Assembly: GCA_937896045.1 (NCBI GenBank) | Contig: CALBKY010000031.1 | Span: 1-50,324, forward strand | Source: an uncultured Bacteroidales bacterium | GTDB lineage: Bacteria; Bacteroidota; Bacteroidia; Bacteroidales; Paludibacteraceae | Length of the DNA stretch: 50,324 nt | Direction of reading: 5' to 3' | Shown here: piece after piece, positions 1 through 50,324 of the stretch | Layout of the letters: each line of letters starts with the position of its first letter | Numbering within the stretch: the stretch's first letter is position 1 | Position numbers and translations under genes: made by a program | The notes under the pieces: generated by a model | What the model was told of the DNA's origin: nothing | Databases searched by the model: none | What the model saw: only the letters and a program-made list of their open reading frames with translations

Positions 1-74
1 CCGGCGTTTCGTTGCGTTATAACCTCATTTTTATCAATCTCTGCCCGAACCTTGCATATATCATCAAAAACCGC

Positions 75-82
75 TACCTTTG
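75..82 (+). promoter_or_regulatory. Bacteroidota -7 promoter box TACCTTTG for queF-queC-queD
   Basis: Matches the TAnnTTTG -7 consensus. It lies 62 nt upstream of the queF ATG at 145. Confidence 0.5.
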
Positions 83-93
83 CACCTCCAAAA

Positions 94-136
94 CATGGGG
101 CTACTGTTTTTCCCCCATGCCACAACCCTAAAAAAC
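94..136 (+). promoter_or_regulatory. Candidate leader hairpin/pseudoknot upstream of queF
   Basis: 7-bp hairpin CATGGGG(94-100)/CCCCATG(113-119). Loop GTTTTT(106-111) is complementary to AAAAAC(131-136) in an A-rich tail that runs into the start codon. Confidence 0.3.
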
Positions 137-144
137 TGAAAACA

Positions 145-621
145 ATGCGTACTACAGATGAACTGCAAGGCGTCAGCCTGCTTGGCGCGAACCGTACCCA
201 GTACCCTACGGACTACGCCCCCGAGATGCTTGAGACATTTGTCAACAAGCACCCCGAAAACGAGTATCTCGTCACTTTCCATTGTCCCGAGTTCACCTCT
301 CTCTGCCCCAAAACAGGGCAGCCGGACTTTGCCACTATCATCATCTCCTACATCCCGCGCGAGCGCATGGTGGAGTCCAAGTCGTTGAAACTCTATCTGT
401 TCTCGTTCCGCAACCATGGTGATTTCCACGAGGACTGCATCAACATCATTCTCAACGACCTTGTCCGCCTCATGGACCCCAAGTACATCGAGGTTACGGG
501 TATCTTCACTCCCCGCGGCGGCATCAGTATCTACCCCTTTGCCAACTACGCGGATGCCGACCACCAAGCCCTCAAGCAGCAGCGTCTCTCCTCCCGCTTC
601 GCCGAGGTTATTAACCATTAA
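145..621 (+). CDS. queF: NADPH-dependent 7-cyano-7-deazaguanine (preQ0) reductase, type I QueF
   Basis: The translation has QueF hallmarks ([38 protein letters not shown]). I chose the ATG at 145 because the ORF-track extension from 52 reads through the promoter box. Confidence 0.9.
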
Positions 622-634
622 CTATTACTTATTA
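610..634 (+). repeat. AT-rich multi-stop cassette ATTAACCATTAACTATTACTTATTA (copy 1)
   Basis: Overlaps the queF stop (ATT AAC CAT TAA = INH*) and ends 2 nt before the queC ATG. Related copies are at 1291-1318, 2136-2159, 23932-23958 and 23980-24012. Confidence 0.8.
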
Positions 635-636
635 CA

Positions 637-1302
637 ATGAAAGACAGCATCATCATCCTCTCCGGCGGCTTGGACTCCACCACCATGCTCTACGAATACA
701 AGGACGGCATCGCCCTCGCCCTCAGTTTCGACTATGGCAGCAACCACAACGCCCGCGAACTCCATTTCGCCCGCCTGCACTGCCAGCGTCTCGGTATCCT
801 GCACATTATCATACCGTTAGACTTCATTCATCAGTACTTCCGCAGTTCCCTCCTCGAGGGGGCTGACGCTATCCCCGAGGGCAACTATGACGACGACAAC
901 ATGCGTTCCACGGTCGTTCCTTTCCGCAACGGCATCATGCTGGCTATCGCTGCGGGCATGGCGGAGACACGCGGGCTGCGGCGTATCATGATGGCTAACC
1001 ACGCAGGCGACCATGCTATCTATCCCGACTGCCGCCGGTCCTTTGTGGACGCTATGAATCAGGCGATTATGGCGGGTACCTACGAGGGCATCACCCTCTT
1101 CACCCCTTATACCAACCTCACCAAGGCGGACATCGCCCGTCATGGCAAAGCCCTGGGTATCGACTACTCCGAGACATGGAGTTGCTACAAGGGCGGCGAA
1201 AAGCATTGTGGCAAATGCGGCACCTGCACCGAGCGCATCGAAGCCCTCCGTGAGGCAGGTATCATCGACACCACGGAATACGACTGCGATATTAACCATT
1301 AA
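637..1302 (+). CDS. queC: 7-cyano-7-deazaguanine synthase
   Basis: N-terminal PP-loop ILSGGLDSTT and C-terminal Zn cluster CYKGGEKHCGKCGTCTER, both typical of QueC. Confidence 0.93.
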   Translation: MKDSIIILSGGLDSTTMLYEYKDGIALALSFDYGSNHNARELHFARLHCQRLGILHIIIPLDFIHQYFRSSLLEGADAIPEGNYDDDNMRSTVVPFRNGIMLAIAAGMAETRGLRRIMMANHAGDHAIYPDCRRSFVDAMNQAIMAGTYEGITLFTPYTNLTKADIARHGKALGIDYSETWSCYKGGEKHCGKCGTCTERIEALREAGIIDTTEYDCDINH

Positions 1303-1318
1303 TTATTAACTATTACTT
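1291..1318 (+). repeat. AT-rich multi-stop cassette (copy 2)
   Basis: ATTAACCATTAATTATTAACTATTACTT. It again supplies the last codons INH* of queC and precedes the queD start. Confidence 0.8.
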
Positions 1319-1326
1319 CCCAAAAA

Positions 1327-1659
1327 GTGTATTATGTAGAAAAGCGTTTGGAGATTTCCGCTGCACACAATCTCCATCTCTCGTACGAGAGCAAATGCGA
1401 AGCCCTGCACGGGCACAACTGGGTTATCGTCGTCTATTGCAAGGCGCGCGAACTCAATCAGGACGGCATGGTTACGGATTTCACGCACATCAAACGGGTG
1501 GTCAAGGACACTTTCGACCACAAGTACATCAACGAGGTGTTGGATGTCAATCCGTCCGCCGAGAACATCGCCCGCTGGATATGCGACCACATCGAGAACT
1601 GCTACAAGGTCAGCGTCCACGAGTCCGAGAACAACTGTGCCATCTACGAACGCGACTAA
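1327..1659 (+). CDS. queD: 6-carboxy-5,6,7,8-tetrahydropterin synthase
   Basis: The motifs ISAAH...LHGHNW...DF and its position in the que cluster fit QueD/PTPS. GTG start at 1327; there is no in-frame ATG nearby. Confidence 0.88.
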   Translation: MYYVEKRLEISAAHNLHLSYESKCEALHGHNWVIVVYCKARELNQDGMVTDFTHIKRVVKDTFDHKYINEVLDVNPSAENIARWICDHIENCYKVSVHESENNCAIYERD

Positions 1660-1724
1660 TTCCATATAAATACAAAATCCGTATCAAAAGTCGCATGAAA
1701 GCCATTAGGGGGACTTTTCATTGA

Positions 1725-1753
1725 GCCCCTCCCTTGGAGGGGTTGGGGAGGTC
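1725..1753 (+). repeat. REP-like GC hairpin element, family A (CCCCTCC-N3-GGAGGGG plus TTGGGGAGG)
   Basis: Hairpin 1726-1732/1736-1742. The reverse complement matches 18034-18062 at 27 of 29 positions, and both differences are in the loop. Confidence 0.8.
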
Positions 1754-1782
1754 TTCGTGTCTTTGTCGAGTCAAGTGTATGA

Positions 1783-1870
1783 GATTAGTATGTGATTAGT
1801 ATGTGATTAGTATGTGATTAGTATGTGATTAGTATGTGATTCAGCAAGGGATAAGCAAGGGATAATTGAT
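1783..1870 (+). repeat. 11-bp-period tandem array: GATTAGTATGT x5, then (G)GATTCAGCAAG / GGATAAGCAAG / GGATAATTGAT in the same register
   Basis: Read directly: five perfect 11-mers at 1783-1837, then three AGCAAGGGATA-type units that keep the 11-bp phase. Confidence 0.9.
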
Positions 1871-1904
1871 GTTTGTCAAGAGTATAGGACTCCTTTTCGC
1901 TCGG

Positions 1905-1955
1905 GGACGCGGACGCCTCGTCCGCGGTTGTGAATGTGATGCGTCTCGCATCGTC
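1905..1955. repeat. Two REP-like GC hairpins, family B
   Basis: CGCGGACG(1908-1915)/CGTCCGCG(1919-1926) and GATGCG(1938-1943)/CGCATC(1947-1952), followed by GTCAA. Related to the elements at 2784-2804 and 11936-11956. Confidence 0.6.
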
Positions 1956-2109
1956 AAGGTATGGTGTCGGTGGTATATTGGTTACATCAAGAGAATATCA
2001 AATGACATGGCATCCATTGAAAATTAATGATTAATTCGTGGATAATTATATGTTTGTTTGTAGAGAGATTCGATGCCTCGCGTCATTATATTGTAGTATG
2101 ATGGATAAA

Positions 2110-2117
2110 TAGTTTTG
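2110..2117 (+). promoter_or_regulatory. -7 promoter box TAGTTTTG for queE
   Basis: TAnnTTTG match 50 nt upstream of the queE ATG. Confidence 0.5.
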
Positions 2118-2135
2118 CTGTGCAAATACTTTGAT

Positions 2136-2159
2136 ATTAACTATTAATTATTACTTATT
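2136..2159 (+). repeat. AT-rich multi-stop cassette (copy 3)
   Basis: ATTAACTATTAATTATTACTTATT, ending 8 nt before the queE ATG. Confidence 0.8.
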
Positions 2160-2167
2160 GCTTGTAA

Positions 2168-2758
2168 ATGTATCGGGTAAACGAAATCTTCTTCAGCCTC
2201 CAAGGCGAAGGCTATCACACAGGGCAAGCGGCAGTTTTTGTACGGTTCAGCGGTTGCAACCTGCGCTGTCCGTTTTGTGATACCGACTTCGGCACCTACT
2301 CCGAGATGACCGCTGCCGAAATCGTGGAGGAGGTACAACGCTTGAGCAACGACCCCCGCGTACTGATTATCCTCACGGGGGGCGAACCCTCCCTGCAAGT
2401 GGACGACACTCTTGTCGCTGCCCTCCGCACCACAGGCAAACGCCTTTGCATAGAGACCAACGGCACGCACCCGCTCCCTGCGGGCATTGACTGGATTACC
2501 TGCTCACCCAAAGAGGGCACCCGCGTCATCCTTCCCCGTGCCGACGAACTGAAAATCGTCTATCTTCCCCAAACCTCCTCCGCATCTTCCTGCACCCCAT
2601 CCCAAGACGTGGAGCATTGGGCAACGCAAGTCCCTGCCACCCATCTCTATCTCCAGCCCTGTTCCTGTCAAAACACCGCCGAGGTCATCGACTATATCCT
2701 CCGTCACCCTCACTGGCACCTCTCCCTCCAAACCCACAAGTATCTCAATATCCGATAA
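2168..2758 (+). CDS. queE: 7-carboxy-7-deazaguanine synthase (radical SAM)
   Basis: NEIFFSLQGEGYHTGQAAVFVRFSGCNLRCPFCDT carries the CxxxCxxC-type radical SAM cluster motif of QueE. Confidence 0.92.
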   Translation: MYRVNEIFFSLQGEGYHTGQAAVFVRFSGCNLRCPFCDTDFGTYSEMTAAEIVEEVQRLSNDPRVLIILTGGEPSLQVDDTLVAALRTTGKRLCIETNGTHPLPAGIDWITCSPKEGTRVILPRADELKIVYLPQTSSASSCTPSQDVEHWATQVPATHLYLQPCSCQNTAEVIDYILRHPHWHLSLQTHKYLNIR

Positions 2759-2783
2759 TACTTGAGAGGCAACGCTTTTGGGG

Positions 2784-2804
2784 GACGGCGCGGCTCGCGT
2801 CGTC
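2784..2804. repeat. REP-like GC hairpin, family B (possible queE terminator)
   Basis: GACGGCGCG(2784-2792)/CGCGTCGTC(2796-2804), preceded by CGCTTTTG as in the copy at 11929-11956. Confidence 0.6.
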
Positions 2805-2919
2805 AATATACAGACATTATCCGTTCACGCTGAACACAAAAAGCACACGTAACGAACACTTTTGCATAAGAAAAACCGTTTTTTCTTCGCACGGTGTTGT
2901 GTATATAAAATAAAAGGTT

Positions 2920-2927
2920 TACCTTTG
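2920..2927 (+). promoter_or_regulatory. -7 promoter box TACCTTTG for the 3006 gene
   Basis: TAnnTTTG match 79 nt upstream of the ATG at 3006. Confidence 0.5.
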
Positions 2928-3005
2928 CAAACGATATGGGTAAGGTACACCTGTATGGGGTAAAGACTTACCAAACTATTTAATTAACCACTAATTAACT
3001 ACGTT

Positions 3006-5210
3006 ATGAAAAAGATTTCTACTCTTTTACTGGCAGTCAGTGTTGCCGTAGCGGCTTCGGCTGTGCCGAGTCCGAAAATGACCAAGAAGGTTGTTTCTCT
3101 CCCAACAGAAACAGAGCGGGTTGTTAATCCTAACCACCAACTGCCCGAAAAGGCAGCATGGGCAAAGAAAGCACAACGCGATGCCAAACCGGCTCTTCTG
3201 CCCTCATACCAGAAAGCGGCAGACGATAAGAACCCTATCGGAACCGTCTCGTTCAACGACATCGTAGGCAAGAACCTGACCTACCAGGTCGCTTGGTACG
3301 ATGGCTACAATGCGTGGTACGTCATCTTTAGTGATGGGCAAGGGAATTATGCACAGAACTATATCACGTTGGGCATTGCCAACGGAGGCAAAGAACTGAA
3401 CGGTGTATACACCATAGATGATTGTGTGCCCAGTTGGACGGGTACCAACATCATCACAGAGGATATTGCACTGGAACGTGTGGTATTCGACTCCGTAAAT
3501 ATCAGTTTCATTCGCACAGACAAAGGACTTCAGATAGATGGCAAGTTCCATGTGGATAAAACAGGATATATCACGGTTTCATACTTCGAACTCTATCCCA
3601 AGGACACCGTAAACATCACGGTTCCGAATGCCCAACTCGACATCAACACGGTGGATTCTACATGGCAAGTCAAAGGTGCCACTGCGGATAAGAAGTACTT
3701 GGCTTCTGCACTTGCGTCAGGCATCAAGGTTGTCAGTTACTATGACGCGGAAGAACTGGACAAGGCAGAGACCTATGTGGCAACTATTGCCGGTACGGAT
3801 ACTACCTATCACAAAATCTTCGGCGATAAAGCAGCATTGAACGGCTCTGTTGAGGGGGACAACTACGTTATTGACCTTGGCATGATGGGCACCGACACCA
3901 TGTGGTACAATGTGCGCTTCACCTCACCGCTGCCCGAAATCAAGGACACCATAGATGTAGCAGCAAGCAACCTCAGCATTGACGCAGACCTTGCAGGGTT
4001 TATGGGTATCGTATTCATCGCCGCAAGCAATGCAGATTACGAACTGAGTATCATGCTCAAGTCGGCTACCGAACCCAATGGCACATACACCGTACAGGAC
4101 TTCCAAAGCAGTTTCTTGGCGCAGGGAGAAACGATTACCGGTTTTATCGGGGGCTCCATAGACATTGACTATGAGGCAAATACCCTCAAGGGCTATATGC
4201 TGGGCGACGATATGATTCGCTACAAGTTAGACCTCAAGTTCGAACTGCCTACGGCTAAAGACACCATACGTGTGGCTTACGACAAAGTGAAACCGTTGAA
4301 GTATGACGACGAAGCAATGGACTATTATATCTACCACTCTAATGCCCAATATGGTGTGCAGATAGACTTCTTGGGAGAACCGGAGAGCCCCGTGGGTACG
4401 TACTCGCTGCTTGAGGACGAGAACATCGACGACTACTATACCTTCGTAGAGAAATACGAGAATGGAGATACTATCTACCTTGAGACCTTGGATGCGGCTA
4501 TCGAAATCACTGCTACCGACATAGACACCGTATATGCTGTCAAGGCAATGATACTGAGCGAGGACAGTATGGCGTACGTATTCACATTCAATGCCACCTA
4601 CAAGTATGTAGAACCCATAGAGGGTGCTTTGGACTACGACACAAAGTCGGGCAACCTGTCCAAGACCTACACACAGAAAGACATAGTAATCTTTGCCGGC
4701 GACGATTATGACGAAGATGGTGTGATATACTTCCAGGCAGTGGCGTTAGACGACCTCCGTATGCTCAGCCTTGAGTTCAACACAAAAGACGCGGTTATCA
4801 ATGGAGATACCATGCCTGCCGCCGGTGTCTATCCGATAGACCTTACCTTGCAACCGGGTACCGTAACAGCATCGGAAGGTGTAGTGGAGGGATATATCTA
4901 CGGCTCCTACACGGGCTTGTTGGTGCAGGAAGAAGACGGAGGATTATCACTTAAAAGAGATGGCTTGTACTTCCTTGTATCGGGTACGGTAACAGTCTCC
5001 TACAACGACAGCAAGCAAATCAAGATAGAGGTGGCAGCCAAGAACTCCTATGGCTTGGATATCAACATCACGTATGATGCCTCCGCTACAGCAGTGGAGA
5101 ATGTGAATACAGACACTTTGGTTCCTGCCCAAAAGATTGTGCGCGATGGTACACTGTACATCATTCACAACGGTAAGACGTACACCGTTACGGGTAGAGA
5201 AGTAAAATAG
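3006..5210 (+). CDS. Secreted hypothetical protein (734 aa) with internal repeats and a C-terminal sorting-tag-like motif
   Basis: Signal peptide MKKISTLLLAVSVAVAASA. Recurring modules begin DTVNITV / DTIDVAA / DTIRVAY. The C-terminus is DGTLYIIHNGKTYTVTGREVK. I recognise no catalytic motif. Confidence 0.85.
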   Translation: MKKISTLLLAVSVAVAASAVPSPKMTKKVVSLPTETERVVNPNHQLPEKAAWAKKAQRDAKPALLPSYQKAADDKNPIGTVSFNDIVGKNLTYQVAWYDGYNAWYVIFSDGQGNYAQNYITLGIANGGKELNGVYTIDDCVPSWTGTNIITEDIALERVVFDSVNISFIRTDKGLQIDGKFHVDKTGYITVSYFELYPKDTVNITVPNAQLDINTVDSTWQVKGATADKKYLASALASGIKVVSYYDAEELDKAETYVATIAGTDTTYHKIFGDKAALNGSVEGDNYVIDLGMMGTDTMWYNVRFTSPLPEIKDTIDVAASNLSIDADLAGFMGIVFIAASNADYELSIMLKSATEPNGTYTVQDFQSSFLAQGETITGFIGGSIDIDYEANTLKGYMLGDDMIRYKLDLKFELPTAKDTIRVAYDKVKPLKYDDEAMDYYIYHSNAQYGVQIDFLGEPESPVGTYSLLEDENIDDYYTFVEKYENGDTIYLETLDAAIEITATDIDTVYAVKAMILSEDSMAYVFTFNATYKYVEPIEGALDYDTKSGNLSKTYTQKDIVIFAGDDYDEDGVIYFQAVALDDLRMLSLEFNTKDAVINGDTMPAAGVYPIDLTLQPGTVTASEGVVEGYIYGSYTGLLVQEEDGGLSLKRDGLYFLVSGTVTVSYNDSKQIKIEVAAKNSYGLDINITYDASATAVENVNTDTLVPAQKIVRDGTLYIIHNGKTYTVTGREVK

Positions 5211-5236
5211 TACAACAATCGTACAGATATGCAATG

Positions 5237-5270
5237 GAGACGTGCCCAAGAGGTGCGTCTCTGTTGTTTG
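5237..5270 (+). terminator. Hairpin terminator after the 3006 gene
   Basis: GAGACGTGC(5237-5245)/GTGCGTCTC(5253-5261) with two G-U pairs, followed by TGTTGTTTG. Confidence 0.55.
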
Positions 5271-5343
5271 TGACATTTTTTGTCATTATTGGTAATACAT
5301 TACCAACAAAAACGCCAAAAATGTTGTGCCTTTGCAGCATGAC

Positions 5344-5437
5344 ATGCCAAAACACCTCCGAGACCATTGACTACATCCACCGTCACCCTCAGTGGCACCT
5401 CTCCCTCCAAACCCACAAGTATCCCAATATCAGATAA
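5344..5437 (+). pseudogene. Orphan duplicate of the queE 3' end (last ~31 codons plus stop)
   Basis: 5344-5437 aligns with 2666-2758 at about 90% identity. It encodes ..QNTSETIDYIHRHPQWHLSLQTHKYPNIR*, versus queE ..QNTAEVIDYILRHPHWHLSLQTHKYLNIR*. The rest of queE is absent upstream of it. Confidence 0.85.
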
Positions 5438-5468
5438 TAGCCTTGCCGGAATTAGGCGTACTATATGC

Positions 5469-6176
5469 CTATTCTTTGCTGCCGTATTGGGCAATCAGTT
5501 CCTCCACCAACTGCGGCACACCCACAGTGGCTTTCTCTTGGATATGCTTCACGCGGTCACGGTATATGCCGAACTCAGGGTGCCCTGGGTCTATCACATA
5601 GATATCCGCATTAGCAGGTGCATACTCCAACAGGGAAGCCGCAGGATATACATTCAGCGACGTACCGACCACCACCATGATGTCTGCACCCGAGGCTATG
5701 TTGCATGCCACGGGAAAATACGGCACGCTCTCGCCAAAGAACACGATATACGGACGTAGCAGTGAGCCATCGGGATGACGGTCTCCGTAGTGCTGCTCCC
5801 AACCCTGTAGCGGCACCGTGGCGGTATCGTCATTCTCTGAACGCAACTTTGTGATTTCCCCATGCAGATGGACCACATCATGACTGCCTGCCCGCTCGTG
5901 CAGGTCATCGATATTTTGCGTTATCACCTGCGTGGTCGGGATAGCCTCTTGCAAACGGGCTATAGCATAGTGCGCGGCATTGGGCTGTGCCGCAAGCGCA
6001 TCTTTGCGACGGGCATTGTAGAAGTCCACGCACAACTGGGGATTACGCAACCACGCATCATGCGTACACACGTCCTCTATACGGTATTTCTCCCACAAGC
6101 CGTCTGCGTCACGAAATGTACCTAATCCGCTTTCTGCCGAAACACCGGCACCTGTAAATACAACGATATTCTTCAT
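5469..6176 (-). CDS. cobB: NAD-dependent protein deacylase (Sir2/CobB family)
   Basis: GAGVSAESGLGTFR, QNIDDLHERAG and HLHG motifs. I chose the start at MKNIVVF (6176), downstream of the -7 box. Confidence 0.88.
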   Translation of the reverse strand: MKNIVVFTGAGVSAESGLGTFRDADGLWEKYRIEDVCTHDAWLRNPQLCVDFYNARRKDALAAQPNAAHYAIARLQEAIPTTQVITQNIDDLHERAGSHDVVHLHGEITKLRSENDDTATVPLQGWEQHYGDRHPDGSLLRPYIVFFGESVPYFPVACNIASGADIMVVVGTSLNVYPAASLLEYAPANADIYVIDPGHPEFGIYRDRVKHIQEKATVGVPQLVEELIAQYGSKE

Positions 6177-6196
6177 ATTGGACTGATTTGTAGGCG

Positions 6197-6204
6197 CAAA
6201 GTTA
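6197..6204 (-). promoter_or_regulatory. -7 promoter box TAACTTTG for cobB
   Basis: The reverse complement of CAAAGTTA. It lies about 20 nt upstream of the cobB ATG. Confidence 0.5.
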
Positions 6205-6235
6205 CAAATTATTTTCTGTTGTGCAAAAAATATCG

Positions 6236-6243
6236 TATCTTTG
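6236..6243 (+). promoter_or_regulatory. -7 promoter box TATCTTTG for tsaB and the TPR gene
   Basis: TAnnTTTG match 28 nt upstream of the ATG at 6272. Confidence 0.5.
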
Positions 6244-6271
6244 CGGTTTGAAAAAGAAATCGGTAGCACGT

Positions 6272-6979
6272 ATGACTATTCTGAATATCGAGACCTCCAC
6301 CAATTGTTGCTCTGCCGCTATCACGGTAGAGGGTCAGGCTGTGGCTTGGCGTGAGAACTTGGAGAGTGCCAACCACGCTCGCGAACTGCCCGTATTCATC
6401 AGCGAATTGCTTGATGAGGCAAAGCAGAAGGGGTGGCATTTGGATGCGGTGGCGTTGTCGCAAGGTCCGGGCAGTTATACAGGGCTGCGCATAGGAGCCA
6501 GCACCGCCAAAGGGCTGTGCTACGGCTTGAATATACCCTTGATTCCGATAGACACACTGCAGGTGTTGTGCTATGCAGCCAAAGCGCAATGCGAAGAATT
6601 GAACAAAGTGGAGGATAGCGCATTATTCTGTCCTATGTTGGACGCACGCCGTATGGAAGTCTATACGGCATTCTATGCGCCACACACATTGGAGCGTACC
6701 GATGAAATCAAGGCAAAAGTGGTGGACGAACACTCGTTTGAAGCCGAATTGCAGGCGCACTCTGTCTATTTCTTCGGCAACGGAGCAGACAAGTGCAAAG
6801 GAGTGCTAACGTCAGAAAACGCACATTTCATCGATGCCGTTGTGCCACAAGCACGCTATATGGGTGCTCTCGCCGAAGCAGCCACACGGCAGTTGGACGT
6901 AAAGCAGATGGCATACTTCGAACCCTTCTACTTGAAAGACTTTATACCCGCTCCAAGCCACGTCAAAGGTCTGCAATAA
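6272..6979 (+). CDS. tsaB: tRNA t6A37 threonylcarbamoyltransferase complex dimerization subunit TsaB (YeaZ)
   Basis: ILNIETST...SQGPGSYTGLRIGASTAKGL is the TsaB/YeaZ signature. Confidence 0.88.
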   Translation: MTILNIETSTNCCSAAITVEGQAVAWRENLESANHARELPVFISELLDEAKQKGWHLDAVALSQGPGSYTGLRIGASTAKGLCYGLNIPLIPIDTLQVLCYAAKAQCEELNKVEDSALFCPMLDARRMEVYTAFYAPHTLERTDEIKAKVVDEHSFEAELQAHSVYFFGNGADKCKGVLTSENAHFIDAVVPQARYMGALAEAATRQLDVKQMAYFEPFYLKDFIPAPSHVKGLQ

Positions 6980-9709
6980 ATGAAGCAAACGCACATATAC
7001 ATACTGCTTTTTGCCGTTTTCATCGGGTTCTTATCCTCGTGTTCTACACAGAAGAATACGGGGGCGACTCGTGCTTATCACCAGATGAAAACGAAATACA
7101 ACATCTATTTCAACGGGCAAGTGGCGTTTGATGAGGGCGAAAAGGCTATCCGTGAGGCCAACGAAGACGACTATTCCACCATCCTGAACCTGTATCCGGT
7201 CTCCAATCACAAGGCGGCAGAGGCATCTGCCTCACAGATGGACAAGACCATAGAGAAATGCCGTAAGTGCATCAAGTTGCACAGTATCAAAGCACGTCCG
7301 AAGATTAACTACAAGAAGCAGAAAGACCCTAAGTACCAAGCATGGCTCAAACAAGAAGAGTTCAACAACCAAATGGGCAACGCATGGCTTATGCTTGGTA
7401 TGGCGGAGTTTCACAAAGGCGACTTCTTAGGCAGTATCAGTACTTTCAATTACATAGCCCGCCATTATGCTTACGACAAGGATATGGTAGCGCGTTGCCA
7501 ACTATGGGTAGCACGTGCGTATGGTGAGATGGGGTGGCTGTACGAAGCAGAGGACGCTCTCCGCAAGGTACAAGTGGACAACCTTGATAGAAAACACGCC
7601 TCATTATACTCTGCTGTCAGTGCCGATATACTGCTCAAGACCAAGCAGTACAACGAGGCTGTACCGTTCATCAAGATAGCACTGAAGGACGAAGACCGCA
7701 AAGGCAACCGTCCGCGCTTTATGTTTGTACTGGGACAGATATATCAGATGCAGGGCAACAGAACGGAAGCACGCGATGCGTATGCCAAAGTGCTGAAGAT
7801 GCAACCATCCAATGAGATGGACTTCAACGCCAGACTACGCCGTGCACAGTTGGAAGACAACCTGTCCACTGCCGTCAAAGACCTGACCAAGATGGCACGG
7901 CAGGACAAGAACAAGGACGAATTAGACCAGATATACGGGGCTATCGGTAATGTTTATCTTGCACGAAAAGACACTGCCCGTGCCTTGGAGAACTACGAAC
8001 TGGCTATAGAGAAGAGTACCCAAAACGGACTCAACAAGGCGGCTGTACTCATCACCGCGGGCGACATCTACTATACACAGCGGAACTACATCAAAGCAGG
8101 ACCGTGCTATAAGGAGGCTACACAAATCATATCCTCCGAGAATGAGCAGTACACACGCATTCAACGGCTCTCTGAGACCTTGGACGAACTGGTGGTTGAA
8201 TACAATACAGTGCTGTTGCAGGACTCGTTGCAGCGTCTCGCTATGCTCACACCGGAGGAGCAACGAGTAGTGGTGGACTCTATCATAGCCCGCCTTGTCC
8301 GTGCGGAAGAAGAGGAGAAAGCCCGTGCCGAACAGGCAGCACGCGATGCAGAGAACGATACAGGTCCGCGTAGTGTCAATACAACCAACATGCTTGGCAA
8401 CGCAGGTGCAGGCGCAGCAGCATGGTATTTCTATAACCCGCAACTCATACGCTCCGGCAAACAGGCTTTCCGCACCCAATGGGGCAACCGTACGCTTGAG
8501 GACAACTGGCGCAGGTTGAGCAAAGCATCCACCTCTTCCTTTATGGATACACCCCCTGAAGAAGACGAGGAACAGGCACTTTCTACCGATTCCATCGGTA
8601 CGGACAGCATTAAAAATACCGTACAGGTCGCTACCGAAACCGACAACCATAAGCCCGAATACTACCTGCAACAGATACCGAAGACCGATGAAGACTTCAG
8701 GCAATCGAACCTGCTTATTGCCAATGCACTGTACAATATGGTCTATATCTACCGTGACAAGGTAGGAGACCGCACTTTGAGTGATGAGACCTTCCGTGAG
8801 TTCTGCCGTCGCTTTCCTCGGGATGAACGCTTGTTGGACTTGTACTATATGCAGTACCTCACAGCCCTCAAAGAGCACCGAGATGCCGATGCAGAGCAAT
8901 ACAAACAGGATATTCTCACACTTTTCCCCGAATCCAACGAGGCTAAAATCGTTTCCCAACCCGATTATTTCGACCGTCTTCGTCACATGGCAATAGAACA
9001 GGACTCGCTCTATGAGGCTACCTACAAAGAGTACACGCAGAGCCATTTTGCTGCGGTGAAAGCAAACAAGGCTTATGCCGAGGAACATTACCCGCTCACT
9101 CCTCTTATGCCGAGGTTCCTGTTCCTGAATGCTATCGCAGTGGCAAAGACAGATGGTCAGGATGCTTTCATTGAGCAGTTGCGTGATATGGTCGTCCGTT
9201 ACCCTGAGAGTGAACTATCGGCTATGGCTAAGAATATGCTTGCCATGATGGGACAAGGTATGGAGAGCCAGACAACCGGCGATATGGCATCGCTGCAAGA
9301 CCGCAGGGCTACCGAGCAAACAGAGGAACAAGCGCAAGACACTGTGGTGCAGTTTGACGCAGACAGGGCGCAGCCTTCGCTGGTGCTGTTAGTAATGCCG
9401 CAGGACGAGAAACTATTGAACCAAATACTGTATGAGGTGGCATTATTCAACTTCTCGCAGTTTATGATTAAGGACTTCGATTTGAAAGCGGTGCCGACCT
9501 TTGCACCTGAGCAGAGTGCGCTGCAAATATCGGGCTTCGAGAGCATGGACGAGGCGGCGTGGTATGTCGATATGTTGCAGAAAAACGCCGATTTCATCGG
9601 TGTCTTCGGCGAAAAAGGCGTGCAGATATTGTGCATCACAGACACAAATCTCCAACTGCTGAATACGCACTTCACGGTGGAGGAATACCGTGCGTGGTTA
9701 AAAGAATAG
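6980..9709 (+). CDS. porW: TPR-repeat lipoprotein, probably the T9SS component PorW/SprE
   Basis: Lipobox LSSC. The N-terminal CSTQKNTGATRAYHQMKTKYNIYFNG resembles SprE/PorW N-termini as I remember them. There are multiple TPR-like helices over about 900 aa. The ATG directly abuts the tsaB stop (TAAATG). Confidence 0.5.
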   Translation: MKQTHIYILLFAVFIGFLSSCSTQKNTGATRAYHQMKTKYNIYFNGQVAFDEGEKAIREANEDDYSTILNLYPVSNHKAAEASASQMDKTIEKCRKCIKLHSIKARPKINYKKQKDPKYQAWLKQEEFNNQMGNAWLMLGMAEFHKGDFLGSISTFNYIARHYAYDKDMVARCQLWVARAYGEMGWLYEAEDALRKVQVDNLDRKHASLYSAVSADILLKTKQYNEAVPFIKIALKDEDRKGNRPRFMFVLGQIYQMQGNRTEARDAYAKVLKMQPSNEMDFNARLRRAQLEDNLSTAVKDLTKMARQDKNKDELDQIYGAIGNVYLARKDTARALENYELAIEKSTQNGLNKAAVLITAGDIYYTQRNYIKAGPCYKEATQIISSENEQYTRIQRLSETLDELVVEYNTVLLQDSLQRLAMLTPEEQRVVVDSIIARLVRAEEEEKARAEQAARDAENDTGPRSVNTTNMLGNAGAGAAAWYFYNPQLIRSGKQAFRTQWGNRTLEDNWRRLSKASTSSFMDTPPEEDEEQALSTDSIGTDSIKNTVQVATETDNHKPEYYLQQIPKTDEDFRQSNLLIANALYNMVYIYRDKVGDRTLSDETFREFCRRFPRDERLLDLYYMQYLTALKEHRDADAEQYKQDILTLFPESNEAKIVSQPDYFDRLRHMAIEQDSLYEATYKEYTQSHFAAVKANKAYAEEHYPLTPLMPRFLFLNAIAVAKTDGQDAFIEQLRDMVVRYPESELSAMAKNMLAMMGQGMESQTTGDMASLQDRRATEQTEEQAQDTVVQFDADRAQPSLVLLVMPQDEKLLNQILYEVALFNFSQFMIKDFDLKAVPTFAPEQSALQISGFESMDEAAWYVDMLQKNADFIGVFGEKGVQILCITDTNLQLLNTHFTVEEYRAWLKE

Positions 9710-9748
9710 AGATATATAACGTATTAAATCAGTTGCTTATGCAAACCG

Positions 9749-9766
9749 GTGCCGTAAAGGCGGCAC
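9749..9766 (+). terminator. Small hairpin after the TPR gene
   Basis: GTGCCG/CGGCAC with loop TAAAGG. There is no T-run. Confidence 0.35.
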
Positions 9767-9797
9767 AACAATAACATAATGGAGCATTAGCTATTTA

Positions 9798-9991
9798 TTT
9801 CGCACTCAAAGAAAAAAGCCTACGAAACTGTTTTTCTCTGAACAAAGAATAGCAAGCACTTAACGGGGAGTGTCGGACACTCCTGCAATCGTCTGTAAGT
9901 CACACTATTGTAGTGTGGACTTTCTTAGACGATTGGCAGGTTTCTTCGTAGGCTTCCTGTGAGTGCGAAAAGAAAGTTCACTTTTCTTTTT
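9798..9991 (+). ncRNA. Candidate structured RNA (~190 nt), class unknown
   Basis: Nested helices: 9798-9808/9960-9970 (11 bp), 9818-9826/9945-9953 (9 bp), hairpins 9867-9873/9877-9883 and 9890-9894/9927-9931 with inner 9899-9907/9911-9920. A terminal hairpin GAAAAG/CTTTTC (9967-9986) is followed by TTTTT. Confidence 0.35.
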
Positions 9992-10040
9992 ATCCCTATC
10001 TTGACGAGATTGATGGCTTTGCGATAAAAGTTGTCAGTCT

Positions 10041-11630
10041 ATGAAGTATCAGAAGGAAACGAGTTTTCTCGTAGTATGGGCGTTGCTTACTTGCTTGTTT
10101 TTCAGCCCTGTATGTGTGAAGTTTATCGTAGAGCGTTACGATGAGACATGGTTGAGCACGCTACGCGCGTTGCTGGTGTGCGGAGGATTGTCCGCGTGTA
10201 TCTTATTGGTCAAGAACAAGATAGCGGGAGTGGTGATTGCCTCCTTGTTTGCAGTCATGACATTGGCGGAGTTGGTGATGGTCAACACCTTCCATATCTT
10301 TATGGACATCGACCACTACCTTGCGTTAGTAACCACCACCGCCGAAGAGAGCCGTACGTTTGCCGGTAGCAATCTGCAGGCATTGTGGTACATAGTGCCT
10401 TTGGTGGTGCTGTCTGCGGGTGTGTGCGTCTGGTACGTGAAGATGCCCGCGGTACCGCGCGGATTTCGTTGGAAGACGTGCGGGGTTTGCCTGTTGGTGG
10501 CACTGGTGGGGGTGATGCCCGTGGAGAAGACGGCACAGATTGACAATTTCTATTCGTTCAAGGCGGAGGTGTTCAAGAACACCCTACACCGTCCGCCATT
10601 CAACATCCTGCATCTGACCAAGATAGCGGTGCGCAAGATTCATCGGATGAATCAGACCAACGACTTTGTTTTCCACTCTACCCGCACGCGGAACTTCGCG
10701 CAGAAAGAGACCTACGTGTTGGCAATCGGTGAGTCGGTGCGCTATGCAAACTGCTCATTGAATGGCATTTACCCGCGCGAGACTATGCCATTGGCAGGCA
10801 AACAGAAGAACCTTGTCTTCTTTCACAACTACTACACCGACGGTTGCACTACGTCCATCTCCGTGCCGATGATTGTGACGCGAGCCACTGCCGAGGAGAA
10901 TGATTTGAGTTACACGGAGAAGAGCATCGTGCAGGTGTTCAAAGAGAACGGGTTTACCACTGTGGTCATCAAACGGGGGCTGTTCAACCAGATTTCCAGC
11001 GCGTACCTCTACCAAGGCGTAGATTACACGGTGGACGTGAACTCGGACGCAGAAGTAATGAGCGCAATAGACTCAGTGTCAGCATTATATGACAAGACGT
11101 TTATCATGTTTCAGTTGCTGGGTTCACACTTCTACTACGGCAATTTCCCGAAAGAATTTGGCAAATGGCACCCGAACAACCAGTCGGACAAAGATGTGAA
11201 AAGCGACAGCCTGCTGATAAACTCGTACGACAACACCATTTTGTACACCGATTATCTGCTGAACAATCTGATGGACACCCTCAAAAACCGCGGTATGGCG
11301 GCTCTGTGGTATGTGTCTGACCACGGGCAGACCATCACCGCCACAACGGGGTGGCATGGGACGCTGTGCAGCAAAGATGAGTATCATGTGCCGCTATTCG
11401 TATGGTATTCAGACGAGTATGAGCAGGAAAACAAGGAAAAGACTGCGGCTTTGCGGCAGAATACGCGCGAACCGATGAACGCCGATTGTATATTCTACAC
11501 GCTATGCGGCATGGCAAATATCCAACTCCCGCCGCAGTACCAACACGAGGATTGGGACATCTCGTCAGCGGCTTTTGCACCTCACCCGCGCAAGGTGCTG
11601 ATAAACGGAGAGGCACGCGAGGTGGACTGA
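10041..11630 (+). CDS. Phosphoethanolamine transferase (EptA/sulfatase superfamily)
   Basis: Roughly five N-terminal transmembrane helices, then a sulfatase-type domain (LAIGESVR, YTDGCTTSISVPM, LLGSHFYY, YDNTILYTDY, VSDHGQ). Confidence 0.8.
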   Translation: MKYQKETSFLVVWALLTCLFFSPVCVKFIVERYDETWLSTLRALLVCGGLSACILLVKNKIAGVVIASLFAVMTLAELVMVNTFHIFMDIDHYLALVTTTAEESRTFAGSNLQALWYIVPLVVLSAGVCVWYVKMPAVPRGFRWKTCGVCLLVALVGVMPVEKTAQIDNFYSFKAEVFKNTLHRPPFNILHLTKIAVRKIHRMNQTNDFVFHSTRTRNFAQKETYVLAIGESVRYANCSLNGIYPRETMPLAGKQKNLVFFHNYYTDGCTTSISVPMIVTRATAEENDLSYTEKSIVQVFKENGFTTVVIKRGLFNQISSAYLYQGVDYTVDVNSDAEVMSAIDSVSALYDKTFIMFQLLGSHFYYGNFPKEFGKWHPNNQSDKDVKSDSLLINSYDNTILYTDYLLNNLMDTLKNRGMAALWYVSDHGQTITATTGWHGTLCSKDEYHVPLFVWYSDEYEQENKEKTAALRQNTREPMNADCIFYTLCGMANIQLPPQYQHEDWDISSAAFAPHPRKVLINGEAREVD

Positions 11631-11724
11631 GCGGCAAGGGGCAGTATTCCTATTTGATTTCCAATAACATACTTTAAGAAAAGCAGGTTTCGGCGTGCTG
11701 TATGCTCTCGACAAGAATACTTGA

Positions 11725-11790
11725 ATCACATACTAATCACATACTAATCACATACTAATGACATACTAAAAACATAGTATTAACATAGTT
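11725..11790 (-). repeat. 11-bp-period tandem array ATCACATACTA x3 plus three decaying units, the inverted copy of the 1783-1837 array
   Basis: The reverse complement of ATCACATACTA is TAGTATGTGAT, a rotation of GATTAGTATGT. Both copies end in GTGATTCA. Confidence 0.9.
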
Positions 11791-11935
11791 TTACTTCAAG
11801 GTTATCACGAGGCGATGTCAAGGTGATTGTGTGACTACTTCAATGTTGTCTTGAGGCTATTGTGAGAGGGGACAAGAAAAGAGACTGTCTAACAAGTAAA
11901 AAAGAATACAAATTCTTCAGAAAAAGACCGCTTTT

Positions 11936-11956
11936 GACGACGCGAGACGCGTCGTC
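11936..11956. repeat. REP-like GC hairpin, family B
   Basis: Perfect 9-bp stem GACGACGCG/CGCGTCGTC with loop AGA, preceded by CGCTTTTG. Confidence 0.7.
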
Positions 11957-11971
11957 CCCACACTACAGCAA

Positions 11972-12000
11972 GAGGCTGCCTACACTTGTTAGACAGCCTC
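11972..12000 (-). terminator. Hairpin terminator downstream of the alkaline phosphatase gene
   Basis: GAGGCTGCCTA/TAGACAGCCTC with one mismatch. Same GAGRCTGYCTAA family as the hairpins at 18086 and 50271. Confidence 0.55.
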
Positions 12001-12070
12001 AGAATGGGTAGGGGATATGATGGGTATTATAGAATGAACACTATTGTGTTAGTGTATGATTATCAGTGCA

Positions 12071-13462
12071 TTAGCGAGTGGCTTGGTAGATAAGGGGGGC
12101 TATCTCGGTGTTGTCGTGCCAGCCGGTGAACTGCTCGGCACCCACGCCAATAGCAAAGACGGGAACGGCTGCCGCCGTGTGGCTGTAACTCGTCCAACCC
12201 AACATGGCATTGCGGTTGAGAATCTCGTTGGCCTTATCACCGAGGGAGTTGATGTCCTTGTAGAGCGTCTTGACGGTAGAGCGGCTACGCATGATGTTCT
12301 TGTAAGCAGCACGCAGTTCGGCATCTTCCTCATCAGAGACAGGGACCTGCGTGTAGAGCCCAAGATTGTCGGAAAGGAAGGTGCGCACCTGTTCCCAACT
12401 GAGGTGTTTGCCGTATTGCTTCTGGAGTTCGGCAAGGCGGTCGGAGAGAACCCATTCGGAGCAACGCTGGTGCTGAAGTGCCTGCAGATTGAGGGTGTAG
12501 TGGCTGTTGCCGAGTGCCATGCCGCCCGTCTCGTGGTCGGCTGTGACGACGATGAGGGTCTCGTCGGGGTGCTGCTCGTAGAGGGCATAGGCGAGGTGGA
12601 GGGCTTCGTCCATGTCGATGGTCTCGCGGATGGCGGTTGCCCCGTCGCGTCCGTGGCAGGCGTAGTCAATCTTGCCGCCCTCAATCATCATGAAGAAGCG
12701 GTCGCGGTTGCCGAGTTGGTTGATGGCAGTCTCAACGATTTGGGTGAGGGTGAGGTCGCCGTCGGTACGGTCGATGGCATAGGGTATGGACTCGCCTCGG
12801 AGTGTGCGGTCGGCGGTGTACTCAGCGGGCACGAGAATCATCTTTTCGGCACCGCGGAGCCTCTTGGCATCGTTATAACCGCCTGCGATGGTGTAGCCGT
12901 TGGCTTCGCAGAGGTCGTAGAGGTTGGGAGCGGTGGAATCGTGCCTGTTAGTGGGTTTGTGGAAGCCCGAGCCGCCGAAGAAATCGAAGTCGGATGTTGC
13001 CAGTTGGGTGCCGATATTGTAGTAGTCATCGCGCTTGGCGGCATGTGCATAGTGTGGTGCAGGGGTGGCGTGGTCGATAGCCACAGAGGTCATGATGCCG
13101 ACAGCCCAGCCCTCACGCTTGAGACGCGTGGCGACACTTTCTACGGGTTCGCCGTCGGGTGTGACACCAATCATGCCGTTGTTGGTTTTCTTGCCGGTGG
13201 CAAGGCTTGTACCGGCGGCTGCGGAGTCGGTGATGCCGTTGGAAGCCGAGAACGTGGCGACTTGCCCGGAGTATGGGAATGTGGTCATTAACAATTGGTT
13301 ACGCCCGATAGTACCGCCCAGTTCGGCGAGGTACATCTCGGAAGCAAGGACTTGGTTGGGACCCATACCGTCGCCGATGAAGAAGAAGACATACTTGGCT
13401 TGTGCCAATGTGGAGATGGCGAAACACGTTGTGATGAAAAGCGATATGAAAAAACGTTTCAT
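12071..13462 (-). CDS. Alkaline phosphatase (PhoA family), secreted
   Basis: FFIGDGMG, TDSAAAGTSLATG, DHATPA and TADHETGG motifs. Signal peptide MKRFFISLFITTCFAISTLAQA. I chose the start at 13462, downstream of the -7 box. Confidence 0.9.
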   Translation of the reverse strand: MKRFFISLFITTCFAISTLAQAKYVFFFIGDGMGPNQVLASEMYLAELGGTIGRNQLLMTTFPYSGQVATFSASNGITDSAAAGTSLATGKKTNNGMIGVTPDGEPVESVATRLKREGWAVGIMTSVAIDHATPAPHYAHAAKRDDYYNIGTQLATSDFDFFGGSGFHKPTNRHDSTAPNLYDLCEANGYTIAGGYNDAKRLRGAEKMILVPAEYTADRTLRGESIPYAIDRTDGDLTLTQIVETAINQLGNRDRFFMMIEGGKIDYACHGRDGATAIRETIDMDEALHLAYALYEQHPDETLIVVTADHETGGMALGNSHYTLNLQALQHQRCSEWVLSDRLAELQKQYGKHLSWEQVRTFLSDNLGLYTQVPVSDEEDAELRAAYKNIMRSRSTVKTLYKDINSLGDKANEILNRNAMLGWTSYSHTAAAVPVFAIGVGAEQFTGWHDNTEIAPLIYQATR

Positions 13463-13503
13463 AGATATGTAATATGAAGTTGTTACAGGTTTGAAAAACA
13501 GCG

Positions 13504-13511
13504 CAAAGTTA
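13504..13511 (-). promoter_or_regulatory. -7 promoter box TAACTTTG for the alkaline phosphatase gene
   Basis: The reverse complement of CAAAGTTA. It lies about 41 nt upstream of the ATG at 13462. Confidence 0.5.
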
Positions 13512-13622
13512 CGGATTTTAATCGGACATTGCAAGGCGCAAGGTGCAAAATGTGTGATATGTGTATGAAACATGGATGTGCACGAAAAAGTGCGATTTTT
13601 TGGATGTATCGGAAAAATAGTG

Positions 13623-13630
13623 TAACTTTG
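13623..13630 (+). promoter_or_regulatory. -7 promoter box TAACTTTG for the AraC-family gene
   Basis: TAnnTTTG match 100 nt upstream of the ATG at 13731. Confidence 0.45.
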
Positions 13631-13730
13631 CGGGCAAAAGAGGTAGAAATTTTACGGACGTGCGTAACAATCGGACATTGTAAATATCTACATGATACGG
13701 CTGAAAAATAATGATTAAAGTAGCGGTAAG

Positions 13731-14573
13731 ATGCAGGAGAATGATATACCTTTGTTGGATTGCCCGGTAGATTATATATTGGGTGAGGCAAGCGGCAAAC
13801 TGCTGAATGAATACGGTCGGTTTCCGTGCAAGATAAAATGCGGGACATACGCGTTTATGGCGCAAGGTTGGGCGCGCGCGACCATCAACATCACGGAGTG
13901 TGAGTTCAAGAAAGATGATGTGGTGTATATCGAGCCCGGCAGTTTTCTGCTGATACACGAGTGCAGCGAGGACGCGAAGGCGTGCTATATCATATTCTCG
14001 TCGTCGTTTTTAGAGAAGAATATGTACGGCACCCGCCGTCCGTTCAGCCCCACGCACGGACATGCACCGATAATCCACCTGACCGAGGAACAGGCGGGGA
14101 TAGTGCGCAACTTCAGCGTGCTGATGGCAGATGCGCTAAACTGCACACCGCCCATGCTGACGGCAGAGAGAATGGTGGATATATACAACCTGATTCATCA
14201 CACCTATATTGATTATTTTCTAGCAGAGAATGGTGCTATAGGGCGTTCGCCGGACCGGAAGACGGAGATTTACCACGAGTACAGCGATATGGTGATGCGC
14301 CATTACCACGAGTGGCACCACGTGTCGGAGTATGCGGAGGCGATGCACCTGACCATGCCGCACCTGTGCGCAGTCATCAAGTCGGTGAGCAACCGTACGG
14401 CAGGCGACCTGATAATAGACACGATACTGACTGACGCGAAAGCCCAACTGAAGATTAGTACGCAGCCAATCAAGGAGATAGCCCTGAATTTAGGGTTCGA
14501 CAACGTGGGGCTGTTCAACCGGTTCTTCAAGGTGCATGCGGGTGTGACCCCAAAAGTGTACAGGCAGAGTTGA
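13731..14573 (+). CDS. AraC family transcriptional regulator (cupin-like N-terminus plus HTH)
   Basis: C-terminal AraC-type double HTH (YAEAMHLTMPHLCAVIKSVSNRTAGDLI..IKEIALNLGFDNVGLFNRFFK). Confidence 0.85.
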   Translation: MQENDIPLLDCPVDYILGEASGKLLNEYGRFPCKIKCGTYAFMAQGWARATINITECEFKKDDVVYIEPGSFLLIHECSEDAKACYIIFSSSFLEKNMYGTRRPFSPTHGHAPIIHLTEEQAGIVRNFSVLMADALNCTPPMLTAERMVDIYNLIHHTYIDYFLAENGAIGRSPDRKTEIYHEYSDMVMRHYHEWHHVSEYAEAMHLTMPHLCAVIKSVSNRTAGDLIIDTILTDAKAQLKISTQPIKEIALNLGFDNVGLFNRFFKVHAGVTPKVYRQS

Positions 14574-14582
14574 CAGCAAGTG

Positions 14583-15722
14583 CTAATCGGGCATTTGTCC
14601 GCCTTGCCTGGCAGTGGAGAAATCGGTGGGCGAGCAACCTGTGATGGCGGTGAAATTGCGCCAAGCACTGGTTCGCGAGCGATAGCCTGCGTCGTAGAAG
14701 AGGTTTTGCAGGTTTTGGCGCGGGTCTTGGCAGAGTTGCTGCTGAATATATGCCACGCGGCGACGGTTAATCATATCGGGGTAACTGTCGTAGCCTAAGT
14801 GCTTGATAGCCAACTGGCAATAGCGTCGATTGGTGCCGACAATACGTATCAAATCAGCCTGCGTCAGTTCGGGGTTCTGCCATACGTTGGGGTTTTGCAT
14901 GGCTTCTGTGATGCGGTTTGCCACCTCTTTGATGATTTCCGAGGTCTCTTCTTGCGGTTGATTTACTTCATCAACGATGGGGGCATCGGGTTCTATAACA
15001 GGTGGAGTATATGTGTTATTTACCTTATTATCGGGCACGCGCATGCGTATGGCAAGTTCGATGTATAGAATCAGCCCTGTAAGCACCATATACAGCACCA
15101 TGTGCGCAATCTGCACCCCATGAAGTCGTAATCCGCATCCGCAGAAAAAGGTGACGGTCATGCACAGCGTAATCAGCACAACCGCATGCAGCCAAGGCAA
15201 GGGGGCACTACTATTGCGCCAGTTGTGCTCCATCACCAGCAGCCATATTCCATACGGCACGTAGATGAACGTCAGCAATACGCGCAGCCACACATTAGGT
15301 TCGCCGATATAGTGCATGACCTCCTCCACGGTGTGCAGCGGGCGTATGGAGGATTGTGACCACCACACGATAAGGATGACGGTGGGTATCAGCCAAGGCA
15401 GAAGCATGATGATTGTCCGCTTGGTATTCAACCAATTGGGGCGAAGCATCTCTATAGGATACAAGAGCAGCAGGAAGAAGATGACGAACCCCGCTGAGAT
15501 AATCATAGGGTCCAACAACAAGGGGCCGTTGGTATAGTAGGGAGTGCACAGTTCGATGGCTAATGTGCTGACTGTGGCTACTGCCGATGTCAGAAAGGAT
15601 ATGGCGATAAAAAGGCGTGAGCGGTCGTTTTGTTGCCCATGTTTGGCGAACATAATACATGCCGCTGTGGTCTGCAGCAGTATGTGCAAGGCAAATAGTA
15701 TGAGAATTGCGCTTCCGTTCAT
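14583..15722 (-). CDS. Membrane-embedded AraC-type regulator (polytopic N-terminus plus C-terminal HTH)
   Basis: About 240 aa of hydrophobic helices, then [25 protein letters not shown]...[21 protein letters not shown] chose the start at MNGSAIL (15722), directly after the -7 box. Confidence 0.8.
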
Positions 15723-15730
15723 TGGTGGTG

Positions 15731-15738
15731 CAAAAGTA
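15731..15738 (-). promoter_or_regulatory. -7 promoter box TACTTTTG for the membrane AraC gene
   Basis: The reverse complement of CAAAAGTA, 8 nt upstream of the ATG. This implies a near-leaderless mRNA. Confidence 0.45.
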
Positions 15739-15893
15739 CAATTTCTGTTTGAAATGTGCAAATATCGCGGGTGAACATTCCGCCTTTTGCTGTTTCTGCC
15801 ATTTTGTCAGCCGACACATCTTTGGCACGACCTTTGTTAATACCACTATAGACCGCGCAAGCGGAACAAACAACGAAAGGAGATTTAATTAAC

Positions 15894-18032
15894 ATGAATA
15901 TGAACACAAACAACAACCAGCAACAGCAGAACGAGAACCTGCAGAAGTTCGCTATCAATCTTTGCGAGCGGGCGAGAGCAGGAAAACTCGACCCTGTTAT
16001 CGGGCGTGACGAGGAGATTCGTCGTGTGCTGCAGATCCTTAGTCGGCGTACCAAGAACAACCCTATTCTGATTGGTGAACCGGGTGTCGGTAAAACCGCT
16101 ATCGTTGAGGGGTTGGCGCATCGTATTGTGCGTGGCGATGTCCCCGAGAACCTGAAAAAGAAACAAATCTACTCCCTTGATATGGGTGCCTTGATTGCAG
16201 GTGCCAAGTACCAGGGCGAGTTCGAGGAACGTCTGAAAGGCGTTATCAACGAGGTCGTTGCCGCCGCAGGCGAGATAATCCTGTTCATCGATGAGATTCA
16301 CACCCTCGTGGGTGCGGGCAAGTCAAGCGGTGCAATGGACGCTGCCAATATATTGAAACCGGCTCTGGCGCGTGGTGAACTGCGGGCTATCGGTGCCACC
16401 ACTCTGGACGAATACCAGAAGTATTTCGAAGAGGATAAAGCGTTGGAACGCCGTTTCCAAGTCGTAATGGTGGATGAACCCGATGAGGCTGCCACTATAT
16501 CTATCCTACGTGGCTTGAAGGAACGCTACGAGACGCACCACAAAGTGCGTATCAAGGATGATGCCCTCATCGCTGCCGTAACGCTCTCGACACGTTATAT
16601 CACTGACCGTTATCTGCCGGATAAGGCTATCGACCTCGTGGACGAAGCCGCTGCCAAACTGCGTTTGGAGGTGGATTCCAAACCGGAGGAGTTGGATAAC
16701 CTCGACCGTCAAATCAAGCAACTCGAGATAGAGCGCGAGGCTATCAAGCGTGAGAACGACACCGAGAAACTGAAAGGCATTGAGGAGCAACTCAAGACGC
16801 TGAAGGCACAGTCTTCCGAGATGGAAGCCCGTTGGGACAAGGAAAAAGGCTATGTAGCCACTATCCAGAACGAGAAAGCCCATATCGAGGAGATGAAGCA
16901 CGAAGCCGAAGTGGCGGAGCGCGAGGGCAACTACGGCAAGGTAGCCGAGATTCGCTACGGCAAGATTCAGCAAGCCGAGGCGAACATCAAAGCCGCACAG
17001 GACGCACTTCATTCTATGTCAGGCGAGAGCATGATTAAGGAGGAAGTGGACGAAGACGATATCGCCGAGGTAGTAGCACGTTGGACAGGCATACCCGTAA
17101 CCAAGATGATGCAGTCCGAGCGCGACAAACTGCTCCATCTGGAGGAGGAACTCCATAAACGTGTGGTTGGTCAGGACGAAGCCATCGAGGCGGTCAGCGA
17201 CGCTATCCGTCGTAGCCGTGCAGGCTTGCAAGACCCCAAACGTCCTATCGGTTCATTCTTGTTCCTCGGTACTACGGGTGTAGGTAAGACCGAGTTGGCG
17301 AAAGCCCTTGCCGACTATCTCTTCGACGACGAGAATATGATGACCCGTATCGATATGTCGGAGTATCAGGAGAAGTTCAGTGCGACCCGGCTCATCGGTG
17401 CACCTCCCGGATACGTAGGCTACGATGAGGGTGGGCAGTTGACCGAAGCCATTCGGCACAAACCATACAGCGTGGTGCTGTTTGATGAAATCGAAAAGGC
17501 ACACCCTGATGTCTTCAATGTCCTCTTGCAAGTACTGGACGATGGTCGTCTTACTGACAACAAAGGGCGGACGGTTAATTTCAAGAACACCTTGATTATC
17601 TTCACCTCCAACCTCGGTTCGCAACTCATTCGAGACAACGAAGAGAAAGGTATCGATCAGGACACTACCAAGAAACAGGTAATGGAGTTGCTGCGTCAGA
17701 CCATACGTCCCGAGTTCTTGAACCGTATTGATGAAATCATTATGTTCAAGCCGCTCAACGAGAAGGAGATACGCGAGATTGTGGGCTTGCAGATTGAGGG
17801 TATCCACAAGATGTTGCTTAAGAACGGTGTAGACTTGCGCGTAACCGACGATGCTATCGACTATATCGCCCGCGAGGGCTACGACCCGCAGTTCGGTGCA
17901 CGACCTGTCAAGCGTGCTTTGCAACGGCTCGTACTCAACGAACTCAGCAAGCAAATCATCGCTGGCAAGGTGGACAACCATCGCCCCGTCATCGTCGAAC
18001 TCCGCGACGGCGAGTTGCACTTCAAGAACTAA
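15894..18032 (+). CDS. clpB: ClpB-type AAA+ disaggregase lacking the N-terminal domain
   Basis: Aligns with E. coli ClpB from about residue 155 onward: both Walker A motifs ([16 protein letters not shown]), the coiled-coil M-domain, and GARPVKR. It begins with a poly-N/Q stretch. Only 171 nt separate it from the upstream gene, which is too short for an N-domain. Confidence 0.9.
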
Positions 18033-18033
18033 A

Positions 18034-18062
18034 GACCTCCCCAACCCCTCCAGAGGAGGGGC
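18034..18062 (-). repeat. REP-like GC hairpin element, family A (inverted copy)
   Basis: GACCTCCCCAACCCCTCCAGAGGAGGGGC starts 2 nt after the clpB stop and matches the reverse complement of 1725-1753 at 27/29. Confidence 0.8.
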
Positions 18063-18085
18063 TTGCAGAGTGAGTGAGGAAAAAG

Positions 18086-18120
18086 AGACTGCCTAATATA
18101 TTATTAGGTGGTCTTTTTTT
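18086..18120 (+). terminator. Intrinsic terminator of clpB
   Basis: 12-bp stem 18086-18097/18103-18114 (two G-U pairs) followed by T7. Confidence 0.8.
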
Positions 18121-18172
18121 GTTGTTCCATATTATAGAATAGACGAAATGTAGTTTGTGATGTACCCTTGTA

Positions 18173-18216
18173 ACCCGCGACAGACCCGCGATAGACCCGC
18201 GATAAACCCGCGACTC
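18173..18216 (+). repeat. 11-bp-period tandem array ACCCGCGAYAG x4
   Basis: ACCCGCGACAG / ACCCGCGATAG / ACCCGCGATAA / ACCCGCGACTC, read directly. Confidence 0.9.
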
Positions 18217-18313
18217 TTTACCAACTAATTCTGCAAACAGATGCTATCCGCAGGGTAAGGTCATGGAAAGCCAGGGCATATTCTTAATGTTTGCTTATTT
18301 CGCAGATAAAGTG

Positions 18314-18321
18314 TAACTTTG
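18314..18321 (+). promoter_or_regulatory. -7 promoter box TAACTTTG for the patatin gene
   Basis: TAnnTTTG match 19 nt upstream of the ATG at 18341. Confidence 0.5.
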
Positions 18322-18340
18322 CAGCAGAAAATGTTATACA

Positions 18341-19186
18341 ATGAAGACAGGTCTTGTTTTGGAAGGCGGCGGTATGCGCGGGATATATACGTGCGGGGTG
18401 TTGGATGTGATGATGGACAAAGGTTTTGAACCCGATGTGCTGTGCGGTACCTCCGCAGGGGCTTTGTTCGGTGTCAACCTGCCCTCCAAACAACGGGGCA
18501 GAGCCTTTGACTACAACTACCGCTATTGTGACAACCCGAACTATGTCTCCATCCGCTCGCTCATTCGCACGGGCAATATGGTGAATGTGGATTTCTCCTA
18601 CCGCCGTATTCCCCACGAACTTGCACCCTTCGACGAGGTGGCATACGAGGCATCCAAGACTACGGTCTTTGCCACGGTGACCAATGTCCGCACAGGCAAA
18701 GCCGAATACAAGCGGATAAACAACTGTCTCAAACAGATGGATTGGCTCCGTGCATCGGGGACGCTGCCATTTGTCTCACGCCCTGTACATATTGACGGCA
18801 ACGAGTATCTGGACGGCGGGCTGGTGGATAATATCCCATTGGACAAGGCTTTTGAGGAGGGCTGCGACAAAGTGATAGTGGTGCTGACGCGCCCGATAGA
18901 GTTCCGCCTCAACGAACATATGTATTGGCTCAGCAAGATATTCTACCCTCGGGATAAGAACCTGCAGCAGGCTCTTCGTGTGCGTAGCAGCAATTACAAC
19001 AAACGTATGCAGCAGGTACGCCGGCTGAAAGAAGAGGGCAAGATATTTGTTTTCTCACCCGAAACGCTATTGCCGGTGCGCCGATTGGAGCGCAATCCTC
19101 TTCACTTGAAGCAGGTCTATCATCTTGGTCTCCGTGATGCCACACGCGAATGGGGGCAATTAGAGGCTTATCTTCAAGGGAAATGA
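18341..19186 (+). CDS. Patatin-like phospholipase
   Basis: GGGMRG oxyanion motif, GTSAG nucleophile elbow, and DGG near the C-terminal half. Confidence 0.88.
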   Translation: MKTGLVLEGGGMRGIYTCGVLDVMMDKGFEPDVLCGTSAGALFGVNLPSKQRGRAFDYNYRYCDNPNYVSIRSLIRTGNMVNVDFSYRRIPHELAPFDEVAYEASKTTVFATVTNVRTGKAEYKRINNCLKQMDWLRASGTLPFVSRPVHIDGNEYLDGGLVDNIPLDKAFEEGCDKVIVVLTRPIEFRLNEHMYWLSKIFYPRDKNLQQALRVRSSNYNKRMQQVRRLKEEGKIFVFSPETLLPVRRLERNPLHLKQVYHLGLRDATREWGQLEAYLQGK

Positions 19187-19212
19187 TATCCTGCACTTTT
19201 GCATAAATAGCA

Positions 19213-19236
19213 ACTGCCCGACACATGTCAGGCAGT
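19213..19236. terminator. Hairpin between convergent genes
   Basis: ACTGCC(19213-19218)/GGCAGT(19231-19236) with inner GAC/GTC pairs. Confidence 0.5.
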
Positions 19237-19316
19237 CGTTATGATTACTCCTCTTAGTGGGGCTCCTTTCAGCCAAATGGTGTGATAGGTGTGCTCTTTT
19301 GAGGGGGAGGGGTTGC

Positions 19317-20741
19317 TTACTTCTTCTCGTTCATGTGAATGCGGGCTTTGAGTTCCCACGTGCGGATGCGGTCCTTGTAGAAGTTGTTGTTGTTCATGGC
19401 GATGAGGTCGCAGTTGGCGTCGGAGTTGTCGTCCCAACGGCGGCAGTTGTACACTACATCGTAGATACGACCAATCTGATACTCGCGGCTCACGCGCAAG
19501 CCTACCGCATAGTCTTCTCCGTATTTTGTAGTCGGGAAGTTAATCTGGCGCAACATCGGGGTGTAGAAGCCACGCGGAGCACCGAGTCCGTTGATACGTA
19601 GTGCGTTGTTGCGTCCGTTGTCGGGCGTCCACTCGCGGTGGTCGATAATGCCAGGAGGCAGAATGTTGCCGTCGAAGTCGGTCATGCGATAGGTACCTAC
19701 CACCATAGCGCAGTCCTGCTCGTGGAAAGCGTCAATGAACTTCTGCACGGTGTTCTCGTCATAGTACGTGTCGTCGGAGTCCAACTGAATGGCAAAGCGT
19801 CCGCATTTGGGGTGGTGGAGAGCCACATTCCAGTTGCCGCCGATGGCATGCCATGTCTTGTCCTGTGCGATGTAGATGAGGTTGTCGTGTCCTTCAGCCA
19901 CGATGCTCTTGATGACATCCACGGTGCCGTCCTCCGAGTTGTCGTCCACCACGATGACATTGTACTTGTACGGTGCGTTCACCTTCTGCGAAAGGGCACT
20001 GCGGATAGCGGTACCGATAGTGCGGACACGGTTCTTGCAGGGGATAACCACCGAAGCCTCATACTCGAAGCCGCCGCCGGTGAGGTCAATATCTTTGAAG
20101 CCCGGAGCCAGATAGCCGTTGATGTCCTTGAGGTGCTGGGTAACAGCCTGTTCCATCTCTATCTGCACACCGCGGTTCTTCGGGTCCACGTAGTCGAACA
20201 ACTTCTCGCCCGACTTGCGGGTGTCGAGTTCCACATCATAGTACAGGTACTCGTTGATATGCTCCAGCGCACCCTTTTGGCTGACCTTGAGACGCAGGTC
20301 GTAGAGACCGGCAAACTGATAGGTAACGTCCATGCGAGACACTGCCTCTTTGAGGGCGGAAGTGCGGTAGAAGAGTACCGAGCCGAAGTCGAAGTCATCG
20401 CGCAAAGCACCTAACTGATAGTCGATTACAGGCGCATTGGTGCGTACGTCACCCGTCTGGTTGAAGTGGTCGGAATACACCATCGCCGCCTGCGTGTCCT
20501 CCATCAGTGCCTCCATACGCTCGAGTGCGAACAGCACAAACGAGAGGGTGGTGTACTTGGTGTAGATAAGCGTGTAGGGCGTGGTGGCATGCTCTGCGAT
20601 AAAGCGTATGTTGTCGGTGCTACGCATATCGCCACGCAAGTAGTGGATGTCGCCTACGAGGGGTTGTGCCTCAAGGTTGGCAACGGTTGTCTTAACTTGT
20701 TCCTCGGATTGGAACGGAATAAAGCAAGTGATATTCTTCAT
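19317..20741 (-). CDS. Family 2 glycosyltransferase with an N-terminal extension
   Basis: VVIPCKNRVRTIGTAIRSALSQ...NVIVVDDNSEDGT...QLDSDD is a GT2 (GT-A) signature. Confidence 0.85.
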   Translation of the reverse strand: MKNITCFIPFQSEEQVKTTVANLEAQPLVGDIHYLRGDMRSTDNIRFIAEHATTPYTLIYTKYTTLSFVLFALERMEALMEDTQAAMVYSDHFNQTGDVRTNAPVIDYQLGALRDDFDFGSVLFYRTSALKEAVSRMDVTYQFAGLYDLRLKVSQKGALEHINEYLYYDVELDTRKSGEKLFDYVDPKNRGVQIEMEQAVTQHLKDINGYLAPGFKDIDLTGGGFEYEASVVIPCKNRVRTIGTAIRSALSQKVNAPYKYNVIVVDDNSEDGTVDVIKSIVAEGHDNLIYIAQDKTWHAIGGNWNVALHHPKCGRFAIQLDSDDTYYDENTVQKFIDAFHEQDCAMVVGTYRMTDFDGNILPPGIIDHREWTPDNGRNNALRINGLGAPRGFYTPMLRQINFPTTKYGEDYAVGLRVSREYQIGRIYDVVYNCRRWDDNSDANCDLIAMNNNNFYKDRIRTWELKARIHMNEKK

Positions 20742-20758
20742 TGTTCTATTATATTAAT

Positions 20759-20801
20759 AAGGTCTTGCGGGCATTACGCAACCGCAAGACCTTGGTTTTT
20801 T
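20759..20801. terminator. Perfect 12-bp hairpin between the NagB-LmbE gene and the GT2 gene
   Basis: AAGGTCTTGCGG(20759-20770)/CCGCAAGACCTT(20782-20793), with T-rich sequence on the plus strand and AT-rich sequence on the minus strand. Confidence 0.55.
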
Positions 20802-20802
20802 A

Positions 20803-22794
20803 TTACAAAATATGATACTGCACAAACGCCTCGATGGCTTCGTAGTTCGCCAAGCCCAACTGCGCATAGAGTTCGGCGGTAGCGTGGTTGCGGTCTTCGG
20901 CGCGTTGCCAGAACAGACGCTCGTCGTTGCCCATGAACGGTGCCGACTCCATCTGACTCTGGTGCTTGAGGATGGTGTTGCGCTTGAATCGCAGTTCCTC
21001 AGGCGACATAGGCACAGCCATCTCGATGAGGTCCACCTCCCATTCCATCCATGCACCGCGGTACATCCATATGCGGCAGTCTTTCAGCCACTCGTCCCAA
21101 GCCTCGGTGTGCTTCAGTTCGTCCAGAGCAGCCAGTACGGCATCCAGACATACACGGTGTGTGCCGTGCGGGTCGGCCAGGTCGCCGGCAGCGAATATCT
21201 CCTGCGGCTTCACCTCAAGCAGCACCTTCTTCACGATGTCTATGTCGGCTTGTGTGAGCGGTCCTTTCTTGATAGTACCGGTCTCGTAGAACGGCAGGTT
21301 GAGGAAATGGATATGGTCGGTGGGCAGTCCCATATGGCGGCATGCTGCGGTAGCCTCGCCGCGGCGGATAAGTGCCTTGACATTCAGGATTTCGCGGCTG
21401 TCCTGGTCGCCCACTTTCTCGTTGTGGAAGAAGTGCATATACTCGTCGTACTTCTTGTCAATCACCTTGTCCTCGGGCAGGTGCATCAGTTTGTAGCCCT
21501 TCATAAAGTCCATGAAGCGTACCACTTCGTCGTCGCAAACGGCTATGCAACCGCTGGTCTCGTAGGCGATATGCACGTTGTGCCCCTGTTTGATAAGGCG
21601 CGCAAAGGTGCCGCCCATCGATATGACGTCGTCATCGGGGTGCGGGGAAAAGATAAGCACGTCCTTCGGATAGGGTTTTGCACGCTCGGGACGGTTGCTG
21701 TCATCGGCATTGGGTTTGCCGCCGGGCCAGCCGGTGATGGTATGCTGCAGGTCGTTGAATACCTTGATGTTGCAGTTGTATGCCGAGGTGTAGAGCGTGA
21801 TGAGTTCGCTCAGCCCGTGGTCGTTGTAGTCCTTGTTGGTCAGTTTGAGGATAGGCTTGTGTGTCTCTGCACACAGCCATACCACGGCACGGCGCACCAG
21901 TTGGTCGTTCCACTCGCAGTTCGTAACTTCCCATGGGTGGTAGATACGCGTCAGTTGGTTGGCTGCTCCGAGGTCGAGAACCACTTGCGCGTTCTTGTGC
22001 AACTGCAGGAACGATGCGGGGCAGGCGGTGGAATACGGCACCTCAATCGCCTCGCGTACTATCGAAGCCTTGTGCTCGCCCCATGCCACCATCATTATCT
22101 CGCGCGCCTGCATGATAGTGTCAATACCCATCGTTACCGCGCTCACCGGTACCAACTCCGTATTACCGAAAATCACTTTCGCGTCCTCGCGGGAGTTATT
22201 GTCCAGAATGACGAGTCGGGTAGGGGAGTTCAACGGGGTACCGGGCTCATTGAATGCGATGTTGCCCGAGCGGCCGATACCCAACAATTGGAAGTCAATA
22301 CCACCCTCCTCTGCAATCGTTTTCTCATAGGTCTGGCAGAAGTCAATGATGTCCTCCTTCTTCAGGTCAAACGGCACCGTATGGATGTTCTCTTCCTTCA
22401 CGTCCACATGGTCGAGCAACTGGCTGCGGATAAGTGCCATATTGCCCTCTGTCGGACTTGGCAACGGATAGTACTCGTAGGCATTGAAGACCACCACATT
22501 GGCAAAACTCAGCCCCTCCTCTTTGTGCATGCGAACCAACTCTGCGAAGATGTCGCGCGTGGAACGACCTGCTACTAAGGATATTACGAATTTCTTACCC
22601 TCTTTCTGACGATTGCGAATCAACTCCGCAATATGCGTTGCTACATAGTGCGTACCCTCGTGCGCAGTTTCATAGATGTTGGTGTGTACATGCTCCATAC
22701 GCGTTACGAGCGACAACTCGTAAGCATTTGCAGGACGGTACAATTTCTCCTCGACATGGCTCAGGGAAATTTGCTGACTTAGGTTATTTCTCAT
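20803..22794 (-). CDS. Fusion protein: glucosamine-6-phosphate deaminase/isomerase-like (NagB family) plus PIG-L/LmbE-type deacetylase
   Basis: The N-terminal half is NagB/6PGL-like (LVAGRSTRDIFAELV, GIGRSGNIAFNEPG). The C-terminal half has the LmbE motif FSPHPDDDVISMGGT and the HxxH region. Confidence 0.85.
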   Translation of the reverse strand: MRNNLSQQISLSHVEEKLYRPANAYELSLVTRMEHVHTNIYETAHEGTHYVATHIAELIRNRQKEGKKFVISLVAGRSTRDIFAELVRMHKEEGLSFANVVVFNAYEYYPLPSPTEGNMALIRSQLLDHVDVKEENIHTVPFDLKKEDIIDFCQTYEKTIAEEGGIDFQLLGIGRSGNIAFNEPGTPLNSPTRLVILDNNSREDAKVIFGNTELVPVSAVTMGIDTIMQAREIMMVAWGEHKASIVREAIEVPYSTACPASFLQLHKNAQVVLDLGAANQLTRIYHPWEVTNCEWNDQLVRRAVVWLCAETHKPILKLTNKDYNDHGLSELITLYTSAYNCNIKVFNDLQHTITGWPGGKPNADDSNRPERAKPYPKDVLIFSPHPDDDVISMGGTFARLIKQGHNVHIAYETSGCIAVCDDEVVRFMDFMKGYKLMHLPEDKVIDKKYDEYMHFFHNEKVGDQDSREILNVKALIRRGEATAACRHMGLPTDHIHFLNLPFYETGTIKKGPLTQADIDIVKKVLLEVKPQEIFAAGDLADPHGTHRVCLDAVLAALDELKHTEAWDEWLKDCRIWMYRGAWMEWEVDLIEMAVPMSPEELRFKRNTILKHQSQMESAPFMGNDERLFWQRAEDRNHATAELYAQLGLANYEAIEAFVQYHIL

Positions 22795-22833
22795 ATCACA
22801 ATTTGTTTAAGAGTTTGCATACTTTTCCGACTG

Positions 22834-22841
22834 CAAAAGTA
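22834..22841 (-). promoter_or_regulatory. -7 promoter box TACTTTTG for the NagB-LmbE gene
   Basis: The reverse complement of CAAAAGTA. It lies 39 nt upstream of the ATG at 22794. Confidence 0.5.
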
Positions 22842-22956
22842 CTACTTTTTGTATTTTCCTGCAAACGGTTGCAGAACTTTCCTGCAAAAAAGCACTTTTT
22901 ATATGTTGTGCAACATGTATTCGGGGGTTATGCTTGCGCGTATCGTAGATAAGTGG

Positions 22957-22964
22957 TAACTTTG
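22957..22964 (+). promoter_or_regulatory. -7 promoter box TAACTTTG for the kinase-murQ pair
   Basis: TAnnTTTG match 75 nt upstream of the ATG at 23040. Confidence 0.5.
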
Positions 22965-23039
22965 CGGGCTGTTAAAGCAGAACAAACGTTTGTTTTTTGC
23001 TCCAAAGCAGTATGTTGCAGATATAAAACGAGAATAGAC

Positions 23040-23900
23040 ATGATACTAATTGCAGATTCGGGTTCTACCAAGACCCATTGGTGTTTGATGACTGCCTCGG
23101 GGCAGAGCAGCGAGTTCTTTATGGACGGTATCAACCCGTTCTATCAGACCGCCGATGCTATCAAGAACAGTGTGAGCAACCAGCTCCTTCCGCAGATGTC
23201 GCACCTGATGTGGGCGGGCAAAATCACCCATATCTATTTCTACGGCGCAGGTTGCACGCCCGAGAAGATACCCGTATTGAAATCCGCGTTGGAGGGCATC
23301 TTCAAGTCGGCTGTGGTGGAGGTGTACTCCGACATGGTAGGCGCGGCATGCGGCCTGCTCGGGCACGGCGAAGGTGTGGCGTGCATCCTCGGTACGGGGG
23401 CTAACTCTTGCTTGTGGAACGGCAAGGAAATCGTGAAGAACGTACCTGCACTCGGCTTCATCCTTGGTGACGAAGGCAGTGGCGCCGTGCTCGGCAAACG
23501 TCTCGTGGCAGACCTCCTCAAGAACCAACTCAACGACGAACTCAAGGACAAGTTCCTCACCCAATACGGCATCACGGCGGCGGACATCATCGAGAACGTA
23601 TATCGCAAGCCTTTCCCCAACCGCTACTTGGCATCGCTCAGCAAGTTCTGCGCCGAGAATATCGACAACCCGCTGATTTACAAGTTGGTATATGACCACT
23701 TTGACTACTTTGCCAAGCGTATCCTGACCCAATATCCCGCCCTGCCGGTCGGCTTCATCGGCTCTATCGCGTACTATTATCAGGACGTGCTGAAGAAGGT
23801 ACTGGCGGACAATGGCTTCTCGGTAGCCCAAATCTTGCAAAGTCCTATGGAGGGTCTCAAGGAGTACCACAAGAACGACATCGTGCCCACGCAGGAATAA
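23040..23900 (+). CDS. BadF/BadG/BcrA/BcrD-type ATPase, N-acetyl-amino-sugar kinase (MurK/NagK-like)
   Basis: MILIADSGSTKTHW and ILGTGANS ASKHA motifs. It is 286 aa and sits immediately upstream of murQ, as with the Tannerella MurNAc kinase MurK. Confidence 0.7.
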   Translation: MILIADSGSTKTHWCLMTASGQSSEFFMDGINPFYQTADAIKNSVSNQLLPQMSHLMWAGKITHIYFYGAGCTPEKIPVLKSALEGIFKSAVVEVYSDMVGAACGLLGHGEGVACILGTGANSCLWNGKEIVKNVPALGFILGDEGSGAVLGKRLVADLLKNQLNDELKDKFLTQYGITAADIIENVYRKPFPNRYLASLSKFCAENIDNPLIYKLVYDHFDYFAKRILTQYPALPVGFIGSIAYYYQDVLKKVLADNGFSVAQILQSPMEGLKEYHKNDIVPTQE

Positions 23901-23931
23901 GGTGCAGGATATAAATAGGTGTGCTGTGCAT

Positions 23932-24012
23932 ATTAACTATTAATTATTACTTATTACTCAAAGTGGATATGCTACGCATATTAACTATTAACCATTAACT
24001 ATTACTTAATAA
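23932..24012 (+). repeat. Two copies of the AT-rich multi-stop cassette (copies 4 and 5)
   Basis: GCATATTAACTATTAATTATTACTTATTACT (23929-23958) and GCATATTAACTATTAACCATTAACTATTACTTAATAA (23977-24012). The second ends 3 nt before the murQ GTG. Confidence 0.85.
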
Positions 24013-24015
24013 GCC

Positions 24016-24828
24016 GTGTTTGTAAAAATCACCGAACAACCCTCTCTGCACGACCACCTGGACGAGAAACCTGTGGGTGAACTGCTGCGGGAGATGAACG
24101 AGGAGGACCAGAAGGTGGCGCTTGCCGTCCGTGATGTCATTCCTCAGATAGAGAAACTGGTCGAAGGTATCGTGCCGCGCATGAAGCAGGGCGGACGTAT
24201 CTTCTACATGGGCGCAGGCACCAGCGGCCGTCTCGGTGTGCTGGACGCCAGCGAGATACCGCCTACCTTTGGTATGCCCAACACCTATGTGATTGGTCTC
24301 ATCGCGGGTGGCGACACTGCCCTCCGCAACCCTGTGGAGAAAGCCGAAGACGACCCTGAAAAGTCGTGGCAGGAACTGCAGGAGCACCACATCACCCCCC
24401 TCGACACCGTCATTGGCATCGCGGCTTCGGGCACCACACCTTATGTAATAGGTGCGTTAGAGCATGCGCGCGCATTCGGGTGCCTCACGGCATCTATCTC
24501 GTGCAACCCCGATTCGCCGGTGGCGCACGCTGCGGAGATTGCCATCGAACCTATCGTAGGCCCCGAGTTCGTGACCGGCTCCACGCGCCTCAAGTCGGGC
24601 ACCGCACAGAAACTCATCTGCAATATGATTACCACCACCACCATGATTAAGTTGGGTCGTGTCAAGGGCAACAAGATGGTCAATATGCAGTTGAGCAACA
24701 AGAAACTCGTGGACCGCGGCACCCGCATGCTGGTCGAGGAACTGGGTCTGGACTACGACAAGGCGCAGCATCTCCTCCTCCTTCACGGCAGCGTGAAGAA
24801 GGCGATGGACGCCTACCGCGGAGAGTAA
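24016..24828 (+). CDS. murQ: N-acetylmuramic acid 6-phosphate etherase
   Basis: SIS domain with GRIFYMGAGTSGRLGVLDASE, PPTFG and TGSTRLKSGTAQK motifs. GTG start. Confidence 0.9.
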   Translation: MFVKITEQPSLHDHLDEKPVGELLREMNEEDQKVALAVRDVIPQIEKLVEGIVPRMKQGGRIFYMGAGTSGRLGVLDASEIPPTFGMPNTYVIGLIAGGDTALRNPVEKAEDDPEKSWQELQEHHITPLDTVIGIAASGTTPYVIGALEHARAFGCLTASISCNPDSPVAHAAEIAIEPIVGPEFVTGSTRLKSGTAQKLICNMITTTTMIKLGRVKGNKMVNMQLSNKKLVDRGTRMLVEELGLDYDKAQHLLLLHGSVKKAMDAYRGE

Positions 24829-24882
24829 GAAATACCCCCTCGTATCTCCCCGAATTTTCGTTCCGATTATGTCGGGTCAAAC

Positions 24883-24926
24883 AGCAAGGGATAAGCAAGG
24901 GATGAGCAAGGGATAGGCAATCCATA
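24883..24926 (+). repeat. 11-bp-period tandem array AGCAAGGGATA x3 (+1 degenerate)
   Basis: AGCAAGGGATA / AGCAAGGGATG / AGCAAGGGATA / GGCAATCCATA, preceded by GTCAAAC as in the copy at 45737. Confidence 0.9.
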
Positions 24927-24960
24927 CCAACCCTAAATATGAGACCCTACCGAGCAAAAT

Positions 24961-25012
24961 TAACGGGAAATAAACGGCAATTAACGGAGCCTTTTTAATG
25001 GGTCTTTAATGG
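24961..25012 (+). repeat. 11-bp-phased TAACGG / TAATGG motif series
   Basis: AACGG at 24962, 24973 and 24983; TAATGG at 24996 and 25007. AATTCGTG repeats at 25036 and 25058 (22-bp spacing). Confidence 0.6.
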
Positions 25013-25193
25013 AGCCAAAAGCCGTTGTTGGAGAAAATTCGTGGTTAATTACACGGTAATTCGTGTTTGACCGGTTCTTCAGAGAATTGCGGTGGGGGCT
25101 TTCAGGCAGATTGGGGCTTGCATTTTGCAGGGTGATGTTGTTAAGTTAGAGTTAATTTTGTTGCCTACTCTTGCACATACGAAAACTTTTTCG

Positions 25194-25201
25194 TAACTTT
25201 G
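25194..25201 (+). promoter_or_regulatory. -7 promoter box TAACTTTG for the SusC/D locus
   Basis: TAnnTTTG match 69 nt upstream of the susC-like ATG. Confidence 0.55.
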
Positions 25202-25270
25202 TGGCGGAATAGGGAGGAAACGTGTTGTATATAATGTGTAAAATTTGAACAATAAACAAATCTGATATTT

Positions 25271-28200
25271 ATGAAGAGATTATTCTTTATGCTCACCTGT
25301 CTGCTGGCGGCGGTAGCGATGAACGCTACTGTCACGGTAAGGGGTGTGGTTACTTCTGCGGAGGATAAAGAGCCTGTGATAGGTGCTTCGGTCTTGGAGA
25401 AGGGTACGACCAACGGTACCATTACCGATTTCGACGGTATGTACACGCTTACCGTGCAGGATGGTGCCACGTTGGAGATTAGTTACGTGGGTATGAAAAC
25501 CCAAGAGGTGAAAGTTACCGGCACGCAGCACAATGTCGTCCTTCAGGGCGACGCCATCGCTGTCGAGGAGGTGGTTGTTACCGCCATGGGCGTTGTCCAA
25601 GAGAAGAAACGCCTTAACTTCGCCGTGCAGAACGTAGGGGCAGACGACCTTACTGACGGTAAGTCGGCGAACATATTGAACTCGCTGCAAGGTAAGGTGG
25701 CGGGTGTAAATGTGACCACGGGCGGTGGTTCGCCTAACTCTGGCAGCCAGTTGATTATCCGTGGTGTAACCTCTATATCCTCCACGCAAACCAACGAGCC
25801 GTTGGTTATCTTGGATGGTATGCCACTTACGGGCGGTTTGGGTGATATCAACCCCAACGATATTGAGTCGGTTACGGTGCTGAAAGGTGCTGCTGCGTCT
25901 GCTCTGTACGGTCAAGAGGCTGCCAATGGCGTTTTGATGGTCACTACAAAAAGTGCTTCTGCGGGAAAACTGACTGCAACGGTCAATGGCTCTTGGCAAT
26001 TTGATACACCGGCTAACCTGATAAAGACGCAGAATATGTATATGTCCGGCTCGCAGGGTTTCTACAAGGAGCAAACCAAGAACGGTTGGGGACCTGTCTT
26101 GAACCCTGTGGGTACGACCAACCCCGCAGAGACCTACGACAATGTGCGCAACTACTTCAAGGACTATGGTTTCTACCACAAGTACGATATGTCACTGTCG
26201 GGTGGTACGGACAAGTTCCAAGCACTCGCATCGGCATCATACTCCAATGCGGAGGGTATCGTGGTGAACGACTACCGCCAGAAAGTAACGGCGATGTTAA
26301 AAGGTACGTATTCACCGAATAAGTACCTGACTATGAGCCTTATGGCAAATGTGATACACAATACCTATCGTAGTGCAGGCAGCGTGAGCGGCATCTACTC
26401 ATGGCCTATCAACGATGATATCCGCAACTACGAAACCGAAACTGGCGACATCCGTTTCCTCTACTATGCGGACGAGAAAGCCGACTCTCCTATATCTCCT
26501 CTTTATTCACGCTACCGCGATGAGGGTGTGAACAAAAGCACACGTACCTTGTTGACGGGTTTCATCACGGCAAAGCCTGTAAAGGGACTTGAGATTACCG
26601 CCCGTTTGAGCATGGACCAAAACAATTACCACTACGACGGATACACAGTGCCTCGTTTCTCTGATACCAACTTGGCTCCTGAGCAGAATATCACTGACCC
26701 GTACTTGACCCAGGAACAGTTGGATAAAATTAGCAAATCGTTGTTGGGTGAATATAGTTACTCGCAGTCTGAAGGACGCCTGTTGACAGGAAACTTGCTG
26801 GCTACCTACCATTTGGACTTGCCAAAAGATTTCGGTATGGACTTTATGGTCGGTGGAGAACTGAAAGACCGCACATCCATATCTTCGTCTATGACGGGGC
26901 GTGACTTTGTCATACCCGGGGTGTATAGTATTGGAAACACCAACTATATCAACGGCACAGATGATGTCAAACTCACACACACACAACGGCGTAGTGCAGG
27001 TGTCTATGGAGAGATACGCGGCGACTATAAGGGAATTGCTTCGCTCTCTGTTACTTCGCGTTGGGACTGGTCATCTACATTAGCAATGGAGTATTGCCCG
27101 TATTGGTACCCCTCTGTAACAGGTGGTTTGATTCTCTCAGAGTTGATTCCCGGGCTGAACGAGACCAAGGATAATTGGTTCTCCTACTGGAAGATACGTG
27201 GCAACTTCGCTATGGTAGGTAAAGATGCACCGGCTTACTTGATGGACCGCCGTTTCACGCAGTACGCTACATTGCCTGATGGTGGTTATGGCGCAAATGC
27301 CAGTGCCAGTGTTGGTGCCGACATCAAACCGGAAATATCCAAGTCTTGGGAGATAGGTACGGACATCCGCTTCTTGAACAACAGGCTGCGTATGGACCTT
27401 GCATATTACAGCCAAGCCACAGAAAACCAAATCGTTACTGTGCGTGTCAGCCATGCTGCGGGCTATGTGCTCCAGACGCGCAACGAGGGTAGCGTCAAGA
27501 ACCAGGGTATGGAGTTATCGTTGGACGGCGACATCATCAAACAAAACGGTTGGTTGTGGACGATGGGTGTGAACGTAGGTTTCAACCGTGGCGTGGTGAC
27601 AGCCTTGCCTGAAGGTATGGTCGAGATACAGGGTACACAGTATGGGGACATCTTCCCGACGGCTTACCTCAATGGTAGTACCACCGCTATCTCGGGTAAA
27701 GACTATGCACGTACAGAGGATGGTAAAATCATCTGCGATGAGAACGGCTATCCTACTATCAACCCATCCAAGTCGGTACTTATTGGTAACCGCGAACCGT
27801 TGTTCTCTGCAGGTCTCAGCACAATGCTCAAGTACAAAGGTTTCTCTCTCTCATTGCAGTTCGACGGACGTGTAGGCGGTGAGGTGGTCAACGTAACTGG
27901 ACGCGGATTGTGGTCAAGTGGTATGCACTCTGCCATTCCGCAATACCGCGGACGACAAGTGGTATGGGATGGTGTAGTGGCTGCCGGTACGGATGCGGAC
28001 GGTAATACTATCTACGAGCAGAATACCAAACCGATTGTATTGGACGCAACTACGCTCACCAACTACTACTACAACGTATCGTCCAATTTCTTGGAGGATG
28101 GCTCCTACATACGTCTGCAATATGCTACAATTGCGTATGACTTTGCTCCAATGCTCAAGAACGTCAAGGGTATTGAGGGCATAAAACTCTCATTCACAGG

Positions 28201-28351
28201 CACAAACCTGTTCCTGCTCACACGCTACACGGGCTCTGACCCGCAAGTGAATGCAGATACAAGTAAAGCAGGTGTGGGTGCTGCAGGTGTGGACAACTAT
28301 CAGATACCTAACACACGCGGTTTCAATATGGCGGTGCAAGTTACATTCTAA
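25271..28351 (+). CDS. SusC/RagA-family TonB-dependent outer membrane transporter
   Basis: Signal peptide, carboxypeptidase-regulatory-like domain (VRGVVTSAEDKEPVIGASV...TDFDGMYTL), plug and barrel, and a C-terminal aromatic residue (..VQVTF). There is no N-terminal STN domain. Confidence 0.95.
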   Translation: MKRLFFMLTCLLAAVAMNATVTVRGVVTSAEDKEPVIGASVLEKGTTNGTITDFDGMYTLTVQDGATLEISYVGMKTQEVKVTGTQHNVVLQGDAIAVEEVVVTAMGVVQEKKRLNFAVQNVGADDLTDGKSANILNSLQGKVAGVNVTTGGGSPNSGSQLIIRGVTSISSTQTNEPLVILDGMPLTGGLGDINPNDIESVTVLKGAAASALYGQEAANGVLMVTTKSASAGKLTATVNGSWQFDTPANLIKTQNMYMSGSQGFYKEQTKNGWGPVLNPVGTTNPAETYDNVRNYFKDYGFYHKYDMSLSGGTDKFQALASASYSNAEGIVVNDYRQKVTAMLKGTYSPNKYLTMSLMANVIHNTYRSAGSVSGIYSWPINDDIRNYETETGDIRFLYYADEKADSPISPLYSRYRDEGVNKSTRTLLTGFITAKPVKGLEITARLSMDQNNYHYDGYTVPRFSDTNLAPEQNITDPYLTQEQLDKISKSLLGEYSYSQSEGRLLTGNLLATYHLDLPKDFGMDFMVGGELKDRTSISSSMTGRDFVIPGVYSIGNTNYINGTDDVKLTHTQRRSAGVYGEIRGDYKGIASLSVTSRWDWSSTLAMEYCPYWYPSVTGGLILSELIPGLNETKDNWFSYWKIRGNFAMVGKDAPAYLMDRRFTQYATLPDGGYGANASASVGADIKPEISKSWEIGTDIRFLNNRLRMDLAYYSQATENQIVTVRVSHAAGYVLQTRNEGSVKNQGMELSLDGDIIKQNGWLWTMGVNVGFNRGVVTALPEGMVEIQGTQYGDIFPTAYLNGSTTAISGKDYARTEDGKIICDENGYPTINPSKSVLIGNREPLFSAGLSTMLKYKGFSLSLQFDGRVGGEVVNVTGRGLWSSGMHSAIPQYRGRQVVWDGVVAAGTDADGNTIYEQNTKPIVLDATTLTNYYYNVSSNFLEDGSYIRLQYATIAYDFAPMLKNVKGIEGIKLSFTGTNLFLLTRYTGSDPQVNADTSKAGVGAAGVDNYQIPNTRGFNMAVQVTF

Positions 28352-28387
28352 ACAACTATGACAATTCATTTAATAAGGAACAATAAT

Positions 28388-30244
28388 ATGAAACGAGTTC
28401 TATATACATTGTTGAGTGCAGTAGTATTGGCTACTTCTCTCACAGGGTGCGAAGATTGGATGGATGTCAATACATCCAAAGATGCACCTGTTACCGTAAC
28501 TTGTGAAGAGGTGCTGCCCTCAGTGCTGTTCTTTGCATGCCAGGGAGTGTACGACTTTGCCGAGTATGGCACATATCTCAGCCAATGTCTTACCACAGGC
28601 GGTAAGGCGCAGACCTCTACACTCCCTTACAAGAACGGTTGGGGCGGGTTTATGGAGATGAACCGTCACCCGCAGTGGCGTCGCCACTACTACGATGTAG
28701 GTGTGAACGCACAATATCTGATTGCAGATGCCGAGGAGAAAGGAGCGCGCAACTATGTTTTGGTCACTCGGACCCTTCTGCTCAACTCACTGATGTTAAC
28801 CACTGACCTCTTTGGTGAGATGCCGCGTTCTCAGGCATACCAATCGAATAACCCTGCCTATGACACGCAAGAGGAAATCTATGCCTATATGGAGCAGGAG
28901 TTCCAAGACCTCATTGCTCTCTACAACGACCCCGAATGGATAGAGTGCCCTACCAATACGGCAATGAACGCAAAGCGCGACCGTATGTATGCAGGTGATT
29001 TGCTCAAATGGCGTGCATTCACCAAGGCTCTTTACTGCCGTTTCTTGGTACGTCAGATACCTAACTGGAACAATACCGCTGAGGTGCGCAACAAAATCAT
29101 CACGCTTGTGGACGAGGTACTCGCAGATCCCGATTGGGCAGAACCACTCTACAAGTTCGATGGCGGTGTAGCCGAGCAGAACTGCCAATGGGGACCGTCT
29201 ATGCCTAAGATGAACCTCGGTTGGGCGCAGGCACGCGAAAACTTATTGAAGTCTGCTATGCCTTCCACATTCTTCGCTAGCATACTCGGCTTCTATCCGA
29301 AAGCCACGAAGACGGCCAATTCTGTTAAGTACAACGGAGAGAAAGTGGAGTCGGGTACTATCTTTGCCCTGGACCCGCGTGCTACACGCATGATGCATTA
29401 CCGTAAAGACAATGAAGGGAAAGGAGACCCTGCTATGCGTAGTCTGCGCAACAACATAGGTATGGATGTCTCTATGAAGGAGACTTATTATCCTGATTTG
29501 TATTGCACGACCAACAAGGATTCTGTCATGAATACCTACAAATCCAATCCTTACACACGTGACGACGGCTATATTGCTTTCATCACAGAAGAGGAGTTGC
29601 TCTTCATCAAGGCTGAGGCGCAGTATTGGAGCAACAATAAAGCCGAGGCTTACAACACCACCAAGCAGGCAGTGGAACGCAGTTTCACTCGCTATGGCGT
29701 ATACGGCAACATGGGCGACCCCGACAAGGTAAATGAGGCAGGCTTGATAGATTTCTTCTTCCGTATACGTATGCCCGCGGATAATTTCACGATTGCTACA
29801 TTGATGCAGCAGAAGTATGTGGCTTTGTATCTGCAACCGGAGCAATGGTGCGATGTCCGCCGCTACAACTATAGCAGTTCCTCCAACGGCATTCAGTACG
29901 ACAATGTATATGTCTATGACATCGCCAACGTGTACAATCAAGGTAAGACGGGAACTGTGAAGGAAGACAATTTCAGCGAGACGTTCGAACTCACACGCCC
30001 TTATAATATCTACGAGGCACAATGGATGACAGACAAGGACATAGTCGGCGGCAAACTTACTGCCAATGCGTGGGTAAACCGTATATCGGCTGACCCGGAG
30101 ACCGAAGAGAAGTACAACAAAGCAGAGTTGGAACGCATCGGAGCATACAAGAATCCCGATTGGCTGCGCAAACGTATGGTTTGGCAACGTAACACCAACT
30201 CGAATGGGGCTATCACAAGCACCGGTACAGGAACGTGGATGTGA
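28388..30244 (+). CDS. SusD/RagB-family outer membrane lipoprotein
   Basis: Lipobox LTGCEDWMDVN, a helical TPR-like composition, and a position immediately after susC. Confidence 0.9.
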   Translation: MKRVLYTLLSAVVLATSLTGCEDWMDVNTSKDAPVTVTCEEVLPSVLFFACQGVYDFAEYGTYLSQCLTTGGKAQTSTLPYKNGWGGFMEMNRHPQWRRHYYDVGVNAQYLIADAEEKGARNYVLVTRTLLLNSLMLTTDLFGEMPRSQAYQSNNPAYDTQEEIYAYMEQEFQDLIALYNDPEWIECPTNTAMNAKRDRMYAGDLLKWRAFTKALYCRFLVRQIPNWNNTAEVRNKIITLVDEVLADPDWAEPLYKFDGGVAEQNCQWGPSMPKMNLGWAQARENLLKSAMPSTFFASILGFYPKATKTANSVKYNGEKVESGTIFALDPRATRMMHYRKDNEGKGDPAMRSLRNNIGMDVSMKETYYPDLYCTTNKDSVMNTYKSNPYTRDDGYIAFITEEELLFIKAEAQYWSNNKAEAYNTTKQAVERSFTRYGVYGNMGDPDKVNEAGLIDFFFRIRMPADNFTIATLMQQKYVALYLQPEQWCDVRRYNYSSSSNGIQYDNVYVYDIANVYNQGKTGTVKEDNFSETFELTRPYNIYEAQWMTDKDIVGGKLTANAWVNRISADPETEEKYNKAELERIGAYKNPDWLRKRMVWQRNTNSNGAITSTGTGTWM

Positions 30245-30276
30245 TTGTAAAACAGACTATGGCAATTTCTATGAAT

Positions 30277-31128
30277 ATGAAAGCAAGTAAGTATATAGCA
30301 ATACTGATGATAGCAACGGGCGTGATGACAGCGTGCGACAAGCACGACTCGTTGGACGACCAAGTATTTATCGGCAAGATGGCACCGCAGGTGTATTGGG
30401 AGGTACCCAGTACCACGGTATCTGCCGGCGACGATGTGGCGTTTAGTGCGCAGTATTATACCACAGGTGATAGACCTGTTTCCTATTGCGAGGTGTGGTA
30501 CAACACCATCGAGACGGAAGACAAACAAGTGTCCGCTCCGTGGGTAACATGCACCACCTACTCTATAGTGTCTTCTTCTGTCACCGAACGTATGACGGAG
30601 AGTGGCACACAGGTCAAGTATATGCACGATGAGGCAAACTGGAACGCCAAACAACGTGCTTACCAGTTCAAGGCTACGTTCCCGACTTCCTACACCAAGA
30701 GCAAGACCGAATGGAAGAACAAAGAGTGGGACTCTACATTGGTAGTGCGCTACTTCGGAGAGAACTTTATGCAGCACTTCAAGGATAGTTTGGAGACTAT
30801 CTTGAAAGCCGATTTGGATAAGTCCTACGTGGACTACAAGACTCTATATATCGCCAAGGGGGGAGATGAGCGTATCTTCATCAGCCAATATACCGATTCT
30901 GCCTTTAACGACAACACCCAAACCTACGACAAGTTCTTCAAGAACCATGAATTGCCGGCTGCTGTTGACTCACTCTATCAGGCTTGCACCTTTGGTGATT
31001 TGATTGACAGCAAAGGCGAGAAGAGCATCTCTTACAAAAAGCAGTATTCACTCAAGGCTACCCTGCGTTGTTACGATGACCAAGGCACTTATGGATTTGC
31101 ATTGTACAAAGAAATAAAACTCAACTAA
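30277..31128 (+). CDS. Surface lipoprotein, unknown function (SusE/F position)
   Basis: Lipobox VMTAC. No recognisable catalytic motif. Confidence 0.8.
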   Translation: MKASKYIAILMIATGVMTACDKHDSLDDQVFIGKMAPQVYWEVPSTTVSAGDDVAFSAQYYTTGDRPVSYCEVWYNTIETEDKQVSAPWVTCTTYSIVSSSVTERMTESGTQVKYMHDEANWNAKQRAYQFKATFPTSYTKSKTEWKNKEWDSTLVVRYFGENFMQHFKDSLETILKADLDKSYVDYKTLYIAKGGDERIFISQYTDSAFNDNTQTYDKFFKNHELPAAVDSLYQACTFGDLIDSKGEKSISYKKQYSLKATLRCYDDQGTYGFALYKEIKLN

Positions 31129-31143
31129 TACGAAACCGAGAAT

Positions 31144-32805
31144 ATGAAACGTATATCGATAGCAATAATGGCAATCCTGCCGCTCTTCTTGGCAGGGTGC
31201 AAAGACCACATCATCAAAGAGGAGACACTCCCCGAAGGGGCTATCAACTTTGCCTATGAGGTCATCAACGATACGGTTTACAATCTGGACTACTATGCAG
31301 GTTGCACGGTGCGTTTCTACCCCACGGTAGCACTTACCACCGATTGCGATTGGCAAATCAGCGACGGTCGCTCTTTCACAGGAGTGGATACGCTGGTATG
31401 CAAGTTCCCTGTGGCAGGCAACTTCACGGTTACTGCTACAGCTAATGGCGGTAAGAAGACCAATCCTATTGAGATTGCGGACATACGTCCTATTGTGCGT
31501 ATCGTACAGACCGACTCTGTTTGTGTTGTGGATAGTTCGTATATCAGTTTCGATGTCGAGTTGCCGAACCCCGACAATTTGGAGGCTGTATATCAGTGGA
31601 CATTCCCCGGTGTGAAAGACGAGGCAGGACAGGAACTCTCTGTCTTCGAGGGACAAGACCCCGGCAAGATACGGTTCACCAAGTCAGGGTCTCAACCCAT
31701 CAAACTGCAGGTTCTGCTTGGTGGACGGGCATTGGACCTCGTAACACGCAATGTGCAGGTGGCTCTCAAAGACCCCGCTCCCACATTGTATTATGCCGTC
31801 AAGGAGGGCAACATCATGGCACGTAAACTGACCTCCGTTACAGGGGCGGAACCCTACAATATGGGGGTGGCTTCGGGAGAACATCCGTTCAACCTCTTGT
31901 TTGCAGAGTCATCTCTGTATATCCTGGATGCCGGCAAGCAGTTCAACTATGTCAACGACGAGAATGGCGTATTGGGCGATGGGCAAATCACAGTCATGGC
32001 AGCGGACGCATCTACTTTTTCCACTGTCATCAGCAACGTGGGTGGTCCTGCTTTCCAAGACCCGTTCTATGGGTGCATTGATGGTGGTAAACTTTACTAT
32101 TCTGACCGCAACACGGGTATCTTCTCCATACCTCTCTCCACGCGTAATCAGGTATGGAGCAAGGATGCTTACCCGTATTTCGTACAGAACGCGCAACTTG
32201 GCTACTACAGCCGTGGACTTTCCTATGGTGCTATCACGGGCTGCTTCGGCAAGGTGGAAGGCACTTGGTATTGGGCAAAAACATTCAATGGAAACGGTAT
32301 CTGGCGTTTTGTGGATGCCGACATTCTGCCAGATGCGAACTCTTACGAGAAAGCCACTGCACCTACGGCAGGTAGCATACTCACTTCTTTCTATACGAAA
32401 GCATTTGTGTACGATGCACAACGCAAAATGTTCTACTTCTCGCTCTACGATATGGCGGCAGGCGTGTATGGGTTGCCTTACGAGAAGGTGATAGATGCCG
32501 ACTTTATGAAGTCGTTGGCTTCTGCTTCCGACTTGGCTCCTTATCAGTTGGGCGACATCGCTATCACACCGATTGTGGAAAAAGGCAAAGGCGAAGGTTC
32601 CGATGGCGAATATATCGGTATATGCCAGATGGCTGTGGATGAGGCTACGGGAGATGTCTATTTCGCATATCGTGCAGCCGATAAGACGCAAAGTGGATTG
32701 TATCGCTACGACGCGGCTTCCAAGACGTTGAGCCTTATCGCCGACACACAGGGGACAGACATCTACGGTGTCGCTATCAACCAGCAGCCTACACAGTTGT
32801 TCTAA
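31144..32805 (+). CDS. Surface lipoprotein with a PKD-like Ig domain plus a beta-propeller-like C-terminal region
   Basis: Lipobox LAGC. A PKD-like stretch (FTVTATANGGKKTNP). Recurring blade-like motifs (LYYAVKEGNI, LYILDAG, KLYYSDRNTGIF, MFYFSLYD, DVYFAYR, GLYRYD). Confidence 0.8.
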   Translation: MKRISIAIMAILPLFLAGCKDHIIKEETLPEGAINFAYEVINDTVYNLDYYAGCTVRFYPTVALTTDCDWQISDGRSFTGVDTLVCKFPVAGNFTVTATANGGKKTNPIEIADIRPIVRIVQTDSVCVVDSSYISFDVELPNPDNLEAVYQWTFPGVKDEAGQELSVFEGQDPGKIRFTKSGSQPIKLQVLLGGRALDLVTRNVQVALKDPAPTLYYAVKEGNIMARKLTSVTGAEPYNMGVASGEHPFNLLFAESSLYILDAGKQFNYVNDENGVLGDGQITVMAADASTFSTVISNVGGPAFQDPFYGCIDGGKLYYSDRNTGIFSIPLSTRNQVWSKDAYPYFVQNAQLGYYSRGLSYGAITGCFGKVEGTWYWAKTFNGNGIWRFVDADILPDANSYEKATAPTAGSILTSFYTKAFVYDAQRKMFYFSLYDMAAGVYGLPYEKVIDADFMKSLASASDLAPYQLGDIAITPIVEKGKGEGSDGEYIGICQMAVDEATGDVYFAYRAADKTQSGLYRYDAASKTLSLIADTQGTDIYGVAINQQPTQLF

Positions 32806-32824
32806 TCAACCAATATAGAATACA

Positions 32825-35371
32825 TTGAAATCGAATAGATTCATATTAATCCTTGTACTGGCGAGTGTAGTGGTCTCTTCGTGGGCTGCTACGCCTTCGC
32901 CCAAGCGCGACTTTCGTGGTGCTTGGCTCAGTACCGTATGGGCTATAGACTGGCCCAACCATCGCGGTACCACCGAAGAGGATGTCAAAAGCCAAAAGGT
33001 GGAGATGCGCACTATTCTCAACAACTACGAGAAGTGCAATATCAACGCCTGCTTCTTCCAAGTGCGTGGTATGAGCGATGCTATGTATCGGTCCAAGTAC
33101 GAGCCATGGTCGCAGTACCTCACGGGCACCCGCGGACAGGAACCTACCTACGACCCCTTGCAGTATCTCATCGACGAAGCACACGCGCGGGGTATCGAGG
33201 TGCATGCGTGGCTCAACCCGTATCGTTATGCCACTTCGGAGGATAACTACGGCACCCTACCCACCGACTACTCGGTCACGCACCCCGATTGGCTCATCAA
33301 TTGTGGCGGCATCACCATTCTCAACCCTGGCGAACCTACTGTGCGCAAGCGTATCGTGGATGTGGTATGCGACATCATCGACAACTACGATGTGGACGGC
33401 ATAGTCTTCGACGACTATTTTTATCAGGATGGCATGAAGGACGAGTACGACGACCGTCTCTATGCCCTCTACAACCCCGACTCCCTCTCGCGTGCTGACT
33501 GGCGTCGTGCACAAGTCAACCTTATGGTGGCAGAGGTCAATGCGGCTATCAAGGCACGCAAGCCTTGGTGTCGTTTTGGCATTGGTCCTGCCGGTGTAGC
33601 GGCTTCCAACAAGGCAGTGGCAGACAAGTATGGCATCACACCTTGTCCCGCAGGCAGCGATTGGCAGTACAACCAAATATATGCCGAACCCGTTCAGTGG
33701 TATGTGGAGCATAGCCTCGACTACATCACACCGCAAGTCTATTGGACCATCGGCTCTGCTAACGACTATTCCAAGATTGCCCCATGGTGGTACGTGGTTG
33801 CCAACAAGTTCGGACGTCATTGCTATATCAGCCAGTCGCTTACAGCCCTGTCTCCTACCAAGACAATGCCTGCGGGTATTTCTGAGCGTGAGCGCATCGC
33901 TGCCGAGAGCCACAATACCAATTTCTATGCCGGCGAGATAGTCAATCAGATACTCCTTGACCACGCTTCTGCCAAAGAGAACGCCCCTGGCAGTGTGTTC
34001 TGGTCCACCAATAAAATTGCTGTAACGGGTTTTATCAAGAGCGTGGTACGTGATGCCTACACTCGCAAAGCCATTGTGCCTAACCTTACATGGTTCTTGC
34101 CTGCTGAGGTACAAGGCTTGGTCTCAGACCTCTCTCGCGAGGGACAAACCCTCTCTTGGCAATATGCCACCGAAGGGCAGCGTTTCGGTATCTATGCCAT
34201 GCCGCTGAACAAGCGACACGACACCAAAGCCCTCACCACATCGCTCTATTACCAAGGTATGACCTATGGCAATTCGTTCACGTTGGCAGATTCTATCACC
34301 TCCGACTATGCAGTGTGTGTCACGGTCATCGACCGTTATGGCAACGAGTATGCCCCGCGTTTCTTGGGTGAGGACGTGCAGAATGCAGTAGCCCCGAAAC
34401 TACTATCGCCCGCCGATGGAGATAGTATTCTCCTCCCCAACTACCTGTCGTGGGAGGCAATACCGGACGCTATGGGCTATCAGGTTGAGGTGGCGTATGA
34501 TGAGGCATTCACTCGCCTCATCGCTACCGTCCCCACAGACACCAATGCTTTCCTTACGCAATCCGTTCAGGAGATAGACGGACATTCCACCTGCTATTGG
34601 CGTGTACGCGCTATGGTGCCCAATAGCCCTTCCGTTTATTCTGAGGTGCGTTCTTTCCGCGGACGGCTGTTCTCTGTAGTATATCCGCAAGATGGCGAGT
34701 CGGGAGTCCCTGTTACGCCCACTATCCGTTGGGACAATGCCATAGAGGGAGCGGAATACCACGTACAGATAGCCTCTGCCGCTACTTTTGCTGACAAGGA
34801 AATTGTCTTCTCTGCTACCACGTATGACACCCAAGTCTCCATCCCTGAGGATATCCTTACTTACGGAGCCAACTACTATGTGCGTGTGCGTATTCTCACG
34901 GGATATATTGATGTAACCTCCACCCCGAATCTCTTCACTACTGAGGAGGTCGTTATGGTGCCGCCTGCTGTGCTTACTCCGGAGGCGAACTCCACAGAGC
35001 AAGGCGACTCGGTACTGGTATCGTGGAGCAATACACCCAACAACGGTTTCCGTCTTGAGTGGGCAAACTCCTCGTCTTTCCCTAACCGCGGCAAGAAAGT
35101 CAAATCGGTGGATATGGGCAACTATCAATGCCGCATCGGCGGTCTCACCCAAGGCACATGGTACCTGCGTGTGGCTACTATCCGCATCGACAACACATGG
35201 ACAGACTACAGCGATGTCGTTTCTTTCAACTATGAGCCGGGTACTGGAGTGGACGAGGTGCATATCGACCTCTCCTCTTCACCATGCTACGACCTGCAAG
35301 GGCGATTGGTAGGAGAACCGCAATCGGGACATATCTATATCCAAAATGGCAAACTAATATACCAACAATAA
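32825..35371 (+). CDS. GHL10 (DUF187, YddW/DigH-like) glycosyl hydrolase with Ig/FN3-like domains and a T9SS-type C-terminal tag
   Basis: RDFRGAWLSTVWAIDWP...VHAWLNPYR is typical of the glycoside hydrolase-like 10 family. The C-terminus is YDLQGRLVGEPQSGHIYIQNGKLIYQQ. TTG start, with signal peptide ILILVLASVVVSSWA. Confidence 0.8.
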   Translation: MKSNRFILILVLASVVVSSWAATPSPKRDFRGAWLSTVWAIDWPNHRGTTEEDVKSQKVEMRTILNNYEKCNINACFFQVRGMSDAMYRSKYEPWSQYLTGTRGQEPTYDPLQYLIDEAHARGIEVHAWLNPYRYATSEDNYGTLPTDYSVTHPDWLINCGGITILNPGEPTVRKRIVDVVCDIIDNYDVDGIVFDDYFYQDGMKDEYDDRLYALYNPDSLSRADWRRAQVNLMVAEVNAAIKARKPWCRFGIGPAGVAASNKAVADKYGITPCPAGSDWQYNQIYAEPVQWYVEHSLDYITPQVYWTIGSANDYSKIAPWWYVVANKFGRHCYISQSLTALSPTKTMPAGISERERIAAESHNTNFYAGEIVNQILLDHASAKENAPGSVFWSTNKIAVTGFIKSVVRDAYTRKAIVPNLTWFLPAEVQGLVSDLSREGQTLSWQYATEGQRFGIYAMPLNKRHDTKALTTSLYYQGMTYGNSFTLADSITSDYAVCVTVIDRYGNEYAPRFLGEDVQNAVAPKLLSPADGDSILLPNYLSWEAIPDAMGYQVEVAYDEAFTRLIATVPTDTNAFLTQSVQEIDGHSTCYWRVRAMVPNSPSVYSEVRSFRGRLFSVVYPQDGESGVPVTPTIRWDNAIEGAEYHVQIASAATFADKEIVFSATTYDTQVSIPEDILTYGANYYVRVRILTGYIDVTSTPNLFTTEEVVMVPPAVLTPEANSTEQGDSVLVSWSNTPNNGFRLEWANSSSFPNRGKKVKSVDMGNYQCRIGGLTQGTWYLRVATIRIDNTWTDYSDVVSFNYEPGTGVDEVHIDLSSSPCYDLQGRLVGEPQSGHIYIQNGKLIYQQ

Positions 35372-35398
35372 ATTTAACCAATTAAAAACAAACAACTT

Positions 35399-37882
35399 AT
35401 GAAAAGACTTTGTACAATGATGGCGGCTGTCTTGGTGGCTGCAATGTCATTTGCTGACGTGGAGTATGAACTCAACGGAGGTTGGACCAACGATGACGGT
35501 TGGCAAAATAAGCAAGACATTTATGAGACAATGAACCAAATGTGGAATAAGTATGCAGATATCAAAGAGGATGCAGCACATTACACATGGACTCCAATTG
35601 ACTCCTGTAAGGCTGTCAACGAGGGACTTCCTACTGCTACCGATGGAACTGTGTTGACCCCAAAATTCCTGGAGTTTTTCAATGAAGCAACGACCTTAGA
35701 CAAATTCCAATGGTTGGCAGATTATATGCAATATGTATGTACACTTCAGAAAGTGGAAGCAGGTCTGTTGAAAGAAGGTAATGGTGCTTTCTTACGCTAT
35801 AACCTGCAAGCATTCTTTATGAATACCCAACGCACTTCTTGGCCTGTTTCGGCTAACTACGAGGCGTATGGCAATATCGACTATTTCCAAGCCTATTGGA
35901 GACACGGCTTTGCCAACCCCACCAAGGTAGAGGGCGAGTATATCCTCCAAGCACCTTACAAAGAAACCACCGACGAAGCCACGGGGGCTATCGTTAAATG
36001 GACTTTTGATGGCTGGTATGCGGACAAGGACTTCAAAGGTAATAAAGTCCTGAAAATTGATGCCAATACTACAGGTACTCTCTATGCAAAATGGGTAGAG
36101 TACATTCCTACTATCGCAGAGGTTAGTGCTATGACTGACGGAACTTCTACCAAAATCAAGGCTACTATCACGTTCTTCGATGGCGTAGAGGCGTATCTTC
36201 AAGACGCTACCGCCGGTATGCGTGTCATTTTCCCCGCTGATACCAAGTTAGCGGAGAACACCCTGTATGTTGTCAAGGGAACCAAAGGAACCGAGAATGG
36301 TGCTCCTGTACTTACTGTTACCGAGATTGAGTCGCAAGAGGCTGCTTCTGCTATTGTGCCTATCGTGGCAGACCAAGTTCGTTTCTTGCCCGACTATGTA
36401 GGCATGCTCATCAAATTGGAGGGTAAGCGTGTTGCCGGTTATTCTGCAGATGGCGACCCGCTCTTCCGTGACGACTTCGATACGATTCCTACTTTCAAAT
36501 TGCCTGTTGACCAAAATACGTTCACTATCCGCCGCAAAACGGATGTCACTGGTGTGGTAGAGCGTATGGCTCCCTATGTGGCTGGCACCGACTCTTTGAG
36601 TGGCCTCCGTATCCGCGCCTTTATGAAGAATGTAACCCCTTCTGCTCCTGCAGGCCGCGACAAACACGAGTACGAGACATTGAACACCAATGGTGGTGAG
36701 TACACACTCGTTAACGATTGGATGTTCTCGGTACAAGAGGACAACTTCAACTCCAACAAACCTAACGACATCGCCTCGGGTAGCCGTGCTGTAGTTCTCC
36801 ACAATGGCTTCTTGTACTTCCCGAACCGCGATGCTAACCAACCTTCTTATGTTAACTTCAAGAAAGTCAATGTGGCTGATGGCGATATGTTCGATGCTAT
36901 TCCTGCCGCTGATTATCTGTTCCGCGCACGTGGAATCGCAGGTCGCGACTTCGTCTTCGGTCCTGCCAATGACCTCAAGAAGGACAACGCAGATCACGTA
37001 TTGGCTGCCAACCTCATCACAAGTGCCAAAGGCGAGTACCAAGTTTGGGTAATGGACGACATTGACAATGGCAAGGGCTACCTCCTCATCAACGACACCA
37101 CACTCAACGATGATTATTCTACGAACGCCACTATCCGTTTTGATGCGTTTGGCGTCTATGGTGATGTTACCAAGGACGCTACTGTCATGGCTGCCAGTGC
37201 TTCCACTTCGGATGTGTACTACTGGCAAATCAAAGATGGTAAGTGGGATGGTAAGCACGAGTGGATTCCTACAGAGGGTGGCTACAATTTCAGTTATGCT
37301 CCTCAAATCTTCCCGATTGAGAACGATATGTTCTATGTGGATGGCTTCAACAACTATCCTATCCTCTTCAATACGGACGGTGAGGCACTTGACTTCTTCG
37401 ATATGGAAGATGAGATTTGCAAGGGATTGGTTACCAACCGCAACGGCAAGGCGCGTGCTACCGGTCATAACGGTTTGGCTGAGTTCGAGTTGGATGGCGA
37501 ATACTTCCTTCTCATCGCAGGAAACAATACCGCAGGAGACCCTGCTTCTACATTCGTTCTCTACAAGTGTAAAGACGGGAACCGTACCTTCAACGAAATG
37601 ACCCAGATGTGGGAGTTCCCCTACGACGGTATGGGTGGTGTCAGCAACGATGTGCGTACCGCTGTGCCGTATGTGCAAATCGTGGACGAACACACCGCCA
37701 AGTTGTGCGTTTACACCAACAACAACGGCTACGGCGTTTACACCTTCACAGCCAAGGCTGGCACGGGCGTTGAGAACACCAAAGTTGAGACTGTTGGTGC
37801 CGACAAGCAGATGATTGACGGACAACTCTATATCATCCGCAATGGCGTTCGCTATTCCGTTATGGGTAGCGTAGTGAAATAA
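35399..37882 (+). CDS. Secreted protein: split Listeria-Bacteroides repeat module, OB-like domain, propeller-like domain, C-terminal tag
   Basis: Signal peptide. VEYELNGGW ... WTFDGWYADKDF...GTLYAKW brackets an inserted segment of about 130 aa that is shared with the 45833 gene. The C-terminus is DGQLYIIRNGVRYSVMGSVVK. Confidence 0.8.
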   Translation: MKRLCTMMAAVLVAAMSFADVEYELNGGWTNDDGWQNKQDIYETMNQMWNKYADIKEDAAHYTWTPIDSCKAVNEGLPTATDGTVLTPKFLEFFNEATTLDKFQWLADYMQYVCTLQKVEAGLLKEGNGAFLRYNLQAFFMNTQRTSWPVSANYEAYGNIDYFQAYWRHGFANPTKVEGEYILQAPYKETTDEATGAIVKWTFDGWYADKDFKGNKVLKIDANTTGTLYAKWVEYIPTIAEVSAMTDGTSTKIKATITFFDGVEAYLQDATAGMRVIFPADTKLAENTLYVVKGTKGTENGAPVLTVTEIESQEAASAIVPIVADQVRFLPDYVGMLIKLEGKRVAGYSADGDPLFRDDFDTIPTFKLPVDQNTFTIRRKTDVTGVVERMAPYVAGTDSLSGLRIRAFMKNVTPSAPAGRDKHEYETLNTNGGEYTLVNDWMFSVQEDNFNSNKPNDIASGSRAVVLHNGFLYFPNRDANQPSYVNFKKVNVADGDMFDAIPAADYLFRARGIAGRDFVFGPANDLKKDNADHVLAANLITSAKGEYQVWVMDDIDNGKGYLLINDTTLNDDYSTNATIRFDAFGVYGDVTKDATVMAASASTSDVYYWQIKDGKWDGKHEWIPTEGGYNFSYAPQIFPIENDMFYVDGFNNYPILFNTDGEALDFFDMEDEICKGLVTNRNGKARATGHNGLAEFELDGEYFLLIAGNNTAGDPASTFVLYKCKDGNRTFNEMTQMWEFPYDGMGGVSNDVRTAVPYVQIVDEHTAKLCVYTNNNGYGVYTFTAKAGTGVENTKVETVGADKQMIDGQLYIIRNGVRYSVMGSVVK

Positions 37883-37902
37883 ACCAATTTTAGTTCGTTA
37901 CG

Positions 37903-37968
37903 TTATCGAGTCTTTATCGGGTTATTAACGGGTTGTTATCGGGTTATTAACGGGTTGTTCCCGTGAGC
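37903..37968 (+). repeat. 11-bp-period array TTATCGGGTTA / TTAACGGGTTG (22-bp unit x2 plus degenerate flanks)
   Basis: Read directly in the 134-bp gap between the 35399 gene and the first NAGPA gene. Confidence 0.85.
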
Positions 37969-38016
37969 ATACCGATACCCTCACCATAGATTAACCGATG
38001 TACAAAACTTGAAACA

Positions 38017-40368
38017 ATGAAGCGAATACTGCATCTATTCACCCTCACCCTGTTACTTCTGCCCTTATCCCTAAGGGCGGAGGTAACGTTGGGTGGTAGT
38101 GCTTATACCGTAGATACCCTGACCCGCTATATGGTGGGTCCGGGTACTTACTATACCCAAGTGCGTCTCTTCCTGAGTGACGGCGGAGGCAGCAGACGCG
38201 ACGTTTATATCCTCCAAGTGGACCGGCGCAATCCCTATGTGTCTGTCCATACCGTCCTTGCCAACGACTCTATTGAGAAGGGAGAAGAACCCTCCCACAT
38301 GGCGCAGCGTAAGTCCCAAGCGGGGCAACGTTATTTTGCCGGTACCAATGGCGACTGGTGGTCCACCGACCGACCTGGCGTACCCGAAGGTGCCTTCGTT
38401 ACCGAAAACACTATTGCCATCACGCCCCAGAACGGGCGTGCCACCTTGGCTATGTGCGCTATTGACCAAAACGATAGCCTCTACTACGGACACGATTTCT
38501 TCACCGATGTCTGGCTTGAAACTGACAACAACTCAGTCCGTTGCTCACATGTCAATGACATTCGCTATGAGAACGAACTGGTCCTGTATAACTCCTACAA
38601 CGGCACTTGCACTCACACCGACAATAGTGGTACCGAGGTGCTATGCCGTATCCTCCCTGGCTCCGCTTGGGGTACCAATACCACCCTTCAAGCCGAAGTG
38701 GTGCGTATCGAATCAGCCAAAGGCAATATGCATATCGAGGACGGTTGCTTCGTCCTCTCTGCCCGTGACGATATGCAGCAGCATCTCAAAGCCCTCACCG
38801 AGGGACAGCAAATACGCCTGCGGATAGCCACTTCTATCAATGGCACCTATGCCGACTTCAAGGCTGCCCTTGGCGGGCAGGACCGCACCTTCATGCTGGT
38901 CAATGGCGTAGTGGACAACAACTGGGACGAACGTCATCCCCGAACGGGACTCGGATTCTCCGTTACGGGTGATACTATCATACATTGTGTGGTTGATGGG
39001 CGTGGCAAGTCCATCGGTGCCACTACGGGCGAATTGGCGGAAATCATGCAGTTCTTTGGTGCCTACAATGCCATGAATATGGAGGGCGGTGGCTCCAGTA
39101 CTATGTACCTGGCCTCGCACGGAGTGATGAATGTCCCCTCCGACGGACACGAGCGTGCCGAGTCCCAAGGTATATTTGCTGTCAGCAGTGCCCCTGATGA
39201 TGAGGTGGTTGCCAAGATAGCGGTCTACGAACCCTCTGTATCTATGCCCCGATATGGTATGTTGCGCCCTCGTTTCTTGGGCTACAACCAATACGATATG
39301 CTCCTCAACACTGACCAACAGGGTGTTACCCTTTCATGTGACCCCGCTGTCGGATACATTGATGCCGAAGGGCGTTTTGTCTGCCAAGGCTCTGGTGACC
39401 TTGTAGCCTCGTTGGGCAATATCCGCACAACGTTGCATATCACTATGGTGGCAGACGCTCCTATTGCTGTTCGTCTTGACTCAGTTCTTGTCTCCGACGA
39501 GACGCAGTACCCCATTGAGGTGGACGGTATCATCGGAAACAACTCCATTACACTCCAACCGGAAGCCCTCACATGGACGGTGGCTGACCCCGCTGTTGCG
39601 GTAGTCTCCGAGCGGGGTATCCTTACGGGGCTTGTAAATGGCTACACCGCTGTGGTTGGGCAACTCGGTGAGTTCGCCGACACCATCCTTGTACATGTGC
39701 AGAACGTGGACGCCAAACCCTGTCATTGGGTGCTTGGCATGCAGGATATGACCCTCAAGCCTTCTTCCTCTGCGTGGAAAGCGCAGATGGTGGACACTAT
39801 GGATGCGCAAATCCTATCGTTGAACTATACGGGTGGACGACAGGCAAACATCAAGTTCCTTGCCGACCGGCTCATCTACTCTGACCCCGACTATCTCGAA
39901 CTCCGCTTCACGCCGCAAGATAACTTAATCCAATCGGTTACTATTGGTGTCCGTGCCAATGGCAGCACCAAGACCTTGCTTCATAGCACCACAGACCTGC
40001 AAGCAGGGCTAATCAACCGTTTGGTGGTTGATCTCGACAGCATCTTTCGCGCAGATGCCCTTGCTTCCGAACAAGAGTGGCGCGACAACGACCAGGCCAT
40101 CTATCCCGTCCGTCTTGAGTTCGCTACGTTTGCTTTCAGCAAAGATGCTGCCAAGCAGCAGTATCGTATTCCCATTGATGGTTGGTATCTCCATTTCGGA
40201 GAGGTGGCACCATTGCCTTCAGGTGTAGTTCCTGTCTCGGCGGATACTGCTATGACAGATGTCTGCAAGGTGTGTACCGCTGGGGGCATCCTTATTCGTA
40301 AAGGCAATAGATGGTTTGATATATTGGGACGCCCTGTAGAAGAAGTTAATAGTATTATAAAGTATTGA
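38017..40368 (+). CDS. Phosphodiester glycosidase (NAGPA/DUF2233 family) with a Big_2 domain and C-terminal tag, paralog 1
   Basis: FAGTNGDWW, HPRTGLGFS..DTIIHCVVDGR and NMEGGGSSTMY motifs. Big_2-like ALTWTVADPAVAVVSERGILTGL. Signal peptide. Confidence 0.8.
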   Translation: MKRILHLFTLTLLLLPLSLRAEVTLGGSAYTVDTLTRYMVGPGTYYTQVRLFLSDGGGSRRDVYILQVDRRNPYVSVHTVLANDSIEKGEEPSHMAQRKSQAGQRYFAGTNGDWWSTDRPGVPEGAFVTENTIAITPQNGRATLAMCAIDQNDSLYYGHDFFTDVWLETDNNSVRCSHVNDIRYENELVLYNSYNGTCTHTDNSGTEVLCRILPGSAWGTNTTLQAEVVRIESAKGNMHIEDGCFVLSARDDMQQHLKALTEGQQIRLRIATSINGTYADFKAALGGQDRTFMLVNGVVDNNWDERHPRTGLGFSVTGDTIIHCVVDGRGKSIGATTGELAEIMQFFGAYNAMNMEGGGSSTMYLASHGVMNVPSDGHERAESQGIFAVSSAPDDEVVAKIAVYEPSVSMPRYGMLRPRFLGYNQYDMLLNTDQQGVTLSCDPAVGYIDAEGRFVCQGSGDLVASLGNIRTTLHITMVADAPIAVRLDSVLVSDETQYPIEVDGIIGNNSITLQPEALTWTVADPAVAVVSERGILTGLVNGYTAVVGQLGEFADTILVHVQNVDAKPCHWVLGMQDMTLKPSSSAWKAQMVDTMDAQILSLNYTGGRQANIKFLADRLIYSDPDYLELRFTPQDNLIQSVTIGVRANGSTKTLLHSTTDLQAGLINRLVVDLDSIFRADALASEQEWRDNDQAIYPVRLEFATFAFSKDAAKQQYRIPIDGWYLHFGEVAPLPSGVVPVSADTAMTDVCKVCTAGGILIRKGNRWFDILGRPVEEVNSIIKY

Positions 40369-40373
40369 TACGT

Positions 40374-42695
40374 ATGAAGAAAAATCTACTCATTGCATTC
40401 TCTCTGCTGTTTATCCCCGCTCTTCTGTGTGCACAATCCACTATCACGTTGAGCGGCGTGCCCCATACCATAGATACGTTGGAGACTTTCCAATGTGGTC
40501 CTGGCAGTCAGTACATCTCAGTCCGTATGCACCGTGTCAGTGACGGTGGCGGACGCTTGGACGCTTTCCTTATGAAAGTGGATGCCAACAACCCCTATAT
40601 ATCATTCGAAGAGGTCATGGGCGGCGACAAACTCGTGGGTACCGAGGCGGTATCCGCTATGGGTGCCCGCAAAAACAAGGAGTCCGACAAGCGTATCTTC
40701 TTTGGCGGAACCAATGGCGATTTCTTCTCCACCAAAGGCGATGTAGGACTGCCTATTGGCTTTGCTATTATCAACAATGAGTTTGCCCGTGTCCCTGACA
40801 ACCGTGGAGACCGTCGTCTGGGTGCTATCAACGAGCAGATGCGTGGTGCTATAGGCAGTGTAGGCGCATTTTCGGGACAAGTCATCTATGGCACAGACAC
40901 GATGAAGTTGCACCATATCAATTACAACAGAGGCGATGACCAATTGGTTCTGTTCAACCGCCACCATGGTCCCTCTACCAATACCAACGAATATGGCACG
41001 GAACTCCTTCTCGCTCTCGCCGAGGGAGACGCTTGGCATACCAACTGTACCGTACACGCTGTAGTACTTGCCAAAGAGCAAGACAAAGGTAATATGACGA
41101 TTCCCGATGGGCAGACAGTGCTCTCTGCACATGGCACCATGGCAGAGCACCTCAATGCCGTCAATATAGGTGATACACTTACTGTCAAACTCACGTTTAA
41201 GATTGATGGCGTTAAGCAGAACATCAGCCAGTGTATAGCGGGTGACAACTACGCCCTCATTGTGGACAACGGGAAAGTGGTAGAATCCAATTTCTGGAAC
41301 GAACTGCACCCGCGTACAGCCTTCGGGCAGTCTGTAACAGGCGATACCATCATCTTCTGTGTGGTGGACGGACGTCATCTCTCTATTGGCTGCAACACGC
41401 AAGCACTTGGCGGTATCATGCATTACTTTGGTGCCTACAAGGCTCTCAACTGGGACGGCGGAGGTAGCAGCCACCTTTGGCTCAACAATGTCGGACTTAT
41501 GAATGCAGGTTGCGAATCTACAGAGCGTGCCGTTGCCAATGGTATGTTCGCCGTAGCAAACCTGCCCGAAGTGGACAATACCATATCGCTCCTGCAAGGC
41601 TATTCTACAGAACTGCGACTTCCTAAGTATGGTGTACACAAGCCCAAAGTGCTGGGCTACAACAAGTATGGTGTGCTTCTCAATCCCGATGTACAGGGTG
41701 TTACACTCTCATGCGACCCTGCAGTGGGCTACATCAATAGCGATAGTGCTTTTGTCTGCTTGGGTGAGGGTGAATTGCGTATGCAGCAGGGCAATGCCTC
41801 GGGTGTGGTTCGTATCCGCATAGTCCCCAATACAGACATCCGCATGCGACTTGACACCGCCGTAATCTACGACCACTCCGACTATCCTGTGGAAGTTATC
41901 TCCACCATAGGCAAGAACGATATCCTTATTCAGCCGTCTGCGCTTACATGGGCGGTGGCAGACCCGACTATAGCCGCTATCACGGAAGATGGCATCCTCA
42001 ATGGCCTCAGAGACGGCATTACCGAGGTCTATGGTACTCTCGACGGACATATAGACACTCTTGCGGTTCGTGTAGCAATACCTGCCGCAAACCCCTTGCA
42101 TTTTGACGACTTTGTGCAGGGTTACTCCTCGCGTTGGACATTGAAAGCGTCCAATACAAAGTGGAACGCTGCCATAACACCGGATGCAGAAGGCAAGGCT
42201 GTTCTCTCTATGGATTATACGGCGGGGCGCAATGCCAACATACGTCTTGCCTCCGGACAACCTCTCTTCTCCGCGCCTAATGATTTCCGTTTCTGCTTCA
42301 CACCGCAGGGCGACCTTATCAAGTCGGTGTCTGTCGGTCTGCGTGCCAACAATGCAAGTCGCAACACCATCTACTCCGTTGAGAACATTGCTCCTGACAC
42401 ACCTATGACCATCAATATCCCGTTGGATAGCCTGTTCGGTGTGAAGAAAGACCTCTCTATTTACCCTGTAACTGTTGAGTTCATTACATTCTATCTCAAT
42501 GCCGATGCGGAGAAGAAAAAATACAACATTCCTGTTGATGGCATCTACCTCACCTACAATGGTGCATCGGAATCTGCGGTGGAGAATACTACTGCACATA
42601 GGAATGTCAAAACCACCAAGTTCATACAAGACGGGCAACTCTATGTCATCCGCAACGGACAAATATACAATATCTTAGGAACCAAAGTAAATTAA
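40374..42695 (+). CDS. Phosphodiester glycosidase (NAGPA/DUF2233 family) with a Big_2 domain and C-terminal tag, paralog 2
   Basis: Same architecture and colinear similarity to 38017-40368 (FGGTNGDFF, HPRTAFGQS..DTIIFCVVDGR, NWDGGGSSHLW). I prefer the ATG at 40374 to the TTG at 40365. It ends DGQLYVIRNGQIYNILGTKVN. Confidence 0.8.
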   Translation: MKKNLLIAFSLLFIPALLCAQSTITLSGVPHTIDTLETFQCGPGSQYISVRMHRVSDGGGRLDAFLMKVDANNPYISFEEVMGGDKLVGTEAVSAMGARKNKESDKRIFFGGTNGDFFSTKGDVGLPIGFAIINNEFARVPDNRGDRRLGAINEQMRGAIGSVGAFSGQVIYGTDTMKLHHINYNRGDDQLVLFNRHHGPSTNTNEYGTELLLALAEGDAWHTNCTVHAVVLAKEQDKGNMTIPDGQTVLSAHGTMAEHLNAVNIGDTLTVKLTFKIDGVKQNISQCIAGDNYALIVDNGKVVESNFWNELHPRTAFGQSVTGDTIIFCVVDGRHLSIGCNTQALGGIMHYFGAYKALNWDGGGSSHLWLNNVGLMNAGCESTERAVANGMFAVANLPEVDNTISLLQGYSTELRLPKYGVHKPKVLGYNKYGVLLNPDVQGVTLSCDPAVGYINSDSAFVCLGEGELRMQQGNASGVVRIRIVPNTDIRMRLDTAVIYDHSDYPVEVISTIGKNDILIQPSALTWAVADPTIAAITEDGILNGLRDGITEVYGTLDGHIDTLAVRVAIPAANPLHFDDFVQGYSSRWTLKASNTKWNAAITPDAEGKAVLSMDYTAGRNANIRLASGQPLFSAPNDFRFCFTPQGDLIKSVSVGLRANNASRNTIYSVENIAPDTPMTINIPLDSLFGVKKDLSIYPVTVEFITFYLNADAEKKKYNIPVDGIYLTYNGASESAVENTTAHRNVKTTKFIQDGQLYVIRNGQIYNILGTKVN

Positions 42696-42703
42696 GTCAT
42701 ACT

Positions 42704-45700
42704 ATGAAACGTATCTTTACTCTTTTTGCCTGCACGGCTCTCTGTATCTTTGCTAATGCCGACATCCGTGTTGTCAGCAATACCTCACTTGGCAAGGGCT
42801 ACTATCCCCGTTTTGCAGACGACCAAACCATCACCTGTTTCTCCGAGGAGAACGCAGGCTACGATGCTGTCATCTCTGGTGAAGCCCTGCGCGTGGACAA
42901 CGAGGACCTTACCCTCAACCTCTACCGCAACGGTGTCAAGACCGTCCTCACACCTCACGGCACCGATGTCAACTATATCTGGGCATCGCTTTCGCCTAAC
43001 AAGCAGTATATCCTGTTCAATACCATGCGTGGTACCGCTGTCTGCGACCTACGCGGGCGTGAGATTATCAACTTCGGTAAGGGCTTGGATGCCCCCGTAT
43101 GGTATGGCAACGACTACATCGTAGGTATGAACGACTGCTCCGACAGCCACCAATATACGGCATCGTCTATCGTCATTGCCTCCATAGATGGCACCATACG
43201 CCAAACACTCACCGACCCCGCAGAGTTCGGTATGTACCCCGCAGTGGACGCAGTCTCAGGACGCATAGCATACAACACCCTTGATGGTGACATCCGTATG
43301 CTCCAACTCAACCTCACCGAGCAACCCGTTCGCCGTCAAGCACCTGCGCTCAAGACACTACGCGACTCACGCTCCAAGATGTTTGCTGCGCAGCGTCGTC
43401 GCGCGGCAACCGATGCCAAGCCTTCCGATTTCCGTATCTACATCAATCCGGGGCACGGCGGATACACCAGCGACGACCGCAATATAGTTATCTATCCTTT
43501 TGCACAGGGTGATACCCTTGGTTTCTATGAGAGTACTTCCAACCTCCACAAAGGTCTCAAACTTGATACCATGCTTCGTGAACTCGGCTTCCAAACCAAG
43601 ATGTCGCGTGTGCTCAACCGCGAGATTGACGACCGCGAACTCTCGGCTATCGTAGAGGAAGCCAATGCATGGAACTCCGACTATATGCTCTCCATCCACT
43701 CCAATGCGGGCGGACCGTCCAACTATGTCCTCATGCTCTATGCTGGTATCGACCTTGATGACACGCAGCAGACGTATCCTACACCCACTCCCTGTTCCGA
43801 TGAGAGCCGCGAAATATCTACCCTTATAGGCAACTATTTCTGTGAGAACGGCATCACTACTTGGACATCTTCTGTGCCTCGTATCGCCGGTGACAAGACT
43901 TTCGCCCGCACCGCCATGGGCTGGAGCAACGGTTATGGTGTCCTCCGCGGTCTCCGCGTACCGGGTGTTATCTCCGAGGGCTGTATGCATGACTACCACC
44001 CCGAGACCTATCGTCTCATGAATATGGACTACAAGTACAAGGAGTCTTTCTATTTCCGCAAGGTCTTCCTCGAGTATTTCTGCCATACAGGTATGCCCAC
44101 GGGTGCTATCGGCGGTCAAGTGCGCGATGCATTCAACAAGATGCTCTTCCCCGCTATCACCAAGATTCGTAACTCGCGCGACGAACTCCTGCCCATCGAC
44201 CGTGCTACGGTTGACTTGCTCAAGGATGGTAAGAAAATTGCTTCTTATACCACCGACACCCTCTACAATGGTGTGTTCTTCTTCTGGGATTTGGAGCCGG
44301 GCGAATATACCCTCCATGCCGATGTGGACCACTACTACACTATGGACACCACCATCACCGTCGTGGCGAACACCATCGTTTACCAGGACATGATGCTCCA
44401 GATGCGCCGTGAGACACGTCCCGAGGTCACTTCCTACAGCCCCAACGTTGCCATTACCGACAGTGTCAACGTGGCTGAACCTATCATCCTCAATTTCAAT
44501 TGGGATATGTGGGAAGAGCCTACTCGCAAGGCATTCTCTATCTCGCCCGCTGTTGAGGGGACCCTCACTTTCGAGAACTCGCAGCGCACCCTCCGTTTTA
44601 CCCCCAAGACTGTCTATGCGCCCGACACTGAGTACACCGTTACCCTTGTCAAGACGGCGGCACACCCCGATACCAACTACCCCAACACCCTTGCCGAGGA
44701 CTTCACTTTCCGTTTCCGCACCAAGAACCGTCCTTGCCTGAGCGTCATGCAGACCTATCCCGCAGAGGGCGAAACGGGCATAGACCTCAAGCCGTCTATC
44801 TTCATGCTCTTCGATGAGAAACTGCACTCGGCATCTAATTACAAACTTTTCTCCATTGCCAACGATAGCAGTGTTGTCTTTGTACCTGCTTCCCGCAACT
44901 TCAAGAAGAACACCGTGGATGCTCCCTATGGCTCTGTGAAAATTGATGTTACCACCGAGTTGCAGCCCAATACGCAATACAAAGTGGTAGTCGAACCTAC
45001 TGTCAAGGATACCGACAATATCATACTCTCCACTCCCTTTGTCTTGAATTTCACTACCGGTAGCGGAGCCGTAGCGGACAAGGAGGGTGAACTCATCATG
45101 TCCCTCGATGATGTAGCCTTCTCCGTAGAGCCTGATAAGACGACGGCACTCCAAGACAAGACGATTCGCACCGGTGGTTCTACCAAACGCACCGAGGGTA
45201 CAGGTTCCAACGATATTATCTATACGTTTGACCCCGACGAACCCGATGCGCAACTATTCCTCAAGCCGCTTGACCTTACGCATATATTCACTTCGCGCGA
45301 CAAATTGGTCATAGATATCTATGGTGATTTTACCATGAACGATGTCTATGCCGAGTTCTCCACTGCGGGCGATATCCATACCTACAAACTCTGCAACCTC
45401 GACTTCATAGGTTGGAAGACTGTCACGCTTGATTTGAGCCAAACCGACCTCCCCGTGGGTGTGGACTTCCAGTTCACTGGGTTGAGTATCGTACGTACCT
45501 CCGTGCAGCCAATCCTTTGCAACACAGGCGAAATCTTCCTCGACCGTCTCGCTATTGTCAAGGGACAAAACACCGCAGTGGATGATGCCCCACAAACCGA
45601 TTCTGCTAATGCGGCAACCTACGACCTCTTGGGGCGTCCTGCCACCGCGAAGCAACCCCGTCAGGTGTATATCCAAAACGGAAAGAAACATATTATTAAC

Positions 45701-45706
45701 CAATAG
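42704..45706 (+). CDS. Multidomain N-acetylmuramoyl-L-alanine amidase (Amidase_3) with a propeller-like N-terminus, CarboxypepD_reg-like and SbsA-Ig-like domains, and a T9SS-type tag
   Basis: Amidase_3 core at about 43430-44000 (IYINPGHGG...LSIHSNAG...GVISEGCMHDY). The C-terminus is YDLLGRPATAKQPRQVYIQNGKKHIINQ. Confidence 0.8.
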   Translation: MKRIFTLFACTALCIFANADIRVVSNTSLGKGYYPRFADDQTITCFSEENAGYDAVISGEALRVDNEDLTLNLYRNGVKTVLTPHGTDVNYIWASLSPNKQYILFNTMRGTAVCDLRGREIINFGKGLDAPVWYGNDYIVGMNDCSDSHQYTASSIVIASIDGTIRQTLTDPAEFGMYPAVDAVSGRIAYNTLDGDIRMLQLNLTEQPVRRQAPALKTLRDSRSKMFAAQRRRAATDAKPSDFRIYINPGHGGYTSDDRNIVIYPFAQGDTLGFYESTSNLHKGLKLDTMLRELGFQTKMSRVLNREIDDRELSAIVEEANAWNSDYMLSIHSNAGGPSNYVLMLYAGIDLDDTQQTYPTPTPCSDESREISTLIGNYFCENGITTWTSSVPRIAGDKTFARTAMGWSNGYGVLRGLRVPGVISEGCMHDYHPETYRLMNMDYKYKESFYFRKVFLEYFCHTGMPTGAIGGQVRDAFNKMLFPAITKIRNSRDELLPIDRATVDLLKDGKKIASYTTDTLYNGVFFFWDLEPGEYTLHADVDHYYTMDTTITVVANTIVYQDMMLQMRRETRPEVTSYSPNVAITDSVNVAEPIILNFNWDMWEEPTRKAFSISPAVEGTLTFENSQRTLRFTPKTVYAPDTEYTVTLVKTAAHPDTNYPNTLAEDFTFRFRTKNRPCLSVMQTYPAEGETGIDLKPSIFMLFDEKLHSASNYKLFSIANDSSVVFVPASRNFKKNTVDAPYGSVKIDVTTELQPNTQYKVVVEPTVKDTDNIILSTPFVLNFTTGSGAVADKEGELIMSLDDVAFSVEPDKTTALQDKTIRTGGSTKRTEGTGSNDIIYTFDPDEPDAQLFLKPLDLTHIFTSRDKLVIDIYGDFTMNDVYAEFSTAGDIHTYKLCNLDFIGWKTVTLDLSQTDLPVGVDFQFTGLSIVRTSVQPILCNTGEIFLDRLAIVKGQNTAVDDAPQTDSANAATYDLLGRPATAKQPRQVYIQNGKKHIINQ

Positions 45707-45743
45707 TACCCCATGTTCTCTCCAACCGTTCCTTGTGTCAAAC

Positions 45744-45776
45744 AGCAAGGGATACGCAAGGGATGAGCAAGGGATA
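45744..45776 (+). repeat. 11-bp-period tandem array AGCAAGGGATA x3
   Basis: AGCAAGGGATA / CGCAAGGGATG / AGCAAGGGATA, preceded by GTCAAAC. Same family as 24883 and 1841. Confidence 0.9.
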
Positions 45777-45832
45777 CAAAAGCGAAACCGATAAAAAACT
45801 TATAATCTATTAACTCTTAAAAAACAAACATT

Positions 45833-48800
45833 ATGAAGAAAATCTTTAGTCTCCTTGTTGTCGCTTTGGCAACAATGACGCTCTCCGCGCAGACCTTCAA
45901 GGTCACGTGGAATCTTGATGGTGGTTGTGCTAACCCGATGTGTGCTAACGACAAAGATGAGTTGTATAGTGCACTCAATGCAGACGTGAACGCCTTTTAT
46001 GGTTGGACTGCTGATTGGGGCAAGGTAAGCACATTTACCGCCGTTACAGAAGGTATGCCCTCTAAGGCAGGAAAATTTGACCTTACATTCTTTGCTGACC
46101 CTGCAATGAAGAATAAGTGGGGTTGGTTGCTTGACTATTGTGATGCGACTTGTGCTTCTCAAAAGGTAGGTGCAGATGGTAAAGACCTTGTTGCTCCGAG
46201 CAGCAATGCAAGTTATATGCGCTACAACATCAATGCGTTCTTCACCAACTTGGTACGTGCTAGTTGGCCGGTGTCCGCAGATTATAAGGATTGTGGTGTA
46301 GATGCTACAGATAAATGGATGGCGGCTTGGAAATATACATACAACTATCCCGAAGAAGTTGCTGCTTCCTATATATTGCCTACACCTATTAAAAAAGGTT
46401 ATACATTCCTTGGTTGGTTCAATGGTGAGAACAAAGTGGAGGCTATCTCTGCAGACACTGCTCTTACTGCTAAATACGAGGCTATTCAGTACAAGGTTAC
46501 TTGGGACCTCAATGGCGGTGTTTCTTCTTTGCTGAAAGGCTTAGACAAGGACGCTTTGTATAGTGCACTCAATGCAGACGTGAACGCCTTTTATGGTTGG
46601 ACTGCTGATTGGGGCAAGGTAAGCACATTTACCGCCGTTACAGAAGGTATGCCCTCTAAGGCAGGAAAATTTGACCTTACATTCTTTGCTGACCCTGCAA
46701 TGAAGAATAAGTGGGGTTGGTTGCTTGACTATTGTGATGCGACTTGTGCTTCTCAAAAGGTAGGTGCAGATGGTAAAGACCTTGTTGCTCCGAGCAGCAA
46801 TGCAAGTTATATGCGCTACAACATCAATGCGTTCTTCACCAACTTGGTACGTGCTAGTTGGCCGGTGTCCGCAGACTATAAAGATTGTGGTGTGGATTCA
46901 GAGGGGTGGAAATCTTATTTGGAGTTGCCTGCTACTGTTACAATTGACCAAACACTACCTACTCCGTACATGCTGGAATACAATTTCTTGGGTTGGTACA
47001 ATGGCGATACAAAGATTGAACATGTGGATGCGGATATGACTCTTACAGCAAAGTGGGAGCGTGCTATCTACAATGTAACATTTGTTGCTCCATTTGCATA
47101 TCCTAACCCGTTGTTTGCTGGTAACAAGGATATGATGTATGCAGAACTCAATGCAGATTACAACACATTCTATGGAGTAGAAACCGATTGGGGTGTATTG
47201 AGTACGTTTACTGCTGTTACAGAAGGTATGCCCTCTAAAGGTGGCAAGTTAGACCTCACTTTCTTCGCAGATAGTATGGTGGTTGATGGAGCAAAGACCC
47301 TCAATCCGATGAGTGTTAAATGGGGCTGGTTGCTTGAATACTGTGACTCTATTTGCGCTCGCCAAAAAGTAGGTGCAGATGGTAAAGACTTGGTTCTTCC
47401 GAGTACCAATGCAAGTTATGCACGTTACAATGTGAATGCGTTTTTCACCAACTTGGTACGTGCTAGTTGGCCGGTGTCCGCAGACTATAAGGATTGTGGT
47501 GTGGATGCAAAGGACCAAGAATGGAAGAAATTCTGGGGCTATGATTTTGTAATGCCGGACACCATTGTAGAGGACTACACTCTGCCTGTTATGTATCGCA
47601 AAAACTACGAGTTCAAGGGCTGGTATTGGAGCGAAGATTTCTCTGGAGACGAGGTGAAAGTAGTTCCTGTTAAGACGAATGGTTCTGTATATGCTAAATT
47701 TGAGGCTACAGATAAAGCACTTCTCGGTATTGCTCTTGACAAGAAAGATACAGTAGAGTTGCAAATGCCTGCAACTGACCAACTGACGGTTATCTACACT
47801 CCGGAAACGGCAGTTAATAAGAAAGTTGTTTGGTCTTCTTCCGACGAGAACGTATTGGTTGTTGACCAAAATGGTCTGGTGACACCTATGGCTCCCGGTA
47901 AAGCAACGATTAAGGTGGTATCTGACGAAAGCAAATTGGAGGCTTCTGTTGTTTACAACATCACTGCAGCCCCGGGTGCTGTCACAGGTGTTACGCTTGA
48001 CCAAACAAAGGTTACTTTGGATATGGGCAAGACGCTTCAACTCACTGCTACCATCGCTCCTGAAGATGCTACCAACAAGAAAGTTAATTGGACTTCCGAT
48101 AGCAAGGCGGCTTCTGTGGACGAGAACGGTCTTGTTAAGGCTGATACTATAGGTACTGCTACTATTACTGTTACTACTGAGGATGGTGGCTACACTGCTA
48201 CTTGCGTGGTTACCGTTCCTGAGCCTCTTGATGACATCGTTGTAGAGAAACTTTGGGAGGTTGCTATTCCTTCTACTGTGGCAAACATTGGTGATGTACG
48301 TAATGGTATGGGTTGGAATGGCAAATTCTATCTAACAGATAAGAAACAAAACAAGATTCGTGTGTTCTCTCAAGCAGGTGAAGATGCTGACGCTGCTATT
48401 CCTATGGCAGAAGGTGCTAATCTGGGTACAGGTATTGCTATTGATGACGCAGGAAACATTATCGTAAATGCAAACTTCCCGAGCGCAGATACTTGTGTTT
48501 ATATTGTGAAGAATGGCGAAACCAAGATGACAAAGATAGACTTTGCTTCTATGGGTGGTCGTTGTGACCATATCACTGCCTTTGGAGATGTGTTCTCTGA
48601 AGAAGGTGGATTAGTATTCTTCTATGCTCAAAACAAGGGACCTCAATATGTGAAGATATCCAAAGGTGAATTTGTGAAGAAAGATACCATAAAGGGAACA
48701 TTTACTCATAGTTCACAAGGACAAGCCCAAATTATTTATGGAACAGAAACAGAGTGTATTGCAAGCCAACGCGGTTCATTTGAGCATATGGTTGACGGAA

Positions 48801-50230
48801 TACTTGTTCCTCATGATGCGAAGAATATCGTTCTCAATGATGTGGGAGGTGCCGTTATGAATATCGGGGGCGAGAATGTTTGGGCCTATAAAGTCGGAAA
48901 TAATGGTGGTAAGGCCCATAGTTCAGAGTTCTCTATCCGCAATGTGACGACTCATCGTTTTGTGGCAGATAAGAATGGAGAAACCGTTCAATATGTTATT
49001 GACAACAAGCAAGATGCCTCGGGTAATTCTTGTGGTATTTTTGCTAAGGCTGAAAAGATAAATGAGTATGCATACTATTTGAATGTATTCTCTTCTCCTA
49101 AGGGTGCCGCTGTTTACAAGGTGTACAAGAATGTGCCTGTTGAGAGCATTGTCCTTGACAAGACGGCAGAGACCGTTAAGGCTGGCGACAAACTCCAACT
49201 CACGGCTACTATCACTCCTGCTTATGCTACCGTTCAAGACGTAGAGTGGAGTACATCTGACTCGGCTGTTGCTATCGTGGACCAAAACGGTCTTGTACAG
49301 GCTGTCAGCGCAGGTGAGGCTACTATCACCGCTACTACCAAAGACGGCAACCATACTGCTACTTGCACGCTCACCGTCAAGGCTGTTCTCTACAAGAAAG
49401 CTACTTCGGCAGAGCAACTCATTGCCGGCAAGAAGATGCTTATCGTCAACGGCGACTCTATCACGATGGCGGAAGCACGCACCAACAATTTCGGTTCTGT
49501 GGCTGTCACTCCTAATGAAGACGGCGTGATTGACAACGTACCCGCTGAGGCTACGGTCATCACATTGGAGAAAGACTCGGTATTCTCGTTCGCAATTGAT
49601 GGCGGCTATATCACTGCCACCACTGCTGGTTCCAACTATCTGAGAGTTGATAAGGAGCGTACATCACTCACAGGTTGGGATATTACGATTGCCGAGAACG
49701 GTGCGGCGGGTATCGTATGCCATGACCCCGAATCGGAACGCAATACTATCCGTTTCAACGAGAACAAGGGCAATCCTATCTTCTCTGCTTACAAGGCAGA
49801 TAATAAGATGGAAGATGTTGCTATCTACATTGAGTTTGAGCCTGTTACCTACAACGTAACTGTGCCTGCCGGAACGAATATGTGCTACATCGTAGGTGCT
49901 ATGACCGACTCATGGACGCAGTTCGTAGAGATGGAAATGGTGGACGCTACCCACTACACCATCACGCTTGACAATGCTGCCAAGACAGACGAGTACAAAT
50001 ACACTTGCGGTCCTGACTGGAAGTATGTAGAGAAGAACGCTGACGGCTCCGAGCGCGGCAATCGTACCTGGGCTGAGCAGGATGTAGTAGAGGCTTGGGC
50101 TGAAATCTACAATGCAGTAGAGGACATCCATATTGATGCTAACACCATCGAGAAAGTCATCATCGACGGTAATCTCTACATCATCCGTGGCGGCAAACTC
50201 TACAACGCCAACGGTGCCGTAGTCCGCTAA
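45833..50230 (+). CDS. Giant secreted protein (1465 aa): 3 split Listeria-Bacteroides repeat modules, 3 Big_2 domains, a propeller-like domain, a CBM-like domain, and a C-terminal tag
   Basis: Signal peptide. Modules at about 45893-46480, 46481-47060 and 47061-47706. Big_2 signatures (VVWSSSDENVLVVDQNGLVT, VNWTSDSKAASVDENGLVKA, VEWSTSDSAVAIVDQNGLVQA). It ends DGNLYIIRGGKLYNANGAVVR. Confidence 0.85.
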   Translation: MKKIFSLLVVALATMTLSAQTFKVTWNLDGGCANPMCANDKDELYSALNADVNAFYGWTADWGKVSTFTAVTEGMPSKAGKFDLTFFADPAMKNKWGWLLDYCDATCASQKVGADGKDLVAPSSNASYMRYNINAFFTNLVRASWPVSADYKDCGVDATDKWMAAWKYTYNYPEEVAASYILPTPIKKGYTFLGWFNGENKVEAISADTALTAKYEAIQYKVTWDLNGGVSSLLKGLDKDALYSALNADVNAFYGWTADWGKVSTFTAVTEGMPSKAGKFDLTFFADPAMKNKWGWLLDYCDATCASQKVGADGKDLVAPSSNASYMRYNINAFFTNLVRASWPVSADYKDCGVDSEGWKSYLELPATVTIDQTLPTPYMLEYNFLGWYNGDTKIEHVDADMTLTAKWERAIYNVTFVAPFAYPNPLFAGNKDMMYAELNADYNTFYGVETDWGVLSTFTAVTEGMPSKGGKLDLTFFADSMVVDGAKTLNPMSVKWGWLLEYCDSICARQKVGADGKDLVLPSTNASYARYNVNAFFTNLVRASWPVSADYKDCGVDAKDQEWKKFWGYDFVMPDTIVEDYTLPVMYRKNYEFKGWYWSEDFSGDEVKVVPVKTNGSVYAKFEATDKALLGIALDKKDTVELQMPATDQLTVIYTPETAVNKKVVWSSSDENVLVVDQNGLVTPMAPGKATIKVVSDESKLEASVVYNITAAPGAVTGVTLDQTKVTLDMGKTLQLTATIAPEDATNKKVNWTSDSKAASVDENGLVKADTIGTATITVTTEDGGYTATCVVTVPEPLDDIVVEKLWEVAIPSTVANIGDVRNGMGWNGKFYLTDKKQNKIRVFSQAGEDADAAIPMAEGANLGTGIAIDDAGNIIVNANFPSADTCVYIVKNGETKMTKIDFASMGGRCDHITAFGDVFSEEGGLVFFYAQNKGPQYVKISKGEFVKKDTIKGTFTHSSQGQAQIIYGTETECIASQRGSFEHMVDGILVPHDAKNIVLNDVGGAVMNIGGENVWAYKVGNNGGKAHSSEFSIRNVTTHRFVADKNGETVQYVIDNKQDASGNSCGIFAKAEKINEYAYYLNVFSSPKGAAVYKVYKNVPVESIVLDKTAETVKAGDKLQLTATITPAYATVQDVEWSTSDSAVAIVDQNGLVQAVSAGEATITATTKDGNHTATCTLTVKAVLYKKATSAEQLIAGKKMLIVNGDSITMAEARTNNFGSVAVTPNEDGVIDNVPAEATVITLEKDSVFSFAIDGGYITATTAGSNYLRVDKERTSLTGWDITIAENGAAGIVCHDPESERNTIRFNENKGNPIFSAYKADNKMEDVAIYIEFEPVTYNVTVPAGTNMCYIVGAMTDSWTQFVEMEMVDATHYTITLDNAAKTDEYKYTCGPDWKYVEKNADGSERGNRTWAEQDVVEAWAEIYNAVEDIHIDANTIEKVIIDGNLYIIRGGKLYNANGAVVR
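45962..46281 (+). repeat. 320-bp perfect direct repeat, copy 1 (copy 2 at 46556-46875)
   Basis: The offset is exactly 594 bp (198 codons). The identical antisense ORF translations in the track (45800-46162 and 46541-46756) confirm the identity. Confidence 0.95.
46556..46875 (+). repeat. 320-bp perfect direct repeat, copy 2
   Basis: See copy 1. The first mismatch is at 46282 versus 46876 (T versus C). Confidence 0.95.
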
Positions 50231-50270
50231 ACCTATTGCCCGAAAGGGATAATAGAACCATACAAACAGA

Positions 50271-50316
50271 AGAGGCTGTCTAACAATGCAAAGTTGTTGG
50301 GCAGTCTTTTGTTTTT
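50271..50316 (+). terminator. Intrinsic terminator of the locus
   Basis: AGAGGCTGTCTAACAA(50271-50286)/TTGTTGGGCAGTCTTT(50294-50309) with G-U pairs, followed by TGTTTTT. Confidence 0.7.
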
Positions 50317-50324
50317 ATCAGGAG

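Follow-up and report, generated by a model that had tools for sequence, protein, structure and literature searches.

The window analysed in this study is a stretch of 50,324 nucleotides from an uncultured Bacteroidales bacterium of the Paludibacteraceae, namely contig C31 of a 2.56-Mb genome in 255 contigs (hereafter G000). Its gene content, with a queF-C-D-E operon and a SusC-type locus, is that of a Bacteroidales organism. The spacer between queD and queE (1660-2167, forward strand) is 508 bp long and contains a REP-like hairpin, two short tandem arrays, GC hairpins and a TATTAAC leader. The first array, assigned to family A, lies at 1777-1841 on the forward strand (unit GATTAGTATGT, TRF consensus GTATGTGATTA; 5.9 copies with 98% matches). 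It is coupled via GATTC to a family B array at 1843-1865 on the same strand (unit AGCAAGGGATA; 2.1 copies by TRF). Family A recurs in inverted orientation at 11724-11787 on the reverse strand (5.8 copies, 88% matches by TRF), in a convergent spacer where the array decays toward one end. A family C array occupies 18173-18214 on the forward strand (unit ACCCGCGAYAG, TRF consensus ACCCGCGACAG; 3.8 copies), with a terminator-like hairpin on its upstream side and a TAACTTTG promoter box on its downstream side.

The remaining sites are all on the forward strand. A family B element at 24839-24948 consists of a C-rich leader ending in GTCAAAC, three GCAAGGGAT units and degenerate CCC-type units, and the array within it spans 24883-24920 (AGCAAGGGATA, 3.5 copies by TRF). 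It is followed at 24957-25014 by TAACGG/TAATGG units, with a TRF match at 24957-24977. A 22-bp higher-order repeat built of two 11-mers (TTATCGGGTTA and TTAACGGGTTG) is located at 37914-37959 (2.1 copies, 100% matches by TRF). Finally, a second family B element at 45707-45777, between two genes of the SusC/D locus, has a leader followed by three units at 45745-45777 (3.0 copies by TRF). All of the 11-bp arrays claimed for this window in an earlier note were thus recovered by TRF and sequence inspection. The same note had also described the TAACGG/TAATGG words as phased. The words are indeed present, starting at 24961, 24982, 24996 and 25007, but the resulting spacings of 21, 14 and 11 make the phasing only partial.

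The genome-wide period distribution, on which the earlier note had staked its reading, has a very sharp peak at 11 bp. In the 2.56-Mb genome, TRF at a score of at least 50 reports 189 arrays of period 11, compared with six each of periods 10 and 12; periods 22 and 33 are represented by 50 and 12 arrays, respectively. Intergenic DNA contains 135 exact tandem duplications of length 11, 11 of length 10 and four of length 12, against about one in shuffled sequence. Windows with at least 66% identity at lag 11 cover 3.6% of intergenic DNA and fall in 162 of 1088 spacers, while the corresponding values for lags 10 and 12 are 0.05% and 0.04% of intergenic DNA, and the intergenic autocorrelation peaks at lags 11, 22, 33 and 44. 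The 11-bp periodicity is therefore far above chance. Individual arrays are short, with a median of three units and a maximum of 8.7 (5.9 in a well-assembled relative).

Gene calling with a simple codon-usage model yielded 1952 genes and 84% coding sequence, and only 25 of 371 arrays of period 11, 22 or 33 lie within coding sequence. Among the non-coding arrays, 180 lie in codirectional, 53 in divergent and 26 in convergent spacers, as the lengths of these spacers would predict; promoter and terminator regions are therefore not favoured. Arrays are enriched 5-fold near contig ends (within 100 bp), and contigs from public assemblers have breaks and depth spikes at them, which is the typical behaviour of dispersed repeats. 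They are not an assembly artefact, since the same arrays recur at orthologous loci of independent metagenome-assembled genomes (MAGs).

Gut MAGs from human, goat and roe deer, recorded as uncultured Bacteroidales or Paludibacteraceae, contain identical arrays. High numbers of family A arrays occur only in G000 and its sister species G006, and five further genomes of the genus have few of them or variant forms. Family B reaches high numbers in G000, G107 and G133, and it was detected in none of 77 genomes representing 32 other genera of the family. An excess of periods 11 and 22, partly with different units, is also seen in other species of the genus; for example, 400 kb of G107 contain 45 arrays of period 11, two of period 10 and six of period 12. 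Among 20 other genera of the family (315 kb sampled), nine arrays of period 11 and 10 of period 12 were found, none of them at a score of at least 50, and four other families have 0-1 arrays per 40 kb with no period-11 excess. Hence, the excess is genus-wide and absent from the sampled other genera and families. As a separate observation, one 20-kb sample (L176) of G071, a member of another genus of the family, contains five arrays of period 11, 22 or 33 (within 1476-1561, 10651-10672 and 15379-15503), so the 11-bp trait may exist, in weaker form, outside the genus.

To examine the units, we clustered them at a threshold of two mismatches or fewer. The 284 intergenic period-11 arrays fall into 27 clusters, the largest of which have 145, 62, 25, 10, nine and eight members. 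Three families have spread to tens or hundreds of loci: A (GATTAGTATGT), B (GCAAGGGATNN, then GCAACCCWTNN units) and C (ACCCGCGAYAG), together with relatives one or two substitutions away. In the largest cluster, GATTAGTATGT-type, GGTGATT and CGGGTGATT units are connected by single substitutions. Higher-order units of 22 bp and 33 bp also exist, and each array tends toward uniform units. The 11-bp rule thus mostly reflects amplified, mutationally connected families and only to a small degree new local duplications. This weakens the argument that a period common to different sequences must itself be under selection, as the excess comes from a few amplified, linked families and the peak among single-locus clusters is mild.

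That mild peak bears on the idea that a mutational process makes 11-bp duplications de novo at each site, for instance through misprocessed primer-length flaps or transposon target-site footprints, with a local origin of every array. Single-locus clusters number 18 at period 11, compared with eight at period 10 and 13 at period 12, as such a process would leave. Against it, multi-locus families whose flanks are conserved account for more than 90% of arrays, and identical units occur at more than 100 loci in several species. We consider a local mutational origin very improbable.

The earlier note had further suggested that an 11-bp unit keeps every copy on the same face of the helix, favouring intrinsic curvature or a single protein bound along that face. 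Repeated anisotropy adds up over 2-6 units, and the period is near the helical repeat of negatively supercoiled DNA, so arrays phased in this way could bend DNA and organise the nucleoid or promoters. A genomic periodicity of roughly 11 bp has been described (PMC4132750, PMC3372288). The arrays themselves do not have the corresponding properties. Runs of A4 or T4 occur in only five of 309 units. The phase amplitude of A/T is low inside arrays (0.03-0.26), and no coherence of phase was seen between neighbouring arrays that belong to different families (Rayleigh p 0.55-0.71). The arrays are short, selection for curvature would be expected to give a spread over 10-11 bp rather than strictly 11, and the excess derives from amplified families rather than independent sites. 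Nor do the units share a motif: across 28 unit clusters, no 3- to 5-mer is shared beyond shuffled controls. A common GATWA core for all units seemed plausible by eye and was rejected, as across the 28 independent clusters it is not above shuffles; the information gain from Gibbs sampling (5.49 vs 4.2) is inflated by the inclusion of related units. With no shared motif, A-tracts or phase coherence between arrays, and no preference for promoter-bearing spacers, neither curvature nor a single face-binding protein is supported, and a curvature or supercoil code is a very remote prospect.

Conserved flanks mark longer elements, composed of a leader, the array and a tail, around the arrays. Several flank types are common to family A arrays. 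One subfamily, A1, is represented by 11 copies with a consensus of about 195 bp that includes leader, array and tail. No exact inverted repeat of 7 nt or longer, terminal or otherwise, was found in this consensus, and a classic MITE structure was rejected for A1 on this ground. Five or six A1 copies have a canonical Bacteroidetes TAnnTTTG box with an upstream TTG, 128-165 bp past the array and in front of unrelated genes, and the A1 element may thus carry a promoter or target promoters. The copies on contigs C19, C60, C165, C33 and C208 of G000 end just 5' of a -33 TTG/-7 TAnCTTTGCG promoter; five boxes lie at a nearly constant 133-138 bp from the array, with KdsC-like and PdxJ-like genes among those downstream.

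Family B elements have a C-rich leader (ending in GTCAAACA), 2-4 GCAAGGGATNN units and usually 1-3 GCAACCCWTNN units, and their leader and tail were found at 61 loci. The elements start 38-150 nt past stop codons and also occur between operon genes. In addition, composite blocks of the types A-GATTC-B and C-CCGAGAGAA-B are present at several loci, including in other species. This offers a different view of position 1838, where one family had been thought to pass into another without loss of register. Register is meaningless between unrelated units, and the A-GATTC-B junction is a dispersed, inherited one with at least eight loci.

Comparison of orthologous spacers revealed how these elements come and go. 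The 508-bp queD-queE spacer is found only in G000 and G006; the gap between the two genes is 2-26 bp in G003, G019, G051 and G055. Judging by these lengths, a lineage-specific insertion has opened an operon whose genes are otherwise closely spaced. In G055 (L108, about 1832-1843) the queD stop and queE start codons overlap (TGATG), from which the two genes would be translationally coupled in that genome, and in G000 this junction is opened by 508 bp of repeats. While the que spacer is present in some species and absent in others, with a remodelled junction, the other sites show replacement and not empty sites; neither a clean empty site nor a target duplication was seen in the compared orthologous spacers. 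Two smaller differences were observed within the que spacer: the REP-like hairpin at 1725-1753 (CCCCTCC...GGAGGGG type) is missing at the orthologous place in G006 (L105), and G006 has a 44-bp nested insertion within the GC hairpin near window position 1905-1930.

Gain or loss of repeats in whole 11-bp steps, as anticipated in the earlier note, is borne out between related species. The family A array of the que spacer has 5.9 units in G000 and about 3.9 in G006, and the adjoining B array has two and three, respectively. Within the periodic zone of the murQ-susC spacer, which holds the family B element at 24839-24948, these two genomes differ by indels of 22 and 11 bp and by no others, and the TAACGG/TAATGG zone has one additional 11-bp unit in G006. 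A gap of 11 nt represents a further unit-step change between species.

Replacement is equally evident. In G051, the murQ-susC spacer carries a 9-bp array plus a different 11-bp array, and therefore the same site is filled by different tandem arrays in different species. The G051 spacer (L135, about 2235-2400) has about 12 copies of the 9-bp unit CCTGACAAT, followed by three of CACCCTCCCCG. The family B array at 45745 is identical in G107, while a REP-like hairpin takes its place in G006, and the spacer orthologous to 37914-37959 contains a different 11-bp array in G107. The occurrence of different arrays at one orthologous spacer would also suit the local mutational origin considered above, but a 9-bp array in G051 does not fit a process that makes 11-bp duplications.

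Over 10 orthologous spacers, G000 and G107 are 88% identical in coding sequence, 72% in non-array spacer and 76% in arrays. Pooled in this way, arrays are no better conserved than the remaining spacer (75.6% vs 72.4%). Their identity is, however, bimodal: retained arrays are 93-100% identical, and the remainder have been replaced. The positions at which units vary are the same in both species, namely positions 10-11 and the GGG triplet in family B and position 9 in family C.

Such conservation would be expected of protein-binding platforms, in which the units of each family are sites, arranged head to tail, for a protein whose molecules bind cooperatively, one to each helical turn. Cooperative binding of this head-to-tail, once-per-turn kind is known from the pho boxes of PhoB/PhoP, CarH operators and the ParR-parC iterons. 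Several known regulators have 11-bp head-to-tail spacing. Units with a conserved core and 1-3 variable positions, the retention of arrays at 93-100% in spacers that are otherwise 72% identical, and the persistence of exact A and B units between species whose coding DNA is only about 88% identical all speak for sites that are read by a protein. On the other hand, the arrays are found at hundreds of loci and do not favour spacers that contain promoters, families that bloom in some species are missing from close relatives, and unrelated arrays or hairpins can replace an array at the same site. Compared with operators and iterons, the cores are conserved within each family and none is common to all sites, and placement is not confined to promoters, origins or centromeres and follows spacer length across the three spacer types. 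Since no core is common to the families, many separate proteins would be needed. Of the cooperative protein envisaged in the earlier note, the single-protein form is thus not supported, whereas family-specific binding is possible and is hinted at by the position-specific conservation. From the sequence comparisons, we regard protein platforms as an unlikely explanation, though one of some weight.

A bolder version would make the arrays a working recognition system, in which the 8-9-bp core of each family is read once per turn by a dedicated DNA- or RNA-binding factor and the arrays act as phase-locked platforms. If so, hundreds of arrays would set the organisation of the chromosome or its transcripts, and gain or loss of units would tune occupancy. 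The conserved cores, the variable positions common to two species and the near-perfect identity of retained orthologous arrays would be compatible with it, and we assign this possibility a low probability.

The orientation of the arrays raises the alternative that they act as RNA. In codirectional spacers, arrays are co-oriented with genes at ratios of 23:4 for family A, 13:0 for family B and 6:7 for family C, and this bias tracks gene direction and not local GC skew. A replication-driven bias was rejected, as local GC skew does not track gene strand and the arrays follow genes. We also considered a general filter against C-rich, Rho-loading sense RNA, which fits families A and B; it was discarded because the other skewed families point in the opposite direction (10:15).

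Transcribed in operons or at 3' ends, the arrays could be structured or protein-binding RNAs, for example stabilising 3' hairpins, and a period of 11 nt would correspond to one turn of an A-form helix (11 bp). Besides the orientation of A and B and the location of B elements past stop codons and within operons, the junction between GGG-type and CCC-type B units has the potential to form a stem of up to 7 bp (GCAAGGG with CCCTTGC), and the sense strand of a family A array has a predicted folding energy of -25.5 kcal/mol, compared with -1.2 for the antisense strand. In the same vein, two species differ at one orthologous locus by an exchange of GGG and CCC triplets that affects all four units. 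This array lies at about 11200-11250 of C63 in G000 and at 97565-97594 of C2 in G107; its triplets are CCC, GGG, GGG and CCG in one species and GGG, CCC, CCC and TGG in the other, with unchanged linkers. The swap may be a compensatory change that keeps pairing between neighbouring units, or a conversion of unit variants, and it is a single case.

Several findings weigh against an RNA-level role. Fold z-scores are weak or nil (0.01, -2.97 and -1.87), and no Rfam covariance model matched any part of the window at its gathering score. Orientation is unbiased in family C and in the minor families, many CCC-type units leave the stem incomplete, and arrays occur in divergent and convergent spacers as well. 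The ANGGA-like motif of family B units suggested a CsrA sponge of the CsrB/RsmZ type; this was rejected, as the CsrA domain (PF02599) is absent from five genomes of the genus. Overall, RNA-level elements appear improbable on the basis of these predictions.

Taken together, the dispersed 11-bp minisatellite elements form a genuine superfamily that is specific to this lineage. The arrays probably constitute a genus-wide superfamily of short, dispersed, non-coding intergenic elements whose period is mainly inherited and not imposed by the helix at each site. Each element has a leader, a minisatellite that usually counts 2-6 units of 11 bp, and a tail. The comparisons above show that a few families have multiplied to tens or hundreds of loci, that elements are inserted, lost or replaced in spacers, including those within operons, and that arrays change in length by whole units, probably through replication slippage. 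The common period would be copied along with the families, in the manner of a satellite-DNA library. The species-specific blooms count in favour of such inherited, amplified families.

Most copies are probably tolerated spacer DNA. Some may nevertheless affect their neighbours, such as the A1 copies that end just 5' of canonical Bacteroidetes promoters and the hairpin-capable B copies in sense orientation just past stop codons. Because two species agree both in their unit cores and in which positions vary, the sequences are likely to be recognised by something, which could be the copying machinery or a host DNA- or RNA-binding factor. Several findings count against this reading. First, the comparisons yielded no copying mechanism, with no terminal inverted repeats in the A1 consensus, no clean empty site or target duplication in the compared spacers and no Y1/RAYT transposase in five genomes. 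Second, at least three large families with no detectable sequence relationship all have units of exactly 11 bp, which common descent can account for only through an ancestor that is no longer traceable. Third, retained arrays are more conserved than a purely neutral element would be, though in the pooled comparison arrays do not exceed the remaining spacer.

The arrays have the features of minisatellites, with head-to-tail units of at least about 10 bp without spacers and whole-unit changes between relatives. The earlier note did not recognise them as a described class, and no description of 11-bp tandem arrays in Bacteroidales was found in the literature searched; the class is real and genome-wide. 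The closest described element is BrickBuilt of Porphyromonas gingivalis, a minisatellite-bearing intergenic MITE with a 23-nt unit, a leader, a tail and promoter activity (PMC4596501). Both belong to the order Bacteroidales and combine a leader, a spacer-less tandem array and a tail with a limited host range. The promoter elements near or within BrickBuilt have a parallel in the -7 box 128-165 bp downstream of the array in A1 copies. BrickBuilt is strictly intergenic, and the arrays here are almost all intergenic as well. It is a single family present in 19 copies per genome, built on a 23-nt unit and ending in small inverted repeats, in contrast to the elements of this study, which have an 11-bp unit, fall into at least 27 unit clusters, reach a density of about 120 arrays per Mb and, in A1, lack exact terminal inverted repeats.

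The STRR heptamers of heterocystous cyanobacteria are the nearest case of many sequences with one unit length. They comprise several heptamer families, are dispersed in intergenic DNA and are lineage-specific, and all of these features are shared by the present arrays. The unit here is 11 bp instead of 7 bp, and the phylum is different. G000 does possess a separate 7-bp class, TATTAAC, located just upstream of start codons.

Like the REP/BIME and REPIN-RAYT sequences of Proteobacteria, the arrays occur as hundreds of short intergenic copies, often within operons or past stop codons, and form mosaics of modules; they adjoin real REP-like hairpins, and family B itself has hairpin potential. Unlike REP/BIME, most units are direct repeats and not palindromes. 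The Y1/RAYT transposase (PF01797) was found in none of five genomes of the genus, three of them 100% complete, while control genomes were matched, and a REPIN-RAYT reading was rejected on this basis.

The pho boxes of PhoB/PhoP, CarH operators and ParR-parC of plasmid R1 resemble the arrays in being 11-bp direct repeats with a conserved core and few free positions. Each of those systems uses only a few sites, for regulation or partition, that are served by a single cognate protein, whereas the present arrays occupy hundreds of loci in every spacer type, with many unrelated units and species-specific blooms. Eukaryotic satellite-DNA libraries provide a further parallel, in that unit variants are amplified unequally in related species and the period is kept while the sequence drifts. 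Even the higher-order repeats of such DNA have counterparts in the 22-bp and 33-bp units and in the tendency of arrays toward uniform units. In contrast to eukaryotic satellites, the arrays are tiny (2-9 units) and spread over hundreds of intergenic sites of a 2.5-Mb genome, without long blocks.

If the inherited-period reading holds, an uncultured genus of gut and rumen Bacteroidales would possess a bacterial counterpart of satellite DNA, in which short arrays, numbering about 120 per Mb and all built on a unit of exactly 11 bp, account for several percent of intergenic DNA. The arrays would explain the fragmented assembly of these genomes and would offer ready markers for strain typing. Spacers, even those within operons, would be rebuilt from repeat modules able to bring promoters or hairpins to their neighbours. 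Identification of what recognises the cores and copies the elements could uncover a new mobilisation mechanism or nucleic-acid-binding factor.

Two other kinds of repeat were noticed in the window. The TATTAAC/TATTACT arrays of 7 bp lie at 1290-1315, 2135-2163 and 23931-24004, immediately 5' of the queD, queE and murQ start codons. Genome-wide, 72 intergenic arrays of period 7 form one cluster, with the multiples 14 and 21 also seen, and these arrays may serve as an A/U-rich translation leader. Moreover, positions 2666-2760 and 5345-5439 are 89% identical across about 95 bp; the former is the 3' end of queE, and the latter lies directly past the gene for a secreted protein of 734 amino acids.

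Follow-up and report, generated by a model that had tools for sequence, protein, structure and literature searches.

A Sus-like operon beside MurNAc catabolic genes in an uncultured Bacteroidales bacterium, predicted to serve peptidoglycan utilisation

Ten co-oriented open reading frames lie between positions 25271 and 50230 of the window (the whole 50,324-nucleotide stretch of DNA analysed), with intergenic gaps of -10 to 134 bp, and encode, in order, SusC, SusD, two lipoproteins, GHL10, p6, NAGPA1, NAGPA2, an Amidase_3 protein and p10:

25194 to 25201, + strand: Bacteroidota -7 promoter box TAACTTTG; distance to the SusC ATG, 77 bp
25271 to 28351, + strand: SusC/RagA TonB-dependent transporter (TIGR04056, 635 bits; signature TIGR04057; Plug and CarboxypepD_reg)
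28388 to 30244, + strand: SusD-like lipoprotein, lipobox LTGC
30277 to 31128, + strand: lipoprotein 1 (p3), lipobox MTAC
31144 to 32805, + strand: lipoprotein 2 (p4), lipobox LAGC; PKD-like N terminus, propeller-like C terminus
32825 to 35371, + strand: GHL10 enzyme of the Cwp19/DigH family (PF02638, 197 bits); Fn3/Ig-like domains, SPI signal, class-2 tail
35399 to 37882, + strand: p6; split InlB B-repeat with helical insert, beta-barrels, DUF4623-like beta-propeller, linker, class-1 tag
38017 to 40368, + strand: NAGPA1, phosphodiester-glycosidase paralogue (PF09992, 92 bits); EGGGS replaces the invariant DGGGS
40365 to 42695, + strand: NAGPA2, phosphodiester glycosidase (PF09992, 80 bits); DGGGS intact, class-1 tag
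42704 to 45706, + strand: multidomain Amidase_3 protein (PF01520, 40.8 bits; cut-off 27); two Big_5
45833 to 50230, + strand: p10, 1465 aa; three p6-type split InlB modules, three Big_2, Flg_new, further beta domains, class-1 tag
50270 to 50310, + strand: intrinsic terminator with an 18-bp stem and T-run, 3' of p10

The operon is bounded by a -7 box on its 5' side and a strong terminator on its 3' side, and the two larger internal gaps (134 and 126 bp) contain no -7 box on the + strand, as expected from the original prediction of ten genes behind one promoter. The domain assignments made in that prediction were recovered in HMM searches for SusC, GHL10, both NAGPA proteins, Amidase_3 and the repeat protein p10, where three Big_2 domains and Flg_new were matched. 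SusD gives no match in current Pfam, though the assignment holds through a profile search of the PDB (best match 3p1u, E = 4.7e-15, with ≈20 other SusD homologues) and stored PF12741/PF12771 annotations; the protein has >2118 homologues. The likely true starts of SusD and lipoprotein 1 were corrected to 28388 and 30277, respectively. Lipoprotein 1 has no Pfam match or known domain and shares 39% identity with the Paludibacter orthologue that occupies the same position, whereas the orthologues of lipoprotein 2 harbor PKD/PKD_4 domains (46% identity in related locus L010); both are probably surface binding proteins. An AF2 model of p6 (pLDDT 86, pTM 0.80) has 4ftd as its best fold match, and the conserved core of this protein is the propeller. 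The identity of p10 between species is 42 to 66% versus 65 to 100% for the other genes, and p10 is missing from the Paludibacteraceae loci; judged by sequence, it is lineage-specific and fast-evolving.

GHL10 had been placed in the E. coli YddW/DigH family; the family assignment stands, but the closest characterized relative is Cwp19 from Clostridioides difficile, with 41% identity over the catalytic domain (5oq2; E = 1.8e-70). Nine of the 11 Cwp19 pocket residues are retained (Asp195/Asp196/Tyr197, which form the DDY triad, Arg132, Trp36/127, Gln77/295 and Tyr297), and the two changes are Ser250 to Gly and Gly328 to Ser. Cwp19 degrades peptidoglycan and lyses Micrococcus cells in zymograms (PMC6016235), and DigH functions in cell separation downstream of amidase action (PMC12288456). 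Both act on self, Cwp19 anchored to its own Gram-positive wall by CWB2 repeats and DigH as a periplasmic lipoprotein, whereas the protein described here combines the domain with Fn3/Ig-like modules and a secretion tail and belongs to a nutrient-uptake operon. The Amidase_3 protein consists of a PD40-like N terminus, the amidase domain, a CarboxypepD_reg-like domain, two Big_5 domains and a class-2 tail, and has orthologues in loci L014 and L015. Its PF01520 score is modest and pairwise PDB matches are not significant; the score is nonetheless above the cut-off and the zinc/catalytic motifs PGHGG, YES, SIHSN and ISEG are present, with the Glu and His aligning with CwlV, in agreement with the earlier assignment.

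Both NAGPA paralogues harbor the PF09992 domain found in the human "uncovering enzyme" and in bacterial DUF2233 (3ohg, which matches NAGPA2 with E = 6e-6), and NAGPA2 retains the DGGGS loop with the invariant Asp of the family (PMC13474241). They differ from these proteins in their additional Ig-like and C-terminal beta domains and in the EGGGS sequence of NAGPA1, which is found in all five species that have NAGPA1 (locus L008 lacks it). The phosphodiester-glycosidase domains were correctly predicted; the removal of phosphodiester-linked wall polymers ascribed to them is speculative, drawn purely by analogy, and NAGPA1 lacks the invariant Asp. We found no documented bacterial substrate of NAGPA in the accessible literature.

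The six nonlipoprotein members of the operon have Sec type-I signal peptides, as read from their sequences, and had been thought to share one short conserved C-terminal tag; the signal peptides are present, but the tails are of three kinds. A class-1 tag is found in p6 (tag HMM, 60.4 bits), NAGPA2 (60.2 bits) and p10, the only ones of the six tails detected by this model, a class-2 tail (YDLLGRP..hYIQNGK) is common to GHL10 and the amidase, and NAGPA1 has a third variant. The class-1 tag represents an unmodelled family of ≈40 residues with about 12,100 representative proteins, and a further protein with this tag is encoded elsewhere in the window beside a T9SS gene:

3006 to 5210, + strand: 734-aa secreted protein with the class-1 C-terminal tag (tag HMM, 49.5 bits); no Pfam or NCBIfam match
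6980 to 9709, + strand: PorW/SprE T9SS lipoprotein (NF052312, 662 bits), genome context for T9SS machinery

The latter bears out the prediction of a PorW/SprE-like gene nearby. None of the six tails matches any T9SS CTD model, PF18962 and TIGR04183 included, and profile–profile comparison reveals no similarity to canonical CTDs, so that export by the T9SS is less secure than had been claimed. On the other hand, orthologous GHL10, p6-core and NAGPA proteins of loci L010, L011 and L017 harbor canonical type-A CTDs (PF18962), and because of these orthologues, PorW and the types of protein in which the tag is found, the tails most likely act as sorting tags for a T9SS route to the surface or medium. 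Such an arrangement would resemble T9SS-based polysaccharide degradation (Flavobacterium johnsoniae ChiA; the cellulases of Ca. Paraporphyromonas polyenzymogenes, PMC5831590; reviewed in PMC10202324), where nonlipoprotein enzymes with C-terminal signals are combined with SusC/D uptake; the tails in the window are, however, 22 to 45 residues long rather than about 80.

Directly upstream of SusC are genes for MurNAc catabolism, as originally noted, with high family scores and operator-like palindromes:

20803 to 22794, - strand: NagB-LmbE fusion, glucosamine-6-P deaminase-like plus PIG-L deacetylase domain (NF002557, 984 bits; PF01182 and PF02585), divergent from murK
22860 to 22873, no strand: LacI-type operator-like palindrome TGCAAACGGTTGCA, between the divergent nagB and murK genes
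22981 to 22994, no strand: second palindrome AACAAACGTTTGTT, flanked by the -7 box and the start of murK
23040 to 23900, + strand: MurK-type MurNAc kinase, likely start MILIADSG (corrected from a listed start of 22953; -7 box TAACTTTG at 22957)
24016 to 24828, + strand: MurQ, MurNAc-6-phosphate etherase (NF003915, 374 bits; TIGR00274, 317 bits)

MurK scores 298 bits against the Tannerella forsythia MurK structures 8oqw/8ow9 versus 217 bits against the GlcNAc-kinase paralogue (alignment from residue 30), and NagB-LmbE occupies the same position in L011, L012, L013 and L017. TGCAAACGGTTGCA is the only match in the window to TGCAAACGTTTGCA with two or fewer mismatches, and AACAAACGTTTGTT contains the sole perfect CAAACGTTTG core in these 50 kb. 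In L011 and L017, the perfect 14-bp palindrome TGCAAACGTTTGCA precedes both murK and SusC and occurs nowhere else; in the window, operator-like palindromes are found at murK/nagB only, with none at SusC. No regulator is encoded in the locus, as had been stated, but these palindromes point to a putative regulator of murK/nagB encoded elsewhere. The MurK and MurQ orthologues, the pairing of an amidase with glycan cleavage and the adjoining glycosyltransferase genes recall the scavenging and recycling clusters namZ1-ampG-murT-murK-murQ of T. forsythia and amiE-nagZ-namZ-murQRP of B. subtilis. Those clusters employ exo-acting NamZ/NagZ/AmiE and, for transport across the inner membrane, MurT/AmpG or a PTS, none of which is found in the window, whereas this locus combines SusC/D import with GHL10, NAGPA and large binding proteins.

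An eight-gene core, which includes NAGPA, Amidase_3 and SusC/SusD, is syntenic in five Muribaculaceae-type species and is also found in Paludibacter, Paludibacteraceae and other Bacteroidales, with protein identities of 34 to 53%. MurK-MurQ is directly upstream of SusC in six of seven distinct loci with a visible upstream side (the window, L011, L012/L013 counted as one, L016, L017 and L018). The MurQ–SusC gap is only 73 bp in L016, NagA and SpoIID are added in L018, and the MurQ linkage is absent in L010.

Taken together, we consider it probable, if well short of certain, that this is a Sus-like peptidoglycan (murein) utilisation locus used to scavenge the wall of other bacteria in the gut. 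The similarity to Cwp19, the conserved core, the MurK-MurQ linkage, the shared palindrome and the SpoIID/NagA variant argue for the cell wall–dismantling function originally proposed, in which the T9SS, NAGPA and regulatory components are weaker than claimed. The six signal-peptide proteins would reach the surface or medium by means of their C-terminal tags, most likely through the T9SS, where, given their folds and domains, p6, p10 and the two lipoproteins may hold wall fragments. Amidase_3, with its catalytic motifs, is predicted from its family to take stem peptides off MurNAc, and GHL10, with its conserved pocket, to cleave glycan strands to oligosaccharides like Cwp19/DigH; by analogy, one or both NAGPA enzymes may free MurNAc of secondary polymers attached through GlcNAc-1-phosphate. 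SusD/SusC would then bind and import the oligosaccharides. Further breakdown would need enzymes encoded outside the window, which lacks a NagZ/NamZ-type exo-glycosidase, an inner-membrane transporter for MurNAc or disaccharide and AnmK, the last being required if GHL10 is a lytic transglycosylase. Strong family assignments predict that MurK phosphorylates MurNAc, MurQ converts MurNAc-6-P to GlcNAc-6-P and NagB-LmbE leads on to glycolysis. Since surface or secreted enzymes would have no access to the cell's own periplasmic wall, the substrate is likely exogenous.

Like other Sus-like PULs, of which the B. thetaiotaomicron starch system is the archetype, the locus is a single operon in which the SusC/SusD pair precedes surface lipoproteins and degradative enzymes, with catabolic genes nearby. 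It is distinguished from them by murein-remodelling GHL10 and Amidase_3 plus NAGPA in place of classical plant or host glycan hydrolases, by nonlipoprotein enzymes with C-terminal sorting tails, and by the absence of an HTCS, ECF-sigma or SusR-type regulator. We found no published description of a locus of such composition, consistent with the earlier view that none has been characterized.

The peptidoglycan assignment has to accommodate the activity of a GHL10 protein on starch, the modest Amidase_3 score, the Asp loss in NAGPA1, tails without a CTD match, the missing SusC palindrome in the window, the pathway steps that the window lacks and the absence of the MurQ linkage in L010. The starch activity was reported for Deinococcus DogH (PMC9967864) and suggests that GHL10 specificity may vary, which, with the duplication here of a core NAGPA gene and the absence of GH23, GH25, GH73 and GH171, the classical murein hydrolase families, among the scanned ORFs, would fit a main substrate other than murein. 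NAGPA would then be the key enzyme, GHL10 would have a specificity other than murein, and the target would be another GlcNAc-1-phosphate-linked polymer (wall teichoic acids, other secondary cell-wall polymers, capsules, fungal phosphoglycans or host glycans). We regard this as unlikely: Amidase_3 is likewise in the core, the MurK-MurQ linkage implicates MurNAc specifically, 41% identity to Cwp19 is much closer than a divergent specificity would predict, and SpoIID is colocated in L018. Slightly less probable again is a bacteriolytic weapon, contact-dependent or secreted, against neighboring (Gram-positive) bacteria with uptake secondary, despite murein-active enzyme types that are secreted or surface-displayed, the Micrococcus lysis by Cwp19 and a large, adhesin-like p10 whose lineage specificity and divergence would be expected for target recognition. 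Most relatives lack p10, there was no sign of immunity or toxin-type genes, and a core that always contains SusC/SusD, tied to catabolic genes and to an operator shared in two genomes, is a signature of nutrient acquisition.

Two further readings retain peptidoglycan as the substrate and change its purpose or origin. Salvage of MurNAc/GlcNAc for the cell's own wall synthesis rather than energy, as in the MurNAc auxotroph T. forsythia, would account for MurK and MurQ orthologous to the Tannerella scavenging cluster (preprint 10.1101/2021.12.02.470905) and for a GT2 gene adjoining nagB, an echo of the glycosyltransferases in that cluster. We think this improbable, slightly more so than the bacteriolytic weapon: MurQ and NagB are catabolic steps and the window shows no bypass genes of the AmgK/MurU type, although at 50 kb it is too short to judge auxotrophy. 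Least probable by our estimate, and very much so, is action on the cell's own envelope in division, turnover or vesicle formation with SusC/D only recapturing the fragments. DigH, Amidase_3 and SpoIID families are classically housekeeping wall remodellers (PMC12288456), but the T9SS CTDs of the orthologues imply that the enzymes leave the periplasm, multidomain binding modules and pairing with SusC/D are foreign to housekeeping hydrolases, and the operon is PUL-like in its architecture.

The ten genes at 25271-50230 begin with an adjacent SusC/RagA-type TonB-dependent transporter and a SusD-family lipoprotein (lipobox read from the sequence), the pairing that defines a Sus-like polysaccharide utilization locus (PUL). 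A predicted glycan-degrading enzyme (GHL10) and two further lipoproteins follow in the same gene run, in which cotranscription is indicated by short gaps, a single -7 box, and a single terminator. The ORF listing reproduces the ten co-oriented + strand genes of the original prediction, and HMM scans bear out almost all of its domain calls, as follows.

Products and larger intergenic gaps of the ten-gene locus, in gene order
+ strand, SusC: TIGR04056 635 bits, Plug and CarboxypepD_reg domains
28388-30244, + strand, SusD-like protein
+ strand, lipoprotein 1 (p3) and lipoprotein 2 (p4)
+ strand, GHL10: PF02638 197 bits
+ strand, p6, followed by a gap of 134 bp to NAGPA1 (ORF listing)
38017-40368, + strand, NAGPA1: PF09992 92 bits
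+ strand, NAGPA2: PF09992 80 bits
42704-45706, + strand, amidase: PF01520 40.8 bits (cut-off 27), two Big_5 domains, followed by a gap of 126 bp to p10 (ORF listing)
45833-50230, + strand, p10: three Big_2 domains and Listeria-Bacteroides (InlB B) repeats

All other intergenic gaps in the locus lie between -10 and 27 bp. Promoters were sought with the TAnnTTTG box, since scanning for sigma-70 promoters has little meaning in Bacteroidota and performed at chance level here. A Bacteroidota -7 box, TAACTTTG, is found 77 bp 5' of the SusC ATG, with no such box on the + strand within the 134-bp and 126-bp internal gaps and a terminator with an 18-bp stem 3' of p10; it is thus plausible that all ten genes are read from one promoter, as originally proposed. 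A further -7 box precedes the corrected murK start. The MurQ–SusC intergenic region of the window also contains three tandem copies of GCAAGGGAT(A/G)(A/G) (24884-24920), with TTAATGG-type short repeats downstream of them, and the homologous loci L012 and L013 have other short tandem repeats (CTTCTAATCTTCCAAC-type) at the equivalent position.

The SusD-like protein has no match in the current Pfam-A release. A profile built from this protein and 23 homologs matches ≈20 solved SusD homologs (best match 3p1u, E 4.7e-15), and PF12741/PF12771 are listed in stored annotations for it and its relatives. Since a current Pfam-A match is lacking, automated PUL callers that use current models could miss this entire family of loci.

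Genes of N-acetylmuramic acid (MurNAc) catabolism lie upstream of the locus; the original prediction had placed MurK, MurQ, and a NagB-LmbE protein next to it, and HMM and structure-sequence scores support all three assignments. The NagB-LmbE fusion, on the - strand, scores 984 bits, and MurQ scores 374 bits and matches the etherase equivalog TIGR00274 with 317 bits. The kinase scores 298 bits to the Tannerella forsythia MurK structures versus 217 bits to the GlcNAc-kinase paralog. Counting only distinct homologous loci with a visible upstream side (n = 7), MurK-MurQ is found immediately 5' of SusC in six (the window, L011, L012/L013, L016, L017, and L018), with L010 the sole exception. The MurQ–SusC gap is just 73 bp in L016, and in L018 a NagA gene and a SpoIID-family gene are added beside SusC. 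A GT2 glycosyltransferase adjoins the nagB-lmbE/murK-murQ genes in the window (19317-20741, - strand), L011 (182-1645), L017 (1247-2704), and L018 (4218-5573), recalling the two glycosyltransferases of the Tannerella namZ1-murTKQ cluster.

The ≈22-kb loci L011 and L017 each contain exactly two perfect copies of a 14-bp palindrome, TGCAAACGTTTGCA; one copy lies in the control region of nagB/murK and the other a short way 5' of SusC (L011, 4902 and 6724; L017, 4911 and 6790). We take this sequence to be an operator of the LacI-family type. The presence of the same palindrome before murK and before SusC is an argument for a single regulon that unites the SusC/D genes with those of MurNAc catabolism in these two loci. 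In the window, two related and degenerate palindromes are confined to the nagB/murK region (22860-22873 and 22981-22994), the latter of which contains the sole perfect 10-bp core in the entire 50 kb; a search for a LacI-type operator 5' of the window SusC returned none. A gene encoding the regulator of TGCAAACGTTTGCA is absent from every locus examined.

The GHL10 domain aligns with Clostridioides difficile Cwp19 (PDB 5oq2) with an E value of 1.8e-70 and 41% identity across 303 aligned positions. Eleven residues have been proposed to form the Cwp19 pocket (PMC5765458), nine of which are retained in GHL10 (Trp36, Gln77, Trp127, Arg132, Asp195, Asp196, Tyr197, Gln295, and Tyr297), with changes at Ser250 and Gly328. 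Cwp19 breaks down peptidoglycan to lytic-transglycosylase products (PMC6016235), and E. coli DigH is a glycosyl hydrolase that functions in daughter-cell separation after amidases strip peptides from the glycan backbone (PMC12288456). On the basis of the PF02638 TIM-barrel and the retained pocket, we predict that GHL10 is a peptidoglycan glycan-strand enzyme, within a family that may be heterogeneous (cf. DogH, PMC9967864). The amidase exceeds the gathering score for PF01520, with which its orthologs are also annotated, and harbors the family motifs PGHGG, YES, SIHSN, and ISEG, candidates for the His/Glu/His zinc ligands and the catalytic Glu. Its Glu and second His align with those of CwlV (1jwq) in a pairwise comparison that is not itself significant (E just 0.14), and phmmer of the whole amidase against the PDB gives no match. 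The enzyme logic of the locus is that of a murein amidase paired with a denuded-glycan hydrolase.

Both NAGPA proteins belong to PF09992 and are 39% identical to one another over their full length; NAGPA2 matches the DUF2233 structure 3ohg at E 6e-6. The one strictly invariant motif of the NAGPA family is DGGGS, in the sugar-phosphate loop (PMC13474241). It is retained in NAGPA2 and in all single-copy orthologs, and NAGPA1 reads EGGGS (approximately residues 356-360) in all five species that carry this paralog. Human NAGPA cleaves GlcNAc-alpha-1-P-6-Man, and teichoic-acid linkage units are GlcNAc-1-P-6-MurNAc. The earlier proposal that the NAGPAs might detach phosphodiester-linked polymers remains speculative, since its only support is the analogy with the human enzyme and since NAGPA1 carries EGGGS.

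The window belongs to an uncultured Bacteroidales genome of Muribaculaceae type, and its closest reference genomes comprise UBA6340, Hadza MAGs, and one MAG from the Muribaculaceae. Five related species have their ten genes in an identical order, except that one is missing NAGPA1, with 65 to 100% protein identity for all genes but p10; between the window and L004-L008, p10 is only 42 to 66% identical, far below its neighbors. One of these loci, L008, is on a contig titled "Acidaminococcaceae bacterium" (CAVEZM010000014.1) and is a complete Bacteroidales SusC/D locus (≈74-91% identity; p10, 66%); this contig is probably mis-binned. Strong homologs of the SusD-like protein number more than 2,100, and gene neighborhoods were read around those that are ≈50% identical, with orthology checked by BLAST. 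An uncultured Paludibacter genome, Paludibacteraceae MAGs, and several other Bacteroidales share the same core order of SusC, SusD, a lipoprotein of ≈285 to 370 residues, a PKD lipoprotein of ≈555 to 590 residues, GHL10, a p6-type protein, NAGPA, and an Amidase_3 protein with Big_5. The second NAGPA and p10 are lineage-specific additions.

An alignment-based AlphaFold model of p6 (pLDDT 86, pTM 0.80) resolves five parts.

Parts of the p6 model
Residues ≈20-235: InlB B-repeat split by a helical insert of ≈150 residues
Residues ≈240-420: beta-barrel domains
Residues ≈425-786: beta-propeller
Residues 790-800: disordered linker
C-terminus: tag, modeled as three short strands

The propeller is the portion of p6 conserved in distant loci. 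The top Foldseek match to p6 is 4ftd, a DUF4623 propeller of unknown function, and the others are generic propellers; phmmer of p6 and of p4 against the PDB finds no match. The N-terminal module (encoded at 35450-36112) occurs three times in p10 (45890-47710) at ≈31% identity and models with a pLDDT of 94. Because Foldseek finds no significant structural neighbor of this module in the PDB, the split InlB fold with its helical insert of ≈150 residues may represent an uncharacterized domain. The Foldseek matches of p6 and of the module give no lead on function. For p6, p10, and the two lipoproteins, none of which offers a candidate catalytic site, the simplest reading is a role in binding or as scaffolds. 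Absent from the Paludibacteraceae loci, p10 in particular is a fast-evolving, adhesin-like addition.

All six products that are neither Sus proteins nor lipoproteins have Sec type-I signal peptides, and in several a Gln follows the predicted cleavage site. The original prediction held that every non-Sus enzyme also ends in one short conserved tag that implies type IX secretion system (T9SS) export. The signal peptides and the conservation of the tails are as proposed, but an HMM of the tag detects just three of the six (p6, NAGPA2, and p10); the tails of GHL10, NAGPA1, and the amidase are conserved but different (YDLLGRP...hYIQNGK and a third variant). The tag is ≈40 residues long with the consensus ..VENV.. 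x8-15 ..K.I.NGQLYIIRNG..YN.LG..VK in the window, and is also found in L012, L014, and L015.

C-terminal tags detected by the tag HMM in the window
5088-5207, + strand, 734-residue protein (49.5 bits)
37760-37879, + strand, p6
42570-42692, + strand, NAGPA2
50108-50227, + strand, p10

The 734-residue secreted protein (3006-5210, + strand) has no Pfam or NCBIfam match and is encoded 1.8 kb upstream of the PorW/SprE gene.

Canonical T9SS type-A C-terminal domains (CTDs; PF18962/TIGR04183, ≈80 residues, Ig-like, motifs A-E) are not detected in the window proteins at E≤10, whether the full proteins or the isolated tails are searched with these models, including the TIGR04183 scan that the prediction had called for. 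Orthologs of GHL10, the p6 core, and NAGPA in L010, L011, and L017, however, end in full ≈80-residue type-A CTDs (PF18962). In the Paludibacteraceae loci L014 and L015 the short tail is found on all four proteins, roughly as [TS]x[VL]E[ND][VI], a spacer of 8 to 15 residues, and K.I.NGQ.YI..NG..YN..G..V, and both kinds coexist within a single locus in L012. We considered that the tag might correspond to CTD motifs D and E and dropped this assignment because hhalign of the tag profile with the canonical CTDs of the orthologs finds no similarity (probability 0.3%). In an exhaustive search, 12,107 representative proteins pass E≤0.001, of which 1,130 reach E≤1e-10 (a word-indexed database search gave only contig-end fragments); among the best 150 of the 12,107 matches, all 150 lie within one or two residues of the extreme C-terminus. 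Sixty-eight full-length carriers scanned for domains harbor InlB B-repeats, BspA-type LRRs, CBM26/X25, Big_2, beta-helix, Fn3, and CBM77, a surface or secreted repertoire, and Por_Secre_tail is outside the 25 most-matched families in this set. Given its C-terminal position, its surface-type carriers, and the CTDs on orthologous cargo, the tail is a real and widespread sorting-type tag that takes the place of the CTD, and no existing model covers this family. That T9SS export applies to the window is supported indirectly, by the CTD-bearing orthologs and by the nearby PorW/SprE, which was correctly predicted (6980-9709, 662 bits), and is not supported by any CTD model or profile match to the tails themselves; we infer that T9SS reads the tag. 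A signal this short is conceivable, since for one CTD the final 22 residues are enough to direct secretion of GFP (PMC10202324).

MurNAc-containing material, that is, peptidoglycan, is the best-supported candidate substrate, given the Cwp19-like GHL10, the amidase motifs, the MurK-MurQ linkage, and the shared palindrome. The original interpretation is partly supported. Its peptidoglycan-utilization part, backed by family-level biochemistry and conserved linkage, is the best explanation of the locus and somewhat more likely than not; its T9SS part is supported indirectly. The substrate should be exogenous, because enzymes that are secreted or displayed at the surface have no access to the periplasmic wall of their own cell. 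Remodeling of the cell's own wall by the same enzymes we rate low, since their orthologs are T9SS cargo. In its predicted mode of working the system resembles a Sus-like PUL joined to T9SS-type cargo, much like the Flavobacterium chitin system and the cellulases of Ca. Paraporphyromonas. The locus shares MurK and MurQ with the scavenging clusters of Tannerella and B. subtilis, but those clusters have NamZ/NagZ/AmiE and the transporters MurT/AmpG/MurP, which the locus does not; Pfam and NCBIfam scans of the window ORFs found no NamZ (GH171/DUF1343), NagZ, MurT/AmpG, or MurP.

The open-access literature yielded no SusC/D locus with GHL10, NAGPA, or MurQ and no characterized peptidoglycan PUL, and we know of no characterized Bacteroidota uptake locus dedicated to peptidoglycan. 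The locus is a widely conserved and experimentally tractable PUL with an uncharacterized substrate class and enzyme set. Peptidoglycan is among the most abundant gut polymers, and its fragments drive host NOD1/NOD2 signaling. If the suggested functions of the parts are true, common gut and rumen Bacteroidales would have a route for recycling bacterial necromass and altering the pool of muropeptides, and bacterial NAGPA-type enzymes would gain a first physiological context, as would GHL10 beyond self-wall remodeling. A broader scenario, which we regard as tentative and rather doubtful as a whole, is that a regulon dedicated to feeding on the walls of other bacteria is common to many Bacteroidales of gut and rumen, and that in it a surface amidase, GHL10, and NAGPA dismantle foreign sacculi and cut the GlcNAc-1-P link of teichoic-acid-type polymers to MurNAc, with an unrecognized minimal C-terminal signal of ≈40 residues substituting for the T9SS CTD on thousands of proteins. 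The tag (≈12,100 representative proteins) would aid prediction of the Muribaculaceae and Paludibacteraceae secretomes and would bear on what T9SS minimally recognizes. Finally, the Paludibacteraceae locus L014 encodes a second, shorter GHL10 (18185-20089, 634 residues) 3' of the amidase, and its tail (..YDIMGRFV..GVFVIIQDGE..) is similar to the tail class found on GHL10 and the amidase in the window.

Follow-up and report, generated by a model that had tools for sequence, protein, structure and literature searches.

Two adjacent genes of an uncultured Bacteroidales bacterium, here named NAGPA1 and NAGPA2, encode homologs of the vertebrate uncovering enzyme, a phosphodiester glycosidase, and they lie in an apparent wall-digesting gene cluster. 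Which bond would such a pair cut in a peptidoglycan context, and where would its products go? The window, i.e., the whole stretch of DNA that was analyzed, comprises 50,324 nucleotides of contig CALBKY010000031.1 (Paludibacteraceae), and its features are listed in Table 1. An earlier interpretation made from the letters alone, referred to below as the sequence-only reading, had proposed that the pair releases wall polymers and leaves MurNAc-6-phosphate (MurNAc-6-P), the substrate of MurQ.

Table 1. Features of the NAGPA locus in the window.
Feature	Position	Strand	Remarks
PIG-L/NagB fusion	20803..22794	-	GlcN-6-P deaminase/isomerase + PIG-L de-N-acetylase; Pfam PF01182 + PF02585; divergent from MurK
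MurK-type MurNAc kinase	22953-23900	+	Real start probably near codon 30
MurQ MurNAc-6-P etherase	24016-24828	+	TIGR00274, 316.8 bits (cut-off 302)
SusC-like TonB-dependent transporter	25271-28351	+	Plug + CarbopepD_reg_2 domains
SusD-like lipoprotein, divergent	28358-30244	+	SusD profile vs PDB 3p1u, E 1.5e-16
Two lipoproteins	30235..32805	+	297 + 553 aa; lipobox Cys; usual position of surface glycan-binding proteins; conserved synteny
GHL10 enzyme, secreted	32825..35371	+	848 aa; Pfam PF02638, E 4.5e-58
Propeller protein, conserved, secreted	35399..37882	+	827 aa; helical domain, Listeria-Bacteroides repeat, barrels, C-terminal beta-propeller
Tandem repeat, perfect, 22 bp x2	37914..37959	+	Two ATTAACGG boxes in the 134-bp gap 5' of NAGPA1
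NAGPA1	38017..40368	+	783 aa, ATG start, intact ORF; secreted NAGPA/DUF2233 phosphodiester-glycosidase homolog, EGGGS type
EGGGSS loop of NAGPA1	39082..39099	+	Residues 356-361; Glu where DGGGS has Asp
NAGPA2	40374..42695	+	773 aa from ATG, intact ORF; NAGPA1-like architecture, canonical DGGGSS
DGGGSS loop of NAGPA2	41454-41471	+	Residues 361-366
N-acetylmuramoyl-L-alanine amidase, secreted	42704..45706	+	1000 aa; Amidase_3 PF01520, 40.8 bits (cut-off 27) + Big_5; 8 nt past NAGPA2

Domains, Fold, and Export of the Gene Pair

The description of NAGPA1 and NAGPA2 as two colinear paralogs was borne out, since both ORFs are intact on the same strand and the proteins are 39% identical and colinear over their full length (BLASTP, E 3e-179). 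An alternative TTG start located 3 codons 5' of the ATG would extend NAGPA2 to 776 aa. Both proteins exceed the gathering cut-off of 25 bits for the Pfam family NAGPA, PF09992 (NAGPA1, E 7.5e-26, 91.8 bits; NAGPA2, E 2.4e-22, 80.4 bits), and the NCBIfam scan gave no match for either. The motifs quoted in the sequence-only reading, GTNGDWWST/GTNGDFFST, HPRT...GDTII.CVVDGR, and GGGSS, were all found. NAGPA1 consists of a signal peptide, a catalytic domain (~21-390), two Ig-like domains (~396-565), a beta-sandwich (~569-726), and a short C-terminal tail. Its AlphaFold2 (AF2) model (pLDDT 87) matched 6ozd, 5h3k, and 3ohg (TM 0.71 on target) with a Foldseek probability of 1.0, and the same probability was obtained with the vertebrate NAGPA structures 6pku/6pky/6pkg/6u11 (TM 0.58-0.68 on target). 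A NAGPA profile search also matched vertebrate NAGPA, and 3ohg at E 2.4e-22. As NAGPA2 is 39% identical to and colinear with the modeled NAGPA1, the NAGPA fold is predicted to extend to it.

The accessory domains named earlier were recovered as well. A Big_2 domain is indicated by a sub-threshold Pfam match to a Big-like domain at residues 519-563, by precomputed PF02368 (Big_2) matches in orthologs of the pair, and by Foldseek matches to LigA Big_2 and Big_2-CBM56; the C-terminal beta-sandwich is indicated by predicted strands at 569-726 and a Foldseek match to a CBM. A signal peptide is present in both proteins, and both end in a C-terminal tail of ~25-35 aa. The sorting tag that had been assigned to them stands as a short tail and not as a recognizable domain: the T9SS type A C-terminal domain (PF18962, ~70-100 aa) gave no match in NAGPA1 or NAGPA2 at E <= 0.01, and a full PF18962 domain occupies the position of the short tail in the Paludibacteraceae orthologs. 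We infer T9SS export of both proteins, by means of the signal peptide and of the tail that stands in place of the T9SS domain of the orthologs. Because of these signal peptides and export tails, NAGPA1 and NAGPA2 are expected to act outside the cell.

Active-Site Motifs

The motifs NGD, HPRT, VxDGR, GGGSS, and ER are invariant across 66 homologs, and the motifs of the pair align with 'RTAIG', 'DGQT', and 'NLDGGGS' of the vertebrate enzymes. Based on its spacing, R380 (the Arg of ER, after the PSD motif), a probable phosphate-binding residue, is probably the equivalent of R316 of the human enzyme. In the human uncovering enzyme, GGGS binds GlcNAc-1-P, the DGGGS motif comprises residues 286-290, and D286 contacts GlcNAc; the D286A variant was used as a catalytic mutant (PMC13474241). 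Glu replaces this Asp, which is otherwise invariant in the family, in all 19 NAGPA1 orthologs, where E356 is fixed down to 46% identity, and Asp is retained in 43 other homologs; the same change from Asp to Glu occurs in a second small clade. The 46 positions that are specific to the NAGPA1 clade all fall within residues 48-384, i.e., in the catalytic domain, and the EGGGS copy always adjoins a DGGGS copy. The suggestion that the two paralogs have two linkage specificities gains support from the clade-fixed replacement in DGGGS and from the confinement of the differences to the catalytic domain, and the EGGGS and DGGGS copies probably accept different anchor or repeat sugars.

Gene Content of the Locus

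The genes from SusC through the amidase are co-oriented, with intergenic gaps of no more than 134 nt. MurQ had been placed 13 kb upstream of the pair, and its match to TIGR00274, 13.2 kb away, confirmed this. The kinase next to it matched PDB 8ow9 at E 8e-88; its scores against 8ow9 and 8oqw, which are labeled 'Putative novel MurNAc kinase' and 'ATPase', respectively, were ~298 bits, vs. 217 bits for the GlcNAc kinase 8oqk. The SusD-like protein was recognized by profile comparison, and its single-sequence Pfam and NCBIfam scans gave no match. The two lipoproteins and the 827-aa propeller protein had no Pfam, NCBIfam, or PDB sequence match; the AF2 model of the latter (pLDDT 88.6) has 4ftd, a DUF4623 structure, as its best fold match. 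The GHL10 enzyme, which has no NCBIfam match, is a homolog of Clostridium difficile Cwp19 (PDB 5oq2, E 1.8e-70), a peptidoglycan lytic transglycosylase (PMC6016235). The PDB sequence search with the amidase was without match.

The ATTAACGG boxes of Table 1 also occur upstream of SusC, at 24959 and 24980, and such arrays are a candidate operator shared by SusC and NAGPA1; no hybrid two-component or ECF/anti-sigma regulator adjoins the locus within the window. The locus contains no recognizable phosphatase or glucosaminidase, GHL10 is its sole recognizable glycan-cleaving enzyme, and neither a phosphosugar transporter nor a mannosidase or other glycoprotein-degrading gene was found in it. The propeller protein was considered as the missing phosphatase or glucosaminidase and rejected, its predicted fold being only a generic beta-propeller plus DUF4623. 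An alkaline phosphatase is encoded at 12071-13573 on the - strand, ~11 kb upstream of SusC and past the 10-kb flanks that were compared, and it is a candidate for the missing phosphatase. A 1465-aa Big_2 protein at 45833-50230 was discarded as a member of the system, as it is not conserved in related loci.

Conservation of Gene Order

Related loci were compared over 10 kb on either side of the matched gene. The order SusC-SusD-lipoprotein-lipoprotein-GHL10-propeller-NAGPA(x1-2)-Amidase_3 was found in ~50 genome and metagenome loci of Paludibacteraceae, Muribaculaceae, and uncultured Bacteroidales, and its carriers differ in family and in habitat, some genomes being named after digester or permafrost sites. 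Gut metagenomes supplied the closest relatives of the window. Of the 22 metagenome loci that extend far enough downstream, 20 have NAGPA after the GHL10 and propeller genes, and L084 and L103 have no NAGPA within 2.5 kb downstream. Among the 12 closest genome loci, 10 (L001-L010) have an Amidase_3 gene after NAGPA, the contig ending before that point in the other two; L160 also has it. MurK-MurQ lies immediately upstream of SusC in 18/34 loci (MurK in 22/34), with the PIG-L/NagB fusion beside them in L080, L083, L088, L090, L117, L118, L135, and L146. In L118, a near-identical strain, the SusC/SusD and enzyme genes are replaced by a divergent allele. The link to MurNAc catabolism that the sequence-only reading drew is therefore real at the level of gene context, as synteny is conserved for NAGPA and MurK-MurQ stands upstream of SusC in about half of the loci.

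In Gram-positive and Negativicute homologs, NAGPA is fused to a purple-acid/calcineurin phosphoesterase and SLH (Paenibacillus), to Metallophos (Nonomuraea), to SLH, or to AMIN, and published domain surveys reported its fusion to cell-wall-binding, NlpC/P60, and TelC domains. The Gram-positive and Negativicute fusions tie the NAGPA domain to wall and phosphoester chemistry.

Proposed Function in Wall Digestion

NAGPA1 and NAGPA2 probably remove the sugar-phosphate-anchored polymers that coat Gram-positive walls, a role suggested by the near-constant presence of the pair in an apparent wall-digesting gene cluster. In the searchable literature, no characterized bacterial NAGPA/DUF2233 enzyme, activity, or substrate was found, and the substrate is thus deduced from a relative that is <20% identical. 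Nor did the same literature contain an enzyme for cleavage of the wall-polymer anchor or a description of a SusC/SusD locus that serves peptidoglycan, the phrase 'peptidoglycan utilization' being absent in combination with SusC/SusD. In Gram-positive walls, teichoic acids, rhamnopolysaccharides, and other polymers are attached by a GlcNAc-1-P-6-MurNAc anchor, the commonest sugar-1-phosphodiester there; Gram-negative peptidoglycan is without such anchors. Cleavage of this anchor would be the most economical reading.

Starting from the observed family, fold, motifs, export signals, and locus conservation, a substrate, a bond, and an order of events can be proposed. The pair would serve as accessory ('debranching') enzymes in a conserved Bacteroidales locus that digests foreign peptidoglycan. 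If they act as the uncovering enzyme does, they would hydrolyze the glycosidic C1-O bond of a sugar-1-phosphodiester; cleavage of GlcNAc-1-P-6-MurNAc would free the polymer, with MurNAc keeping a phosphate at its 6-position. Once stripped, the wall would be accessible to the amidase for removal of the stem peptides and to the GHL10 homolog of Cwp19 for cleavage of the glycan. SusC/SusD would take up the wall fragments. Inside the cell, MurK would phosphorylate free MurNAc and MurQ would convert the product, after which the PIG-L/NagB fusion would complete the route from MurNAc through GlcNAc-6-P to Fru-6-P. Taken as a whole, the account of NAGPA1 and NAGPA2 as exported debranching enzymes that cut sugar-1-P anchors in a peptidoglycan-digestion locus has, in our judgment, slightly less than an even chance of being right.

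Several points count against the proposal, among them the lack of a reported activity for any bacterial homolog in the searchable literature, the two loci without NAGPA (L084 and L103), and the absence of such anchors from Gram-negative peptidoglycan. The anchor GlcNAc carries the polymer on O4 or O3, which would require an endo-type site, whereas the GlcNAc that the human enzyme holds at the base of its pocket is a terminal one (PMC13474241). In addition, a phosphate remaining on O6 of MurNAc would still prevent a lytic transglycosylase from forming the 1,6-anhydro ring there, and the locus has no recognizable phosphatase.

MurQ is cytoplasmic, and the MurNAc-6-P left by an exported enzyme would stay in the extracellular polymer; the idea that the product feeds MurQ directly is therefore weak. 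Import of extracellular MurNAc-6-P as such was considered and found unsupported, given that the locus has no phosphosugar transporter and MurK adjoins MurQ. The adjoining MurK-type kinase implies that free MurNAc is imported and then phosphorylated in the cell, by which the substrate of MurQ is already accounted for. The earlier interpretation is thus supported in part: in its family assignment (by sequence, motifs, and fold), its gene-context tie, and its two specificities. The bond it names stays a proposal, and its direct supply of MurQ is weak.

Alternative Explanations

Sugar-1-phosphate polymers, such as poly(GlcNAc-1-P)- or poly(hexose-1-P)-type teichoic acids and phosphate-linked oligosaccharide pellicles, offer the same bond in their backbone. 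The pair might depolymerize such wall or capsular polymers instead of cutting the MurNAc anchor, and peptidoglycan would be unmasked with no MurNAc-6-P formed. The family chemistry would be unchanged, the phosphoesterase and SLH fusions of Gram-positive homologs suggest a bulk sugar-phosphate polymer as substrate, and the divergence of the two catalytic domains would fit repeat sugars of different kinds. This explanation is nevertheless unlikely, as only a minority of Gram-positives have such polymers, the sugar-1-P-MurNAc anchor being general, and a near-universal NAGPA in a peptidoglycan locus fits a general wall feature better.

The domains could also have another activity or none, acting as a peptidoglycan glycosidase or in carbohydrate binding, with the EGGGS copy perhaps catalytically impaired. 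The scarcity of recognizable glycan-cleaving enzymes in the locus, which has one and is without a glucosaminidase, would agree with this, as would the replacement in NAGPA1 of the residue mutated in the human D286A variant and the fact that no bacterial member has a reported activity in the searchable literature. On the other hand, the remaining active-site motifs are invariant in both clades, and the change from Asp to Glu appears to have been selected for function, because Glu is conservative, is fixed over divergent orthologs, and arose in a second clade; the bonds of peptidoglycan are beta-linked, unlike the alpha-GlcNAc-phosphodiester on which the family prototype acts. We regard loss or change of activity as quite improbable.

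To a similarly low degree of probability, the locus may be mainly a weapon, with the exported amidase, GHL10, and NAGPA lysing Gram-positive rivals, NAGPA stripping their teichoic-acid shield, and nutrients being secondary. All four enzymes bear export signals, NAGPA domains have been assigned in the published surveys to predicted conflict systems along with TelC and NlpC/P60, and the allele swap of SusC/SusD and enzymes in L118 would be expected in an arms race; yet the tight linkage to SusC/SusD import and MurK/MurQ/NagB catabolism shows that the products are consumed, and the proposal concerns the purpose and not the chemistry of the enzymes, so that it is compatible with debranching. Host, yeast, or dietary phosphoglycans (GlcNAc-P-Man glycoproteins, phosphomannans), with the peptidoglycan genes as incidental neighbors, are a very improbable target, for although they include the only substrate proven for the NAGPA family and the closest relatives of the window are from the gut, amidase, GHL10, and MurK/MurQ keep their order with NAGPA across families and habitats, and the locus is without genes for glycoprotein degradation.

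Significance of the Locus

Going beyond the debranching account, NAGPA1 and NAGPA2 may be the first enzymes specific for the universal LCP-made phosphodiester anchor that holds teichoic acids, rhamnopolysaccharides, and capsules on MurNAc, i.e., a 'wall-uncovering enzyme', in an undescribed but widespread Bacteroidales locus for eating, and perhaps killing, Gram-positives, with DGGGS and EGGGS variants that would be adapted to different anchor sugars; this fuller version is put forward tentatively and is rather doubtful. The sugar-1-phosphate bond of wall polymers is broken in the laboratory with acid or HF. If the proposal is true, an anchor-cutting enzyme would be a gentle tool to release intact teichoic acids and wall polysaccharides, might sensitize Gram-positive pathogens to lysins, and would provide a first function for the large bacterial NAGPA/DUF2233 family. 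Cell-wall recycling by anaerobic Bacteroidales in guts, digesters, and sediments would also be explained by the locus, which offers cultured carriers for testing, such as Prevotella sp. P5-108 (L013). The recycling of bacterial cell walls is a large flux of carbon and nitrogen, and peptidoglycan-fed enrichments select for novel anaerobic Bacteroidetes, which dominated such cultures (PMC7511781). What is new here is the context of the NAGPA pair in a SusC/SusD-GHL10-amidase locus.

Comparison with Known Systems

The vertebrate uncovering enzyme shares with the pair its Pfam family, its fold, the RT, DG, and (D)GGGS motifs, and the probable phosphate-binding Arg. The identity is <20%, however, and the pair has neither propeptide nor EGF stalk; its catalytic domain is larger (~370 aa), with Ig-like modules, a beta-sandwich, and an export tail behind it, NAGPA1 differs by its EGGGS, and the context is peptidoglycan and not lysosomal targeting. 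The best sequence and fold matches are the bacterial DUF2233 structures BACOVA_00430 (3ohg), BPSS2145 (6ozd), and Slr0280 (5h3k), which, judged by their molecule names and entry titles, were deposited without function assignment; 3ohg is a single domain of 285 aa.

Like the Sus-like PULs of Bacteroidota, the NAGPA locus has surface lipoproteins and exported enzymes for degradation next to a SusC/SusD pair, and genes for cytoplasmic catabolism adjoin it, but its predicted substrate is the bacterial cell wall, and amidase, GHL10, and NAGPA take the place of classical glycoside hydrolase families. The MurNAc salvage system of Tannerella forsythia (MurT-MurK-MurQ, NamZ1/2, AmpG) likewise has a MurK-type kinase directly upstream of MurQ, and it is reported to scavenge foreign peptidoglycan, as proposed for the NAGPA locus (PMC5790795, PMC7670621). 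Unlike that system, the NAGPA locus has no MurT, NamZ, or AmpG gene, and its kinase and etherase are joined to a module of SusC/SusD and exported enzymes that includes NAGPA. The teichoic-acid phosphodiesterases GlpQ and PhoD and the ShfP family act outside the cell on phosphodiester wall polymers, as would the NAGPA pair, and ShfP-type domains are fused to NAGPA in Paenibacillus homologs. The chemistry differs: GlpQ/PhoD/ShfP cut the P-O bonds of polyol phosphates by metal catalysis, whereas NAGPA chemistry is directed at the C1-O bond of the sugar and yields a phosphomonoester.

The Two NAGPA Proteins

The paralogs NAGPA1 and NAGPA2 are encoded by ORFs separated by 5 nt, and the proteins are colinear over their full length, with 39% identity (E 3e-179). 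Both score far over the threshold of the Pfam family NAGPA (PF09992), and every catalytic motif quoted in the sequence-only reading was found in them. The AlphaFold2 model of NAGPA1 (pLDDT 87, pTM 0.70), calculated from an alignment of 66 sequences, consists of a catalytic domain of ~370 residues, two Ig-like domains, a beta-sandwich, and a short, poorly predicted C-terminal tail. In a Foldseek search of the PDB, the bacterial DUF2233 structures 6ozd, 5h3k, and 3ohg ranked first (probability 1.0), followed by all vertebrate NAGPA structures (probability 1.0), and the C-terminal modules resembled Big_2 and CBM-type sandwiches. Judged by sequence and predicted fold, both proteins count as typical NAGPA family members, apart from a single notable variant in the active site.

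Coordinates of the features in the window and in related loci
Feature	Source	Coordinates	Strand	Remark
ORF	window	3006-5210		C-terminus compared
GT2 glycosyltransferase	window	19317-20741	-	474 aa
GlcN-6-P deaminase/PIG-L deacetylase fusion	window		-	first in block
MurK-type kinase	window	22953-23900	+	
MurQ	window	24016-24828	+	
ATTAACGG boxes, gap 1	window	24959-24987		upstream of SusC
SusC	window	25271-28351	+	
SusD-like lipoprotein	window	28358-30244	+	
GHL10	window	32825-35371		C-terminus compared
827-aa protein	window	35399-37882		C-terminus compared
ATTAACGG boxes, gap 2	window	37914-37959		upstream of NAGPA1
NAGPA1	window	38017-40368	+	intact ORF, 783 aa; C-terminus compared
NAGPA2	window	40374-42695	+	intact ORF, 773 aa counted from ATG; C-terminus compared
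Amidase_3 protein	window	42704-45706		1000 aa; C-terminus compared
ORF	window	45833-50230		C-terminus compared
Array	L080	6613-6641		
Array	L118	6230-6259, 6464-6492		
Array	L001	7516-7534		
Array	L002	7181-7267		
Array	L161	2-20		

In human NAGPA, a strictly invariant DGGGS loop secures the GlcNAc-1-P group, D286 makes contact with the sugar, and the phosphate is held by R316 and T260, as reported in a 2026 structure paper (PMC13474241). Among 66 homologs of the window proteins, NGD, W303, HPRT, VxDGR, N354, GGGSS, and E379-R380 are invariant, and HPRT, DGR, and (D/E)GGGS line up in a profile alignment with vertebrate "RTAIG," "DGQT," and "NLDGGGS." The loop reads DGGGS in NAGPA2 and EGGGS in NAGPA1; the latter form is kept in 19/19 NAGPA1 orthologs, down to 46% identity, and also occurs in a second small clade in the 66-homolog comparison. 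All 46 positions that are invariant within the NAGPA1 clade and uncommon outside it lie at residues 48-384, the catalytic domain, and none in the C-terminal 400 residues. An E-type copy adjoins a D-type copy, in varying order, in every locus that has an E-type copy (the window and the related loci L001, L002, L003, and L160). The clade-fixed EGGGS, the changes confined to the catalytic domain, and the constant E/D pairing fit a duplicated enzyme whose active site may have been retuned, and they support the earlier proposal of two linkage specificities.

The earlier description of tandem paralogs with a NAGPA region, a Big_2 domain, and a beta-sandwich holds, but what it called the "sorting tag" is ~25-35 aa long, a tail that the Pfam T9SS domain model recognizes in neither protein. 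A signal peptide and a C-terminal tail are present on GHL10, the 827-aa protein, NAGPA1, NAGPA2, and the amidase, and lipoboxes on the two small proteins after SusD. Comparison of C-termini in the window revealed two kinds of short tails: "...DGQLYIIRNGxxYxxxGxxVK" in five proteins, degenerate in NAGPA1, and "...YDLxGRxxxxxxxxxxYIQNGKxxxxQ" in GHL10 and the amidase. PF18962 matches neither kind, and Paludibacteraceae orthologs carry this full T9SS domain where the window NAGPA proteins have the short tail. The short tails are possibly a shortened sorting signal of the window's lineage.

A Conserved Peptidoglycan-Type Locus

The gene block spans 20.8 kb to 45.7 kb, and the fusion gene is followed by the kinase, MurQ, SusC, a divergent SusD, two lipoproteins, GHL10, the 827-aa protein, NAGPA1, NAGPA2, and the Amidase_3 protein, with intergenic gaps of at most 134 nt from SusC through the amidase. 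The kinase scores higher against the PDB entries labeled MurNAc kinase (8ow9/8oqw, ~298 bits) than against the GlcNAc kinase 8oqk (217 bits), and MurQ is over its equivalog threshold. The GHL10 domain matches Clostridium difficile Cwp19 (E 1.8e-70), known as a peptidoglycan lytic transglycosylase (PMC6016235). Peptide-free glycan strands are degraded by Escherichia coli DigH/YddW (PMC12288456), presumably another member of this Pfam family. The SusD-like lipoprotein had no Pfam or NCBIfam match at E <= 0.01, and only its orthologue profile reveals it, by matching SusD structures (3p1u, E 1.5e-16); it represents a divergent SusD subfamily specific for this locus type. The 827-aa protein is without a Pfam family, conserved, secreted, and usually encoded directly upstream of NAGPA; its confident AF2 model (pLDDT 88.6) combines a helical domain with a Listeria-Bacteroides repeat, barrels, and a beta-propeller at the C-terminus, with DUF4623 (4ftd) as the best fold match.

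The NAGPA alignment was scanned against 185,579 species genomes, together with tblastn searches with the window proteins. The order [SusC-]SusD-lipoprotein-lipoprotein-GHL10-827-aa protein-NAGPA(x1-2) was found in the loci L001-L012, as far as the contigs reach, and without GHL10 in L016; the carriers belong to the Paludibacteraceae, the Muribaculaceae, and uncultured Bacteroidales. In L001-L010, the gene after NAGPA is Amidase_3. With the SusD alignment, a scan of metagenomes yielded ~40 further loci, each over 12 kb and identical in order. Of the 22 loci whose sequence extends 2.5 kb or more downstream past the last GHL10 or 827-aa gene, 20 contain NAGPA; where at least 2.5 kb lies upstream of SusC, MurQ occurs in 18/34 loci and MurK in 22/34. 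Given this conserved order and the 20/22 presence, the NAGPA genes belong to the core of a conserved locus whose recognizable enzymes all act on peptidoglycan or MurNAc. No description of such a locus was found in the literature searched, and the setting of the pair is apparently an undescribed peptidoglycan-type utilization locus. In one study, peptidoglycan-fed cultures were dominated by novel anaerobic Bacteroidetes (PMC7511781).

Several variants were observed. In the metagenome loci L121, L130, L145, and L153, GHL10 is present as two or three tandem copies, and the recovered stretch showed no NAGPA gene. L118 (651-12394, against window 19317-31128) comes from an almost identical strain that has, at this chromosomal position, a divergent allele of this type of locus: identity to the window is 98-100% for the GT2, NagB/PIG-L, MurK, and MurQ proteins, but only 59, 50, and 34% for SusC, SusD, and the next lipoprotein. 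L001 (CAVGOI010000005.1), labeled "Mycobacteriaceae bacterium," has a Bacteroidales-type locus (57-60% identity to the window for the NAGPA1 and amidase genes, 35-47% for the others) and is probably a mislabeled or contaminated bin. The GT2 gene also adjoins the NagB/PIG-L-MurK-MurQ block in L080, L083, L088, L090, L101, L117, L118, L122, L145, L146, and L153.

Exact ATTAACGG boxes occur four times in the 50-kb window (1.25 expected from shuffles), always in one of two intergenic gaps; those in the second gap lie within a perfect tandem repeat (22 bp x2). Close relatives have TTAACGG arrays with 10-11 bp spacing at both of these types of position, and TTTAATGG repeats often come next. The TTAACGG/ATTAACGG arrays are a candidate shared operator.

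Proposed Function of the NAGPA Pair

The sole proven reaction of the NAGPA family is cleavage of the C1-O bond in GlcNAc-alpha-1-phosphate diesters, and no substrate of any bacterial member was found in the literature searched. Among bacterial wall bonds of this type, the most general one anchors wall polymers through sugar-1-P-6-MurNAc. Outside the cell, NAGPA would cut these anchors and remove the polymers, and the amidase and GHL10 would thereby gain access to the glycan. This is the simplest role, since the rest of the locus is devoted to peptidoglycan and the family chemistry agrees, and we favor it tentatively, at slightly under an even chance. The main rival, depolymerization of polymers built from sugar-1-phosphate repeats, calls on the same family chemistry and is considered unlikely. 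Somewhat less probable again is a non-canonical activity, or none, of the NAGPA domains, which fits the context more poorly; host or yeast phosphoglycans as targets share that poorer fit and are very improbable. Killing of competitors might also be a role of the locus; this concerns purpose, not chemistry, and is compatible with polymer stripping.

Polymer stripping at the anchor would leave MurNAc-6-P, as the sequence-only reading had proposed, and chemically this is sound; its direct supply to MurQ is a weak claim, as the residue would stay in an extracellular polymer and MurQ is cytoplasmic. Further points against such channeling are the lack of any phosphosugar transporter in the locus and the MurNAc kinase beside MurQ, through which imported unphosphorylated MurNAc explains the MurQ substrate. 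MurQ and NAGPA are genuinely linked by a shared pathway and context rather than by direct product-to-substrate channeling. At the MurNAc residue that keeps its 6-phosphate, a lytic transglycosylase would be hindered, and the locus contains no recognizable phosphatase.

Comparison With NAGPA Homologs Outside Bacteroidota

The NAGPA catalytic domain is fused to a purple-acid/calcineurin-type phosphoesterase and three SLH domains in Paenibacillus, to a Metallophos domain in Nonomuraea, to SLH domains in an Oscillospiraceae genome, and to an N-terminal AMIN domain in Phascolarctobacterium. The calcineurin-type module of the Paenibacillus protein is of the ShfP kind; ShfP was predicted by its authors, who also noted such fusions to NAGPA, to act on (lipo)teichoic acid (PMC11488536). 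Another survey listed predicted conflict proteins in which NAGPA is fused to TelC, cell-wall-binding, and NlpC/P60 domains. These fusions link the bacterial NAGPA domain with both the cell wall and phosphoester chemistry. The NAGPA proteins of this locus might, at well under an even chance, prove to be a first "wall-uncovering" enzyme, cutting the LCP-made anchor.
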